Position numbers and translations under genes: made by a program. The notes beneath the pieces were generated by a model, which made no database searches, was not told where the DNA came from, and worked only from the letters and a program-made list of their open reading frames with translations. A stretch of DNA of 63,148 bases, filler included, from Conidiobolus incongruus B7586 (Eukaryota), in NCBI GenBank assembly GCA_000697335.1. It is 31 parts of 31 records of this genome, joined end to end, with 100 filler letters (N's around TTAATTAATTAA, not from the genome) between each part and the next. Parts side by side here need not be neighbours in the genome. Positions count along the whole stretch, not along the records: positions 1 to 1,949 come from JNEM01005425.1; positions 2,050 to 5,457 come from JNEM01005428.1; positions 5,558 to 14,227 come from JNEM01005432.1; positions 14,328 to 15,510 come from JNEM01005433.1; positions 15,611 to 16,813 come from JNEM01005434.1; positions 16,914 to 17,914 come from JNEM01005437.1; positions 18,015 to 19,849 come from JNEM01005450.1; positions 19,950 to 21,359 come from JNEM01005456.1; 23 more parts are not named here. One strand, 5' to 3'. Position 1 is the stretch's first letter. Each line of letters starts with the position of its first letter. Below, piece by piece: positions 1 to 63,148 of this stretch.

Positions 1-82
1 TGTAAAATAAAAGGTTTTCTTAAATTATATTAAGAATATTAACTAGAAATAATATTATTTAAAAAAGTAATATAAAGTTTAC
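1..82 (-). mobile_element. Fragment of degenerate mariner (DD34D) element
   Basis: Matches the mariner copy at ~35510-35592 (ggttttctcaaattatatt...aaaagtaata...aagtttacta). It is followed directly by a Tc1 element at a TA site. Confidence 0.6.
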
Positions 83-84
83 TA

Positions 85-1658
85 TACTAACTTATAAAAA
101 TAAGTTATAAAATCAAAAATATATATATATTTTAATTAATAACTAAAATAATTATAGATATAAAATTAACTGAAACTATAATATAAAATTAAGGTATATT
201 ATTTGATAATAAATAAATATATTTAGATATATTTAATAAGCTATTGGCAAAAATATTAACCTTTAATATTCAACTAAAATAAGTTATAAATTTGTGTATT
301 TTTAAGATAAAGGAATATATTTAATAATATATAACCATATCTTTTTTCTTTCTTTGTTATTATTTTATATAATATTTTATAGATATAGTTAATTTTTTAT
401 ATTAATATTATTTTATTTAAATCCCTTTTTAAAAAAATTTATTTATATATTAATTTACTTAATAAAAAAACTAAATCAACTTATAATGTTATTAGAATTA
501 TTAGTGTTAGTTAGTTTACTATAGTTAAAGTTGTTAGGAATAACAATAAAAACATATTTAAATTTAAACTTAAGTATATTAAAGTCATAAATAAATATGA
601 TAAGAAATATATTTATAGGTTAGTTAATATAAGCAAATTTAGTATTATTGTAGAAATATAACAAAAACTATAAAACTATATAAAAATATTAGTTAATATT
701 AATACTATTATATATGTTTTATATTAATATAGATATTACTCACATTATAAGAAAAAACACCTTCAATTAAAAAAACCTTATTATAAAATTAAATTGGAAT
801 TTAAATATTATTAATGATATTAAATTAAAACTAATTAGAGTAAGGTTATTTAATTTAATGAAACAAAAATATATTTTAATAGATTTAATAAAAAAGCTAG
901 ATATTTTAAAAAAGATATAGAATTACTTTATGACTATTATGTTAATTTTACTTAAAAGTACAATGATAAGTTAATTATTATTTAAGGATATATTTTATCT
1001 TTAAATATAAAATATTTTTGTAAAGTTAATAGGGGAATTAATATTAAACTATACTAAAATATCTTAAATAATAAATTAAAAAAAATTATTAAATAATATA
1101 GGTTAAACAAATCTAATATTATTTTTTAATAATATAATACCTTTTGTTATATTATAACTTTTATTATCAAATAGCTTAAAAATAACAAGATATTAGTTAT
1201 AAAGTGGTTTTTTTAATTTCTTAACCTTAACCTAATTAAATACCTTTAGGATTAGTTAAAAAAAGTTATTAAAGCTTTCCCTTTAACAAAAAATTTAAAT
1301 TAGCTTTAAAAATATATATAAAAAGTATAGAATAAGATTAACCCTTTTTAATATAAAAAGTTAGTTGATTTTATACCCCATAAATTTAAAGAAGTTAGAA
1401 AAGTTAAAGGTAGATACACTAAGTTTTAATTTTTTTTATCACCAAAAACCTATAAATTTATAACTTATTTTAGGTAAAATTTAATAATTTATATTTTAAC
1501 CAATTAATAACTAAATACCATTATTTAATGATATATACTATTAATAAATATAATAGATTTTAACTATTTAATTTAAGTTTATTTCATTAAATATTAATTA
1601 AGTTATTAGTAAAAATATTAGTGTTTTTGATTTTATGACTTATTTTTATAGGTTAGTA
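85..1658 (+). mobile_element. Full-length degenerate Tc1 (DD34E) transposon, subfamily 1, with IR/DR ends
   Basis: TIRs tactaacttataaaaataagttataaaatcaaaaa / tttttgattttatgacttatttttataggttagta, flanked by TA. Transition-mutated motifs VIWSDETKI (~845-871), KWPPQSPDLNPIEHLW (~1202-1249) and C-terminal KGGYTKF*. Confidence 0.93.
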
Positions 1659-1949
1659 TATATTTTATTTAAAAAAAATATTTATAAGTTTTGTTATTTA
1701 TATTATTTTTATTTATAAATTTATAAATTAAATACTTTTTCTAATTAAATTTTGAATTTAAGTATATCAAAAAAAATTAATAAAATATATTGAAATATGA
1801 TTAATTATTATTAAGTAATATATTTAAATAATATATTTTAATTATAATTAATTATAATAAGAGTTATACAAATTAAATATAAATATACAAATGACTCTAT
1901 TTTAAAATATATTTTCAAAACTAATTTAAAATTAAATTTATATAATATT

Positions 1950-2049
1950 NNNNNNNNNNNNNNNNNNNNNNNNNNNNNNNNNNNNNNNNNNNNTTAATTA
2001 ATTAANNNNNNNNNNNNNNNNNNNNNNNNNNNNNNNNNNNNNNNNNNNN
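1950..2049. other. Artificial contig-joining spacer (44 N + TTAATTAATTAA + 44 N), first of 30
   Basis: Identical 100-bp blocks start at 1950, 5458, 14228, 15511, 16814, 17915, 19850, 21360, 23743, 25159, 28513, 29833, 31355, 33090, 35071, 36538, 38396, 40130, 45329, 46566, 47836, 49467, 51310, 53260, 54625, 55936, 57925, 59580, 60737 and 61914. TTAATTAATTAA places a stop in all six frames. Confidence 0.98.
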
Positions 2050-5000
2050 AATTTATAATTAAATAAATTATATAGAAATATATATATGAATTTAAAAAAT
2101 TATTTTAAATACTCCCTTAGTAAATTTTTTAGTAAAGACATACTCTTTAAATTTTTATAAATAGGTATAATAAATAAAAATATTTTTAATATTCTCTAAG
2201 GATTCTTATATAACTTCTTTAATAGGATAATTTATTTATTTTATATATAAATAAAGCTTATTCCTAATAGATATAAATCTAACTATATAATTAATATAAT
2301 ATTTTTTTCTCTATTTTAATTAATAATTAAATTTTATTTTTCAGGTTTTGAATTGATTAGAAAAATATTAATATCTTTAAAATAAGGTTTGATTTTAGAT
2401 ATATTAAAAATAAAATTAATCCTCAAAATTAAAGTTAATTCTAAGATAATATTTTGAAAATTCAAATTAATAGATTAAATTTTATTAGGATTATAATAGA
2501 ATAGTAGATATTTTAGATTTAAGCTAGATTTAAATAAGATAAGTTTAAAGGTTAATTATTGTAAGTATATAAACATATTAGTTTTATATTTAAAAAGATT
2601 TTTAGATAACTTTAAATACTATAATTCTATAATACTTTAGTTTTCTTCTAAGTTAAATTTAACAAAGGAATTAATATATTTGATATTAGATTAAAATTCA
2701 ATATTATTTAAAGATAAGTTAATTTAAAATTTTAAAGCAATTGTAAATTATGATATTTATTATAATTGATAGAATAAAGGCTAAAACTTGTTAATTTATT
2801 AATCAAGGTATTGAATAAATAGTAAAGTTAATAAATAAAAGTATTTTAATTTAACTGATTAATATTGATATAACCTTTAATCATTTGCTTTAAAGTTTTA
2901 AAAAATTTTTCAATAAGTTTATTAATTTAGTGATAATTAGTAATAAACATAGTTAAATTAACCTTAAGGGAAAAAATAGTAACTTTTAAAATTAAAAGTT
3001 AAATCACATATTTCTGTTAGATATAATACTGTATAGAACTTTAAAATAAGCAAAGATATTAAAAAGTAATAGTTATATAATATTTTTAACTATATAAGCT
3101 TTAAAATAAAGAATAATATAAATATATTTAAAAAATATATTGGTTATAATTAATAAGTTAATATAACTATTTGTTTATTTAAGAATTTCTATATAATCAA
3201 ATTAGATTTGTTACTAAGTTTTATTAAAAACTTATAAGGGAAAAAGTCTACCATATTTTAATTACGAATTATATTCTATTCCCTAGTATATATCACAAAT
3301 ATTACTATATTTCTAAATTAATATAATTAAAGAAAATCAGTAATACTTGATTTTAATTTTGTTAAAAATTATTAATTTTGATATCTTTTAATAAATTAAC
3401 TAAAATATTTATTGAATATTATTTATTAAATTTTTAGAATATTAAAGACATATAAATAAATATTATAATATAATAAATTATCAATAATTTTAAATCTCTT
3501 ATTATTTTTTAATTTGTTTTCTAATAGTTTAAAGGGTTTTTCTTTAACTAAAATAAAAAAATTATTATTTAGTAAAATTTTTTAAAATAATTTAATAAAT
3601 TGTTTTTTTTTTCTTTAATAATCATTAAGTTAATATTTACTAGGTTTTTATAATTAAAATAAAAGGATAAATATGTAAGATTTTTTAACAAAGTATTTAT
3701 AACATAATTTTATTATCCTAAAAGATATTAAATAAAGAAAAATTAAGCTTAGATAAGTTTAATATATTTAACTTCTCTTTTTAATAAATATTTTTTATTA
3801 TTTAAGTAAATAAGTAGTTTATAATATATAAGAATTAAAAAAATTATAAGATAAAAAAAATAAATGATTTTTAATTATTTTTATTAAAGTTAAAAGTTTT
3901 TATTTATAAACTAGGTATTTTAGTTTAGTTAGTTTTATTTTTTTAACTAAAAAATTATTAGTTTTAAGATAATATTTATAAAGTTAAACTCAATTTATTC
4001 TTCTTTATTCATTATTTTATTTTATACTTAAAAGGTAAAATATAAATTAAAATCTAATTAAGCTAATTATTTACTAATTATAAAAAAATTAAAGTTAATA
4101 AAAATAATAATAGGTAAGATAAGATAAAAATTAAATAATTTAAAAGCATTAATAATATAAAAAATTAAAACATTTATACAAAAAAATATATAATAGGGTA
4201 TGTTAATAAAAAGAGTTTATTTTTAAGAGATTAGTTAGAAAAGTTATAAATTATAAAAAAAAAATAAATGAAATTTTTAAAATATTATAATAATTTAAAT
4301 ATAAACATAAGTTAATCTTTATTTATAAATATAATAAAAGCTTTTACATTATTGAGTTTAGTTAGATAAATGTTAATTCTTTAAAACAAATAATATAATT
4401 ATAAAAGGTGATAAAAAAAACCTTAAAAATATATTTTGATAGTTTTAAAAATGATTTATATTCTTAAGTAATTTGTAAGATTTAATTAACATATTAAATA
4501 TATTCTCCTTTAATTATTAAATGGAATAAAGTATTATCAAGGTAATTAATAATAAAGTTATTAAAGATAAAGTTAAAAAGAGAATTGATGAATTAAATGA
4601 ATATTATAAAAATATTAAACAAATTAAAGTTTATAACAATAAATTTATAATAGCTTAATAGAATATTAAAAGTAATTAAAAAAATAGAATTTTTCTTAAC
4701 ATTAATATTATAATAATTATTTTTAATATTTATTTTAGTGTATATAGTTGATTTATGCAATTTATCATTAATATTATATAGGTTTAGTAATAAAGTTTTA
4801 TCTTTAATAGTTTTAAAATTGAAAATAAAATTATTAATATATAATTTTTAACTATTATTAGCTTTTTTGTATAAAGAAAAATAAAGATTTCTATGGTGAG
4901 GAAATAAGTTTAATATATTTATTTTCAAATAATTTTTAGATTTCTTTTTTCAAAGTTAGATATTATTTAAGAAATAAATGGTAAATAAATTTTAAATATA

Positions 5001-5457
5001 ATTGTATACTTAAAAAAAGTTTGATTATGTGTTTAATATTATATTTAAAAGGTAATTTACTTATAAGTATAAAAATATTAATAGATTAACTAATTATATT
5101 ATATGAAAAGTAATTACTAATTATAATTTTCATTGAAATTAATAAATAAAATATTAATAGATAAATAATAAACTAATAGTTATTTTTATAAATTATTAAG
5201 GTTTTTAATTAGTTTTTTAAATTGATTTTTGCTTATAGCAATATAATTATTTAATACAATTATAAAGTTAGTATTAAGTAGAGTATTTAGTGGTTTTATA
5301 ATAAGATAATATAAATTTTTTAAGATTAATTCTACTAATTTCGTTTAAAATATAAAAAAAATAGAACTGTAATATTCTAAAGTAATACTTATAAATTAAA
5401 TATTATAATATTCAGATTAATTTTAACCTAATATAAAATTATTATTTATATTATCAA
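2050..5457 (-). mobile_element. Degenerate Ty3/gypsy (chromovirus) pol: RT-RNase H-integrase-chromodomain
   Basis: Minus-strand reading with transitions reverted: LPPKRDIEHTIEL.PG..P..KPIY (~4981-5060), SSPW.SP, RLCID, TAFNTPLGHYEF.VM.FGLSNAP and YLDD (TAC CTT GAT AAT at 4533-4544). Integrase HFGVP.SIISDRD.RF.SQFW and HQTNGL.E.F..TLKQM..STGFSP (~2760-3060). Chromodomain KW..YP.EE.TWE.LEN (~2185-2300). Confidence 0.88.
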
Positions 5458-7990
5458 NNNNNNNNNNNNNNNNNNNNNNNNNNNNNNNNNNNNNNNNNNN
5501 NTTAATTAATTAANNNNNNNNNNNNNNNNNNNNNNNNNNNNNNNNNNNNNNNNNNNNTACTTTAGTTAATAAAAAATAATGATCAAAATATATCAATATT
5601 AAAATCATCTATTTTGATTTTATATGATTTGATTAATATTGGTCAAAATATATTAAAAAATATATTATTTCAATATATTTTTTCAAAAAAATTTGATCGA
5701 AATATTTTAAAAATATTGAAAAATAATTATATTATTTAAAATCATAATATTTTATAAATATTTCAAAATATGTTTAAAATAAATAATTTAATAAAATCTA
5801 AAAAATATAAACTATTTAACTATATTTTTTCCATATAAATAATAAATATATTAAAAGAATATTTAAAAAAAACTATTGAAATTATTAAACGTAAAATACT
5901 AATTTTAATAAAAAAGAGCCATTAGTTAGATATAATATATTTATCCAATATATAGCAAAAATTATTTACACGACATAAAAATATTGAAATAATATAGTTG
6001 ATTAATTATATATATCATATTCAAAAAATTAATTTAAATTCTGATTTTAAATTAAAAATATATAATTATAAAAATATTAGCTTATTTGGGGTTATAATAT
6101 ATTATTATAATTTTAATGATTACAATCAAACAATAAGTTAAATATATACTATATCAAGATATATTTTCAAATCTACTCAATTTTAATTATAAATAATTTA
6201 GGTAATAATAATCAAAATATATATAGTTAAATGTTTATATCAAATATATTAAAAAGTTATCAAAAAGTAATATAAACTAAGCTTTAAAATTTCTAAATTA
6301 TTTTAATATTTTATATAAATATCTATACAGAATTATATTTAATTAAATAACAGGAATATTCATATAGTTATAAGATTATAATTATATCCAAAAATAAATA
6401 ATTAAATTTTCCAAATAAAGAGTCTAGATTCAACATATAATTTTTGATTTTTTGAATTAATATATATCAAAAGCAAGATATAAATGTTATTTGCTTAATA
6501 CAAAGTAAGAGCGATCTATTTCTTATATTAAAATTAATAATAGTATGAATTTATCTGATTATATAAAGAAATAGTGTTTTACGGTTTATTGAATAAAGTG
6601 TATAAACGATATCAAAAAATTACCTAACCAATCTATGTAGATATTTTGATGAAACATGGCAATTGACAATTTGACAAATTACCATTTCTGAGAGCAAATA
6701 ATAATATAAAATAAATTAGACCATTTATATATTGATAAATTTTACATTAAGTAAATATTATATGGATTATCAGTTTGTGCTAAATAATTATATACTATGC
6801 TCAAAATAATTATCAATGTTTCCATATATGCGAAATTTATTTCAAAAATTATTATTGAAAAAATCTACAAAAGTTCGTATTTGTATTAGAAGGATAAAAG
6901 ACTGGAAAAATTCGTCTATTTTTTAAACAATTAAAGAATATTCAGGAATTGTTTCAATTTGTTAAATTGGCATAAAGAGAAATTAAAATTATTTGAAGTT
7001 AAAAATATCATATTATATGATCTCAAGTAATATATTATAACATTTATTATGGACAAATTTTTTTAGCAATAAAAATTTCAATTGGTCCGAAAAATAATTA
7101 TTCTAAAAAATTGAAATGGATCTAAAATTATTACTTGTCCTAGATTCATAAGCTTGATATGGTTAGAATATATTTAACTGATCGTTGGTAGTATATTGTA
7201 TAATGAATTGATTTCCAGTACGTAATACACAATATATTGACAGATGACAATTATTTTTTCAAATACAGTTAAAATATGCATATTTTATAGTTTAAAATGT
7301 TGATATTTATAAAAACTTTGGATATCAAAAATACTTTTTATGTAAATTTATAGTAATTAATTTAAAAAAAGCTTTTTTCTAATATCGAGAATTCGATTAT
7401 TCAAATAATTAAATAATTAATGAATAACAATTTTCTAGATAAAAATATAATTTTAAATGAATAATAAACTTTGTGGTCTAATGAGATATGATTCAATGTT
7501 ACTTATATATAAAGTTAAAAACTCTGTATAATATAGTTTAGAGTAGTTAAATATTTTAAAGGCTTTGAAATTATGTACACCAATTTTATTTTTAACAATT
7601 CAAAACCTAACAAGTTATGTATTTTATCATTCAATAAAATTTATACAATGTAGTGGATAATTTCGATAATTAGCCAAATTTAATGAAACTTGAAATCAAA
7701 ATGGATCATTTAATAATATAATCAAATTTAGATAATATTATCTGGCCATATGTGCAAGTACTAAGAAGAAAAGAATACCAATTAATTAAATGTGGGTTAA
7801 AGAAGAAGTCCAAATATTAGTAGAGAAGTGATCGGACTGAACTTAAATTGCAAATCATAAGTTATATCTGTTTTTTCAATTCCAGATTTTAAGTTGCACT
7901 AAATAAATGAATTAAAAATTTAATTAATTTGGCATATTAAATCTAGTTGAAAATAATAGAATATAACAACATATTCTTCAAATGAATCCC

Positions 7991-7998
7991 TATATAAA
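7991..7998 (+). promoter_or_regulatory. Candidate TATA box of protease gene 1
   Basis: TATATAAA lies ~60 bp upstream of ATG 8059. The paralog has TATAAAT at the same distance. Confidence 0.45.
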
Positions 7999-8058
7999 CA
8001 GTTATATTTGACAGAGTTATATCATCAAATCATTCTCGATTTATTATTTATTTATACA

Positions 8059-8899
8059 ATGCTTTCAAATTTGATCGTACTTGCTGTTTGCTTTTTGTCT
8101 TTGAACGCTGAGTCAGAAATTGAGGGGCGTATTATTAATGGAAGCGAAGCTCAACCATTTGCTTATCCATTCGTAGTTTCGCTCCAAGCTAATGGTCGTC
8201 ACTTCTGTGGGGGTTCATTACTAGATTCACGCACTGTCCTCACTGCTGCCCACTGTACCAATATCTATCCAAACAATCAAGTTACCGTGAATGTTAGACG
8301 TCATGATTTATCTAGGCAAGCATCCCAAGAAGGAGGACAATCAATTAGAATCACTAGACAAACACGCCACCCATCTTACAATGGCCAAACATTGGTTAAC
8401 GATGTTGCTATTTGGAAATTGGCTAGCCCTGTTTCAGCTCAAGTCTCTTATGTAACATTGGATGATGGATCACTTTCAAACCGAGTTGGTCTTCAAGCTG
8501 AGGCCATCGGTTGGGGACGCTATGATCCTTATACCACTGCTATGCCATCCCGTCTCCAGCGCACTGTCTTGCCAATTTTTGATACCCAACAATGTACTAG
8601 AGGATATGGATTCAATATCTCACCTCAGGCCCAAGTATGTGCTGGATATGCTCAGGGCATCACCTCTGTGTGTGAAGGAGATTCCGGAGGTCCTTTATTC
8701 GTCAGATCTGGTAATCAAGTCATTCAAATTGGTGTTGCTAGTTTTGTCAAAAACAGACAATGCTTGAACACTTATGCTCCATCGGTAAGCCAAATGAATA
8801 TGATTTGCTAAAAATATTTTGATACTAATTTTTAAATAGGTATTTGCTAGAGTTGCAAACTATAGATCTTGGATTGCCGACCAACAAAGACGATTCTAA
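8059..8899 (+). CDS. Secreted S1A (chymotrypsin-family) serine protease, elastase-like, 261 aa; exons 8059-8784 and 8840-8899
   Basis: Signal peptide MLSNLIVLAVCFLSLNA, activation site EGR|IING, motifs TAAHC, NDVAI and GDSGGP. A 55-bp GTAAGC...TACTAAT...TAG intron restores the C-terminus PS|VFARVANYRSWIADQQRRF*. Confidence 0.96.
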
Positions 8900-10573
8900 A
8901 ATAATTTTGACCAAATATAACTAAATGTTACCATTTAATGAAGCTTAATTTGTTTTATTATTTATTTATATTTGAAAAATTTTATCTAATAAAAAGGGTA
9001 TCGATTTGATATTTTAAATACTATAATATAATAGAATTTTAAATTAATTAAAGAATATAATAACTATCGAATAACTGATCATTAAGTTTTTTATAAATTT
9101 GAAAAATATATTGTTTAGGAAATTTAATCAATATATTACCCGATATTGGAAAAATGATATTCAATTGAATATTTGGAGATTAGAATATACATTTTTTAAT
9201 GGTTTAATCTCATTATTCACTATAATACTCTAAAAGTCCATAACCAGAATTTGTTATTTACTTATTTAATATTTATTCTTTGATAATTATATTCTTCAAA
9301 AAAATTAAACCTTAATTTTAGGGTCCAATTTAATCAAATATTTGTTATTTAGCTATTATCATTTAGTATTTTATAAAAGCTACTCTCAGTTTTGACATAG
9401 GTTATCATTTTTCTATTAAAAAACAACTTGGAAAAATATTGGAATTTATAAGTTTTATAATTATAATACCGCTTGATATAATTAAAAATCCAGGTTCAAC
9501 AACAGTAGCAAATAAATGAAAATCAATTATTAAATGGTAATGCCATCTTTTATATTGTGATATTATTAATTAAAAAGTATTGATCAATTATATATGTATA
9601 TTGTGATTTATTTATTTATTTTTCAAATTTACAGTAATTTAACAAAACGAAAAATTAAATATTTTTATATATAATATGGCTGTCATTTTGATAGATGTAA
9701 ATATTTTGAAAAATTGGTAATGATTTCAATATGCTTTGCTACTTTTGAAAAAACTATAAACCAAATATATTGTGAATAAAATGCCAATTTACCTACTATC
9801 TTTGAAAGCTATAAAAATGAAAATTAATCAAAAGATGCATGGTTACACATTATTGTGTTTTTCAATCATGTTACAATTATAAATTATCTATGATAAAAAT
9901 TGAATTAATAAAATATAAAATAGATTTTGGTTCAATTATAATCATTACCAGATTAATATATTGTTTTTGATTTTAACTTTTAAATAATAAAACATTGGAA
10001 ACAATGATATACATCTTCTTGATTATCATATTAATGTTTTCAAATTGAAATTTTTTCATATACTTGGAATCTTATTCGAGTATTAAATATTTATATTTTA
10101 ATGAAAAATTCATGCAATATGATTATACAGATTAGCATATAATCACTTTTATATTATTATTATATAAGTTAATATTAGTCATTACATATTTAGGACTCCA
10201 TAATATAGTTATTATATCATAGAATATGATAAATAGCTATTGTATTCGAATATAAAATTTTTTATCCATCATTGTGGAACCATTAAACAATAATTAATGA
10301 AAATATTTACTTAAACTATAAGCAGTGGATTATAAACCGTTCTTTAATCCAGTAGTAATAATATAATATTTATTGTTTGATTAAAAATTTTTATGTTACA
10401 TGTTAAGTATTAGCTTACAATGAATACAATAGATTACTAAGAGAAGTATTCATTATAATATAAATAACCAAATAATTTGAGTCTGGATTGAAACATTTTT
10501 GATAATATATTTATTAATAAATTGAAATTAATATATGTTAAATATCAATTGATCGAAAACCATTACAAGAAAT

Positions 10574-10909
10574 TGTGATTCTACCTTTTACTAGTTGAAA
10601 GTTGCTAATAAGGAGGAGAACGACTTGCTCGTGGTTTGTTTGATAGGTTGGATTAAGCTGCTTTATTAGGATTTATTAAGAGTTTAATGGGCTTCACAGA
10701 AGACTGGAAGTGATGATGAAAATGTAGTTCGACAAAGGATCTTTTATAGTCAATTTGTCAGTCGCAGATAGTGAAAAGAAGTGTATTAGCTCTTGAGAAA
10801 GATGAGACCCTAAAATGATGTGATGGGTATTCTGAGGCTATATCTCCACAAGGTAATAGATGGTGAGATGAAGTTGGTCGGCCGGGTTACTATCTTAGTT
10901 AGCACAACA
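10574..10909 (-). mobile_element. Putative solo LTR (336 bp) between the protease genes
   Basis: GC-richer island. The minus strand starts TGTTG and ends ATCACA, with internal TATAAAAG (10741-10748) and AATAAA (10662-10667). Flanks are aaat/taat (imperfect 4-bp TSD). It is homologous over its full length to 22553-22888. Confidence 0.6.
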
Positions 10910-11073
10910 TAATCAATTTATAATAATTACAAATTAAATAAATTTTTTCATCAATAACATTGATATATTAATTGGATACTGGAAAATGAAATAATGATAA
11001 AGGCACTTATTAAATAATTTATTAAATCCGATTAAAACTGAATACACATAATGATGTGAATGATTTGAAGAAT

Positions 11074-11912
11074 TTATGGCCTTCTTTGTTGATCCTGAAT
11101 CCAAGCTCTATAATTGGCAACTCTAGCAAATACCTAATTCAAAATGATTAATATGAAAAATTCAGATTAGAGTGAGATGAACTTACTGATGGAGCATAAG
11201 CATTCAAACATTGTTTGTTTTTGACAAAACTAGCAACACCAATTTGAATGACTTGATTACCAGATCTGACGAATAAAGGACCTCCGGAATCTCCTTCACA
11301 CACAGAGGTGATGCCCTGAGCATATCCGGCACATACTTGGGCCTGAGGTGAGATATTGAACCCATATCCGCTAGAGCATTGTTGGGTGTCAAAGATGGGC
11401 AAGACTGTACGCTGAAGACGAGATGGTAAAGCAGTAGTGTAAGGATCATAGCGTCCCCAACCAATAGCTTCAGCTTGGAGACCAACTCGGTTTGCGAGAG
11501 ATCCATCATCCAATGTTACATAGGAAACTTGAGCAGTTACGGGACTTGCCAACTTCCAAATTGCTACATCATTATTCAATGTCTGGTCGTTGTATTGTGG
11601 ATGACGAGTCTGTCTAGTGACTCTAATAGCTTGTCCTCCTTCCTGAGATGCTGGTCTTGATAAATCATGACGTCTAACATTAACAGTGACTTGACTATTT
11701 TGATACAAACTAGTACAGTGAGCAGCAGTGAGGACTGTGCGAGAATCCAAGAGAGAACCACCACAGAAGTGCTGACCATTAACTTGAAGAGATACAACGA
11801 ATGGATAAGCAAAGGGTTGAGCTTCACTTCCATTGATTATACGGCCTTCGGGAGTGGGACTGGCAGCCAAAGTTACGATAGTAGTGGCGAGCAAGATTAA
11901 ATTGCTAAGCAT
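11074..11912 (-). CDS. Secreted S1A serine protease paralog, elastase-like, 261 aa; exons 11912-11187 and 11133-11074
   Basis: Signal peptide, PEGR|IING and the catalytic triad motifs are present. A 53-bp GTAAGT...TAG intron sits at the same position as in gene 1, giving C-terminus VFARVANYRAWIQDQQRRP*. Confidence 0.96.
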
Positions 11913-11970
11913 TGCAGTAAATATTTATTCTAGTTGATTGGATAATTTTTCATTTAGTTGTTTAAATGAT

Positions 11971-11977
11971 ATTTATA
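11971..11977 (-). promoter_or_regulatory. Candidate TATA box of protease gene 2
   Basis: TATAAAT on the minus strand ~59 bp upstream of ATG 11912. Confidence 0.4.
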
Positions 11978-13238
11978 CTTTAAATTTTACATATTAAAAA
12001 TTAATTAAGTCCGAGATATATCAATTATTCAATTAATTTTTAATTAATTACTCATATGATCAGTGAAATATAATATCTAGTATTTCATAAACGATTAAGC
12101 TCCATATGGCTTTATGGCATCTTTGCAGAGTAAGATATCTGGTTTCTTACATAATCAATTATTTCGGAAGTATATTCAACGATATTCACGATTATAATAG
12201 GATAAAATTATAAATCAGTGATAGTTAATTAAACAAATTAATTTATTCATTAAAAAACATGTCTAATATATATTTGCACTATCACATGGTTACAAATTTT
12301 GTTTACACAATTTAATTATTAGTGATACAATAAAAATTTATAATCTCGATCATTAGTTATTATTTAAATTTTTGATAATTAAATTTAGAGCTAATAATTA
12401 CCTTTCACGGTTAATTATCAGCATTTACTTGTATAAACCCATATACTAGAATAATAATTTTAATTCTTATCAATAAATATTAATCAAAAAAAATAATGAA
12501 TAACTTGCTTTATTATAATAGATTTTAAAAAATCTTTTTAATTAATTATATTTTTTATATACATCTTTAATCAATAATACAATTTATATTTTAAACGACA
12601 AATAATTAATCATCCAATGTTTCTTAAAATGAATCTAAGGCTTTCTTTATATCACATGATATATTCATAAATCTTGATTTTTAAAAAACATTCAAAGTTG
12701 CAAATATCTTTAATACACTTATGTCAAAAAATTACTAAATATTAATTAATAGAATTCGAACTTTGAGATCATATTTCTATATATTGAATTATTTTTTATC
12801 CGATTTTTTACTTTTTAAATATATATTTAATTGAGAAATAATTGGCCAAATATTTAAAAAAAAATAAAAAATTAAGATTATGTTATTAAATTTGGTTTTT
12901 AAATATTTTATTAATAAAATTATCTTAATATATTGAATTTTTTGAAGTGAATTATGAAAAAAGATTTATACATAAATCAAAACAAGTTGAGTTATATAGA
13001 CTATAATATTTTTGATTATATAAGAAAATCCCGAAATTCCCCTTTTTTTATTAATTTTATATTCAAACACTATTTCAAATATAACTTGCATATACAATAT
13101 TAAATATTGATAAGACAAACTTGTTCATAATACACTATCCACAGGTTAAATACCATAAACATAGAATGATTTGATCAAATATGTAAAACATAGGCTATAT
13201 AAATTTTGAAAATAATTAATATATAGCTAACCATATAC

Positions 13239-13260
13239 ATATATATATATATATATATAT
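13239..13260. repeat. (AT)n microsatellite
   Basis: 11 perfect AT units. Confidence 0.85.
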
Positions 13261-13499
13261 CATCTATGTTTAATTTCAATAAATGAAAATAGTAATTTTC
13301 AATGATCAAGTTCCATAAGTTATAAAACCATTATATTTATCAAGCAAATAAAGAAATATGGTTAAATTCAGATATAAAATATCAAAGTAATACTGCGAAT
13401 GATTCAATCAATATTTAATATATATTACCTTAGATTTAAAGAAATTTAAGATTTTTTAATATCTAATTTTTAAATATATTATTAGTTTCAAAAAATATT

Positions 13500-14227
13500 T
13501 GCAAAATAAGGAATAATATAATTTTAAACTCTATATATAAATATATAATAGCTTTTTTGATTAAAGAATAAATTTTTAAAATAAATAGTTCAATTTAATC
13601 ATATTTAAATCAAATAATAATTATCAAAAGTCTGGTATTTTAGTATTGGTAAAGCTTAACTATAAACCCTCTAAAATTATTTGAAAATTAAAAACAAATT
13701 TCAATAATAAAGTATTATATAGTTTAGGAATTTTTTATTATATAAATTATTTTAAAAATAAGAAAAAATAATTAAAATTTGTTAAACTTTATAAAGCTAA
13801 TTTTAATAATTATTTTTTTAATTATTAATAGAATTAAATATTTGAAAAAATATTATTTATTTTAATTAAAAAAGTATTAAACCATATTAATATTAATTAT
13901 ATAAGTATTCTATATATATTAAATTTAAGCTTAAATTAATAAATAAAAATATAAAATTAGTATTTTATAATTAAATTAAAACTTAATAAAACTACAATAG
14001 TTATTATTAATTATAATATATTAAATTATAACCAAAACCTAAGCTTTTTATAATAAATTATCATAATTAATAAAAGTTGTTTATTCTATATAATTGTCTA
14101 TTAAAATATAAATCAAGATATTAAAATAAATAAAATTAATCTCTTTTATAAATCATTTTAATAAATATTTTATTTATAAGTAAAAAATAATTATTATAAT
14201 AAAATATAATAATTTATGCTATTTTTA
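13500..14227 (+). mobile_element. Degenerate mariner element, 5' part
   Basis: Colinear with the copies at 18215-18938, 30285-30960 and 62021-62740. Boundaries are approximate. Confidence 0.75.
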
Positions 14228-14399
14228 NNNNNNNNNNNNNNNNNNNNNNNNNNNNNNNNNNNNNNNNNNNNTTAATTAATTAANNNNNNNNNNNNNNNNN
14301 NNNNNNNNNNNNNNNNNNNNNNNNNNNATAAAAAGTTTAAATGATTATTTATAAATTAAATAATAACAATTAATATTAATTTAAAATTAAAATATATTT

Positions 14400-15510
14400 T
14401 ATATATAATATTTAAAAATAAAAATATATTATAAATTTAATTGTTTTTGTTATCATTAATAACTTTTTGCGATATTTTTAGCAAACTTTCAATACTAAAA
14501 ACCTATTTTATTTTATTAAAAATGGATATTTAATATTTCACAAATAAATAAATTTTTTTGCAAATATATTTATTTTTGCAAGCTGGTTTTTTAATTACCT
14601 AAAGCAATTATAATCATATAGGTTAAAGTCTAAAGAATATACTAATTATGGTAGATTTCTTCAGTAATTTTTAATAAAATAATATTTACAGCTTTAGATT
14701 TATATATTTTAAAATTATTATGCAAAATAATAAATTTTTATAAAAATGCTTTAAAACATTAATTAAGAATAGTTTTTTAAAAAAAACAATATAAAGCTTA
14801 CTAATTCTTTATTTTTCTTCAGGAACTGAATAAATAAAAAATATAAAATTTTATTCCATTATAATTATTAATATTTATTTTTAATAAAATAATTAGTTAA
14901 AGGAATTTGTATAAAAGGTTATTTAGTATAATTTAGCTCTTTGATTTGTGTTTTAGTAAAGGATTATATATAAGGATTTAAAATTTATCAAATTCAATTT
15001 TTTTTGCAAAAGATTTGGTTTCTAGAAATACTTTATTAAGTTTTGTTTAATAACAGCGATTTTAGCTTTTTTATAATTTTTAATTAAATTTAATGATTTT
15101 TATTTTATATTATTATTGATTAATTTAAGTTTGAATTTTAAAATATATATATATAATACTTATAAAACTAATATTAAAGTTTTTAGATAATTTTTAGGAA
15201 TAAATAATAAGGTATATTTCAATATATTTTTCATTTTATTAATAATTAAAAAATATTGATATCAATTTATTTATTTTCAACAAGTTTTAGATACCTTTTC
15301 TCTTAGCCTTAAAGTCATTTACCTCGCAATAAATTATTAATTTAGAATATATTTTATTATGAGAAAGTTGTTTACAAATTTTATATAATTATGAAGAATT
15401 TATGGTTATTTTATTGATACCATATTAAAAGATTCTTGATAATCACTATATGGTTTAAGCAAGATTAAATTAAATAATTAATTTTAAAAAAAATATTTTT
15501 AATCAAAATA
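14400..15510 (-). mobile_element. Degenerate mariner element
   Basis: Reverse-complement homolog of the mariner family. Relics of the YSPD.NP.DY and W.KVI motifs lie at ~14460-14650. Confidence 0.8.
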
Positions 15511-15610
15511 NNNNNNNNNNNNNNNNNNNNNNNNNNNNNNNNNNNNNNNNNNNNTTAATTAATTAANNNNNNNNNNNNNNNNNNNNNNNNNNNNNNNNNN
15601 NNNNNNNNNN

Positions 15611-16791
15611 TAAATCAATTTATGTTATTATTAAAATTACTAGTGTTAATTAATTTATTATAATTAAGGTTATTAAGAATAATAATAAAAACATATTTAA
15701 ACCTAAACTTAAGTATATTAAAATTATAAATAATTAAAATAAGAAGTATATTTATAAGTTAATTAATATAAGTAAATATAATACTATTATAAAAATATAA
15801 GAAGAATTATAAAACTATATAAATATATTAATTAATATTAACATTATTATATATACTTTATATTAATATAAATATAATTTATATTTTAAAAAAAACACCT
15901 CTAATTAAAAAAATCTTATTATAAAACTAAGTAAAAGTTTAAATATTATTATTATTATTAAATTAAAACTAATTAAAGTAAAGTTAATTAATTTAATAAA
16001 ACAAAAATATATTTTAATATATCTAATAAAAAAGCTAGATATTTTAAAAAAATATAAAATTATTTTTAATTATTATATTAATTTTACCCAAAAATATAAT
16101 AATAAGTTAATTATTATTTAAGAATATATATTATCTTTAGATATAAAATATCTTTATAAAATTAATAACAGAATTAATATTAAAATATACTAAAATATTT
16201 TAAATAATAAATTGAAAAAAACCATTGAATAATATAAGTTAAACAAATTTAATATTATTTTATAATAAAATAATAATTTTTGTTATATTATAGCTTTTAT
16301 TACCAAATAGTTTAAGAATAATAAAATAATAGTTATCAAATAGCTTCTTTAATTTTTTAACTTTAACTTAATTAAATATCTTTAGGATTAGTTAAAAAAA
16401 TTGTTAAAATTTTCCCTATATTAAAAAACTTAAATTAATTTTAAAAATATATTTAAGAAGCATAAAACAAAACTAACTTTTTTTAATATAAAAAGTTAAT
16501 TGATTTTATACCCTATAAACTTAAAAAAGTTAAAAAAGTTAAAAGTAGATATACTAAGTTTTAATTTTTTTTATTATCAAAAACCTATAAATTTATAGCT
16601 TATTTTAAGTAAAACTTAAAGGTTAATATTATAACTAGTTAATAATTAAATATTATTATTAAATAATTTATATTATTAATAAATATATATAATTTTAATT
16701 ATTCAATTTAAATTAATTTATTAAATACTAATTAAGTTATTATAATAATATAAATATTTTTGATTTTATAACTTATTTTTATAAATTAATA
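15611..16791 (+). mobile_element. Degenerate Tc1 copy, 5'-truncated by gap
   Basis: Colinear with 85-1658 and ends in the right TIR tgattttataacttatttttataaattaata. Confidence 0.88.
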
Positions 16792-16913
16792 TATTTTTAA
16801 AATTATAACTTATNNNNNNNNNNNNNNNNNNNNNNNNNNNNNNNNNNNNNNNNNNNNTTAATTAATTAANNNNNNNNNNNNNNNNNNNNNNNNNNNNNNN
16901 NNNNNNNNNNNNN

Positions 16914-17914
16914 ATTATAGTTAGGGTTATTAAAAATAACAATAAAGATATATTTAAACATAAACTTAAATATGTTAAAATTATAAATAAATATGATAAA
17001 AAGTATATTTATAAGTTAATTAATATAAACAGATATAGTATTAATTTAAAAATAAAACAAAAATTATAAAATTATATAAGAAAATTAGTTAATACTAATA
17101 CTATAGTATATATTTTATATTGATATTAATATCATTTATATCTTAAGAAAAAACACCTTTAATAAAAAAAATCCTATTACAAAATTAAGTAAGAATTTAA
17201 ATGTCATTATTAATATTAAACCAAAACTAATTAGAGTAAGGTTATTTAATTAAATAAAATAAAAATATATTTTAATAAATTTGATAAAAAAGATAGATAC
17301 TTTAAAAAAGTTATAAAATTACTTTGTAACCATTATATTAATTCTATTTATAAATATAATTATAAGTCAATTATTGTTTAAAAATATATATTATCTTTTT
17401 ATGTAAAATATTATTATAAAGTTAATAAAGGAATTAATACTGAGATTTAATAATATATTTAAAAAAATAAATCAAAAAAACCATTAAATAATATAATTTA
17501 AATAAATCTGATGTTATTTTCTTACAAGATAATGCTTTTTGTAATACTATAGCTTTTATTACTTAATGGCTTAAAAATAACAAAATAATAGTTATGAAGT
17601 AGCTTTCTTAATTTCTTAATTTTAACTTAATTAAATATTTTTAAAATTAGTTAAAAAAAGCTATTAAAGCTTTCCCCTTAATAAAAAATTTAAATTAGCT
17701 TTGGGAATATATTCAAGAGATATAAAACAAGATTAACCCTTTTTAATATAAGTAGTTAATTCTATATCTTATATACTTAAAGAAGTTAGAAAAGCTAAAG
17801 ATAGATATACTAGGTTTTAATATTTTTTTATCATCAAAAATTTACTAATTTTTAACTTAGTTTAGATAAAATTTAAGAGTTGATATTTTAACAATTATTA
17901 GCTAAATATTATTA
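16914..17914 (+). mobile_element. Degenerate Tc1 copy, internal part
   Basis: Retains CAA GAT AAT GCT (QDNA) at ~17525 and the aagaaaaaacacc (KKKHP) landmark. Confidence 0.88.
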
Positions 17915-18214
17915 NNNNNNNNNNNNNNNNNNNNNNNNNNNNNNNNNNNNNNNNNNNNTTAATTAATTAANNNNNNNNNNNNNNNNNNNNNNNNNNNNNN
18001 NNNNNNNNNNNNNNAATAATAGTTAAATTATATAATATTGAGTTTAAATTTTATATATTATATTTATATAATTATTATTAAATTACTAAAAAAAATTTTT
18101 AATATATTTTATATTTTATTAATAAAAAAATATAATATTATCTTAAAATCAAAAAATGGGAAATTTTTTAATTTTTAATTTTTCAAACATATTATTAATT
18201 TCAAATAAAAAAAT

Positions 18215-19825
18215 ATATACAAAACAAATAAGAAAATAAATAATTTTGAATTATATATATATAATAATTTTTTTGATTAAAAAATTTATTTTTTAAAATT
18301 AATTATTTAATTTAATTATACTTAAACTAAATAATAACCATCAAAAGTTTTTTATTTTAGTATTAGTAAAACTTAACTACTAACCCTTTAAAATTATTTA
18401 AAATTTACAAGTAACTTTTAATAATAAAATATTATCTAAATCAGCAATTTATTGCTAGGTAAATTATTTTAAAGCTAAAAAAAAACTACCTAAAACCTAC
18501 TAAAATCTAAAAAATTAATTTTAACTATTACTTTTTTAATTATTAATAAAATAAAAAATTATATTGAAAAATACTTTTTTATTTCAACTAAAGAATTATC
18601 AAGACACTATAATATTAGTTACATAAGTATTTTATATATATTAAAGTTTAAAATAAAATTAATTAATAAAAATATAAAATAAATACCTTATAATTTAACT
18701 AAAGCTTAAAAAAAGCTAAAGTAGTTATTATTAAATAAAACTTACTAAGATATAACTAGAAACTAAAGCTTTTACAATAAATTATTATAATTAATAAATC
18801 TTAAATTTTGTTGTATAATCTTTTACTAAAACATAAATCAAAGTGTTAGATTAAGTTAAATCAACCCCTTTTATAAATTTTTTTAAATAAATACTTTATT
18901 AATAAGTGAATGTTAATTATTATAATAAATTATAATAGTGATAAAGAATAATCTTGTTAATTACTTAAGAAACTCCAATTACTATAGGATTCAAGAAGTC
19001 ACATTAGAGATATTATACCCTATAAACTAGTTGATCCTATTATTTTCTACCTGTAAGTTATTTATATCCACAAAAATCAACAATAGAACCTAATATAAGA
19101 TTATCATAAGTAAACTAATAAACACATCTTTTATCTTTATTTTCAAAAGTATACTGTTTCTAAGTTTTTCTCATAACTTTCACAAAAGTATTGAGTTGTA
19201 ACAAGTGTGAGATATTTACTTTATTCAAAGAACTTAATTTGTAACAAGTTATTTTCACCTACTTTAATAAACCCTAATAATTTCCTTTAATTACATAGTA
19301 ATTTATTATTTACCACTGGTGATTTTTTGTTTAAGCTTGTAAAACCTATTGTTGTTAATGTTAACACCTAACAATAGCATATGTTATTCTTATTTAGTAT
19401 TTAAAAAAAATCAATTAATAGTAAATATTATATTTCTTTTTTAAATAAAACTATTTTTAATTAGTATTTATAATATAATTTGAGAAAACTTATTATTTTG
19501 AATGATAGTTATAAAATACATAAATTTAAAATTGTAAAAAACTTTATAATTAAAAATAACTAGAAAAAACTACTATATTTACTATATTCTTTATATTATA
19601 ACTTATATAATTATAATTACTTTAAGCAATTAAAAAACTAGTTTATAGGAAAGAAAATTTCTGTAGAAAAATTTAATTGGTTTGTGAAATATTAAATTTT
19701 AGTCTTTAATAAAAAGAATTATTTTTTAGATATTAGATTTTTACTAAAAGTATAGCAAAAAGTTATTAGAAATAAAAAAAATCATTAATTTTATATTATA
19801 TATTTATTTTTATTTTTTATATATT
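18215..19825 (+). mobile_element. Near full-length degenerate mariner (DD34D) interrupted by a solo LTR
   Basis: HTH relic LSKSAIY.W...FK, linker TAA ATA CCT TAT AAT TTA (W-I/V-P-H-N-L, 18680-18697, WVPHEL-like) and C-terminal LPKVWQKVI relic. Confidence 0.85.
18939..19373. mobile_element. Solo LTR (435 bp) inserted in mariner
   Basis: Begins TGATA and ends TAACA, with a perfect 4-bp TSD ATAG (18935-18938, 19374-19377). The uninterrupted site is seen in the mariner copy at ~30950-30970. Confidence 0.8.
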
Positions 19826-19949
19826 AAAATATTTATTTTATTTTAATCANNNNNNNNNNNNNNNNNNNNNNNNNNNNNNNNNNNNNNNNNNNNTTAATTA
19901 ATTAANNNNNNNNNNNNNNNNNNNNNNNNNNNNNNNNNNNNNNNNNNNN

Positions 19950-21359
19950 TAATTGATATATTAAAATTAAAAATATATTTAAAATGAGTTATAAATTTGC
20001 AAGTTTTAATATTAATAGAAAAATTAATATCTAATATATCCATCTTTTGCTTTTCTAACATCTTTAAGTTTATAAGGTATAAAGTCAACTAATTTCTTAT
20101 ATTAAGTAAAACTAATATTATTTTAAACTTCTTGAATATACTTTTAAAGTTAATTTAAATTTTTGTTAAAAGGAAAACCTTAATTAATATTTTTAATCAA
20201 TTGTAATAATATTTAATTAAATTAAGATTAAAAGATTAAGGAGGCTATTTTTTAATAGCTATTTTATTATTTTTAAGCTATATAATAATAGAATTTATAA
20301 TATAACAAAAGGTATTATTTTGTTGGATAATAATATTTGATTTATTTAACTTATATTATTTAATAGTTTTTTTCAATTTATTATTTAAAATACTTTAGTA
20401 TATTTTAGTATTAATCCCTTTAATTACCTTACAAAGATATCTTACACCTAAAGATAATATATATCCCTAAACTATAATTAACCTATCATTATATTTTGGG
20501 CTATAATAACATAATGGTTATAAAATTATTTTTTATTTTTTTGAAATATCTAGCTTTTTTATTAAATTTATTAAAATATATCTTTGTTTTATCAAACTAA
20601 ATAATTTTATTTAATTAATTTCAATTCAACTTTAATATTGATATTTAAACTCTTTCTTAACTTTATAGTAAGACTTTTTTAATTAAGGGTATTTTTCCTT
20701 AAAATATAAGTGATATTTATTTTAATATAAAATATATATAATAGTATTAGTACTAACCAATGTTCATATATAGTCTTATCATTCTTATTTTATTTTTATA
20801 ATAATATTATATTTACCTATACTAATTAATTTACAAATATACTTTTTATCATATCTATTTATAATTTTAATATGTTTAAATTTTAATTTAAGTGTTTTTT
20901 TTTAACATTATTCTTAATAACCCTAAATATAATAAATTAGCTAATATTAATAATTCTAGCAATCTTACAAATTGATTTATTTTCATTATATAGTTGATTA
21001 ATATATAAGTGAACTTTTTTAAAGAGAGATTTAAATATTATAATATTAATTTTAAAATATTATCTTAATAGTTTCATAATATATATAATATAACAAAAGA
21101 AAAAAAAGATATATATAAGTTTTGTTATTTATACCCCTTTAATATATAAACCTATAAACTTATGACTTATTTTGGTTAAATTTTAGGTTTTGATATATTA
21201 ACCAATAGCAAATGAAATATAATCATATATAGTTAGTTATAATCAACTAATATAGATAAATTATATATTTTAATTTAGATTTATTTAATTAAGAATTATT
21301 TAAGAAATAGGTAAATATATAAGTAATTTTGATTTTATGACTCATTTTTGTAGGCTAGT
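19950..21359 (-). mobile_element. Degenerate Tc1 copy, subfamily 2
   Basis: Ends in TIR gattttatgactcatttttgtaggctagt. Transposase relic is on the minus strand. Confidence 0.88.
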
Positions 21360-22552
21360 NNNNNNNNNNNNNNNNNNNNNNNNNNNNNNNNNNNNNNNNN
21401 NNNTTAATTAATTAANNNNNNNNNNNNNNNNNNNNNNNNNNNNNNNNNNNNNNNNNNNNAAATATTTGGAAATTGTTATTAATAATATAATTTATCATAT
21501 ATCAATTATTGCTTATATAATTTAATATCTAATTTATCTTATTAAGAATGATATTATAATTATATATAGATGATGAATATATGAAAAATATTTTTATATA
21601 TTTATTTTTATAAGTATTATTTGTTTTAAATACAATGGAATATTAATTAATATATTTTAAATTAATTAGAATTTAGAGTTAATAAATCAATCAAATATCC
21701 TAATAATTATATTATATATATATAATATTATAATTTAAAATATTTATAAAAGGTGTTCATAATTCATTATTGACCCAATATCAATTTCTAAATATTCTTT
21801 ATTTCCTTTACATCTGTTTTCAATATTGTAAAATAAATTTAAGTTTGAAATTTAACTAATAAGAATAGAATTAAGATATAACAAATCAATTTATTTAAAA
21901 TTAATTATTATATTATTTAATATAAGTATAATAAGATCTATATTATTATTTATATATATACCAAAAGCTATAAAATATAAAATATAAAATATATCAGACA
22001 ATATAATTATAAGCTTTTTTTCGATTTTTTAAATATATTTCTTTATTAAGTAATTGTAAATAATTGTTAATATATCAATACAATTTTTGTCTCATTTATT
22101 AATCATTTTGTAAATCATTAATTTATTAATTTTTAAAATTTCGAATTATAATTTATTTGTTTTCATTAACAAATTTATATATGATTAATATAATTAAATT
22201 ATAAGTTACTCAAGCTGAATATCAAAATCATGTTTAATTCTTAGTCTTGTAAATTCAGTTGTCAAAAATCATCTAATCTGAGTAAAATATCATTATTATT
22301 GAATTAAATGATCTCCAATTTTCAATATTAGAGAAAATTGAAAATAGTTTATCAGAATTCTTAATTAAAAATTATTTCTATTTATACCATTTCATATCAA
22401 AATCTGAGACATGCTATTTATCAATTTTATTATTTGAATCTGAATATTTTAATTGGTCACATTTATTATTATAATATAATTAAAATGAAGTACATATTAA
22501 AAATTTGTACTTTAACAATTGAACATACATACGAAAGTTATTTGATATATCT

Positions 22553-22888
22553 TATTTTGGTTCATTAGACAATAACCTGCCCAACAAACTTGACCTGGCA
22601 ACCTAGTACCTTATGAAAATATAATGCCTGAACACTGGTCACAACACTTCAAGATCTCATTTTCCTGAAAACCTAGTACACTTCTTTATACCACCTACGG
22701 CCGACGAATGGTCTACAAAAGAACCATTGTCTGGATATATTTTAATTATCATTTCTGATCTTTTGTAAAGCCTATTCAAATCTTAGCAAACCTTAATAAA
22801 TTGCCTTAGCCTATATTATCAAACAAATAAAGAGAAAATCCCTCCTTTCCTTATTATTAGCATAATATCGACAATCGTTAAGATCATA
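22553..22888 (+). mobile_element. Second, diverged copy of the 336-bp putative solo LTR family
   Basis: Aligns end to end with the reverse complement of 10574-10909 (e.g. tacacttcttt...ctacaaaagaaccattgtc versus tacacttcttt...ctataaaagatcctttgtc). No clear TSD. Confidence 0.55.
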
Positions 22889-23842
22889 TTATATATGAAT
22901 TTACACTATTCAAATCGATTGAAATATTTTACAAAGTAAATTATTAATATTACATTTGTCATTTGATTATCAAATAATCATATTAATAATGTCATGAAGC
23001 ATTTTTATAACTATTTAGAATTTATATTATTTATGTATTTCTGATATTTTTAATGAATATCTATCACTTATCGTTTTTAAATTATAATCTATTATAAATA
23101 AAACCAAATATTATATTTTTTTGAAAAATTTGTAAATTGTTAATCGGTAATTAATAATATAAACCCTAAATAATTTAAATTTAAAAATAATTTTTCGACT
23201 ATATTTAGCAAAAATAAAATATATATTATTAATTAAAATATCATAATATTAATATAAACTATTCATATTAGGTGTTTTTAGCTATTTATTCTAATTCAAA
23301 ATAACTTTGATTATATATTAAAATTCAAATACCAAATTTCAAGGAAATAAACAATATAATAAAATATATATTAATATTAATTTCTAATATATTAAAATAT
23401 ATATAACCATTTAATAACAATATATTCATATTTTAAGCTTTTATTAATTACTAATTAAAAAATAAATATATAATTCTTATTTTTTTATTCAAATTATTTT
23501 GTATTAGGTTATTATTATATAATAATTTTTTTATATAAAAAAATTTCATTATATTATTTTTATCTTATTATTATTTTAATTTTAATAAATAGGTTTTTTG
23601 AAATATATTAAAATTTAAAAAATAATATTTATTACAATAATATATATTTTAATTATTATATATTAATATAATTTGAAATATGAGTTTATTAATATATTTG
23701 ATTAGATCAAAATTAAATTATATTAATTATATTAAAAAATTANNNNNNNNNNNNNNNNNNNNNNNNNNNNNNNNNNNNNNNNNNNNTTAATTAATTAANN
23801 NNNNNNNNNNNNNNNNNNNNNNNNNNNNNNNNNNNNNNNNNN

Positions 23843-25158
23843 CATTAAAAATATATTATTTTAATTTTAGTTTTTATTCTTTAAAATTTATTAGGGAGAA
23901 GTAATATAACAATATTAATAAAATATTCCTATTTATTCTTTTTAAATATTACTAGGTTATTAATAAATAAGAAAATATAATATTAATGAGTTATTTTTAT
24001 ATTAGTGATTTACTCTATTTATTTGATAAAATAACTAGTTTTTGTTGCTCTTAATTAAAACTATACTAATAATTAAATGTTTTATAAATATTAATTAAAA
24101 TTTTGTTTGTATAATTTCCTAAATAATTTTTATAAAAGTTTATCTTTTATAGCTAAGTTTTTTATATTTGTTTTTTTTATTATATAAAATATTATTTATA
24201 TAAAGTTTATTTTTAGTTTAATTTAATTATATTAAATTTCATTTTATAGTTGTTATTTTTTAACTACTTTTATTAACTATAATAAGTTAAATATTGCTAT
24301 TGGAAATAATAAATTTTTTTGTTTAACTATTAATAATAAATCATGTTATTTTATTCTTAAGGATAAATTAATGGTTTTTTAAACCTTTTGTTAAATTTTT
24401 TCTTTAAGTTTAATATTTTCTTAAAAATAATAGAAAATATTCCTTTTATTTTAAAGGGATTTTAAGTACTTTATTAGATTACTTATAATTTAATAAAATT
24501 TGAGTGTTAGAAAGATATAAGTTTAACTAATTGTAAAATATTATTAATTTTCATTATCTTTACTTTTCTAGTAAAATCCTTCTATTAACATTATTAGAGA
24601 AGCTTATTAAACTTAATAATTAACTTCTTTAAATATTATTTTATAACTTATTTTAGTTTTTTTTACTAATATTAATATTTTATAATTAGAAAAAATATTA
24701 AAGGATACCTTTTAAATAATTAACATACTTATTATTTAGTGTTTATTTTTATATAAGAATTTATTTTTAAAGGAATAGAAGATGGATTTTTAATTTATTA
24801 TGTTATTCTTAATAAGTAGTAATAAAATTCCTTTATATCTTTAATATTCTATTAAATAACTTTAATATATTAATTTAATAATATTTTTAATTTTTATTAT
24901 TAAAGAATTATTTCATAATTTGGTTAGAAAAATATTTTTAAATAGTTTGTAAATTTTAATAAATTTATTTTTGAATATAGTTTTATTGGTAGGTTAAAAG
25001 TTTAAATATAACTACTAATATAATATTATTTATTAGAATTATTTTATTATAAGTTACTTAATTAATATTAGTTAATCAGTTTTTTAATTCTTTAATATTT
25101 AATAAAAACTTCTTTAATTTATTAAATTAATAGTTAAAGTTATTTATAAGTTAATAAC
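23843..25158 (-). mobile_element. Possible transition-mutated retroelement (gag-like) relic
   Basis: CpG-free and TpA-rich like the other TE relics. One long minus-strand frame is broken only by TAA/TAG. No diagnostic motif was recognised. Confidence 0.25.
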
Positions 25159-26390
25159 NNNNNNNNNNNNNNNNNNNNNNNNNNNNNNNNNNNNNNNNNN
25201 NNTTAATTAATTAANNNNNNNNNNNNNNNNNNNNNNNNNNNNNNNNNNNNNNNNNNNNATATTTGATTAATAAAGTATTTTTAAAAATACATAATTATAT
25301 ATTAATAATTAATAATATTTTTTATTTCATACTTAAATATTTTGATTTAATCAAATAATTTTAAAAAATTAATTTTAAATTTCAAGGAAAATATTTTGAT
25401 TATAAACCATAATATGAAACCTTTTACTAAAAAATTTAATATTTACTTCAAAATAAACGCTACGATTAATGTTGAAATTTTGAATTATAATTATTTAATT
25501 ATTTTGTAAAAATATAATTATAATTTAATTTAGAATTATTATATATCACTTATTATAACTCATATTACTTTTATATAACTTTAAATTATCAATTTTATAT
25601 TTTATTAACTCATTTTTATTCAATCCATAAAAAATCTAACAAACCAATCAATTTATAAACAATATTATCTATATTGAAGCTATATAAATAATTAATATAA
25701 TAAAAGTTACATGTTCTATAACAAGCTAATATATTTTACTATTATTCAAATTTAATTATCATATTATATTAATGTTTAACTAAATTTTATATAAATATGC
25801 TTGTTAATATTATCATTATTTTTAGCTATTATAATTTTATTATTATTTTTATTATTTCAAATATATTTTTTTTAGAAAAATACTTAACTAAATATATTTT
25901 TAAATAATTTAATCCTAAGATTATTTAATATTATATTTCATTATCTAATGATTTTATTTATTAATTATATTTTGAATAATAGCTTTATCCAATTAATAAT
26001 AATTTTAAAATTTGGTTAATATTATTTATAAAATGTGGTTTTAAATTTCAAAATAATATTTAAAAACATTAATATATTCTTTTTATATATTAAAAAAAAT
26101 ATTAGAATTATTGGCATAAGTTTTATTTTAACTTATTATCAAACTATGATATAATTAATTTATAATGTTAATATATATAAAAATAATTAATAATAGAAAT
26201 CAATATAAAAATTAATTAAACACCATTCAAATTTATTATTATAATCATTTAATTATTATTTATACCTTATAACCAATTTTTATTAACATTATTAAAATTA
26301 TATCTAAAGTGTTTTTTATAAACCTTCCTTAGTTAATTTACAAAAAATTTTAAACTCATAAATTAAAATATAAATATTATTGTTAATATA

Positions 26391-27949
26391 CACTAGCCTA
26401 CAAAAGTAAGTCATAAAATTACAAATATATACATTTCTATTAATATTTTAATCAATTCTAATTAAAATATACTTATATTAAACTATTTAATTAATATATA
26501 TTTTTTATTTATAATATAATATATATACTAAAATTAAATCAATTATTAATTGATATATTAACACTAAAACTATACTTAAGTAGAGTTATAAATTTGCAAG
26601 TTTTAGTATTGATAGAAAATTTAATATCTAGTATATTCACCTTTTGTTTTTCTAACTTCTTTAAGGTTATAGGGTATAAAGTCAACTAACTTTTTATATT
26701 AAGCAAAACTAATATTATTTCAAGCTTCTTAAATAAACTCTTAAAGTTGATTTTAATTTTTTACTAATGGGAAAGCTTTAATTGATTTATTTAATTGATC
26801 CTAAAGATGTTTAATTGGGTTAAAATTAAAAGATTTTGAAGGTTATTTTATAATAGTTAATTTGTTATTTTTAAACCATTTAAAAGTAGAATTTGTAGTA
26901 TAATAAGGTGCATTAACTTGTTAAAAAATAATATTTAATTTTATTAATCTCTTTTACTTAATAGTTTTTTCAATTTATTATTTAAAATACTTTAATATAT
27001 TTTAGTATTAATTCCCCTATTAACTTTACAAAGATACCCTACACCTAAAGATAATATACATCCTGAAATTATAATTAACCTAAAATTGTTTTTTTAGGTT
27101 ATAATAACATAAAAGTTATAAAGTAATTCTTTTTTTTTTAAAACATCTATCTTTTCTAATTTAAATCTATTAAAATATATTTTAGTTTCATTAAACTAAA
27201 TAACCTTACTCTAGTTAATTTTAGTTTAACTTAAGTATTAACATTTAAACTCCCACTTAACTTTATAATTAGACTTGTTTAGTTAAGGGTGTTTTTTCTT
27301 AAAATGTAAGTGGTAGCTATTTTAACATAAAGTATATATAATAGTATTAGTACTAACTAATATTCTTCTATAGTTTTATAATTCTTGTTGTACTTCTATT
27401 ATAGTATTATATTTACCTATATTAATTAATCTACATATATACTTTTTTCATTTTTATCTATAATTTTTATATACTTAAGTTTTAGTTTAAGTGTTTCTTT
27501 AACATTGTTCTTAATAACCATAACTATAATAAATTAACTAACACTAGTAATTTTAGCAATCTCACAAGTTGATTTATTTTTATTATTAATTAATATATTA
27601 GTGAACTTTTTTAAAGAGAGCTTTAAACATTATAATATTAATTAAAATATTAGCTTAATAGTGTTTTAATATATATAATACAACAAAAGAAAAAGAAGAT
27701 ATATATAGGTTTTGTTATTTATACCCTTTTAACTTATAAACTTGTAAATTTATAACTCATCTTACTTAAATTTTAGGTTTTAATATATTAACCAATAGCT
27801 ATTGTAATTTGATCAATATATTTAGTTATAATCAATTAATATTGGTGAATTATATATTTTAATCTATATTTATTTAATTAGGAATTGTTTAAGATATAAA
27901 TAAATATTTAAGTAATTTTGATTTTATTGCTTACTTTTGTAGGATAGTG
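26391..27949 (-). mobile_element. Full-length degenerate Tc1, subfamily 2
   Basis: TA-cactagcctacaaaagtaagtcataaaat ... attttattgcttacttttgtaggatagtg. Retains AAC CCA ATT (NPI) at ~26813-26821. Confidence 0.92.
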
Positions 27950-28729
27950 CATATTTCTCCTTAATATTTTATTAATCTTATACCTTATTGATTATTTATA
28001 TTTTAATTGATATTAAGCTGTAAAAAAAATATAAATATTATTTAAGAAAAACAAATATAACTAATTTGTTTAATAAATATATCTCTTATTTATATTATAT
28101 AAAATGCTATAAAGATTAATAGTTATATTTTGATAATTATATTTCAAACTTTAATATTATTTTTATTAAAATTCTTGTTTTAAAAGTATATTTTATTGTG
28201 AATTATATATTTAATTAAATTGATACAAATATTATAAATACATATCATTTTATTTCAAAATTATGAAAATTATAATATTTCAGTTATTTTAAAATTTTGA
28301 CATATTGATAAATATATTTATCATAATTAACATTGAATTAAAAAATCATTGTATCATTTTGACCTAATTTATTTACATTTTTATGAATAGAAATATAAAT
28401 ATTAATATATAAATTGATAATTCATTAAATTATTTAACAACCAATGTTAAATATATTAAATAAATAAATTTATATATATAATTTAATATTATGAATTATT
28501 TTCAGCAATTAANNNNNNNNNNNNNNNNNNNNNNNNNNNNNNNNNNNNNNNNNNNNTTAATTAATTAANNNNNNNNNNNNNNNNNNNNNNNNNNNNNNNN
28601 NNNNNNNNNNNNGATAATTATTACAAAATAAAATTTATTAAATTATAGCTAGAAATAAAGGATTTTATAATATTATTTTGTAATTTAAATAAATAAAAAT
28701 TTTTATAATTGAAAAAAATTAAATATTTT

Positions 28730-29832
28730 AATATATAAATAATAAAAATAAATATATAATATAGAATCAATTTTTTTTATTTTTAAAAACTTTTTGCCAT
28801 ACCTTTGGTAAAGTTCTAATACTCAAAAAATTATTCTTTTTATTACAGGCTAAAATTTGATATTTTATAAACTAATTAAATTTTTTTGCAAAATTTTTTC
28901 TCCTATAAATTAGTTTTTTAATTTATCTAAAACAATTAATATCACATTGGTTATAATCTAAGGAATATATTAAATATGATAATTTTTTCTATTTATTTTT
29001 GATTATAAAATTTTTTGTAACTTTAACCTTATATATTTTAAAATTATTATATAAAATAAAAGCTTTTTTTAAATTATTTTGACAATATTAATAAAAAATA
29101 GTTTGAATTAAAAAAGTAATATAAAGCTTTTTATTAATTGATTTTTCTTTAGGAACTAAATAAAAATAACATATATTAATATAAATCATAATAATAATCA
29201 ATAATTATTTATTTATATAATAATTATTTAAAGGAATTTATAAAAAGAATTAATTTAACTTAATCTAACATTTTGATTTAAAATTTGGTATAAAATTATA
29301 TAAAAAAATCTAAGATTCATTAATTATAATAATTTATTATAAAAGCCTTGGTTTCTGGCTATATCTTAATAAGTTTTTTTATCAATAGCTATTTTAGTTT
29401 TTTTTTAGCTTTAAATTCTAAAATACCTATTTTATAATTTTAATAATTATTTTTAATTTAAATTTTAATATATATAAAATACTAATATAGCTAATATTAA
29501 AATATTTTGACAATTCTCTAGCTAAAATAAAAGGGTATTTTTCAATATATTCTTTTATTTTATTATTTTTTAAAAAAATAACAATTAAAATAAATTTTTT
29601 AGATTTTAGCAAGTTTTGGATAATTTCTCTCCTAGCCTTAAAATAATATACATAATAATAATTATTAATTTAGATAATATTCTATTATTAAAAACTATTT
29701 GTAAATTTTAAATTTTTTTAGAGAGTTTATAATTTAATTTTATTAATACTAAAATAAAGACTTATAATGATTTTTATTTAGCTTAAATATAATTAAATTA
29801 AAAAACTAATTTTAAATAGATAATTTTTTAAT
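28730..29832 (-). mobile_element. Degenerate mariner element
   Basis: ORF 29427-29612 (KIKEYIEKYPFILARELSKYFNISYISIL) is the mutated second HTH of the transposase. The C-terminus LPKVWQKV is retained at ~28790-28815. Confidence 0.85.
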
Positions 29833-29932
29833 NNNNNNNNNNNNNNNNNNNNNNNNNNNNNNNNNNNNNNNNNNNNTTAATTAATTAANNNNNNNNNNNN
29901 NNNNNNNNNNNNNNNNNNNNNNNNNNNNNNNN

Positions 29933-30280
29933 ATAATTAATTATATTTCATTAACTATTAGTTAATATATTAAAGCCTAAAATTTAACCAAAATAAGTTA
30001 TAAAATTTCAAGTTTATAGATTAAAAGGATAAAATATCAAAATTTATATATTTTATATTTTTTTATAATATTAAATATATTATGATATTATTAACTTGAT
30101 ATTTTGTAATTTATAATAAATATTAAAGTTTTTTATTAAAAAGATTTATTTATATATTAATTAACCTTATAATAGAAATAAATCAATAAATAAAATTATA
30201 ATAATTATTAATATTAGCTAATTATTATTTAAATAATCAAAAAAAATTTTAAAAATATAGTTAAACTTAAACTAATATAT
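29933..30280 (+). mobile_element. Tc1 subfamily 2 5' fragment
   Basis: Contains the inner DR aaccaaaataagttataaaattt and the start of the transposase relic. Confidence 0.65.
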
Positions 30281-30284
30281 AATA

Positions 30285-31354
30285 AATTTTTTAGTTAAAA
30301 AATTAATTTTTTAAAATTGGTTGTTTAATTCAAATATACTTAAATTAAATAATAACTAACAAAATACTTTTATTTTAATATTAGTAAAGCTTAACCATAA
30401 ACCTTCTAAAATTATTTAAAATTTATAAGCAACACTTGGTAATAGAATATTATCTAAATCAATAATTTATTGCTAGATAATTAATCTTATAATTAAGAAA
30501 AAAACTACCTAAAACCTATTAAAATTTAAAAGACTAATTTTAACTATCATTTTTTTAACTATTAATAAAATAAAAAAACATATTGAAAAATATTCTTTTA
30601 TTTTAACTAGAGAATTATCAAAATATTTTAATATCAGTTATATAAGTATTCTATATATATATTATTGTTTATATTAAAAATAATTAATAAAAATATAAAA
30701 TAAATAATTTATAATTTAATTAAAACTTAAAATAAAACTAGAATAGTTATTGCTAAATAAATCTTAATAAGATATTACTAAAAACCAAAGATTTTATAAT
30801 AAATTATTGTAATTAATGAATCCTAAGCTCTTTTGTATAATTCTTTATCAAAACTTAATTCAAAGTGTTGGATTAAGCCAAATTTACCCCCTTTATAAAT
30901 TCCTTTAAATAAATATTTTATTGATAAGCAAATGTTAAATATTATATTAGATTATAATAATATATGTTATTTTTATTTAGTTTTTAAAAGAAAATCAATT
31001 AATAGTAAATTTTATATTTCTTTTTTAAATATAACTATTTCAAATTATTATTCTCAATATAATTTGAGATAACCTATTATTTTATAAGATAATTATAAAA
31101 TACATAAATCTAAAGTTATAGAAAACTGTTTAATTACAAATAACTAGAAAAAAATACCATATTTAATATATTCTTTAAATTATAACCTATGTGATTATAA
31201 TTGTATTAGGTAATTAAAAAACTAGCTTATAGGAAAGAAAATTTTTGCTAATAAATTTAATTGGTTTATAAAATATTAAATTTCAATCCTTAATAAAAAA
31301 TATTGTTTTTTAAGTATTAGAAGTTTATCAAAAACTTAACAAAAAGTTATTAAT
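30285..31354 (+). mobile_element. Degenerate mariner element with intact D34D spacing
   Basis: AAT GAA TCC TAA (DESW relic, ~30815). GAT at 31088 and GAT at 31193 are separated by 34 codons, in a PH..YSP.YNPCDY context. Confidence 0.88.
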
Positions 31355-31478
31355 NNNNNNNNNNNNNNNNNNNNNNNNNNNNNNNNNNNNNNNNNNNNTT
31401 AATTAATTAANNNNNNNNNNNNNNNNNNNNNNNNNNNNNNNNNNNNNNNNNNNNATCTTCAATATATATATATATATA

Positions 31479-33049
31479 TACTAACTTATAAAAATAAGTT
31501 ATAAAATTAAAAATATAAATATTTCAATTAATATCTTAATCAATTCTAATTTAAATAAATATATATTAAACTATGTAATTAATATATATTTTTGATTTAT
31601 AATATAATATATAAAGTTAAATTTAATTAATTATTAATTGATATATTAAAACTAAAAGTATATTTAAAATGAGTTATGAATTTATGGGTTTTAGTATTGA
31701 TAGAAAAATTAATATCTAGTATATCTATCTTTTGCTTTTCTAACTTCTTTAAATTTATAAGGTATAAAGTCAATTAGCTTCTTATATTAAGTAAAACTAA
31801 TATTATTCTAAGCTTCTTAAATATTCTCCTAAAGTTGATTTAAATTTTTTGCTAGAGGGAAAGTTTTAATTAATTTTTTAATTAATCTTAAAAAAATTTA
31901 ATTAGGTTAAAATTAAAAGATTAAAAAGGTTATTTTATAATAGTTATTTTATTATTTTTAAGCTATTTAATAGTAGAATTTATAGTATAATAAAATATAT
32001 TATCTTGTTAAAAAATAATATTTAATTTATTTAACCTATATCACTAAATAATTTTTTAATTTATTGTTTAAAATGCTTTAATATATTTTAACATTAATTC
32101 CCTCATCAACCCTATAAAAATACCCTATACCTAAAGATAATATATAACTTTAAATTATAATTAACCTATTATTATATCTTTAGGTTTAATAATATAATAG
32201 TTATAAAGTAGTTTTTTATCTGTTTTGAAATATCTAGCTTTTTTATTAGATTTATTAAAATATATCTTTATTTCATTAAACTAAATATCTTTACTTTAAT
32301 TAGTTTTAGTTCAACTTTAATGTTGATATTTAAACTCTTATTTAACCTTATAATAAAACTTTTTTAATTGGGGGTGTTTTTTCTTAAGGTGTAAATGGTA
32401 CCTATTCTAATATAAAGCATGTATAATAATATTAATACTAACTAATATTTTTGTATAATCTTATAATTCTTGTAATTCTTGTTATATTTTTATAATAGTA
32501 CTATACTTACTTATACTAACTAATCTACAAATATATTTTTCATCATGCTTATCTATAATTTTAATACACTTAAGTTTTAATTAAGTGTTTTTTTTAATAT
32601 TATTCTTAATAACCTTAGCTATAGTAAATTAACTAACACTAGTAATTCTAGCAATCTCATAAATTGATTTATTTTTATTATAAAGTTAATTAATATGTAA
32701 ATAAACTTTTTTAGAGAGAGATTTAAGTATTATAATATTAATTTTAAAATATTAGCTTAATAGTTTTATAATATATATAATATAACAAAATATATATATA
32801 TATATATATAAGTTTTATTATTTATACCCCTTTAATATATAAACCTACAAATTTATAACTCATTTTGGTTAAATTTTAGGTTTTGATATATTAACCAATA
32901 GTGAATGAAATATAATCAAATATAGTAGTTATAATCAACTAATATAGGTAAACTATATATTTTAATTTAAATTTATTTAATTAAGAATTGTTTAAAATAT
33001 AAGTAAATATATAAATAATTTTGATTTTATGACTCACTTTTGCAGGTTA

Positions 33050-33052
<3 letters not shown>
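31479..33052 (-). mobile_element. Full-length degenerate Tc1, subfamily 2, inserted in a (TA)n tract
   Basis: Both TIRs are present (tactaacttataaaaataagttataaaatt / gattttatgactcacttttgcaggttagta). TA repeats occur on both flanks. Confidence 0.92.
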
Positions 33053-33085
<33 letters not shown>

Positions 33086-35189
33086 TTTTNNNNNNNNNNN
33101 NNNNNNNNNNNNNNNNNNNNNNNNNNNNNNNNNTTAATTAATTAANNNNNNNNNNNNNNNNNNNNNNNNNNNNNNNNNNNNNNNNNNNNTAAATTAATCA
33201 AATATTATTTTTTTAAATAATTTATCCCATTATATTATATTACAATTTTAGTTTTAAATTATGAATATTACTTTATTTTATAAATGATGAAAATTTCAAA
33301 AATTCCGTATATATTTCTTTGATTTACTTATTTTTTTATATTAATTTCAATATAAGTAATAGTTAATAATATTCATATAGTAATATTTTTACATTACAAA
33401 ACTTAAAAATTTTAAATAATTAATTCAAAAAAATTTAAATATAGTTTGATTTATTATTAATAAGAGCATTGAGATTCATTATATTTTATAATATAAAAAA
33501 ATTAATTCAATTTGTAATATAAAATTATATTAATATTATGAATATTAAATATATATAAATATTTAATAACATAATAAAATAATATATTGACAAATAAAAT
33601 AATTATTATACATATTAAGTTTGTTTTTTAATTTTTAATTTCTAATTTCTAATTCATTCAAATCAAATGCTGATTGAATAATTATTAAATACTTTAGTAT
33701 TAATAAATTAGGTTTATTTTCATAAAAGATTTTCTAAAAGATATTTTATACAAAATGTTTAATATTTATTTCGTATATTAAATTTTTGTTAAAATTATTA
33801 TTATTGAAAATAATTTGTGAATTCACAATGATGAAAATTTATAAGTAAAAATTAAAATTAATAACAAATTTCTAAAAGTACTTTAACCATTTAACTTATT
33901 TGTATTAAGTTGTTAAAAATTAGTTATATATTTATACTTCAAATATAATAATGTCAATTATATAATGCAAAACAATATTACAAACAATAAATTTACTTTC
34001 ATTTAATTTATGAATTTTAACAAATTGATATTATATTTATAAAATTTTATATAAAGTATATAATTTTTTAATTTTTTTGGAGATTTGGTTTTATATTACT
34101 TTATAATTCAAATAATAATCAAATATTAAAAAAATAGTGTATTAAATAAGAAACAAACTGAAATGTTGTTCATAATCAAAAATTTCAAATAATCATTAAT
34201 ATTAATATTATCTTTAAAATATAATTGATATACACTATGTAATTAGGATTCCATATATATTTTATTTGGTAACAAAATATAATTGTTTATATTAAATTTA
34301 ATTAAAATTTAGTAAATATAATATAAAGTTCAATATTAATAATAAATTGAGGAATTTCGAATTAATAATAATAAAATAATTTTAGATTTATATATCTTAT
34401 TCATTCTTATATTTTACAATTAAAAATCAAAATCAATTTTGAAATTTATGATAAATGCAGAGGTAAAATACTTAAATTTAATTTGAATTTATTAACATAA
34501 TTTATTTCATAATTATAATTTATAATTGGATATTTGATTTTCAGAATTAAAATGTATTAAACAAAATTATAAAATATTATTATATATTCCAAGTCAATAA
34601 TTGCATATTAAATCAATAAATTTCAAATTATTTATCATTAATTTATTATTAAAATTATATTATATTATTTTAAAAATGATTTGTTAAATTATATATATAT
34701 ATAAATTTATATCCATAACAAATCAAATCATTTTTGGTATTAATTTTATTAATTATATCATTATTATTGGTTAAAAGCAACAAACTTTAAATAATAATTT
34801 AATTATTTTGAAAATATTACAATTTTGTACTATATATAAAAATATATATAAATCTATATTTATATTCATTCATGATTTTATAAATATGATTTTTTCAATA
34901 ATAACAATATAAAAGATTTTTCGGTCAAATATTAAAAGAATAATATATATATATATATTTATATATTTTAATGCAATATTTAATATTAACAATTTATAAT
35001 TAAATCATCTTGTAATATTTTATTAATTTCAATATAATATATGTAATTTTCTTTCAATTATCATATTTATNNNNNNNNNNNNNNNNNNNNNNNNNNNNNN
35101 NNNNNNNNNNNNNNTTAATTAATTAANNNNNNNNNNNNNNNNNNNNNNNNNNNNNNNNNNNNNNNNNNNNAAAACAAATAAATATTTTA

Positions 35190-36350
35190 ATTTAAAATAA
35201 AAATATATATATATATAATATAAAATTGATAATTATTTTATTTTTAATAACTGTTTATTATATTATTAATATAGTTCTAATACTTAAAAAATAATTCTTT
35301 TTAATAAAGATTAAAATTGATATTTTATAAACTAATTAAATTTTTTATAGAAATTTTATTTCTTATAAACTAGTTTTTTAAGTGCTTAAAATAATAATAA
35401 TCACATAGGTTATAATTTAAGGATTTTGATAGATATAGTAGTTTTTTCCAGTTATTTTTAATTTTAAAGTTTTTTACAACTTTAAATTTATTTATTTTAT
35501 AATTATCTTGTAAAATAATAGGTTTTCTCAAATTATATTCAAAATACTAATTAGAAATAATTTTATTTAAAAAAGTAATATCAAGTTTACTATTAATTGA
35601 TTTTTCTTTAAAAATTAAATAAAAATATCAAATCATATTATAATTTATTAAAATAACTAATATTTATTCATCAATTTAGTATTTATTTAAAATAATTTAT
35701 AAAAAGGGTTAATTTAACTCAAACTAATATCTTGATTTAAATTTTAATAAAGGACTATATAAAAAAATCTAAAATTTATTAATAATAATAAATCATTTTA
35801 AAAACCTTAGTTTCTAGCTATACCTTAGCAAGTTTTATTTAATAATAGGTATTTTAGCTTTTTTTAAGCTTTAGTTAAATTATAAAATATTTATTATATA
35901 TTTTTATTCATTAATTATAATTTATATTTTAATTTGTATAAAATACTTATATAGGTAATATTAAAGAATTTTGATATTATTTTACCAAAAATAGATACCC
36001 TTTAATATACTTTTTCATTTTATTTACAATTGAAAGATTAATAGCTAAAATTGATATACTAAGTTTTAATAGGTTTTAAATAGTTATATTTATCATTTTA
36101 AAATAATTTACCTATTAAAATATTGTAAATTTAAATAATAATTTATTATTAAAAGCTATTGATATTTTTTAAATGATTATATAAGGTTATTAATTTATTT
36201 TTACTAATATTAAAATAAAAAACTTTTAATAATTACTATTTAGTTTAAATATAAGTGAATTATATAGCTTATTTTGAAAAATTATTTTTTTAATTAAAAA
36301 AAATAATATATATATTACTAAACTATATATTTATTTATTTATTTTTTATA
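35190..36350 (-). mobile_element. Degenerate mariner element
   Basis: Reverse complement contains AAC TGG AAA AAA CTA ... TAT AAC CTA TGT GAT TAT (NW.K..HP..SP.YNPCDY). Confidence 0.83.
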
Positions 36351-36429
36351 TATTATTTTATTTAAAAATAATAATAATATTGAATAATCATTAATAGAAA
36401 ATTTATCATTATTTTAATTAAATTAAAAA

Positions 36430-36537
36430 AATTTATTTTGGTCAATTTTAGTTTAATTTTAATAATGACATTTAAAATTTTATTTAACTTATAATAAAAT
36501 TTTCTTAATTCAGGGTGTTTTTTTAAAGTATAAATAA
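36430..36537 (-). mobile_element. Tc1 internal fragment
   Basis: Contains the agggtgtttttttaaag (KKKHP) landmark in reverse. Confidence 0.6.
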
Positions 36538-36637
36538 NNNNNNNNNNNNNNNNNNNNNNNNNNNNNNNNNNNNNNNNNNNNTTAATTAATTAANNNNNNN
36601 NNNNNNNNNNNNNNNNNNNNNNNNNNNNNNNNNNNNN

Positions 36638-36936
36638 AAAAATATCTATAATTAAAAAAGTCTTATTATAAAATCAAATATAAATTTCAATGTCAATATT
36701 AAAATTAAATAGACATTAATTATAGTAAAATTATTTAATTTAATAAAACAAAGATATATTTTAATAAATTTAATAAAAAAATTAAATATTAAAAAATAGG
36801 TAAAAAATTATTATTTAACTATTATGCTATTATAACTTAAAAATATAATATAAAATTAATTATAATTTAAGGATATATATTTTTTTTAAATATAAAATAT
36901 CTTTATTAAGTTAATAAGGGAGTCAATATCAAAATA
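36638..36936 (+). mobile_element. Tc1 fragment, host of a nested Tc1
   Basis: The transposase relic runs to the GGIN.E motif and stops at TA 36935-36936. Confidence 0.75.
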
Positions 36937-38395
36937 CACTAGCTTGCAAAAATGAGTTATAAAACTAAAAATATATATATATTTCTATGAATATCTTAAT
37001 CAATTCTAATTTTAATAAACTTGTATTAAACTATATAATTAATATATATTTTTTATTTATAATATAATATATATAGTTAAATTTAATTAATTATTAATTG
37101 ATATATTAATATTAAAAGTATACTAAAGGTGAGTTATAAATTTACAAGTTTTAATATTAATAGAAAAATTAATATTTAGTATATCTATCTTTTGCTTTTC
37201 TAACTTCTTTAAGTTTATAGGGTGTAAAGTCAACTAGTTTCTTATATTAAACAAAACTAATATTATTCTAAGCTTCTTCAATATACTTTCAAAGTTAATT
37301 TAAATTTTTTGTTAGGGGGAAAGCTTTAATTAATTTTTTTAATTGATCCTAAAGATATTTAATTAGGTTAAAATTAAACAATTAAGGAGATTATTTCATA
37401 ATAGCTATATTTGCTATTTTCAAACTATTTAATAATAGAATTTATAGAATAATTAGGTATATTATCTTGTTAAAAATAATATTTAATTTTAATTCATATT
37501 ACTCAATAGTTTTTTTTTAATTTATTATTTAAAATACTTTAATATATCTCAGCATTAATTCTTTTATTAACCTTATAAAGATACCCTACACCTAAAAATA
37601 ACATATATCCTTAAACTATAATTAACCTACTATTGTATTTTTAGGTTATTATAATATAACAGTTATAAAGTAATTTTTTATCTTTATTAAAATATCTAAT
37701 TCTTTTTTAGATTTATTATGATATATCTTTATTTTATTAAACTAAATAACTTTACTCTAGTTAGTTTTAATTTAATTTTAGTGTTAATATTTAAACTCCC
37801 AATTAACTTTACAATAAAACTTCTTTAGTTAAAGGTGTTTTTTCTTAAAGTATGAGTAATATTTATTTTAATGTAAAGCATGTATAATAATATTAGTACT
37901 AATTAATATTTTTATATAGTCTTATAATTCTTGTTATACTTTTATAGTAATATTATAATTACCTATACTAACTAATTTATAAATATACTTTTTATCAAGT
38001 TTATCTATAATTTCAACACATTTAAGTTTTAATTTAAGTGTTTTTTTAGTATTGTTCTTAATAACCCTAGCTATAGTAAATTAGTTAAAACTAGTAATTC
38101 TAATAATCTTACAAATTGATTTATTTTTATTATAAAATTAATTAATTTATAAATAAACTTTTTTAAAGAGAGATTTAGGTATTATAATATTAATTTTAAA
38201 ATATTAACTTAATAGTTTTATAATATATATAATTTAATAAAAAAAAAGATATATATAAGTTTTGTTATTTATACCCCCTTAACTTATATACCCATAAATT
38301 TATAAGTCATCTTGGTTAAATTTTAAGTTTTTATATATTAACCAATAGTTAATAAAATATAATCAAATATAATTAATTATAATCAACTAATATAG
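36937..38395 (-). mobile_element. Tc1 subfamily 2 copy nested in another Tc1
   Basis: Starts cactagcttgcaaaaatgagttataaaac after TA. Truncated by the gap. Confidence 0.88.
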
Positions 38396-38495
38396 NNNNN
38401 NNNNNNNNNNNNNNNNNNNNNNNNNNNNNNNNNNNNNNNTTAATTAATTAANNNNNNNNNNNNNNNNNNNNNNNNNNNNNNNNNNNNNNNNNNNN

Positions 38496-38743
38496 AAAAA
38501 AAATAAATCAACTTGTAATATAATTAGAATTACTAATGTTAGCTAGTTTACTATAGTTAAAGCTATTATAATAGCAATTAAGATATATTTAAACTTAAAC
38601 TTAAATATATCAAAATTATAGATAGATATAATAAAAAATATATTTATAAGTTAATTAATATAAGTAAATGTAATATTATTGTAGAAATATAATAAGAGCT
38701 ATAACACTATATATAAATATTAGTTAATACTAATATTATTATA
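38496..38743 (+). mobile_element. Tc1 fragment, host of a nested Tc1
   Basis: N-terminal transposase relic ending at TA 38742-38743. Confidence 0.75.
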
Positions 38744-40129
38744 TACTAACCTATAAAAATAAGTTATATAATCCAAAATATATATATTATAATTAATAAC
38801 TACAATAATTATATATATTAAATTAATTGAAATTATAATATATAATTAAGATATATTATTTGATAATAAATAAATATATTTAGATATATTTGGTAAACTA
38901 TTAGCAAAAATATTAACCCTTAATATTTAACTGAGGTGAGTTATAAATTTGTAGGTTTTTAAGATAAAAGGATATATTTAATAATATATAACTATATTTT
39001 TTTCCTTTTTGTTATTATTCTATATAATAATTTATAGATATACTAAATTTTTTTATTAGTATTATTATACTTAAATCCCTCTCTAAAAAAATCTATTTAT
39101 ATTTTAATTAATTTATAAAAAAAATAAATCAACTTATGATATTATTAGAATTACTAGTTTTAGTTAATTTACTATAGTTAAAATTATTAAGAATAATAAT
39201 AAAAACATATTTAAACTTAAACTTAAGTTTGTTAAGATTATAAATAAATATAATGAGAAGTATATTTATAGGTTGGTTAATATAAGTAAGTATAATATTA
39301 TTATAAAAATATAGCAAGAATTATAAACTATATAAGAATAATAGTTAGCACTAATATTATTATATATCTTTTATATTAACTTAAATATCACTTATATTTT
39401 AAAAAAAACCCCCAACTAAAAAAATCCTATTATAAAGTTACATAAAGATTTAAATATTACTACTAATATTAAACTAAAATTAATTAGAATAAGGCTATTT
39501 AATTTAATAAAACAAAAATATATTTTAGTAAATTTAATAAAAAAACTAAATACTTTAAAAATGATATAGAATTACTCTATAACTATTATATTAATTTTAT
39601 CTAAAAATAAAATGATAGGATAATTAATATTTAAGAATATATATTATCTTTAGATATAAAGTATCTTTATAAAGTTATTAGGGGGATTAATACTAAGATA
39701 TATTATAGTATTTTAACAAATAAATTAAAAAAACCATTAAATAATATTAGTTATATATATTTTTTATTATTTTCTAATATAATAATACCTCTTATTATAT
39801 AATATCTTTTGTTATTAAATAGCTTAAAAATAACAAGATAATAGCTATAAAGTAGCTTTTTCAATCTTTTAACTTTAACTTAATTAAACACCTTTAAAAT
39901 TAGTTAAAGAAAGTTATTAAAGTTTTCCCCCTAACAAAAGATTTAAATCAACTTTAAGAATATATTTAAGAAGTATAAAATAAGATTATTTTTTTAATAT
40001 AAAAAGTTAATTGATTTTATATCTTACAAACTTAAAAAAGTTAAAAAAGTTAAAGGTAGATATATTAAGATTTAATTTTTTTATTAACAAAAACCTATAA
40101 ATTTATAACTTACTTTAAATAAAATTTAA
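38744..40129 (+). mobile_element. Tc1 subfamily 1 copy nested in another Tc1
   Basis: TIR tactaacctataaaaataagttata and inner DR gaggtgagttataaatttgtagg are present, followed by the full transposase relic. Confidence 0.88.
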
Positions 40130-41691
40130 NNNNNNNNNNNNNNNNNNNNNNNNNNNNNNNNNNNNNNNNNNNNTTAATTAATTAANNNNNNNNNNNNNNN
40201 NNNNNNNNNNNNNNNNNNNNNNNNNNNNNTATTTAATAATAAATTAATTATATCTCAACTAATAATATTGGATTATAATTGTATATTAAAATTCTTAATA
40301 TTATTAAAAGATATATATATATATATTATAAAACCAAATTAATATAAAAATAGTAAGTTATTATTATAATACTTTTATATTAAGCTTTTAATTGCATTAA
40401 TTTATTTATTTTATAAAATTATTAAAATTAAAATATCAAAATTATTTTATAAATTATTTAAATATTGTATTTTATATGTTATTTTATTATTAAAAATTTA
40501 ATTAATTTTAATCTATTGAATAAAGCAAAATATATAAACATAGCATATTTAATGAATAAATTCATTAATTTGAATTTATATTACATTTAACAAAAAATTT
40601 TTGTTATTCGTTTGAATAATTATTTAAATTTGATTTTAATATAAAAGTTTAATCAATTATTTAATTACTTCCCATCCAAAACAATATTATTAATACAAAA
40701 CATATTGTTAGATTGAATTTTTTAAGTTTTAACAAGTACTATATATTTAATTCAATGGTTGAATATAATAATATTTAGTGACATTAACCCATTTGAATTA
40801 GAATAATCTGGTCAATATTTATTATATGTAACAATAAGTATATTGAATGTTGAGTACTCTTTAATAAAATTATTAGATAATAATATATATTGATGATTTT
40901 TTTATAATAGTATGAAGAATTAATATTAATAAACTTATATTATAATTTTACATATCAATCCCAATTGCAAAAAATAAAAAATTATTTGATTAATTGATAA
41001 ATAGGATATTCAAATAATAATTAGGAGTATATTAAATAGTCATTCTATCTTTTTACAGCTAAACCAAACTTTTTCATTATAAGTCTAAGGATTTTATGAA
41101 TATATAAGACAGGACTAAATCCTTAACTTAATTAATCTTTTAGGTTAACCAAATTTAGTTTCAATGAAAATATTATTTTGTAATATTTCATTTCAAATAA
41201 ACTTTAATTTTAAATAGATATTAGTACTAAGTTGATGGAAATATTTCAGTTTGTATCCTTTGGAACCATATAATTGATAAAAAACATATAATTATAATTA
41301 ATTTTTTGCCCTATGATATCTAAGTAAATATGAATTAATTAGAATTGGAAGCTAATATTTTTCATGTGCTTGACTTTGGTGGGAAATATTTCAAAATAAG
41401 TTATTTTCATTGTTGCATTGTGCAAATATTCAGGGTTTATATCACAACACATTTATTTTGAAAATGCCCATATGGCACCTGATGATGAAATCATTAGCGA
41501 TTATCATAAACATGCATTATTAAAAGATTATAAGTTTGAAATAATTTACAACATTATTTTTGAAATTTTAATTTGTACAACAAGCACTTGTTCATAACGT
41601 TTAAACCCTAATAAGCGATCTGAATTAATTAATTTATTTAAACTGCGAATATAAACAAGCTATATGGTTATATAGCGTAAATGGTAATTAG

Positions 41692-43876
41692 TTACTCATT
41701 AGAATACAACTTAGCCCTTTTGTTATGCTTAGACAAGAGGATACTTAGATCTCTTAGTACAAAAGCACAGATGACGCAGTTGAAAAATCCAGTGACAGTA
41801 TTGAGTCTGGTTAAAACTTGGCTATTTAAACTATCCAAAGTTACTTTACTTTGATAATGAACATACCATTGTTCCAGAAACTGTGAACTTTTAAAGAGTT
41901 TGCTCACATTATTAATATAAAGAGATGTAACGTGCGATTGGTTAGTCTTGAGCTGCAATAACTGCATTTTCATCGATTTTGTAAGTTTGTTTCCAAAAGA
42001 AAGTAATGCTGAACTTGAAGATGGGCGTTTCAGTGGCTGAATGAAGGGTAGTTTCTTGGCCAATCCATTTTGAACACTTGTTAAAACGTGATCAAATCCT
42101 TCAAGCTCTCTCAGTACTTTGTACGGATCTTTAAAATTAATATTTTGAAATTTTTCCAAACAACTAGTAATTATTTCACAACTACTCGTTTTCATCTCAA
42201 TGGCTGGAATTTTGATACTATCTTGGTACCATAAATGTTTGGGAATAAAAAGTTTCTTGGTAATATAACCTCCGCTAATCATAGAAGTTTCCAAATTGCG
42301 CATTAGCCAAAAGACTCTTAATTCGGAAGATTGGGGGGGAGGGATGAATGTGACGGAGTTAACAGAGCTTTCATAAAAGAACCTTTGTATGGCGGATAAG
42401 CTAGGTCTTTTAGATGCAGGTGCAGCTTCAGGTGTGTCATGGTATTCAAGTGTTTGTGAGGTAGGAAGAAGGAAAGAACTTGGACGGGGGATGTTTGGGA
42501 TGGAGAGTTGCCTGGTGTGGATCATGGTTGGGGAAGCAGAGCTCGAAGATCCTTCATATATAGTATTCATTACATTAGTTAAAGATGGAGAGTAGGGTGA
42601 GCTGGTTAAATTAGAGTATGCATCATTTGGGGTAATGATCGTAGAATGGCGCTGGTTAGGAAGCGTTTTTGGGTGAATGGAGTGGCTTTTGGAAACATAA
42701 ACATTTGGGGCTGGGGGAGATGATTCTGATTCTGGAACGATTTGACCTTTAGGCTGATAAGATTGTTTTGGAGCGGAGCCTGGTATAAAGTGGTTAATAT
42801 TAGGAATAACTGGCACTGATTGGTGCTTTTGAGCGATGGACAGCCGTTTAGAAGAATTAATTTGTTTGACTGGATTATCGAGTATAAAGCTATCATTTTC
42901 GTCTTCTTCTGTGAGTTTTGGCAAAGAGAGGGCAGCAGGATCATCTAGTTGGTCAAAAGAAGTTTCCTCTGGATTTGATAATGGATCGCTCTTATACGAT
43001 TTATTAAAGTTGGTGGTTATTTTAAGGCCATGAAAAATTGATGGATTAGATTGATTTAAACTTGGTGTTTGGTCATTCCAAATAGATAGAGTATCTATGA
43101 AAAATCAATATTATTGAAAGTGTAAATTTTGGACAAAACTTACTGGAATCAGTTAAAGTATTATCTGACTGATTATTATTATAGGCATCGGTGTCACTAA
43201 GAGATAAAGGAGGAAGATACTCAGGTTCATATTGGTCAAAATTGTTGTTGTCCATATCCACAGTTCTTGTTGTCGGTGAATTAGGATTGTCGGTATTTAA
43301 ATTAGAATAGCTTGAGTTAAGTAAAAGACTGGTAGAATCCGAAATTGAATCGTATCCACTTAGTGTAGATTCCTCTACCATGTTTATGTCGTGACTAGGG
43401 TTTAAAAAACTAAGCTCAGGAGTCGCATTTAGATAACTCGTTAACAAGGTCACTCTTTCAAGATATGCTTGCTTCTAAATAGAATGTATAAGTAAAGTGA
43501 AATTATAGGCGCATAATATAAAACTTACAATATCAATTAGGCGATTCCTAGTTGGATTATTAACTTTGGGGTCAGCTTGTGTATTATCATTTAAAACTTC
43601 TTCAATTAGGTCTAATGCTTCTTGATAAGCAGATAATGCAGTAATAAAATCATTTTCATTATCTAGCTCAACAGCAAGCTGCGCTTTTTGTAGAGCATTG
43701 AATAAGAGTGCTTGAGAATGGGATATTGTAGAGCTTTGGATTGTACTTGAGGCGTAATTGGTATTATTGTTATTATTAGTATTATTACTTGTGGTATTAG
43801 TACTAGGACTTCGATAATGCATCGTATCACGAGGCTGTGGAGAAATATGACTGGGTATTATGCTTGTAGTAATCAT
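41692..43876 (-). CDS. MIT-domain protein with conserved fungal C-terminal domain, 693 aa; exons 43876-43529, 43474-43144 and 43094-41692
   Basis: MIT helices ALQKAQLAVELDNENDFITALSAYQEALDLI...RLIDI|KQAYLERV. Introns of 54 bp (43475-43528) and 49 bp (43095-43143) are GTAAGT...TAG and join the three ORF-track segments in frame. The C-terminal block FWLMR...GGYITKKLFIPKHLW is typical of fungal MIT proteins. Confidence 0.9.
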
Positions 43877-46665
43877 TGGAGTTTTGTTGTTTAGGGTGTA
43901 TTAAGTTGAATAAATTACAGACAAGGGTTAGAATATTGTTTAGCTGTTTTTTTTAAAAAAATACTATATACAATAGAGTGAAAAGGTGAGTTGTTTAAAA
44001 TATAGTTAGAAAACGAGTATTGAATAATATAAGTATTGTCAATAAACAAGTAAATAATAGAATATTAATTAATTAATTAATTATAAAATATTCAAATCGT
44101 ATTTACAAAAGGGTTGAATAAAAAAACAGTGTTTTATATTTGTTATTCAATTTAATAAATGAATTATGCAAGTAGTTTAGCAATTGGTCATAGTTTGGCT
44201 AATTTGCCTTGGTGTTTAAGTGTCAGAATAGATATCAAACTGGAAATGGCGGAGATAATTGATAGAATAATGGGAATGGAATTGAGGGAATAATTTGAAA
44301 GTGGGGAAATGAGCATCTGTTAATTGACCAAATTGTTTTGTATTGGTTTGGGTTTAACTAATTTAGTTTTAAATTAAATTCATTTTGTTTGAACAGTCAT
44401 TACTTGGGGTGTGATTGAAATCTTCATTTTGATTGGTTAGTTTCCTAAATATCCTCATTAGATATTTTTAGTATTTAAGTTTTTGAATATATTCGATTGT
44501 TATATCTAACCAAACCAGTTATTTCATCGTAATCAATCATATTATATTTTAATAACAACATTCATTGTTAAAGACGTAATGAAAATTATATAGTGGATTG
44601 TAATTTGCTATTCGAACCTTGAAAATATTGGTTTTTTATTTGATTGGTTCAGAATACAAACCAAACATTAAAGCCATAAATAATATAATTAAAAAAAGAT
44701 TGGTTGGAAAAAATTTGATTTATCTTCGATTTTCCCTTTTGACAGATCATATATTAAAATCGAAATTACATGCGGTATTAAACCGTTATTTTTCATTTGA
44801 GTAACAAGATGAAAATTGAAAAATAATGTAATTTGCTAAATTGAATACTGAATTTAACAGATTATGTTGAGTATTATATATACTGTAAGTTATTATAAAT
44901 TCTGTATATTTTTATTTATTTAAAGAAAGTATTTACCTTCCAATCATTGTAAATCAATAACTTTTCAAGAGTAAGGTAAGATCATAAAAGGAAATTTATG
45001 ATAATTTGCCATTTTTGAACCAATTTGTTTAAAACTAAAAATTACAAAATATTAAAAAAAATATAATATTATTATTTTATAAAGTGTTCATAAGATAAAG
45101 TTAATAAATATTTCTATTATATATTTATATTTTGATTTAGTAAATAAATTCATTGTTAATTTAATGATAAAATAATAAATATGATATATAAAGTTTTATT
45201 TAATTATATAATTTATTATTATTTATATATTATTTAAAAATTAACTTTAAATTATTATATCAATATTTTTAAATTAATTGACAGATTAAAAATATTATTT
45301 ATAAAATTATAAAATAATAATTATAGTTNNNNNNNNNNNNNNNNNNNNNNNNNNNNNNNNNNNNNNNNNNNNTTAATTAATTAANNNNNNNNNNNNNNNN
45401 NNNNNNNNNNNNNNNNNNNNNNNNNNNNATATGAAAAATATATTATATTATTGAATTAACCAAAATTGCTTTTTTAAATCTTAAATTATCAATATATATT
45501 ATTTTAAACTTTGTAAATATTATTATTTAAAAAAATATAAATAATTTTAATTATCTTTTCTCTAATTAAATTCAATAATTTTAAATTATAATATTTTTTT
45601 GAATTTATAAATAAAATAAATATATTTTAATTTTTCCAATAATTTTTATTAATATTCTATATCAAATCAAATAGAGTATTTATAGTAATATTTTAGTTTT
45701 TGTTTAAAATAATTTTATCAACATTATTAACTATCTTAATATTATTCAATAATAACTTATTATTTATATAATAGTCCAAAACTTATTATCAAATCTCTTT
45801 ATCATCAATATGCCAAATGGATAAATTGGATTTAAATATAACATATTTAAAATATATTTCAGAATATTTGATATACTAGCTTATTATTAAAATATAAAAT
45901 AAATATATTACTACTTTGTAATATAATATTATTATAATTGAGTTTTTATAATGTAATTATTATTGATATTGATTATATTTATTACAAATCCATAACTATT
46001 CTTGGAATTCCCATAAATCATATTATAACTAATTTTTTTATAAATGGTTAAACTTTATAGCCCTCCGCAATAGTGGACTTTGGTGTAGCTAGTTTATAAT
46101 AGCCTTTTTTGGCTTGGCTTCCCTTACATTCTGATTTTACTTAATTTATCTAATAAATCTGGTTATTATTTATTATAATATATTATTTTCAGATATAATA
46201 TATATTAAAATTAAATATATAATTGATAATAATAAATAAAGGTATATTTTGACAATAATAATAATATTATATCATATAATAAAATATTATTAATAATTTT
46301 TAAAAATTTAGTGAATTTTTAATAATTTTATATTTTTTAATTTTTTCAACTAAATATTATAATAAAAATTTTTAAAATTTAATAAATATTTAAAACTTTA
46401 TGATTTTTTATAAATTATATATAGTTAGAAGTTTTTATCAAAAATATATAATTAGTTTTTTATAATATACTAGTAAAAACTTTATAATTTAAATATTAAC
46501 AGATTTTCTATATATTTTTAAATTGATTGAATTATATTTGGTTTTATCAATAAATAATATGATTGNNNNNNNNNNNNNNNNNNNNNNNNNNNNNNNNNNN
46601 NNNNNNNNNTTAATTAATTAANNNNNNNNNNNNNNNNNNNNNNNNNNNNNNNNNNNNNNNNNNNN

Positions 46666-47241
46666 TATACTAAAGTATTTTAAATATTAAATTAAAAACA
46701 ATTATTAAAAAGTATAAGTTAAATAATTCTAATATTATTTTTTAGTAAGATAATGTTTTTTATTATATTATAGGTTTTATTACCAAATGATTTAAAAATA
46801 AAAAGATAATAATAATAAAATAACTTTTTTATTTTTTTATTTTTAACTTATTAAATATTTTTAGAATTAGTTAAAAAATGTTATTAAAGTTTTTCCTTTA
46901 ATAAAAAACTATAATTAGATTTAAAAATGTATTCAAGAACTATAAAACAAGATTAGCCTTTTTTAATATAAAAGATTAATTGATTCAAAATCTTTTAAAG
47001 TTAAAAAAGCTAGAAAGTTAAAGATAGATATATTAAGTTTTAATTTTTTTCATCACTAAAAACCTATAAATTTATAACTCATATTAGATAAAATTTCAGG
47101 ATTAATATTTTAACCAATAAATAACTAAATATCATCATTTTATAATTTATTTATTTAATTTAAGTTTATTTCATTTAATATTAATTAAGTTATTAATAAT
47201 AATATAAATATTATTTTATAACTTATTTTTACAAGTTAATA
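46666..47241 (+). mobile_element. Tc1 3' half with right TIR
   Basis: TAG TAA GAT AAT (QQDN relic). Ends ttttataacttatttttacaagttaata. Confidence 0.82.
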
Positions 47242-47309
47242 TATTTTAAAAAATACAAAAAAAATACTTTATAAATATTATGATATTTTAACTTCAAATA
47301 TCATAATAG

Positions 47310-47835
47310 GCTTATTATAATTTAAAAATATATATTTTCCTTTAATGTAAAATATTTATATAAAGTTAATAAAAGAATTATTATTAAAATATATTAAAAC
47401 ATTTTAGAAAACAAATTAAATAAAACTATAGAATAGTTTAAGTTAAATAAATTAGATATTATTTTTTTACAAAGAAAATACATTTTGTTATATTATTATT
47501 TCAATTATTATATGATTTAAAAATAATAAAATAATAGTTATGAAGTAGCTATTTTAATGCCTTAACCTTAATCTATTTAAATAAATATAGAATTAATTAA
47601 ATAAATTAAAGCTTTCCTATTAACAAAAAATTTAAATAAATTTTAAAAATATATTTAAGAAACTTAAAATTAAATTAATTATTGTTAATATAAGAAATTA
47701 ATTGACTTTAAATACTATAACCTTAAAAAAGTTAAAAAAGCAAAAGATAGATATATTAAGTTTTAATTTTCTTTTTATAACCAAAATACACAGGTTTATG
47801 ACTTATTTTAAGTAATTTAGATTTTAATATATTAA
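47310..47835 (+). mobile_element. Tc1 3' fragment
   Basis: A second colinear catalytic-domain relic that ends at the inner DR caggtttatgacttattt. Confidence 0.78.
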
Positions 47836-47935
47836 NNNNNNNNNNNNNNNNNNNNNNNNNNNNNNNNNNNNNNNNNNNNTTAATTAATTAANNNNNNNNN
47901 NNNNNNNNNNNNNNNNNNNNNNNNNNNNNNNNNNN

Positions 47936-49370
47936 TTATTTATATTAACTTTTAGTTAATATATTAAAATTTCAATTTTATTTAAAATAAGTTATAAATT
48001 TATATATTTTGGTTATAGAAAGAAAATTAAAACAGTATATTTATCTTTTGCTTTTTTAACTTCCTTAAGTTTATAGGGTATAGAGTTAATTAATTTTTTA
48101 TATCAAAAAGGATTAATTTTGTTTTAAGTTTCTTAAATATATTCCTAAAGCTTATTTAAATTTTTTGCTAATAGGAAAGCTTTAATTACTTTTTTTAACT
48201 AATTATAAAGGTGTTCAATTAGATTAAGGTTAAAGGATTAAGGAAGCTACTTAATAACTGTTATTTTATTATTTTTAAACTATTTTGTAGTAGAAATAAT
48301 AAAATAGCAAAGGGTATTATCTTGTTGGAAAATAACATCTAATTTATTTAACCTATATTGTTCAATAGTTTTTTTTAATTAATTATTTACAATATTTTAG
48401 TATATCTCAACATTAATTCCCTTATCAACTTTATAAAGATATCTTATACTAGAAGATAATATATATTTTTAAACTATAATTAACTTATTATTATATTTTT
48501 AGGTTGAAATAACATGATAGTCATCAAGTAATTCTTTGTTTTTTCTGAAATATCTAGCTTTTTTATTAAATCTACTAAAAAACATTGTTGTTTTATTAAA
48601 TTAAATAACTTTACTCTAATTAGTTTTAGTTTAATTTTAATGATGATATTTAAATTTTTACCTAACTTTACAATGGGACTTTTTTAGTTAAGGGTGTTTT
48701 TTCTTAAAGTGTAAATAATATCTATTATAAAATAAAACATATATAATAGTATTAATACTAACTAATATTCTTATATAATCTTGTAATTCTTTTTATACTT
48801 CTATAGTAATATTATACTTACTTATATTAATTAACCTATAAATTTACTTTTTATCATATTTATCTATAATCTTAATATACTTAAGTTTAAGTTTAGATAT
48901 ATCTTTATCATAACTTTTAATAGCTTTAACTATAATAGATTAGTTAATATTAATAATTCCAGCAATTTTATAAGTTGATTTACCTTTACTATAGAGTTAA
49001 TTAATATACAAGTGAATCTTTTTACAGAGGGATTTAAGTATTTTAATATTAATATTATTTAAAATAGTAATATATAATAATAATATTAGTATATATATAT
49101 ATAATTTAATAAAAAAAGATTTAAGTAATTTTTATTTTATATACCTTTTTAACTTTTAAAACCACAAATTTATGACTCACCCTATTTAAAATTTAAGATT
49201 TAATATATTAACCAATGATATATTAAATATAATTAAATATAACCTTTTATAATCAGGTGATATATTTTAATTATATACTTTAATTTAAATTAATATAATT
49301 AAGAATTATTTAAGTTATAGGTAAATATATAAATGATTTTTATTTTATGACTTACATTTGTAGGCTAGTA
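47936..49370 (-). mobile_element. Degenerate Tc1 copy, divergent subfamily
   Basis: Retains the catalytic Glu (ATT GAA CAC CTT = IEHL, GAA at 48214-48216). TIR ttttatgacttacatttgtaggctagta is followed by TA. Confidence 0.9.
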
Positions 49371-51409
49371 TATATATTAAAGTTTTTTTCTAAATAACAA
49401 ATTATTATTTATGAACAAAATAAACTAACCATTAATATTATAGTTCTTTTTAATTAATTTAAATTANNNNNNNNNNNNNNNNNNNNNNNNNNNNNNNNNN
49501 NNNNNNNNNNTTAATTAATTAANNNNNNNNNNNNNNNNNNNNNNNNNNNNNNNNNNNNNNNNNNNNTTAAATTAATCTAATTAAATTAATAATATATAAG
49601 AGTTACTTATTATATGTTATAAAATTAATTCAAGATATAAAATTAGATATATTAATTAATAAGACCATAGTTATAGTCTTATAATTAGCAAAATTTATAT
49701 ATTATATATGGTATAATTAAATTATTTTATTTTAAAAAAAATTATAAAGAATATTGACCTTAGTTTTAAATTTATATTAAAAAAAATTTATTTTTTTTAA
49801 TTCAATATTTATTTAATATTAAATTTTAAAAATTTGAGTTTCTAAATTTAATAATTAAATCAGAATAAACAAATATTAAAATACTTTCAAATTATTTATT
49901 TTAATATAATGATAATAAATTAAATCAGTTTATAATTTAAATTAATTTTAAATTTTTTAATTTCAAATAAAATTAATATTAATATAATATTAAAATAATG
50001 ATTTAAAATCTAATTTTTAATTGGTATTCAAAATAGACTAAAAATATAATATTATTGATATAATTTTATCTTAAAATAAAATGAAAATTAAATAATGATA
50101 TTTATTATAATTTGAATATTTTAGAATGATTTTAAATATTATAATTTGAATTTCAATTTTATCAGTTTAATATTGCTAAATTAATAAGTTTTATAATTTT
50201 TAAATTTTAACCAATCCTAATCACCTAAATTTCATTTTTTATTATCATTATTTAATTAATATAAAATTAAATCATTAGTTTAGTTTTTCTTAACTAATTA
50301 AACTCTCATAATAAGATTATTATTTTTTTTATTTTATTTTTGAATTAAATATAAAAAGAATATAAAAATAATTAAAAATTAGCTAAAATTACTATTAATT
50401 TCAAAAATATATAATAGCTTGAATAATCCTGTTAATATAACCAAGCCCCCCAAAATTCTATATAGAATAGCTAAGTTCAAAAATCTTTAATATAAGCCTA
50501 ATATTGAAGAATATCCCAGACAATATTATAATTCTTTTAAAGTAAAACCATTCTCAAGAGAATTATTTAAATGGGGGTTAAAAAAGCTAGACTTCATTAA
50601 ATATTAGTTAAAAAATAAAATATTTAGATTTAAGGCTGAGGAAACTTTTCAAAAATTTTATATCCCTATTTATAAAAATAAATATCAAAATTACAAAAAA
50701 TATAAGAATTATAAATTTTTTTAATTAATATTTATAATATTAACTAACTTAAAAAATATTTAAGAAAGTTCTTATTTTATAATATTATTTAAGATAACGC
50801 AAAAATTTTTAAATTATTGATATAAAATAATTATCAAGTTGATATAGTAAATTTATAAATATATTATCTAATATATATTATAATAAAAAATTTTTATTAG
50901 AATTTTTATTTATTTTAACTTTACTTATTCAAAGTAATAATATTGCTAGTATTTTATAATTATATAATAATAATAATAATTAATTTTATATTTTTAATAT
51001 AATTTTAACTTATTTTTGATAGATATTGAAATTTGATTTAATATTAATATCCCTTTATTTGCTTTAACTTAGTTTTTAATTAAATATACAAAAAGGGAAC
51101 TTATGAAATATAAGGTTTAGCTAATAATAAGTAAAGAAGATTTAAATCAGTTAGAAATATATTATAAAGTGCTAGAAATAATAGAATACTTTTATAAAAA
51201 TTTATATTTAAGAATAATTTATAATCAAAGTTAAAATCCTCAATAAACCAAATTAAAAGTTATATAAGGGACTTTAAAGTTTAAATAATTTTATTTATTA
51301 TTTATATTTNNNNNNNNNNNNNNNNNNNNNNNNNNNNNNNNNNNNNNNNNNNNTTAATTAATTAANNNNNNNNNNNNNNNNNNNNNNNNNNNNNNNNNNN
51401 NNNNNNNNN

Positions 51410-51645
51410 TTTAACTTTATAATAGGTTTTTTCAATTAAAGGTATTTTTTAAAAATATAAATGATATTTATATTAATATAAAATATATATAATAATATTA
51501 ATAATAACTGATAATCTTATATAGTTTTATAATTCTTATTGTATTTTTATAATAATATTATATTTACTTGTATTAACCAACTTATAAATATATTTCTTTT
51601 TATAATTATTGATAGTTTTAATATATTTAAGTTTAAGTTTAAATA
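51410..51645 (-). mobile_element. Tc1 fragment
   Basis: Reverse-complement match to the N-terminal transposase region. Confidence 0.65.
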
Positions 51646-51795
51646 TATAAATATAATAATAAAAAGGTTATTGATATAATATAAAAAAAATATAAAATTA
51701 ATATAATATAAAATATAATAATATATTATAAAATATAGTATGTAAATATAAACAAAGTTTAATTAAACTTCAAATTAAAATAAATTACTAATATA

Positions 51796-53259
51796 TACTA
51801 ACCTACAAAAATAAATCATAAAACCAAAAAGATATATATTTTAATTAATAACTAAAATAATTATATAAATTAGATTACTTAAAACTATAATATTATAATT
51901 AAAGTATATTATTTAATAATAAATAACTATAATTAGATATATTTAGTAAACTATTAACAAAAATATTAACCCTTAATATTTAACTAAAGTGAGTTATAAA
52001 TTTACAGGTTTTTAAGATAAAAGGATATATTTAATAATATATAATAATATCTTTTTTCTTTCTTTATTATTATTTTATATCATATTTTATAGATATATTA
52101 AATTCTTTTATTAAAATTTTTTATTTAAATCCTTTTTTAAAAAAATCTACTTATATATGAATTAACTTTATAAAAAAGATAAATCAACTTATAATATTAC
52201 TAGAATTACTAGTGTTAATTAATTTATTATAATTAAAGCTATTAAGAATAATAATAAAGAAATATTTAAACTTAAACTTAAGTGTGTTAAAATTATAAAT
52301 AAACATGATAAGAAGTATATTTATAGGTTAGTTAATACAAACAAGTATAGTACTACTATAGAAATATAATAAGAATTATAAAACTATACAAGAGTATTAG
52401 TTAACACTAATACTATTATATATGTTTTATATTAACATGGATACTATTTATACCTTAAGAAAAAACACCCCAATTAAAAAAATCCTATTATAAAGTTAAG
52501 TGGGAGTTTAAATGTCATTATTAATATTAAACCAAAACTAATTAAAATAAGGTTATTTAATTTAATCAAATAAAAATATACCTTAGTAAATCTAATAAAA
52601 AAGTTAAATGCTTCAGAAAAGATATAAAACTATTTTATAACTATTATGTTAATTTTATTTAAAAATATAATAATAGGTTAATTATTGTTTAAGGATATAT
52701 ATTATCTTTAAATATAAAGTATCTTTGTAAAATTATTAGGGGAATTAATATTAAGATATATTAAAGTATTTTAAACAATAAATTGAAAAAAACTATTAAA
52801 TAATATAGGTTAAATAAATTTAATGTTATTTTCTAGTAAGATAATGCTTTTTGTTATATTATAGCTTTTATTACCAAATAGCTTAAAAATAATAAGATAA
52901 TAGTTATAAAGTAGCTTCTTTAATCTTTTATTTTTAATTTAATTAAACATTTTTAAGATCAATTAAAAAAAGCTATTAAAGTTTTCCCTTTAGCACAAGA
53001 TTTAGATTAATTTTAAAAATATATTCAAGAAGCATAAAACTAAATTAACCTTTTTTAATATAAAAAGTTAATTGATTTTATACCCTATAAACTTGAAGTA
53101 ATTAAAAAAGTTAAAGGTAAATATATTAAATTTTAATTTTTTTTATTATTAAAACTTAAAAATTTATAACTTATCTTAAGTTAAATTTAAAAGTTTATAT
53201 TTTAACCAATTAATAGATAAATATCATCATTTAATAATATATATAATTAACAAATATAA
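51796..53259 (+). mobile_element. Tc1 subfamily 1 copy showing DD34E spacing
   Basis: TTC TAG TAA GAT AAT GCT (FQQDNA). D at 52840 and mutated E at 52945 have 34 codons between them. Confidence 0.92.
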
Positions 53260-54724
53260 NNNNNNNNNNNNNNNNNNNNNNNNNNNNNNNNNNNNNNNNN
53301 NNNTTAATTAATTAANNNNNNNNNNNNNNNNNNNNNNNNNNNNNNNNNNNNNNNNNNNNTTTATATTATTTTTATTATTTTATTCATCAACAGAATTTTC
53401 AACTTTATAATATTTAATACCAATATTTTTAATTTTATTTTATTCAAATTATAATAAAATTAGTTATAAATATTATTTTTTGATATTTTTTTTAAATATA
53501 AAAACAAAATTTCAAATTTTTTGGTATTTTCATTTAAATCCTTTGATTAATTTTATATTTTAAATAAATACACTAATATCTTCAATTTTTTTTAATATTA
53601 AATATTTTCAACCATTATTCTTAAATAATCTATATAATTCCTTTATTAGCCAATTTTAATAAATTATTCAATATTATTATTAATTAGTATTTTTATAGAA
53701 CTATACTCTGATAAATATTAATATATATTATTTTTAATATTCAATTATTATAATATTTATATATATTAATTTTTATTAAATATCCTATAAATAATTTTAT
53801 TTTATATAAAAAGTAATTATCATAGTTAATTAAATCATTCATGATTATTTGATAGTTTATAAAAAAATATTGAAAAAATTTATAATCATAGGAATACTCA
53901 TTAATTTTAGGATAGAATTTGAGTTTTATAACCACTCTATATATATTCGCTCAATACATAGAATAATGGTATTGGATTTATTAATATGAAGAATTTCAAT
54001 AATATCTATAAAATACCAACATTGGTTGAATTCATCTATAAAAGGATGCCTCAGTATATTGGATTTATATATTTTTGATCTCGGATATTAAAATATATAT
54101 TGACAAAATTTCATAAATGTTCATCTAGGAGTAATTATTTAAATAATAGATTTGGGACTCTTTTAATATTAACTCATTTGGAGACTTATGAAATCCAAAA
54201 TTAATGTCATACAAGTTTGCGCAAAGTCTTAAGTATATAAATCAATACCTTTTACGGATATTTTTTAAATAAAATTAACACTTAAAATAGGCTTTGCTAC
54301 CTATAGTCTTTTGTTCATATAATATTTCTTATTGGAAAAATCAACTTTATATTGAAGTTTATACTTGATCATTAGTTCAAAGTGGTTATTACAGTTAAAT
54401 ACCCATAAGCATTTAATATAATTATTGTATTTGATATTTTTTTCACTCTTTATAAATATGGGATTAATATTGAATATAAAATATATTGAAAATTAGAAAT
54501 AAACTATGTATACATAATCAAATTTTAATAATTTTAATTAATTTTGTTAGTTTACTAAATTAAATTCATGTAAGTTATCATTGATAATAATTTGTGATAA
54601 TTAATTATTAAAATAAAAAAATTANNNNNNNNNNNNNNNNNNNNNNNNNNNNNNNNNNNNNNNNNNNNTTAATTAATTAANNNNNNNNNNNNNNNNNNNN
54701 NNNNNNNNNNNNNNNNNNNNNNNN

Positions 54725-55935
54725 TTATTTAATTTATTAAAATATATTTTTATTTTATTAAACTAAATAATTCTATTTTAATTAATTTTAATTTAATACA
54801 CTAATTTATAAATATAAGTTATAAAATTAAAATATATATATTTTAATTAGTAAGTAAAACAATTATATATTAGATTATTTAAAACTATAATATATAATTA
54901 AAGTATAATATTTAATAATAAATAAATATATTTAAATATATTTATTAAACTATTAGTAAAAAAATTAACCTTTAATATTTAATTAAAATAAACAATAAAT
55001 TTGTGGGGTTTTAAGATAAAATGATATATTTAATAATATATAACTATATTTTTTTTCTTTTTTTGCTATTATTTTATATAATATTTTAAAGATATATTGA
55101 ATTTTTTTTAATATTATTATACTTAAATCTCTATCTAAAAAAATCTATTTATATATTAATTAACTTTATAAAAATAATAAATTAACTTATAATATTACTA
55201 GAATTACTAATGTTAGCTAGTTTACTATAATTAGGATTATTAAGAATAATACACTAACTTGCAAAAGTGAGTCATAAAATCAAAAATACCTATATTTTTA
55301 CTAATAACTTGATTAATATTTAATGAAATAAACCTAAATTAAATAATTAAAATTATAAATATTTATTGATAAAATAAATCATTAAATTATAATATTTAAT
55401 TATTAATTAATTAAAATATCAACCCTTAAATTTTATTTAAAATAGGTTATAAATTTATAGATTATTAATATTAAAAAAATTAATACTTATAATATTTATC
55501 TTTAGCTTATTTGATTTCTTTAAGTTTATAGAATAAAGAATCAAATAACTTTTTATATTAAAAAAATTAATTTTGTTTTATATTTCTTAAATATATTTTT
55601 AAAATTAATAAAAATTTTTTATTGGGTGAAAATCTTAATAGCTTTTTTTAACTAATTCTAAAGATATTTAATTAAGTTAAGGTTAAAAAATTAAAAAAAT
55701 TATTTTATAACTATTATCTTGTTATTCTTAAGTTATTTAATAATATAAGTTATAATATAATAATAAATGTTATCTTATTAAAAAATAATTTTGGATCTGT
55801 TCATCCTATATTATTTTATAGTTTTTTTTTATTTTTTATTTAAAATATAATATTATATTTGAATAATAATTCCCTTATTATTTTTATATAGATATTTTAT
55901 TTCTAAAAATTATATATATTTTATAAATAATAATT
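54725..55935. mobile_element. Three nested Tc1 pieces: host (-) 54725-54798, insert (+) 54799-55251, insert (-) 55252-55935
   Basis: TA-cactaatttataaatataagttataaaatt starts at 54799 and TA-cactaacttgcaaaagtgagtcataaaatcaaaaat starts at 55252. Confidence 0.82.
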
Positions 55936-56035
55936 NNNNNNNNNNNNNNNNNNNNNNNNNNNNNNNNNNNNNNNNNNNNTTAATTAATTAANNNNNNNNN
56001 NNNNNNNNNNNNNNNNNNNNNNNNNNNNNNNNNNN

Positions 56036-57924
56036 TATATACTAGTTTTATAATTAAAAGTATTTCTAAATAATATTAAATACTGTTATTTTATAATCTT
56101 TTAATTTTCTTCCAAGTTAAATTTAATAGAAAAGTTAATATATTTAATATTAAATTAAAATTCAATAATATTTAAAAATAAATTAATTTAAAATTATAAA
56201 ATAATTAATAAATTTGGATGTTTATTATAATTAATGAAATAAAGGTTAAAATCTTTTGATCTGTTAATAAAGGTTTTTAAAGAATATTACAGTTAATAGA
56301 TATAAATATCCTGATTTAAATGATTAGTGTTTATATAAACTTTAATCATTTATTTTAAGGTTTTAATAGTTTTTTTAATAAGTTAATTAATTTAATAATA
56401 ATTAGAAATAAACATAGTTAGATTAATTTTAAAAAAAATAATGACTTTCAAAATTAAGAGTTGAATTACCTATTTTTATTAGATATAATAGTTTATGGAA
56501 TTTTATAATAAATTAAAAATATTAGAGAATAACAACTATATAATATATTTAACTTTTAAAGTTTTATAACAAATAATAAAATAAATATAATTAAAAAATA
56601 TATCTATTATAATTAATAAGTTATGATAACAATTTGTTAATTTAAGAATTTTTATAAAATTAAGTTAAATTTATTCTTAAGTTTTATTAAAAATTTGTAA
56701 ATGGATAAGTTTATTATATTTTAATTAGGTATTATAATTAATCTTTTAGTATATATTATAAGTAGTAATATATTTTTAAATTAATTTAATTAGGGAAAGC
56801 TAATAATATTTTATTTTAATTTTTTTAATAGTCTTCAATTAATTTTAATACTCTTTAATAAATAAGTTATAATATTCATTAAATATTATTTGTTAAATCT
56901 TAAGAATATTAAGAAAAAATAAGTAATTATTATAGTATAGTAGGTTAGTAATAATTTAAAATGTTTTAACATTTTAATTAGTTTTTGATAATTTAAAGAG
57001 TTTTTTTAATTATAATAAAGAGTTTATTATTTAATAATGTTTTGTAAAATAGTTTAATAAGTTTTTTATTTCTTTTATTAATAAACATTAAGTTAATATT
57101 TGGTAGGTTTTTATAATTAAAATAAATTGATAAATATATAAGATTTTTTTATAAAATATCTATAACATAATTTTATTAGCTTAAAAGATATAAAATAAAG
57201 AAAAAATAAGCTTAAATAATTTTAATTTATTTAACTTATCATTTTATTAAATACTTTTGGGTATTTGATCAAATAAATGATTTGTAATTTATAAATACTA
57301 CGAAAAAATTATAAAATAAGAAATATAAATGATTTTTGATTATTTCTACTAAAGTAAAGAATTTTTATTTATAAACAGGTATTTTAATTTAGCTAGTTTC
57401 ATTTTTTTAATTAGAATGTTATTAACTTTAAGATAATATTTAAAAGGTTAAATTTAATTTATTCTTTTTTATTTATTATTTTATCTTATAGTTAAAGGGT
57501 AAAAAATAAATTAAATTTAAGTTAACTATTTATTAATTATAAAAAAATTAAAATTAGTGAAAATAATAGTAGGTAGTTTTAAATTAAAAATAGATAAGAT
57601 AAAACCATTAATAAAATAGAAAATTAAAGCCTTTATATAAAAAATATATAATAGGCTTTATTTAAAAAAAGAGTTTTTTCTCAAGAGATCAGTTAATAAA
57701 GTTATAAGTTCAATAAAAAAATTAATGAAATTTTTAAAGTAATTTAATAATTTAAGTATAAACATAAATTGATCTTTATTTATAAATATAGTAAAGGTTT
57801 TTTATATTATTAAATTTAATTAAATCAATGTTAATTCTTTAAAAAAATTGAAATAATTATAGAACAAAATAGAAAAAGCATTAAAAATATATTTTAATGA
57901 TATTAAAGATAATTTATTTTCTTA
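56036..57924 (-). mobile_element. Second copy of degenerate Ty3/gypsy pol (RT end, RNase H, integrase)
   Basis: Colinear with ~2575-4465 and independently mutated. Confidence 0.85.
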
Positions 57925-58024
57925 NNNNNNNNNNNNNNNNNNNNNNNNNNNNNNNNNNNNNNNNNNNNTTAATTAATTAANNNNNNNNNNNNNNNNNNNN
58001 NNNNNNNNNNNNNNNNNNNNNNNN

Positions 58025-59424
58025 TAACCTTTAATATTTAACTAAGGTGAGTTATAAATTTGTGGGTTTTTGAGATAAAAAGATATATTTAATAATATAT
58101 AACTATATCTTTTTTCTCTTTTTGATAATATTTTATATAATATTTTATAAATATACTAATTTTATTTTATTAGTAATATTATACTTAAATCCCTCTCTAA
58201 AAAAATCTACTTGTACATTAATTAACTTTATAAAAAAAGTAAATCAACTTATAATATTATTAGAATTACTAGTGTTAATTAGTTTATTATAGTTGAAATT
58301 ATTAAAAATAATAATAAAGAAATATTTAAACTTAAACTTAAGTATGTTAAAATTATAGATAAATATAATTGGAAGTAAATTTATAAGTTAGTTAATATAG
58401 ACAAATATAGTATTATTATAAAAATACAACAAAAATTATAAAACTATATAAGAATATTAATTAACACTAATACTATTATATGTATTTTATACTAATATAA
58501 ATACTATTTACACTTTAAGAAAAAACACCTTTAATTAAAGAAATCTTATTATAAAATTAGGTGGGAGTTTAAATATTACTACTAATATTGAACTAAAACT
58601 AATTAGAGTAAAGTTATTTAATCTAATAAAACAAAAATATATTTTAGTAGATTTAATAAAAAAACTAAATACTTTAAAAAAATATAAAACTACTTAATAA
58701 CTATTATATTAATTTTACTTAAAAGTATAATAGTAGGTTAATTATTATTTAAAGATATATGTTATTTTTAAGTGTAAAGTATTTTTGTAAAGTTAATAAA
58801 AGAATTAATATTGAAATATATTAAAATATTTTAAATAATTAATTAAAAAAAACTATTGAATAATATAGGTTAAATAATTCTGATGTTATTTTCTAGTAAG
58901 ATAATATTTTTACTATACTATAACTTTTACTATTAAATAACTTAAAAATAACAAAATAATAGTTATAAAGTAGCTTCTTTAATTTTTTAACTTTAATCTA
59001 ATTAAACACCTTTAGGATTAATTAAAAAAAGTTATTAAAGTTTTCCCTTTAATAAAAAATTTAAATCAATTTTAAAAATATATTCAAGAAGTATAAAATA
59101 AGATTAACTTTTTTTAGTGTAAGAAGTTAGTTGATTTTATATTACACAAACTTAAAGAAGATAGAAAAGTTAAAGGTAAATATACTAAGTTTTAATTTTT
59201 TTTATCATCAAAAACCTATAAATTTATAACTCACCTTAGGTAAAACTTAAAGGTTTATATATTAACCAATTAATAATTAAATATCATCATTTAATAATAT
59301 ATATAACTAATAAATATAATAGATTTTAATTAATTAAAATAGGTTTATTTTATTAAATATTAATTAAGTTATCAGTAAAAATATAAGTGTTTTTGATTTT
59401 ATAACTTATTTTTACAGGTTAGTG
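58025..59424 (+). mobile_element. Tc1 subfamily 1 copy; transposase pseudogene ~58181-59195 (~337 codons)
   Basis: Inner DRs aggtgagttataaatttgtggg / cctataaatttataactcacct. The right TIR ends caggttagtg-TA. Confidence 0.92.
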
Positions 59425-59679
59425 TATTAATTATTATTTTGAATTTTTTAAGATAAATTAAAATAAATACCTTTTAATTAAATAATCATAAGAAATAATC
59501 TTTAAATTTTATTTTATAAATTTTAATTTAAAAATACAATAAGATATTAAATCAAATTGATCTTTTTTATAAATTACAANNNNNNNNNNNNNNNNNNNNN
59601 NNNNNNNNNNNNNNNNNNNNNNNTTAATTAATTAANNNNNNNNNNNNNNNNNNNNNNNNNNNNNNNNNNNNNNNNNNNN

Positions 59680-60736
59680 AATATTTAATATAATAAACCT
59701 AAATTAAATAATTAAAATCTATTATATCAATTTATAATATATATAATTAACTAATAATATTTTTTTATTAATTGGTTAAAATATAAAACTATAAATTTTA
59801 CCTAAAATTAGTAATAAATTTATAGATTTTTGATGATAAAAAATTAAAACCTAGTGTATCTACCTTCAGCTTTTATAACTTTTTTAAGTTTTTAGGGTAT
59901 AGAATTAATTATCTTTTTATACAAAAAAGGGTTAATTTTATTCTATATTTTTTAATTATATTTTTAAAGCTGATTTAAATCTTTTGCTAAGGGAAAAACT
60001 TTAATAGATTATTTTAATTAAACTTAAAGATATTCAATTAGATTAAGGTTAAAAGATTAAAAAAGCTACTTTATAACTGTTAACTTATTATTTTTAAGTT
60101 ATATAGTAATAAAAGCTATAATATAACCAAAGATATTAGCTTGTAGGAAAATTATATTAGATTTGTTTAATCTATATTATTCAATGATTTTTTTAATTTA
60201 TTATTCATAATATTTTATTATATTTTATTATTAATTCCCTCATTAATTTTATAAAGATATCTTATATCTGAAGACAACATATATCCCCAAATAATAATTA
60301 ACCTATTATTATACTTTTGGGTAGAATTAATATGATAGTTATAAAGTAATTTTATATTTTTTCTAAAGTAACTAGCTTTTGTATTAAATTTACTAAGATA
60401 TATTTCTATCTTATCAAACTAAATAACCTTATTTAAATTAATTTTAATTTAATTTTAATTATAATATTTAAACCCTTGCTTAGCTTTATAATGGGATTTC
60501 TTTAGTTAGGGGTGTTTTTTCTTAAGATATAAATAATATTTATATTAATATAAAATATATATAATAATATCAATATTAACTAATATTCTTATATAATCAT
60601 ATAGTTCCTGTTATATTTTTATAATAATATCATATTTACTTGTATTAACTAACTTATAGATATATTTCTTATTATATTCATTTATAATTTTAATATATTT
60701 AAGTTTCAATTTAAATGTATTTTTATTATTATTCTT
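59680..60736 (-). mobile_element. Degenerate Tc1 copy
   Basis: Retains ATT TGG GGA TAT ATG TTG TCT TCA (WG.M motif) at ~60268-60291. Confidence 0.88.
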
Positions 60737-60836
60737 NNNNNNNNNNNNNNNNNNNNNNNNNNNNNNNNNNNNNNNNNNNNTTAATTAATTAANNNNNNNN
60801 NNNNNNNNNNNNNNNNNNNNNNNNNNNNNNNNNNNN

Positions 60837-61913
60837 TTTATAAAAAAATAAATTAACTTGAGATATTGTTAAAATTACTATTGTTAGTTAATCTACTATA
60901 GTTAAAGTTATTAAGAATAATAATAAAAAATATTTAAATTTAAAATTAAATATATTAAAATTATAAATAAATATAATAAGAAGTATATCTATAGGTTAGT
61001 TAATATAAGTAAGTATAGTATTACTATAGAAATATAATAGGAATTATAAAACTATACAAAAATATTAGTTAGTATTAATACTATTATATATACTTTATAT
61101 TAGCATAAATATCACTTATACTTTAAGAAAAAACACCCTTAACTAAAAAAATCTTATTGTAAAGTTAAGCAAAAGTTTAAATGTTATCATTAATATTAAA
61201 CTAAAACTAATTAAAATAAAGTTATTTAATTTAATAAAATAAAAATATACTTTATTAAATTTAATAAAAAAGTTAAATGTTTTAAAAAAGATATATAATT
61301 ATTTTATGACTATTATGTTAATTTTACCCATAAGTATAATAGTAGATTAATTATTATTTAGGGATATTTATTGTTTTTAGGTATAAAGTATCTTTATAAA
61401 GTTAATAAAAGAATTAATACTAAAATATACTAAAGTACTTTAAATAATAAATTAAAAAAAAACTATTAAATAATATAAGTTAAATAAATCTGAAGTTATT
61501 TTTTAGTAAGATAATATCTTTTGTTATATTATATCTTTTATTACCAAATAGCTTAAAAATAATAAGATAATAGTTATAAAGTAGCTTCTTTAATTTTTAA
61601 CTTTGATCTAATTAAATACCTTTGGGATTAGTTAAAAAAAGCTATTAAAGTTTTCCCCTTAGTAAAAAATTTAAATTAACTTTAAAAATATATTTAAGAA
61701 ATATAGAGTAAAATTAACCTGTTTTAGTATAAAAAGTTAATTGATTCTATACCCTACAAACTTAAAGAAGTTAGAAAAGTTAAAAATAAATATATTAATT
61801 TTTAAATTTTTATCACTAAAAACCTATAAATTTATAATTTACCATAGGTAAAATTTAAAGGTTTATATTTTAACCAATTAATAACTAAATATCATCATTT
61901 AATAATATATATA
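60837..61913 (+). mobile_element. Degenerate Tc1 copy
   Basis: Retains CTT TGG GAT (LWD) at ~61620 and is colinear with the family. Confidence 0.88.
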
Positions 61914-62020
61914 NNNNNNNNNNNNNNNNNNNNNNNNNNNNNNNNNNNNNNNNNNNNTTAATTAATTAANNNNNNNNNNNNNNNNNNNNNNNNNNNNNNN
62001 NNNNNNNNNNNNNAATAAAT

Positions 62021-63148
62021 ATATACAAAATTAATAGGAAATTATATATTTTTAATATATATATATATATAATAATTTTTTTTATTAAAAAAATTAACTC
62101 TTTAAAACTGGTTGTTTAATTTAATTATATTTAAACTAAATAGTGATCATCAAAAGTCTTTTATTTTGGTATCAATAAACTTAGCCATAAGTTTCTAAAA
62201 TTATTTGAAATTTATAAATATTTTTTGGTAATAGAAAATTATCTAAAATAACAATTTATTACTAGATAAGTTATTTTAAGATTAAAGGAGAAATTATCTA
62301 AAACCTGTTAAAATTTAAAAAATTAATTTTAATTGTTATATTTTTATTTATTAATAAAATAAAAAAGTATATTAAAAAATACCCTTTTATTTTAGATAAA
62401 GAATTACCAAGATATTTTAATATTAATTATATAAGTATTTTATATATATTAAAATTTAAAATTAATAAATAAAAATATAAAATAAATATTTATAATTTAA
62501 CTAAAGCTTAAAAAAAGCTAGAATAGATATTATTAAATAAAACTTACTAAGATATAGCTAGAAACCAAGATTTTTAAAATAAATTATTATAATTGATAAA
62601 TCTTTAATCTTTTTTTATAATTCTTTAATAAAACATAAATCAAAATATTAGATTAAGCTAAATCAACCCTTTTTATAAATTTCTTTAAATAAATACTATA
62701 TCAATAAGTGAATAATAATTATTAAAAAAGATTATAATAATATTGACTATTTTTATTTAATTTTTAAAGAAAAATAAATTAATAATAAATTATATATTAT
62801 TTTTTTAAATAAAACTATTTTTAACTAATATTTTCAATATAATTTAAGAAAATGTATTTCTTATATAATAATTATAAAATATATAAAGCTAAAGATAAAA
62901 ACAAACTTTCAAATTAAAAATAACTGGAAAAAATTACTATATCTAGTATATTCCTTAAATTATAACCCATGTGATTATAATTGTTTGGGATAAATAAAAA
63001 ACCAACTTATAAAAAAAATTCATATAAAAAAAATTAATTTTATATATAAAATATCAAATTTCAATTTTTAATAAAAATAAATGATTTTTAGGTATTAGAA
63101 CTTAATTAAAAAAATAACAAAAATTTATTAAAAATATAGGAAATTATT
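62021..63148 (+). mobile_element. Degenerate mariner element
   Basis: AAC TGG AAA AAA TTA ... TAT TCC ... TAT AAC CCA TGT GAT TAT at 62922-62978, followed by GGT ATT AGA (GIR) near the C-terminus. Confidence 0.88.

What the first reader, a model, noticed from the sequence alone, without database searches (positions are those of the whole stretch)
85..63148. RIP-like, repeat-targeted C>T hypermutation across three unrelated transposon classes in an apparently early-diverging fungus
Seen: Tc1, mariner and gypsy copies keep length and reading frame (the D34E and D34D spacings are exact), yet conserved codons are altered by transitions on both strands. Examples are CAG/CAA>TAG/TAA, TGG>TAG/TAA, CAT>TAT, ATG>ATA and T|GAA>T|AAA. 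Each copy retains a different subset of ancestral G/C (W at 1205, P at 26816, E at 48214, W at 61623). CpG is essentially absent in these copies but present in genes and unique intergenic DNA. Known: CpA/TpG>TpA in repeats is the signature of RIP, established in filamentous Ascomycota via RID/DIM-2. Inference: the protease, intron size and Tc1 type suggest a Zoopagomycota (Conidiobolus-like) host. There, such a system is not well established as far as I know and could use different machinery. CpT and CpC hits suggest a broader context than classical RIP.
Basis: partly seen in the sequence, partly recalled or inferred. Interest (0 to 1): 0.9.

Follow-up and report, generated by a model that had tools for sequence, protein, structure and literature searches.

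The report
Repeat-only C-to-T hypermutation, Conidiobolus-like fungus
Dead transposon copies in this very AT-rich, Conidiobolus-like fungus carry a heavy, context-dependent excess of C-to-T changes that the equally AT-rich DNA right beside them lacks, which likely reflects a RIP-like genome defence in a fungal lineage where none is established.

Summary
The observation largely holds. The window is not one locus. It is 31 short contigs joined by N44-TTAATTAATTAA-N44 linkers.

Three repeat families that cannot be aligned to each other show the signature:
- a Tc1 DD34E family (16 copies here, likely hundreds in the genome);
- a mariner-like DD34D family;
- an unclassified 1.9-kb family.

All three show recurrent, independent C>T/G>A loss on both strands. 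Ancestral C is retained in the order CpG (0.05-0.10) < CpA (0.18-0.33) < CpT (0.35-0.45) < CpC (0.55-0.73). CpG is 0 in 19.8 kb of Tc1 copies.

Extreme AT-richness is not the signature. DNA flanking the Tc1 copies has 10% GC, lower than the copies themselves, yet has normal CpA/TpG. By the composite RIP index, 25 of 27 repeat kilobases score positive and 11 of 13 non-repeat kilobases score negative.

The best named protein matches are Conidiobolus coronatus.

Not confirmed: gypsy identity, intact reading frames (1 of 11 copies), and "unrelated classes". The mechanism stays open between methylation followed by deamination and true RIP, because no genome or methylome was available.

The parts
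83..1670 (+). Tc1-like (DD34E) copy, subfamily A. The only copy with no indel across codons 130-450. Keeps the W near 1205.
15611..16802 (+). Tc1-like copy, subfamily A, cut by the contig start
16914..17914 (+). Tc1-like copy, subfamily A; fills a whole 1,001-base contig
19950..21359 (-). Tc1-like copy, subfamily B
26359..27973 (-). Tc1-like copy, subfamily B, with unique flanks in the same contig. Keeps the P near 26816. Summed contig depth is 3,664-64,020 against 29-407 in the flanks.
31458..33071 (-). Tc1-like copy, subfamily B
36931..38395 (-). Tc1-like copy, subfamily B
38622..40129 (+). Tc1-like copy, subfamily A
46666..47835 (+). Two partial Tc1-like copies in one contig (46666-47192 and 47193-47835)
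47937..49384 (-). Tc1-like copy, intermediate between subfamilies. Keeps the catalytic E near 48214; the D-to-E spacing of 34 was read here.
51670..53259 (+). Tc1-like copy, subfamily A
55236..55935 (-). Partial Tc1-like copy, subfamily A
58025..59462 (+). Tc1-like copy, subfamily A
59680..60736 (-). Tc1-like copy, subfamily A. Also keeps the E of the NPIEHLW-like motif.
60837..61913 (+). Tc1-like copy, subfamily A. Keeps the W near 61623.
28664..29832 (-). Mariner-like (D34D spacing) copy, used as the reference of family D
30199..31354 (+). Mariner-like copy; the D34D spacing was counted here
35171..36419 (-). Mariner-like copy
62014..63148 (+). Mariner-like copy
18129..19846 (+). Mariner-like copy in two pieces (18129-18942 and 19373-19846), split by 430 bases of 24% GC
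13417..15508 (.). Two most diverged mariner-like copies (13417-14227 coding +; 14336-15508 coding -). Composite RIP index is -0.08 and -0.23, so the footprint is faded.
2575..4466 (.). Unclassified 1.9-kb repeat, copy 1 (family C). Same CpA<CpT<CpC retention order; no Pfam hit in 6 frames.
56039..57924 (.). Unclassified 1.9-kb repeat, copy 2 (family C), 81% identical to copy 1
23843..25158 (.). Contig with no copy in the window but a repeat-type footprint (composite RIP index +0.76, CpG 0). Predicted to be a repeat elsewhere in the genome.
25259..26348 (.). Control: left flank of a Tc1 copy in the same contig. Low depth, GC 11.3%, composite RIP index -0.27, CpA observed/expected 1.06.
27984..28512 (.). 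Control: right flank of the same Tc1 copy. GC 10.8%, composite RIP index -1.02.
33190..35070 (.). Control: AT-rich contig (GC 11-12%) with no copy in the window. Composite RIP index -0.39 and -1.19.
8059..8811 (+). Trypsin-like protease gene 1 (Pfam Trypsin on its paralog). One of an inverted pair that is not hypermutated.
11148..11912 (-). Trypsin-like protease gene 2. 84.6% identical to gene 1 over 767 bases, GC 42%, intact ORF.

Best explanation
Transposon copies in this Conidiobolus-like fungus have lost about half of their G:C pairs to C>T/G>A transitions on both strands, in the order CpG > CpA > CpT > CpC, while adjacent non-repeat DNA of equal or lower GC lacks that footprint; this is likely caused by dense cytosine methylation laid on repeated DNA (CpG first, other contexts less) followed by deamination, a RIP-like genome defence in outcome.

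Shown:
- the direction of change;
- recurrence in independent copies;
- the context order in three families;
- restriction to repeats, with sharp edges at element boundaries.

Inferred:
- that a DNA methyltransferase-type enzyme marks the copies;
- that marking depends on repetition or transposon identity;
- that the changes built up gradually rather than in premeiotic bursts.
For: DIRECTION AND RECURRENCE
- In Tc1 subfamily A the A/T-polymorphic columns are almost all singletons (91 of 102), which means a star-like tree. The 282 C/T and A/G columns span all frequencies, and only 10 G/C columns are invariant.
- A star-tree model with a free root gives root GC 21.5%, P(C>T) 0.46, P(G>A) 0.43, P(T>C) 0.023, P(A>G) 0.025 and A<>T about 0.02. 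At G/C sites transitions outnumber transversions 15-19 to 1.
- Residues conserved in Sleeping Beauty (W, Q, P, E) are replaced by transition-derived codons.

CONTEXT
- Retention of ancestral C, ascertained in an outgroup: Tc1 CpG 0.05-0.08, CpA 0.18-0.27, CpT 0.35-0.41, CpC 0.55-0.56.
- Mariner-like family: 0.10, 0.23, 0.37, 0.58. Family C: CpA 0.31-0.33, CpT 0.43-0.45, CpC 0.58-0.73.
- Duplicated trypsin region: flat, 0.75-0.89.

REPEAT RESTRICTION
- Among AT-rich 1-kb segments, 25 of 27 repeat segments have a composite RIP index above 0 and 11 of 13 non-repeat segments below 0 (Mann-Whitney p 1.5e-5).
- Mean GC is 12.9% against 13.5%. CpG observed/expected is 6/115.6 against 35/64.7.
- Around copy 26359-27973, depth jumps from 29-407 to 3,664-64,020 exactly at the element edges. 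The flanks have GC 10.8-11.3% and an index of -0.27 and -1.02, against +0.68 inside.

NOT THE EQUILIBRIUM OF ONE GENOME-WIDE PROCESS
- Rates measured in the repeats predict CpA/TpA 0.030 and CpT/TpT 0.053. Non-repeat DNA has 0.176 and 0.132, and the flanks 0.12 and 0.10.
- T>C is not raised at TpA (0.022 against 0.0285 at TpT).

FOR METHYLATION RATHER THAN CLASSICAL RIP
- CpG is hit first and completely: 0 of 19.8 kb.
- There is no strand-coordinated clustering beyond adjacent CC pairs.
- The copies also carry sizeable background change, about 4.5% of A/T sites and 2-9 indels each. This allows a slow process.
- 5mC on transposons in CG and CHH contexts is reported in other early-diverging fungi: Phycomyces, and Linderina of the Zoopagomycota (PMC11258239, passages read).
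Against: - No methylation data and no genome were available, so no methyltransferase was seen.
- 5mC is described as scarce in Zoopagomycota overall (PMC11258239).
- The mariner-like family has twice the background A<>T change of Tc1 subfamily A (0.035-0.039 against 0.019-0.02) but the same G/C loss. That fits a process that stops, such as an identity threshold, better than a steady clock.
- Within-subfamily identities cluster at 80-87%, close to the identity limit recalled for RIP.
- A ~300-base repeat of very high depth at 10590-10900 keeps 38% GC and 6 CpG. A length threshold of RIP would predict this too.
- The comparison with non-repeat DNA assumes that DNA is near neutral equilibrium with the same AT>GC rate.
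- The 'non-repeat' label rests on this window, plus depth for one contig only.
Confidence: 0.45

Rival explanations
1. True RIP-type defence: duplicated DNA above a length and identity threshold is sensed by homology at a defined stage (before karyogamy or in zygospores) and mutated enzymatically in bursts. The enzyme would be a DNMT-like protein other than Pezizomycotina RID.
For: - The footprint is restricted to repeats with sharp edges.
- All four contexts are hit, with CpA above CpT above CpC as in RIP.
- The composite RIP index is +0.2 to +1.0 in repeats.
- Within-subfamily identity plateaus at 80-87%.
- Loss of G/C is not proportional to background age across families.
- A short (~300 base) high-copy repeat is spared.
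- The oldest, most diverged mariner-like copies have a faded footprint.
- RIP-index signal and DNMTs with RID-like domain layout were reported in Entomophthorales (PMC11105155, passages).
Against: - CpG, not CpA, is the preferred target.
- No strand-specific runs of mutations: at distance 3 or more, same-strand and opposite-strand neighbours both give z 2.2.
- A family that reached hundreds or more copies argues against an efficient RIP at the time.
- Trypsin paralogs 84.6% identical over 767 bases are untouched, though selection could explain that.
- Masc1/RID is reported only in Pezizomycotina (PMC5751038, passages).
- A kingdom-wide survey scores all 8 Zoopagomycota genomes, C. coronatus among them, 'no_rip' (PMC12543289, supplementary file 12).
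Confidence: 0.27
2. Ordinary neutral decay: the genome-wide mutation bias that keeps non-coding DNA at 10-13% GC simply erodes any GC-richer insert. The repeats look special only because they are out of equilibrium.
For: - Non-repeat DNA and flanks are as AT-rich as the copies or more so: 10-13.5% GC against 13-17%.
- Overall pairwise transition/transversion ratios are modest: 1.87, 1.73 and 1.16.
- A stationary non-reversible model fits an equilibrium GC of 11.9%.
- Copies carry normal-looking background change and indels.
- CpG is also somewhat low in non-repeat DNA, observed/expected 0.54.
Against: - The stationary model assumes its own conclusion. With a free root, the equilibrium GC of the repeat process is 5.4-8.7%.
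- The context test fails by 4-6 fold at CpA and about 2 fold at CpT. The reverse T>C rate shows no matching context effect.
- Non-repeat DNA has CpA/TpG in excess over ApC/GpT (ratio 1.2-2.0), whereas repeats have 0.36-0.8.
- The duplicated gene region shows no CpA preference.
Confidence: 0.15
3. A single-strand cytidine deaminase (AID/APOBEC-like) edits transposon DNA exposed during transposition, transcription or replication.
For: C>T is by far the dominant change. There is a slight strand asymmetry in the mariner-like family (C retained 106 of 343, G 144 of 352) and in family C.
Against: - In Tc1 the two strands are hit equally, 0.35 against 0.33. No copy shows a strong strand bias: the smallest Fisher p among 16 copies is 0.027.
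- There is no strand-coordinated clustering.
- The 3' neighbour governs the rate, whereas the 5' neighbour is what I recall for APOBEC enzymes.
Confidence: 0.05

Closest known systems
Repeat-induced point mutation (RIP) of Neurospora crassa and other Pezizomycotina (RID-dependent)
   Same: G:C to A:T transitions confined to repeated DNA, on both strands, governed by the 3' neighbour of C. They leave TpA excess and CpA/TpG deficit: the composite RIP index is positive in 25 of 27 repeat kilobases. Each copy is mutated independently.
   Different: - The context order here is CpG > CpA > CpT > CpC. I recall the Neurospora order as CpA far above CpT > CpG > CpC.
- The host is a Conidiobolus-like member of the Zoopagomycota, where Masc1/RID is reported absent (PMC5751038).
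- No strand-polarised runs were found.
- The family reached a very high copy number.
- Timing, homology sensing and enzyme are untested.
CpG-centred hypermutation of transposons in Basidiomycota (Microbotryum TCG-type 'RIP-like' changes; methylation-linked CpG decay)
   Same: CpG is the most strongly depleted target. The change is confined to transposons and occurs outside Pezizomycotina.
   Different: Here non-CpG cytosines are also lost far above background (CpA retention 0.18-0.33, CpT 0.35-0.45). The description of the basidiomycete pattern is recalled; only its citation in PMC11105155 was seen.
RIP-index signal reported in Entomophthorales (Zoophthora radicans 24.2% of genome; E. muscae, M. 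cicadina, E. maimaiga 2.4-5.7%) - PMC11105155
   Same: Same fungal subphylum, same type of dinucleotide index, and the same proposal that RIP-like mutation may exist outside Dikarya (passages read).
   Different: That report rests on the composite index in 1-kb windows. Here the evidence is alignment-based (direction, recurrence, context, element edges, matched AT-rich controls) and comes from a Conidiobolus-like genome. The 2025 survey scored the Conidiobolus coronatus genome 'no_rip'.
Transposon-targeted 5mC in early-diverging fungi (Phycomyces CG and CHH; Linderina pennispora) - PMC11258239
   Same: Cytosine methylation concentrated on repeats in CG and non-CG contexts. This could give the observed context order after deamination (passages read).
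   Different: That work reports no mutational footprint, and methylation of this genome is unknown.

Membership tests
RIP (sensu Neurospora) | Mutations are almost only G:C to A:T transitions | tested here: met
   P(C>T) 0.46 against C>A 0.026 and C>G 0.004. P(G>A) 0.43 against G>T 0.019.
RIP (sensu Neurospora) | Confined to duplicated DNA; unique DNA spared | tested here: met
   25 of 27 repeat kilobases and 2 of 13 non-repeat kilobases have a composite index above 0. The footprint stops at element edges. Limited to this window; depth was checked for one contig.
RIP (sensu Neurospora) | Strong CpA preference | tested here: not met
   CpA is preferred over CpT and CpC, but CpG is hit hardest. 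The CpA:CpC rate ratio is only about 3.
RIP (sensu Neurospora) | Length and identity thresholds for target recognition | tested here: inconclusive
   A ~300-base high-copy repeat is spared. Identities plateau at 80-87%. These are hints only.
RIP (sensu Neurospora) | Strand-polarised mutation within an event | tested here: not met
   Excess concordance is limited to neighbours 1-2 bases apart. At 3 bases or more, same-strand and opposite-strand pairs both give z 2.2. Many rounds could erase such polarity.
RIP (sensu Neurospora) | Dependence on RID/Masc1 and premeiotic timing | not testable with these tools
   No genome is held for the window. The literature reports Masc1/RID only in Pezizomycotina (PMC5751038).
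Tc1 (DD34E) transposons | Transposase catalytic domain homologous to Tc1/Sleeping Beauty, with 34 residues between the second D and E | tested here: met
   The profile of 41 read-through fragments hits 5cr4_A at E 2.6e-20 over residues 7-230 of 230. The spacing was counted in copy 47937-49384. Single copies reach only DDE_3 at E 0.0014, below the Pfam cut-off.
mariner (DD34D) transposons | Mariner-type transposase with D34D spacing | tested here: inconclusive
   The D34D spacing and an SPDL.P.DY-like remnant were read by eye in copy 30199-31354 (motif recalled). Pfam gave 0 hits in the 6 frames of 28708-29832. A 4-sequence profile gave 0 hits against solved structures.
Ty3/gypsy retrotransposons | Reverse transcriptase, RNase H or integrase domains | tested here: not met
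   0 Pfam hits in any frame tried of 2575-4466, 56036-57924, 23843-25158 and 4322-5457. No YxDD-like motif in the six-frame translation. Sensitivity on such degraded DNA is low.

The most novel reading that the evidence does not exclude
A genuine homology-triggered, RIP-type mutator operates in Zoopagomycota without the Pezizomycotina RID enzyme and with a CpG-first target order. Repeat-induced mutation would then either predate Dikarya or have arisen twice. The extreme AT-richness of such genomes hides it from the k-mer and index screens that scored this lineage 'no_rip'.
Probability: 0.27. Interest if true: 0.85.

Novelty: new variant of a known kind. Interest (0 to 1): 0.62.

Why it matters
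RIP-type genome defence is regarded as a Dikarya trait, mainly of Pezizomycotina.

- A 2025 kingdom-wide survey found repeat-enriched AT k-mers 'almost exclusively' in ascomycetes. It scored all 8 Zoopagomycota genomes 'no_rip' (PMC12543289).
- A 2024 paper saw only index-level hints in Entomophthorales (PMC11105155).

Here, alignments of three repeat families with matched AT-rich controls show a repeat-restricted, context-ordered C>T mutator in a Conidiobolus-like genome. If this holds genome-wide, three things follow:
- The known range of such defences widens.
- It offers a case where the enzyme cannot be RID.
- Composition-based screens would be shown to miss the signal when the background itself is about 10% GC.

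Tried and rejected
- Whole-genome access: none is held. So there was no search for DNMT or deaminase genes and no genome-wide family analysis.
- Orthologous control DNA: runs of the same species label (X5-X7) hold next to none of the gene contig. No substitution spectrum for unique DNA could be measured. No RNA holder is listed.
- Pfam on read-through translations: 51 frames scanned and 1 weak DDE_3 hit.
- Profile of the mariner-like family against solved structures: 0 hits.
- Profile of the Tc1 family against the 5.8-billion protein set: none at E 0.001 or better among 7,988 candidates. That search depends on shared words.
- Search for relatives of the MIT-domain protein: one relative at 81% identity, unnamed.
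- Protein Atlas on the trypsin: only broad animal-type trypsin clusters, no help with the taxon.
- YxDD-type regex: no match.
- Rfam and tRNA scans: 0.
It was due to adjacent CC pairs and vanished at distances of 3 or more.
- IQ-TREE 12.12 model: its equilibrium GC of 11.9% was set aside because the model forces the root to be stationary. It was replaced by a free-root star model.
- My first estimate of a rate ratio of 53 or more, from singletons alone, was too high and was replaced.
- Earlier findings of the scan: nothing for this genome.
- First self-BLAST timed out.
It was repeated on one contig.

Full report
WHAT THE WINDOW IS

GC is 10-15% over most of the 63,148 bases. Two islands reach about 28-36%. 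There are 60 runs of 44 N in 30 pairs, each pair around the word TTAATTAATTAA. The window is therefore 31 separate contigs of 1,001-8,670 bases strung together, not one locus. No whole genome is held.

Two contigs carry genes:
- 5558-14227 holds an inverted pair of trypsin-like protease genes (Pfam Trypsin, E 1.3e-44). The pair is 84.6% identical over 767 bases with GC 42%.
- 40230-45328 holds an MIT-domain gene.

The best named matches of the protease are Conidiobolus coronatus NRRL 28638 (60-68% identity) and Neoconidiobolus thromboides (41-43%). It is not a Pezizomycotina species.

THE REPEATS

Self-comparison finds one dominant ~1.5-kb family with 16 full or partial copies, 70-87% identical, falling into two subfamilies plus intermediates.

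Single copies are too degraded for Pfam. Of 51 frames scanned, one gave DDE_3 at E 0.0014. A profile of 41 in-frame read-through fragments hits the Sleeping Beauty SB100X catalytic domain (5cr4_A) at E 2.6e-20 over its whole length.

Each is kept by one or two copies, while the others read stop, L/F/S or K.

A second family of 8 copies, about 1.15 kb, reads as mariner-like with D34D spacing. That rests on a recalled motif, since neither Pfam nor a structure-bank profile matched. A third family of 2 copies, 1.9 kb and 81% identical, is unclassified.

I could not confirm any gypsy element.

Frames are not generally kept. Of 11 copies spanning 320 codons, only copy 83-1670 is free of indels. I counted 92 indel events in the 16 copies.

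Contigs from the source sample pile up on copy 26359-27973 to a summed depth of 3,664-64,020, against 29-407 on its flanks, with sharp edges. The family likely has hundreds of copies or more.

DIRECTION AND SIZE OF THE MUTATION EXCESS

Summed pairwise differences in the Tc1 family are A/G 8,332, C/T 7,657, A/T 6,505, A/C 1,157, G/T 746 and C/G 160. The raw transition/transversion ratio is only 1.87, because 87% of sites are A or T.

The column patterns settle the matter. In subfamily A, 91 of 102 A/T-polymorphic columns are singletons, so the tree is star-like. The 129 C/T and 153 A/G columns span all frequencies, and just 10 G/C columns are invariant. That pattern needs ancestral G/C lost independently, again and again.

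A star-tree model with a free root gives, for subfamily A:
- root GC 21.5%;
- P(C>T) 0.46 and P(G>A) 0.43;
- P(T>C) 0.023 and P(A>G) 0.025;
- A<>T about 0.02, and C>A 0.026.

The equilibrium GC of that process is 5.4% (8.7% for subfamily B, 6.1% for the mariner-like family), below the copies' present 12-15.5%.

A stationary non-reversible model in IQ-TREE gave 11.9%, but it forces the root to equilibrium, so I do not rely on it.

By inference, each 1.5-kb copy carries roughly 150 excess C>T/G>A changes on top of about 60 background substitutions. With about 5-6 indels per copy, the background looks like ordinary decay and the transitions are the anomaly.

CONTEXT

Ancestral C was ascertained in an outgroup so that the ingroup estimate is not biased. 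Retention by 3' neighbour:

| Sequence set | CpG | CpA | CpT | CpC |
|---|---|---|---|---|
| Tc1, two reciprocal tests | 0.05 / 0.08 | 0.18 / 0.27 | 0.35 / 0.41 | 0.55 / 0.56 |
| Mariner-like family | 0.10 | 0.23 | 0.37 | 0.58 |
| Family C | too few sites | 0.31-0.33 | 0.43-0.45 | 0.58-0.73 |
| Duplicated trypsin region | 0.75-0.77 | 0.87-0.89 | 0.80-0.82 | 0.78-0.83 |

In Tc1 the two strands are equal, 0.35 against 0.33. The trypsin region is flat, with CpA kept best.

IS IT REPEAT-SPECIFIC?

This is the crux, because the background is itself extremely AT-rich.

In about 1-kb segments with GC of 17% or less:
- 25 of 27 repeat segments have a composite RIP index above 0 (median +0.56).
- 11 of 13 segments without a copy in the window have an index below 0 (median -0.42; Mann-Whitney p 1.5e-5).
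- Mean GC is matched, 12.9% against 13.5%.
- CpG observed/expected is 6/115.6 against 35/64.7.

The two repeat exceptions are the most diverged mariner-like copies. The two non-repeat exceptions (23843-25158 and 50438-51309) may be repeats elsewhere in the genome.

Inside one contig, the low-depth flanks of a Tc1 copy have GC 11.3% and 10.8%, with indices of -0.27 and -1.02. The element itself has GC 17.0% and an index of +0.68. The copies are therefore GC-richer than their surroundings. AT-richness is the genome's background state, and only the dinucleotide footprint is special to repeats.

I also tested the rival that one genome-wide, context-dependent process acts everywhere and the repeats are merely out of equilibrium. 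Rates measured in subfamily A predict equilibrium CpA/TpA 0.030 and CpT/TpT 0.053. Non-repeat DNA shows 0.176 and 0.132, and the flanks 0.12 and 0.10. The reverse T>C rate is no higher at TpA (0.022) than at TpT (0.0285).

So C>T at CpA runs at least 4-6 times faster in repeats than the non-repeat composition implies, and about 2 times faster at CpT. This assumes near-equilibrium and equal AT>GC rates. Context-blind forces such as biased gene conversion would not produce the CpA/CpT difference.

I could not measure a spectrum in unique DNA directly, because runs of the same species label do not hold the locus.

MECHANISM

What is shown is a repeat-restricted, two-strand C>T mutator governed by the 3' neighbour, with the order CpG > CpA > CpT > CpC.

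I commit, at 0.45, to dense cytosine methylation of repeats followed by deamination. The reasons:
- CpG is erased first and completely.
- The remaining order matches what I recall of non-CG methylation preferences.
- There are no strand-polarised runs once adjacent CC pairs are excluded.
- The copies are old enough for a slow process.
- Transposon 5mC in CG and CHH contexts exists in other early-diverging fungi (PMC11258239, passages).

True RIP keeps 0.27. The reasons:
- Within-subfamily identities plateau at 80-87%.
- The mariner-like family has twice the background change but the same G/C loss.
- A ~300-base repeat of very high depth keeps 38% GC and 6 CpG.
- The most diverged copies have a faded footprint.

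Ordinary decay keeps 0.15 and a single-strand deaminase 0.05.

COMPARISON WITH WHAT IS KNOWN

- Classical RIP shares the transitions, the repeat restriction and the index. It differs in context order, host and (by the literature) enzyme. Masc1/RID is reported only in Pezizomycotina (PMC5751038, passages).
- PMC11105155 (passages) reported a composite RIP index above 0 in 24.2% of the Zoophthora radicans genome and 2.4-5.7% in three relatives. It states that RIP had only been observed in Dikarya and lists caveats.
- PMC12543289 (passages and supplementary files 1 and 12) found repeat-enriched AT k-mers almost only in ascomycetes. It scored all 8 Zoopagomycota genomes, including C. coronatus NRRL 28638 (39.9 Mb, 27.65% GC), as 'no_rip'.
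- My searches for 'repeat-induced point mutation' with 'Conidiobolus' or 'Zoopagomycota', and for 'RIP-like' with 'early-diverging fungi', found no alignment-based report for this lineage.

I rate the finding a new variant of a known kind.

LIMITS

- Only 63 kb of short contigs from a fragmented assembly were examined.
- 'Non-repeat' status is known from depth for one contig only.
- Selection on non-repeat DNA is not excluded.
- There is no methylome and no gene inventory.
- The mariner call and several comparisons with RIP rest on recall.

Noticed in passing
whole window; e.g. 1950-2049: The window is a chain of 31 contigs (1,001-8,670 bases) joined by 30 identical linkers of 44 N, TTAATTAATTAA and 44 N. 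Neighbouring pieces need not be neighbours in the genome.
   Followed up: yes
7960-8811 (+) and 11148-11924 (-): Inverted pair of trypsin-like serine protease genes, 84.6% identical over 767 bases, each with a short intron near the 3' end. Both ORFs are intact and not hypermutated, although they are duplicates of repeat-like length.
   Followed up: partly
about 10590-10900: Short (~300 base) G-rich repeat between the two protease genes. Its summed contig depth in 262-base bins is 482-594 (up to about 2,700 at single positions), against about 20-75 for the unique DNA around it. GC is 38% and 6 CpG are kept. There is no Rfam or tRNA match. It is a high-copy repeat that escaped the hypermutation.
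   Followed up: partly
41692-43900 (-): Gene for a serine- and asparagine-rich protein with an N-terminal MIT domain (E 1.7e-8). Its only relative in the 5.8-billion protein set is an unnamed protein at 81% identity.
   Followed up: no
23843-25158: Contig with no copy in the window that nevertheless has the full repeat footprint (composite RIP index +0.76, CpG 0, GC 12%). There is no Pfam hit in six frames. Probably a member of a family located elsewhere in the genome.
   Followed up: partly
18943-19372: 430 bases of 24% GC interrupt a mariner-like copy (18129-18942 / 19373-19846). This may be a later insertion. It has no CpG.
   Followed up: no
2575-4466 and 56039-57924: The unclassified 1.9-kb repeat has a marked excess of G over C on the + strand (141 against 92, and 152 against 73), with only modest strand asymmetry in retention. 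The skew looks ancestral to the element.
   Followed up: partly
5558-6343: The AT-rich start of the gene contig shows 3-5 times the unique depth (96-165) but no repeat footprint (composite RIP index -0.62, CpG observed/expected 1.07). It is either a low-copy repeat that is spared or spurious AT-rich matches at 80% likeness.
   Followed up: no

What the first reader, a model, noticed from the sequence alone, without database searches (positions are those of the whole stretch)
30285..31354. True DD34D mariner family in a fungal genome: candidate horizontal transfer from an arthropod host
Seen: about 8 copies whose reverted translation gives IYRW...FK.G......PRSGRP, W(V/I)PHNL, DESW, QDN...H, HP.YSPDYNPCDY and GIR.LPKVWQKV, with exactly 34 codons between the second and third Asp (31088 to 31193). 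Known: WVPHEL, YSPDLAP and DD34D define mariner elements (Mos1/Himar1), which are typical of animals and prone to horizontal transfer. Fungal Tc1/mariner elements are mostly Fot1/pogo or Tc1-like. Inference: an insect-associated fungus could have acquired this family from a host. The YSPDYNPCD variant is atypical.
Basis: partly seen in the sequence, partly recalled or inferred. Interest (0 to 1): 0.72.

Follow-up and report, generated by a model that had tools for sequence, protein, structure and literature searches.

The report
Dead mariner transposons in Conidiobolus-like fungus
This stretch is one of many dead, mutation-riddled copies of a true mariner-type (DD34D) jumping gene in the genome of a Conidiobolus-like fungus, a host group where such elements are rarely reported; it likely belongs to a side branch of mariner whose named members are all animals, but a jump from an insect host is not shown.

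Summary
The window is 31 small contigs joined by N linkers. Contig 13 (29933-31354) carries a decayed mariner copy. Its raw translation, with stops read as X, matches the Mos1 transposase (E 2.9e-7). D2 (31088) and D3 (31193) are 34 residues apart, as in Mos1.

Seven contigs hold sizeable copies that are 70-84% alike, and one more holds a fragment. One copy lies on the contig with two trypsin genes that are 60-66% identical to Conidiobolus coronatus proteins. The host is therefore a Conidiobolus-like fungus, not a contaminant.

A search of 1.84 billion proteins found about 350-aa relatives with HDNARPH, then 34 residues, then YSPDxxPCD(Y/F)NCFG.

Relatives named by organism are sawflies and a nematode, and none is fungal. 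However, the best identity is only about 35%, tree placement within the lineage is unresolved, and all copies are old and dead. Thousands of short contigs from the source runs match the element, so the family is very abundant.

Transfer from an arthropod host is neither supported nor excluded. This is a new member of a known kind, of moderate interest.

The parts
30193..31354 (+). Mariner copy on contig 13 (the finding). It runs into the contig end, and the DNA upstream (29933 to about 30190) belongs to a different repeat.
   Evidence: blastn; MAFFT alignment of copies; clade profile 115.6 bits, E 2.9e-35, over 30674-31354
30348..30650 (+). Decayed N-terminal DNA-binding (HTH) part of the transposase frame
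   Evidence: Weak profile match to positions 11-111, 8.6 bits, E 0.0099. The motif IY.W...K.G.....RP is seen in the de-mutated consensus.
30701..30718 (+). Remnant of the WVPHEL-type linker motif, read as stop-I-I-Y-N-L in this copy
   Evidence: Translation. Relatives read WVPY/H.L.
30815..30817 (+). First catalytic Asp position. It reads AAT (Asn) here, and Asp is kept in copy c31.
   Evidence: Aligned with Mos1 D156 region 'GDEKW'; A2 alignment
31082..31105 (+). L-stop-D-N-Y-K-I-H, the HDN..H motif holding the second catalytic Asp (GAT, 31088-31090)
   Evidence: Aligned with Mos1 'LHDNAPSH'. At 31085 about 69% of the k-mer depth (X1) laid from the source run reads C, which gives CAA, Gln.
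31169..31198 (+). Y-S-L-N-Y-N-L-C-D-Y, a decayed YSPDYNPCDY motif holding the third catalytic Asp (GAT, 31193-31195), 34 residues after the second
31313..31354 (+). C-terminal S-I-R-S-L-S-K-T-stop-Q-K-V-I-N, which corresponds to G(I/V).KLP.RW..V in relatives
62065..63131 (+). Copy on contig 31, 80% identical to c13
   Evidence: 74 bits
28783..29831 (-). Copy on contig 12, 78% identical to c13
   Evidence: 107.7 bits
35244..36393 (-). Copy on contig 16, 77% identical to c13
   Evidence: 56 bits
18043..19768 (+). Copy on contig 7, split by a 436-bp insertion of unrelated DNA with 24% G+C (about 18938-19373)
14455..15508 (-). Most decayed copy, on contig 4 (74% identical to c13, many frameshifts)
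13442..14227 (+). 5' half of a copy at the end of contig 3, the contig that carries both trypsin genes. This links the family to the fungal genome.
   Evidence: blastn 73.8% over 808 bp, E 7e-135; trypsin ORFs at 7960-8811 and 11148-11924
3..141 (-). 139-bp fragment of the element on contig 1
   Evidence: blastn 76.9% over 147 columns

Best explanation
The region is one dead copy of a very abundant DD34D mariner-type DNA transposon family in the genome of a Conidiobolus-like (entomophthoralean) fungus. The family likely belongs to a divergent mariner lineage marked by HDNARPH, 34 residues, then YSPDxxPCD(Y/F)NCFG.

Inferred from what is known of Mos1 and Himar1, not shown here: the ancestral element would have moved by cut-and-paste. 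A roughly 350-aa transposase, with an N-terminal helix-turn-helix pair, a WVPH-type linker and an RNase-H-like DDD domain, would bind short terminal inverted repeats, excise the element and reinsert it at TA.

Shown here: the copies in the window carry dozens of stops and frameshifts and have drifted to 12-14% G+C, mostly through G:C to A:T changes.

Inferred: the family amplified long ago and is now extinct, or nearly so, in this genome.

How it first entered the fungal lineage is unresolved. It may have come by old horizontal transfer from an animal or another eukaryote, or it may be a long-term resident.
For: Mariner identity:
- The raw translation matches only Mos1 and SETMAR among PDB chains (E 2.9e-7 and 1.2e-4), with all three catalytic positions aligned and no gap between D2 and D3.
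- The spacing of 34 is kept in the 4 copies that cover both Asp positions.

Lineage:
- hmmsearch of the copies' alignment against 1.84 billion representative proteins gave 70 hits at E<=1e-3. The top hit scored 6.4e-19, and the top hits are about 350-aa proteins that carry PF01359, PF13358 and in part PF17906.
- 27 of 32 relatives show spacing 34 and the PCD(Y/F) motif.
- Raw c13 scores 117 bits against a profile of this lineage and 53.7 bits against a profile of classical mariners. The de-mutated consensus scores 188 and 100 bits.
- The careful tree puts the family inside the 31-row lineage clade, with support 88/79.

Fungal host:
- The trypsin genes on the same contig as one copy are 60-66% identical to Conidiobolus coronatus proteins. 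The next named group (ascomycete trypsins) is at about 40% or less.
- G+C of the copies matches that of the other repeat contigs.

Abundance: 5375 and 6649 short contigs from two runs of the source sample lie on 30710-31354 at 80% likeness or more.

Decay:
- 34 stops in 356 codons.
- Copies are 70-84% identical to each other and 9-20% from their majority consensus.
- Reverting C/T and G/A polymorphisms to C and G raises the best score from 78 to 128 bits.
- Of the differences between c13 and the other genomic copies listed for run X1 (at 20% or more of the depth), 61 of 105 are places where c13 has A or T and other copies have G or C.
Against: - Terminal inverted repeats could not be shown. 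The best 5'/3' complementarity was reached by 51 of 500 shuffles.
- TA duplications cannot be read in DNA that is 88% A+T.
- On the raw translation Pfam stays below its cut-offs: Transposase_1 scores 13.3 bits against 24, and DDE_3 scores 16.1 against 28.6.
- The tree row is a consensus of only 7 copies. It has the longest end branch (1.57) and a deviant amino-acid make-up.
- An AU test does not reject a position on the stem next to the classical mariners (p 0.213).
- The counts of contigs are not copy numbers, and low-complexity A+T DNA may inflate them.
- The fungal assignment rests on one contig that joins the genes to a half copy.
Confidence: 0.85

Rival explanations
1. One reading: the family entered this insect-associated fungus by horizontal transfer from an arthropod host.
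For: - Every relative named by organism is an animal. In one search the 20 named rows are 18 arthropod, 1 nematode and 1 sponge. In one search all 5 named rows are arthropods.
- Within the lineage itself the named members are sawflies (Cephus, Neodiprion) and Haemonchus.
- No fungal name appears, although fungal proteomes are in the database.
- The Atlas look-alike clusters are Rotifera, Arthropoda, Nematoda and Parabasalia, and none is fungal (leads only).
- Section 6 of PMC7325037, which I read, lists arthropods, excavates, flatworms, gastropods, nematodes and rotifers as mariner hosts, and not fungi.
- The AU test does not reject a grouping with the sawfly-containing subclade (p 0.148).
- That Conidiobolus species can infect insects is recalled knowledge, not from a call.
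Against: - No close arthropod relative exists. The best identity is 31-35% over about 210 residues, far below what marks documented mariner transfers.
- The free tree places the family beside an unnamed metagenome protein (P0332, support 93/74), not inside the sawfly subclade.
- Most members of the lineage come from unnamed metagenome or run assemblies, so their hosts are unknown.
- The copies are old, so the present ecology says little about the donor.
- No relative was found in viral contigs that could serve as a vector.
Confidence: 0.2
2. The family is a long-term, vertically inherited resident of early-diverging fungi. It looks animal-like only because decayed fungal copies are never annotated as proteins and so are missing from protein databases.
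For: - The copies are old and dead, so gene callers would not report them.
- Tc1/mariner-superfamily DNA makes up 12-14% of two other entomophthoralean genomes (PMC10515909, passages read).
- PMC5751038 (passages read) counts PF01359 among fungal Tc1/Mariner markers and calls one Conidiobolus genome TE-rich.
- An earlier, unchecked note of this scan reports a dead Mos1-type mariner in Basidiobolus.
- The family's position in the tree is basal and unresolved.
Against: - No fungal protein appears among the 120 and 59 listed relatives.
- No fungal cluster appears among the Atlas look-alikes.
- The cited papers do not separate DD34D mariners from Tc1 or pogo in fungi.
- Not tested directly, because no fungal genome collection was available.
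Confidence: 0.3
3. The AT-rich contigs are contaminant or symbiont DNA (for example from an animal or protist in the sample), not the fungus's own.
For: The window is a string of short unlinked contigs, and most copies sit on contigs without genes.
Against: - One copy is on the 8.7-kb contig with the two Conidiobolus-like trypsin genes, with no N in between.
- Gene-flanking DNA on the gene contigs is also very A+T-rich, at 17-22% G+C.
- The family is extremely abundant in the same runs that hold the trypsin gene.
Confidence: 0.03

Closest known systems
Mos1 (Drosophila mauritiana mariner; PDB 2f7t, 3hos) and Hsmar1/SETMAR (PDB 3k9j), the classical DD34D mariners
   Same: - DDD triad with 34 residues between the second and third Asp.
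- The HDN..H and YSPD...D(Y) motifs, and a WVPH-type linker.
- A transposase of about 350 aa in an element of about 1.2-1.3 kb.
- These are the only PDB families hit.
   Different: - Only about 54 bits against a classical-mariner profile, compared with 117 bits against its own lineage.
- YSPDxxPCD(Y/F)NCFG in place of YSPDLAPSDYHLF.
- The host is a fungus.
- All copies are dead.
Unnamed divergent mariner lineage found here: P0122-P0130, P0196-P0216 and P0327-P0332, plus the 'SETMAR-like' proteins of the sawflies Cephus cinctus and Neodiprion spp. and a Haemonchus contortus protein
   Same: - Signature motifs and DD34D spacing.
- Best profile scores.
- Same clade in both trees.
   Different: - At most about 35% identity to the de-mutated consensus.
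- Those proteins are intact ORFs, mostly on roughly 1.3-kb contigs of unknown hosts.
- I found no published name for this lineage. Whether it equals one of the 13 subfamilies of PMC7325037 could not be checked, because that tree is in a supplement I did not open.
Fungal Tc1-like (impala, DD34E/DD37E) and pogo/Fot1 (DDxD) elements
   Same: Same superfamily, and the usual kind of cut-and-paste element in fungi (established knowledge; PMC7325037, passages read).
   Different: - The third catalytic residue here is Asp at spacing 34.
- There is no CENP-B-like domain.
- PDB and profile searches hit mariners only.

Membership tests
mariner (DD34D) family of the IS630-Tc1-mariner superfamily | Catalytic D, D, D with 34 residues between the second and third Asp | tested here: met
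   GAT at 31088 and GAT at 31193 align with Mos1 D249 and D284 without gaps. The spacing is the same in the 4 copies that cover both and in 27 of 32 relatives, with 5 unmatched by the regex. The first Asp reads Asn in c13 and Asp in c31.
mariner (DD34D) family of the IS630-Tc1-mariner superfamily | Significant sequence similarity to mariner transposases (Pfam Transposase_1, PF01359) | tested here: inconclusive
   On the raw translation Pfam is below cut-off, at 13.3 against 24 bits. However, phmmer against Mos1 gives E 2.9e-7, a profile of intact relatives that carry PF01359 gives E 2.9e-35 on the raw translation, and a profile of classical mariners gives 53.7 bits. The de-mutated consensus could not be given to the Pfam tool.
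mariner (DD34D) family of the IS630-Tc1-mariner superfamily | WVPHEL-type linker motif between the DNA-binding and catalytic domains | tested here: inconclusive
   c13 reads stop-I-I-Y-N-L at 30701-30718, and the consensus of copies reads stop-V-P-Y-N-L. Relatives read WVPY/H.L. The Trp is inferred from a stop codon.
mariner (DD34D) family of the IS630-Tc1-mariner superfamily | YSPDL.P.DY motif around the third Asp | tested here: met
   Y-S-L-N-Y-N-L-C-D-Y in c13. Other copies keep D and P at the decayed places, for example YSLDYN.CD in c12 and NYNPCDY in c31. This variant is shared by the whole lineage.
mariner (DD34D) family of the IS630-Tc1-mariner superfamily | Element of about 1.2-1.3 kb with short (about 20-30 bp) terminal inverted repeats | tested here: inconclusive
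   The shared length among copies is about 1.2 kb. Candidate terminal arms in c7 and c16 are 72-76% complementary, but the consensus ends are not better than shuffles, with 51 of 500 reaching the score.
mariner (DD34D) family of the IS630-Tc1-mariner superfamily | TA target-site duplication | not testable with these tools
   The ends are not defined to the base, and the flanks are about 88% A+T, so a TA at any boundary is uninformative.
Tc1 (DD34E) and pogo/Fot1 (DDxD with CENP-B-like domain) | Glu as the third catalytic residue (Tc1), or 30-36 spacing with a CENP-B/HTH_Tnp_Tc5 domain (pogo) | tested here: not met
   The third residue is Asp (GAT, 31193). There was no hit to those families in Pfam or the PDB.
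Horizontal transposon transfer from an arthropod | Transposon similarity between donor and recipient far above that of their host genes, and nesting inside a donor clade | tested here: not met
   The best identity to any protein is 35%, and to the named sawfly proteins about 31%. The family is not nested in the sawfly subclade in the free tree, although the AU test does not reject that grouping (p 0.148). The patchy host range of the lineage is compatible with transfer somewhere in its history.
RIP (repeat-induced point mutation) as the cause of the decay | C-to-T and G-to-A transitions confined to repeats, with a CpA preference | tested here: inconclusive
   - Pairwise differences between copies: C/T 1245, A/G 1241, A/T 1478, other 514, so the decay is not transitions alone.
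- No CpA preference at polymorphic columns: 46 are followed by A and 57 by T.
- The composite RIP index is +0.08 to +0.49 in four copies and -0.41 to -0.64 in gene-flanking DNA.

The most novel reading that the evidence does not exclude
An animal-type DD34D mariner lineage crossed kingdoms into an entomophthoralean fungus, then exploded to hundreds or thousands of copies before a repeat-directed, RIP-like G:C-to-A:T process outside the Dikarya killed it. This would be the first documented mariner burst in Fungi.
Probability: 0.2. Interest if true: 0.6.

Novelty: new member of a known kind. Interest (0 to 1): 0.35.

Why it matters
Host range: true mariners (DD34D, Pfam Transposase_1) are regarded as elements of animals and a few protists. 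The broad survey I read (PMC7325037, section 6) lists no fungal hosts. A very abundant mariner family in a Conidiobolus-like fungus widens that range.

A test case for transfer: the family offers a concrete way to ask whether fungi that live on or in animals exchange transposons with them.

An undescribed lineage: the work also flags an apparently undescribed mariner side branch (PCD(Y/F)NCFG) with a patchy host range of sawflies, a nematode and this fungus.

Limits: the copies seen are dead, the mechanism is textbook and the transfer is unproven, so the interest is moderate.

Tried and rejected
- No whole genome is held for this window, so genome-wide copy counts and a good consensus were not possible.
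- The first protein alignment (A1) misplaced the catalytic fragments and was dropped. A2 replaced it.
- The first blastn, with permissive scores, was swamped by A+T low-complexity matches. It was rerun with stricter settings.
- The profile of the copies was no better than the single copy against the PDB (Mos1 E 2.1e-5).
- Terminal repeats: the repeat finder gave 123 and 91 inverted pairs in two contigs, which is noise. The test on consensus ends was not significant.
- The genome-contig scan found only distant (24-33%) mariner pieces in bacterial MAG contigs and IS630-like genes, and none of this lineage.
- The viral-contig scan found no relative.
- The look-up of sequencing runs listed no RNA holder.
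- Earlier-findings look-ups by place and by sequence found nothing.
- Literature searches found no report of a DD34D mariner family in Entomophthoromycotina or of this lineage. Supplements of PMC7325037 and PMC5751038, which may list fungal PF01359 elements or the mariner subfamilies, were not opened.
- Ciliate-type stop reassignment was considered because 33 of the 34 stops are TAA or TAG. It was rejected: the real genes in the window are open under the standard code, and the stop count is roughly what the base composition would give.
- Pure RIP was considered and not upheld.

Full report
**What the window is.** The 63,148 bases are 31 short contigs (1.0-8.7 kb) joined by N44-TTAATTAATTAA-N44 linkers. 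Most of it is 9-16% G+C. Only contig 3 (5558-14227) and contig 19 (40230-45328) hold long ORFs at 36-43% G+C. Contig 3 carries two trypsin-family genes (PF00089, E 1.1e-42). Contig 19 carries a gene with an MIT domain. The trypsin at 8059-8808 is 60-66% identical to proteins named from Conidiobolus coronatus and to unnamed JGI proteins. The next named fungi and animals are at about 40% or less. The genome is therefore that of a Conidiobolus-like entomophthoralean fungus. No whole genome is held for the window.

**Checking the observation.** The finding is contig 13. Read from 30287, the frame has 34 stops in 356 codons. That is roughly what the base composition would give, so an open frame is not the evidence here.

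The evidence is similarity. With stops as X, the translation hits only mariner transposases among all PDB chains: Mos1 at E 2.9e-7 and SETMAR/Hsmar1 at E 1.2e-4. In that alignment:
- I-N-E-S-stop lies on Mos1 G-D-E-K-W.
- L-stop-D-N lies on L-H-D-N.
- L-C-D-Y lies on P-S-D-Y.
- There is no gap between the last two Asp, so the spacing of 34 (31088 to 31193) is real.

On the raw translation Pfam stays below its cut-offs: DDE_3 E 0.01 and Transposase_1 E 0.079.

**Copies.** Stringent blastn finds the element on c31, c12, c16, c7, c4 and c3 at 74-80% identity over 0.8-1.2 kb, plus a 139-bp fragment on c1.

The first 260 or so bases of contig 13 belong to another repeat, seen on ten other contigs.

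The c3 copy (13442-14227) lies 1.5 kb from a trypsin gene on the same gap-free contig, which ties the family to the fungus.

A gap-free protein alignment of the catalytic halves (A2) shows the same D-34-D spacing in the four copies that cover both positions. It also shows that residues decayed in one copy survive in others: D1 in c31, and P and D of YSPD in c31, c12 and c4.

**State of the copies.**
- They are 70-84% identical pairwise and 9-20% from their majority consensus.
- They are full of frameshifts.
- Differences are C/T 1245, A/G 1241, A/T 1478 and other 514. This is strong G:C-to-A:T pressure plus ordinary drift in A+T-rich DNA, not transitions alone.
- Restoring C or G wherever any copy keeps it raises G+C from 9% to 29%. 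It also raises the best match to an intact relative from 78 bits (profile) to 128 bits. This supports directional decay.
- Contigs from the source sample's runs add to this. Of the differences from c13 listed for run X1 (carried by 20% or more of the laid depth), 61 of 105 are places where c13 has A or T and the others have G or C. One example is 31085, where about 69% of the laid depth in X1 reads C and so restores CAA-GAT-AAT, Q-D-N.
- The same call laid 5375 and 6649 short contigs from two runs on the 645-bp catalytic half at 80% likeness or more. The family is therefore very abundant, though these counts are not copy numbers.

**Which mariner.** hmmsearch of A2 against 1.84 billion representative proteins gave 70 hits at E<=1e-3, with the best at 6.4e-19. 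The top hits are about 350-aa proteins reading ...AIDESW......ILHDNARPHKSK......PPYSPDLHPCDYNCFGPLK... and ...KLPDRW..V. In a wider set, 27 of 32 match HDN..H, 34 residues, then YSPDxxP.D(Y/F); 5 did not match my regex.

These proteins carry PF01359 and PF13358, and some carry PF17906. Classical arthropod mariners are only 24-31% identical to them and score far lower: 255 bits and below, against 300-544 bits within the group.

A profile of the lineage finds raw six-frame translations of six window contigs: c13 115.6 bits (E 2.9e-35), c12 107.7, c31 74, c16 56, c7 38.6 and c4 16.7. Raw c13 scores 117 bits on this profile against 53.7 bits on a classical-mariner profile.

**Trees.**
- A quick tree of 65 rows and a careful tree of 43 rows on the catalytic domain both put the de-mutated consensus inside the lineage and apart from the classical mariners. 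Support in the careful tree is 88/79.
- Inside the lineage there is a three-way split. One branch is the window family with the unnamed P0332 (93/74). The second is an 8-row subclade with the sawflies Cephus and Neodiprion. The third is a 21-row subclade with Haemonchus.
- The window row has the longest end branch (1.57) and an odd amino-acid make-up.
- AU tests reject neither a union with the sawfly subclade (p 0.148) nor a position on the stem beside the classical mariners (p 0.213). Lineage membership therefore rests more on profile scores and motifs than on the tree.

**Hosts of the relatives.** Relatives named by organism are all animals:
- 20 rows: 18 arthropod, Haemonchus, and the sponge Oopsacas.
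- 5 arthropod rows.
- Four Neodiprion species in one 90% cluster.

Most lineage members come from unnamed run or metagenome assemblies on contigs of about 1.3 kb. Atlas look-alike clusters are Rotifera, Arthropoda, Nematoda and Parabasalia (leads only). No fungal name appears, though fungal proteomes are in the database. Scans of prokaryote genomes and viral contigs gave nothing of this lineage.

**Horizontal transfer.** The pattern is compatible with transfer somewhere in the lineage's history, since sawflies, a nematode and a fungus share it. Published surveys fit this:
- Section 6 of PMC7325037 lists no fungal hosts for the mariner family.
- PMC5751038 (passages) lumps PF01359 with other Tc1/Mariner markers in fungi.
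- PMC10515909 (passages) reports 12-14% Tc1/mariner-superfamily DNA in two Entomophthorales, without subfamily detail.

The specific claim of acquisition from an arthropod host lacks its defining evidence. There is no close animal relative (35% identity at best), no supported nesting, and the family is old. The alternative is a long-resident fungal family that is invisible in protein databases because it is dead. That could not be tested without fungal genome assemblies. An earlier unchecked note of this scan (e1-7322823) reports a different, Mos1-type dead mariner in Basidiobolus. If true, it would mean mariners are less rare in these fungi than the literature suggests.

**Mechanism.** By homology with Mos1 and Himar1 (established knowledge), the ancestral element would have encoded a transposase that binds short TIRs, cuts out the element and inserts it at TA. 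Shown here are the transposase remnants, the DDD geometry, the multi-copy state and the decay. Not shown are the TIRs (not significant), the TA duplications and any activity.

**Verdict.** The mariner-in-a-fungus reading is supported and sharpened to a divergent DD34D lineage that is hugely amplified and dead. The arthropod-host transfer is open. This is a new member of a known kind, of moderate interest.

Noticed in passing
window 18938-19373 (inside the mariner copy on contig 7): A 436-bp insertion at 24% G+C interrupts the copy. It has no other copy in the window and ends in a short palindromic stretch. It may be a younger small element or a solo end of one.
   Followed up: partly
window 29933-30190, and contigs c8, c14, c17, c11, c22, c24, c18, c1, c26, c10: The DNA upstream of the mariner copy on contig 13 is a second, unrelated repeat family. 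It is present at 70-78% identity on ten other contigs of the window, and its nature is unknown.
   Followed up: no
mariner copies against gene-flanking DNA (5558-7900, 8900-11100, 12000-13400, 40230-41600, 44000-45328): The composite RIP index is positive in four mariner copies (+0.08 to +0.49, at 12-14% G+C) and negative in unique non-coding DNA next to genes (-0.41 to -0.64, at 17-22% G+C). This hints at a repeat-directed, RIP-like process in a non-Dikarya fungus. The counts are small, and no CpA preference was seen at polymorphic sites.
   Followed up: partly
window 7960-8811 (+) and 11148-11924 (-): Two closely similar secreted trypsin-like protease genes lie in opposite orientation about 2.3 kb apart. 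This looks like a recent local duplication of a family that is expanded in Conidiobolus.
   Followed up: no
window 41692-43900 (-): A gene with an N-terminal MIT domain (E 1.7e-8) is followed by a long Ser/Pro/Asn-rich region and a C-terminal part with no Pfam match. It is split over three adjacent reading frames, probably by short introns.
   Followed up: no
proteins P0330, P0403-P0405, P0407 (Neodiprion spp.): The sawfly members of the lineage are 90% or more identical across four Neodiprion species and are annotated as single SETMAR-like genes on chromosome-scale scaffolds. This could be a conserved (domesticated) transposase rather than an active element.
   Followed up: no
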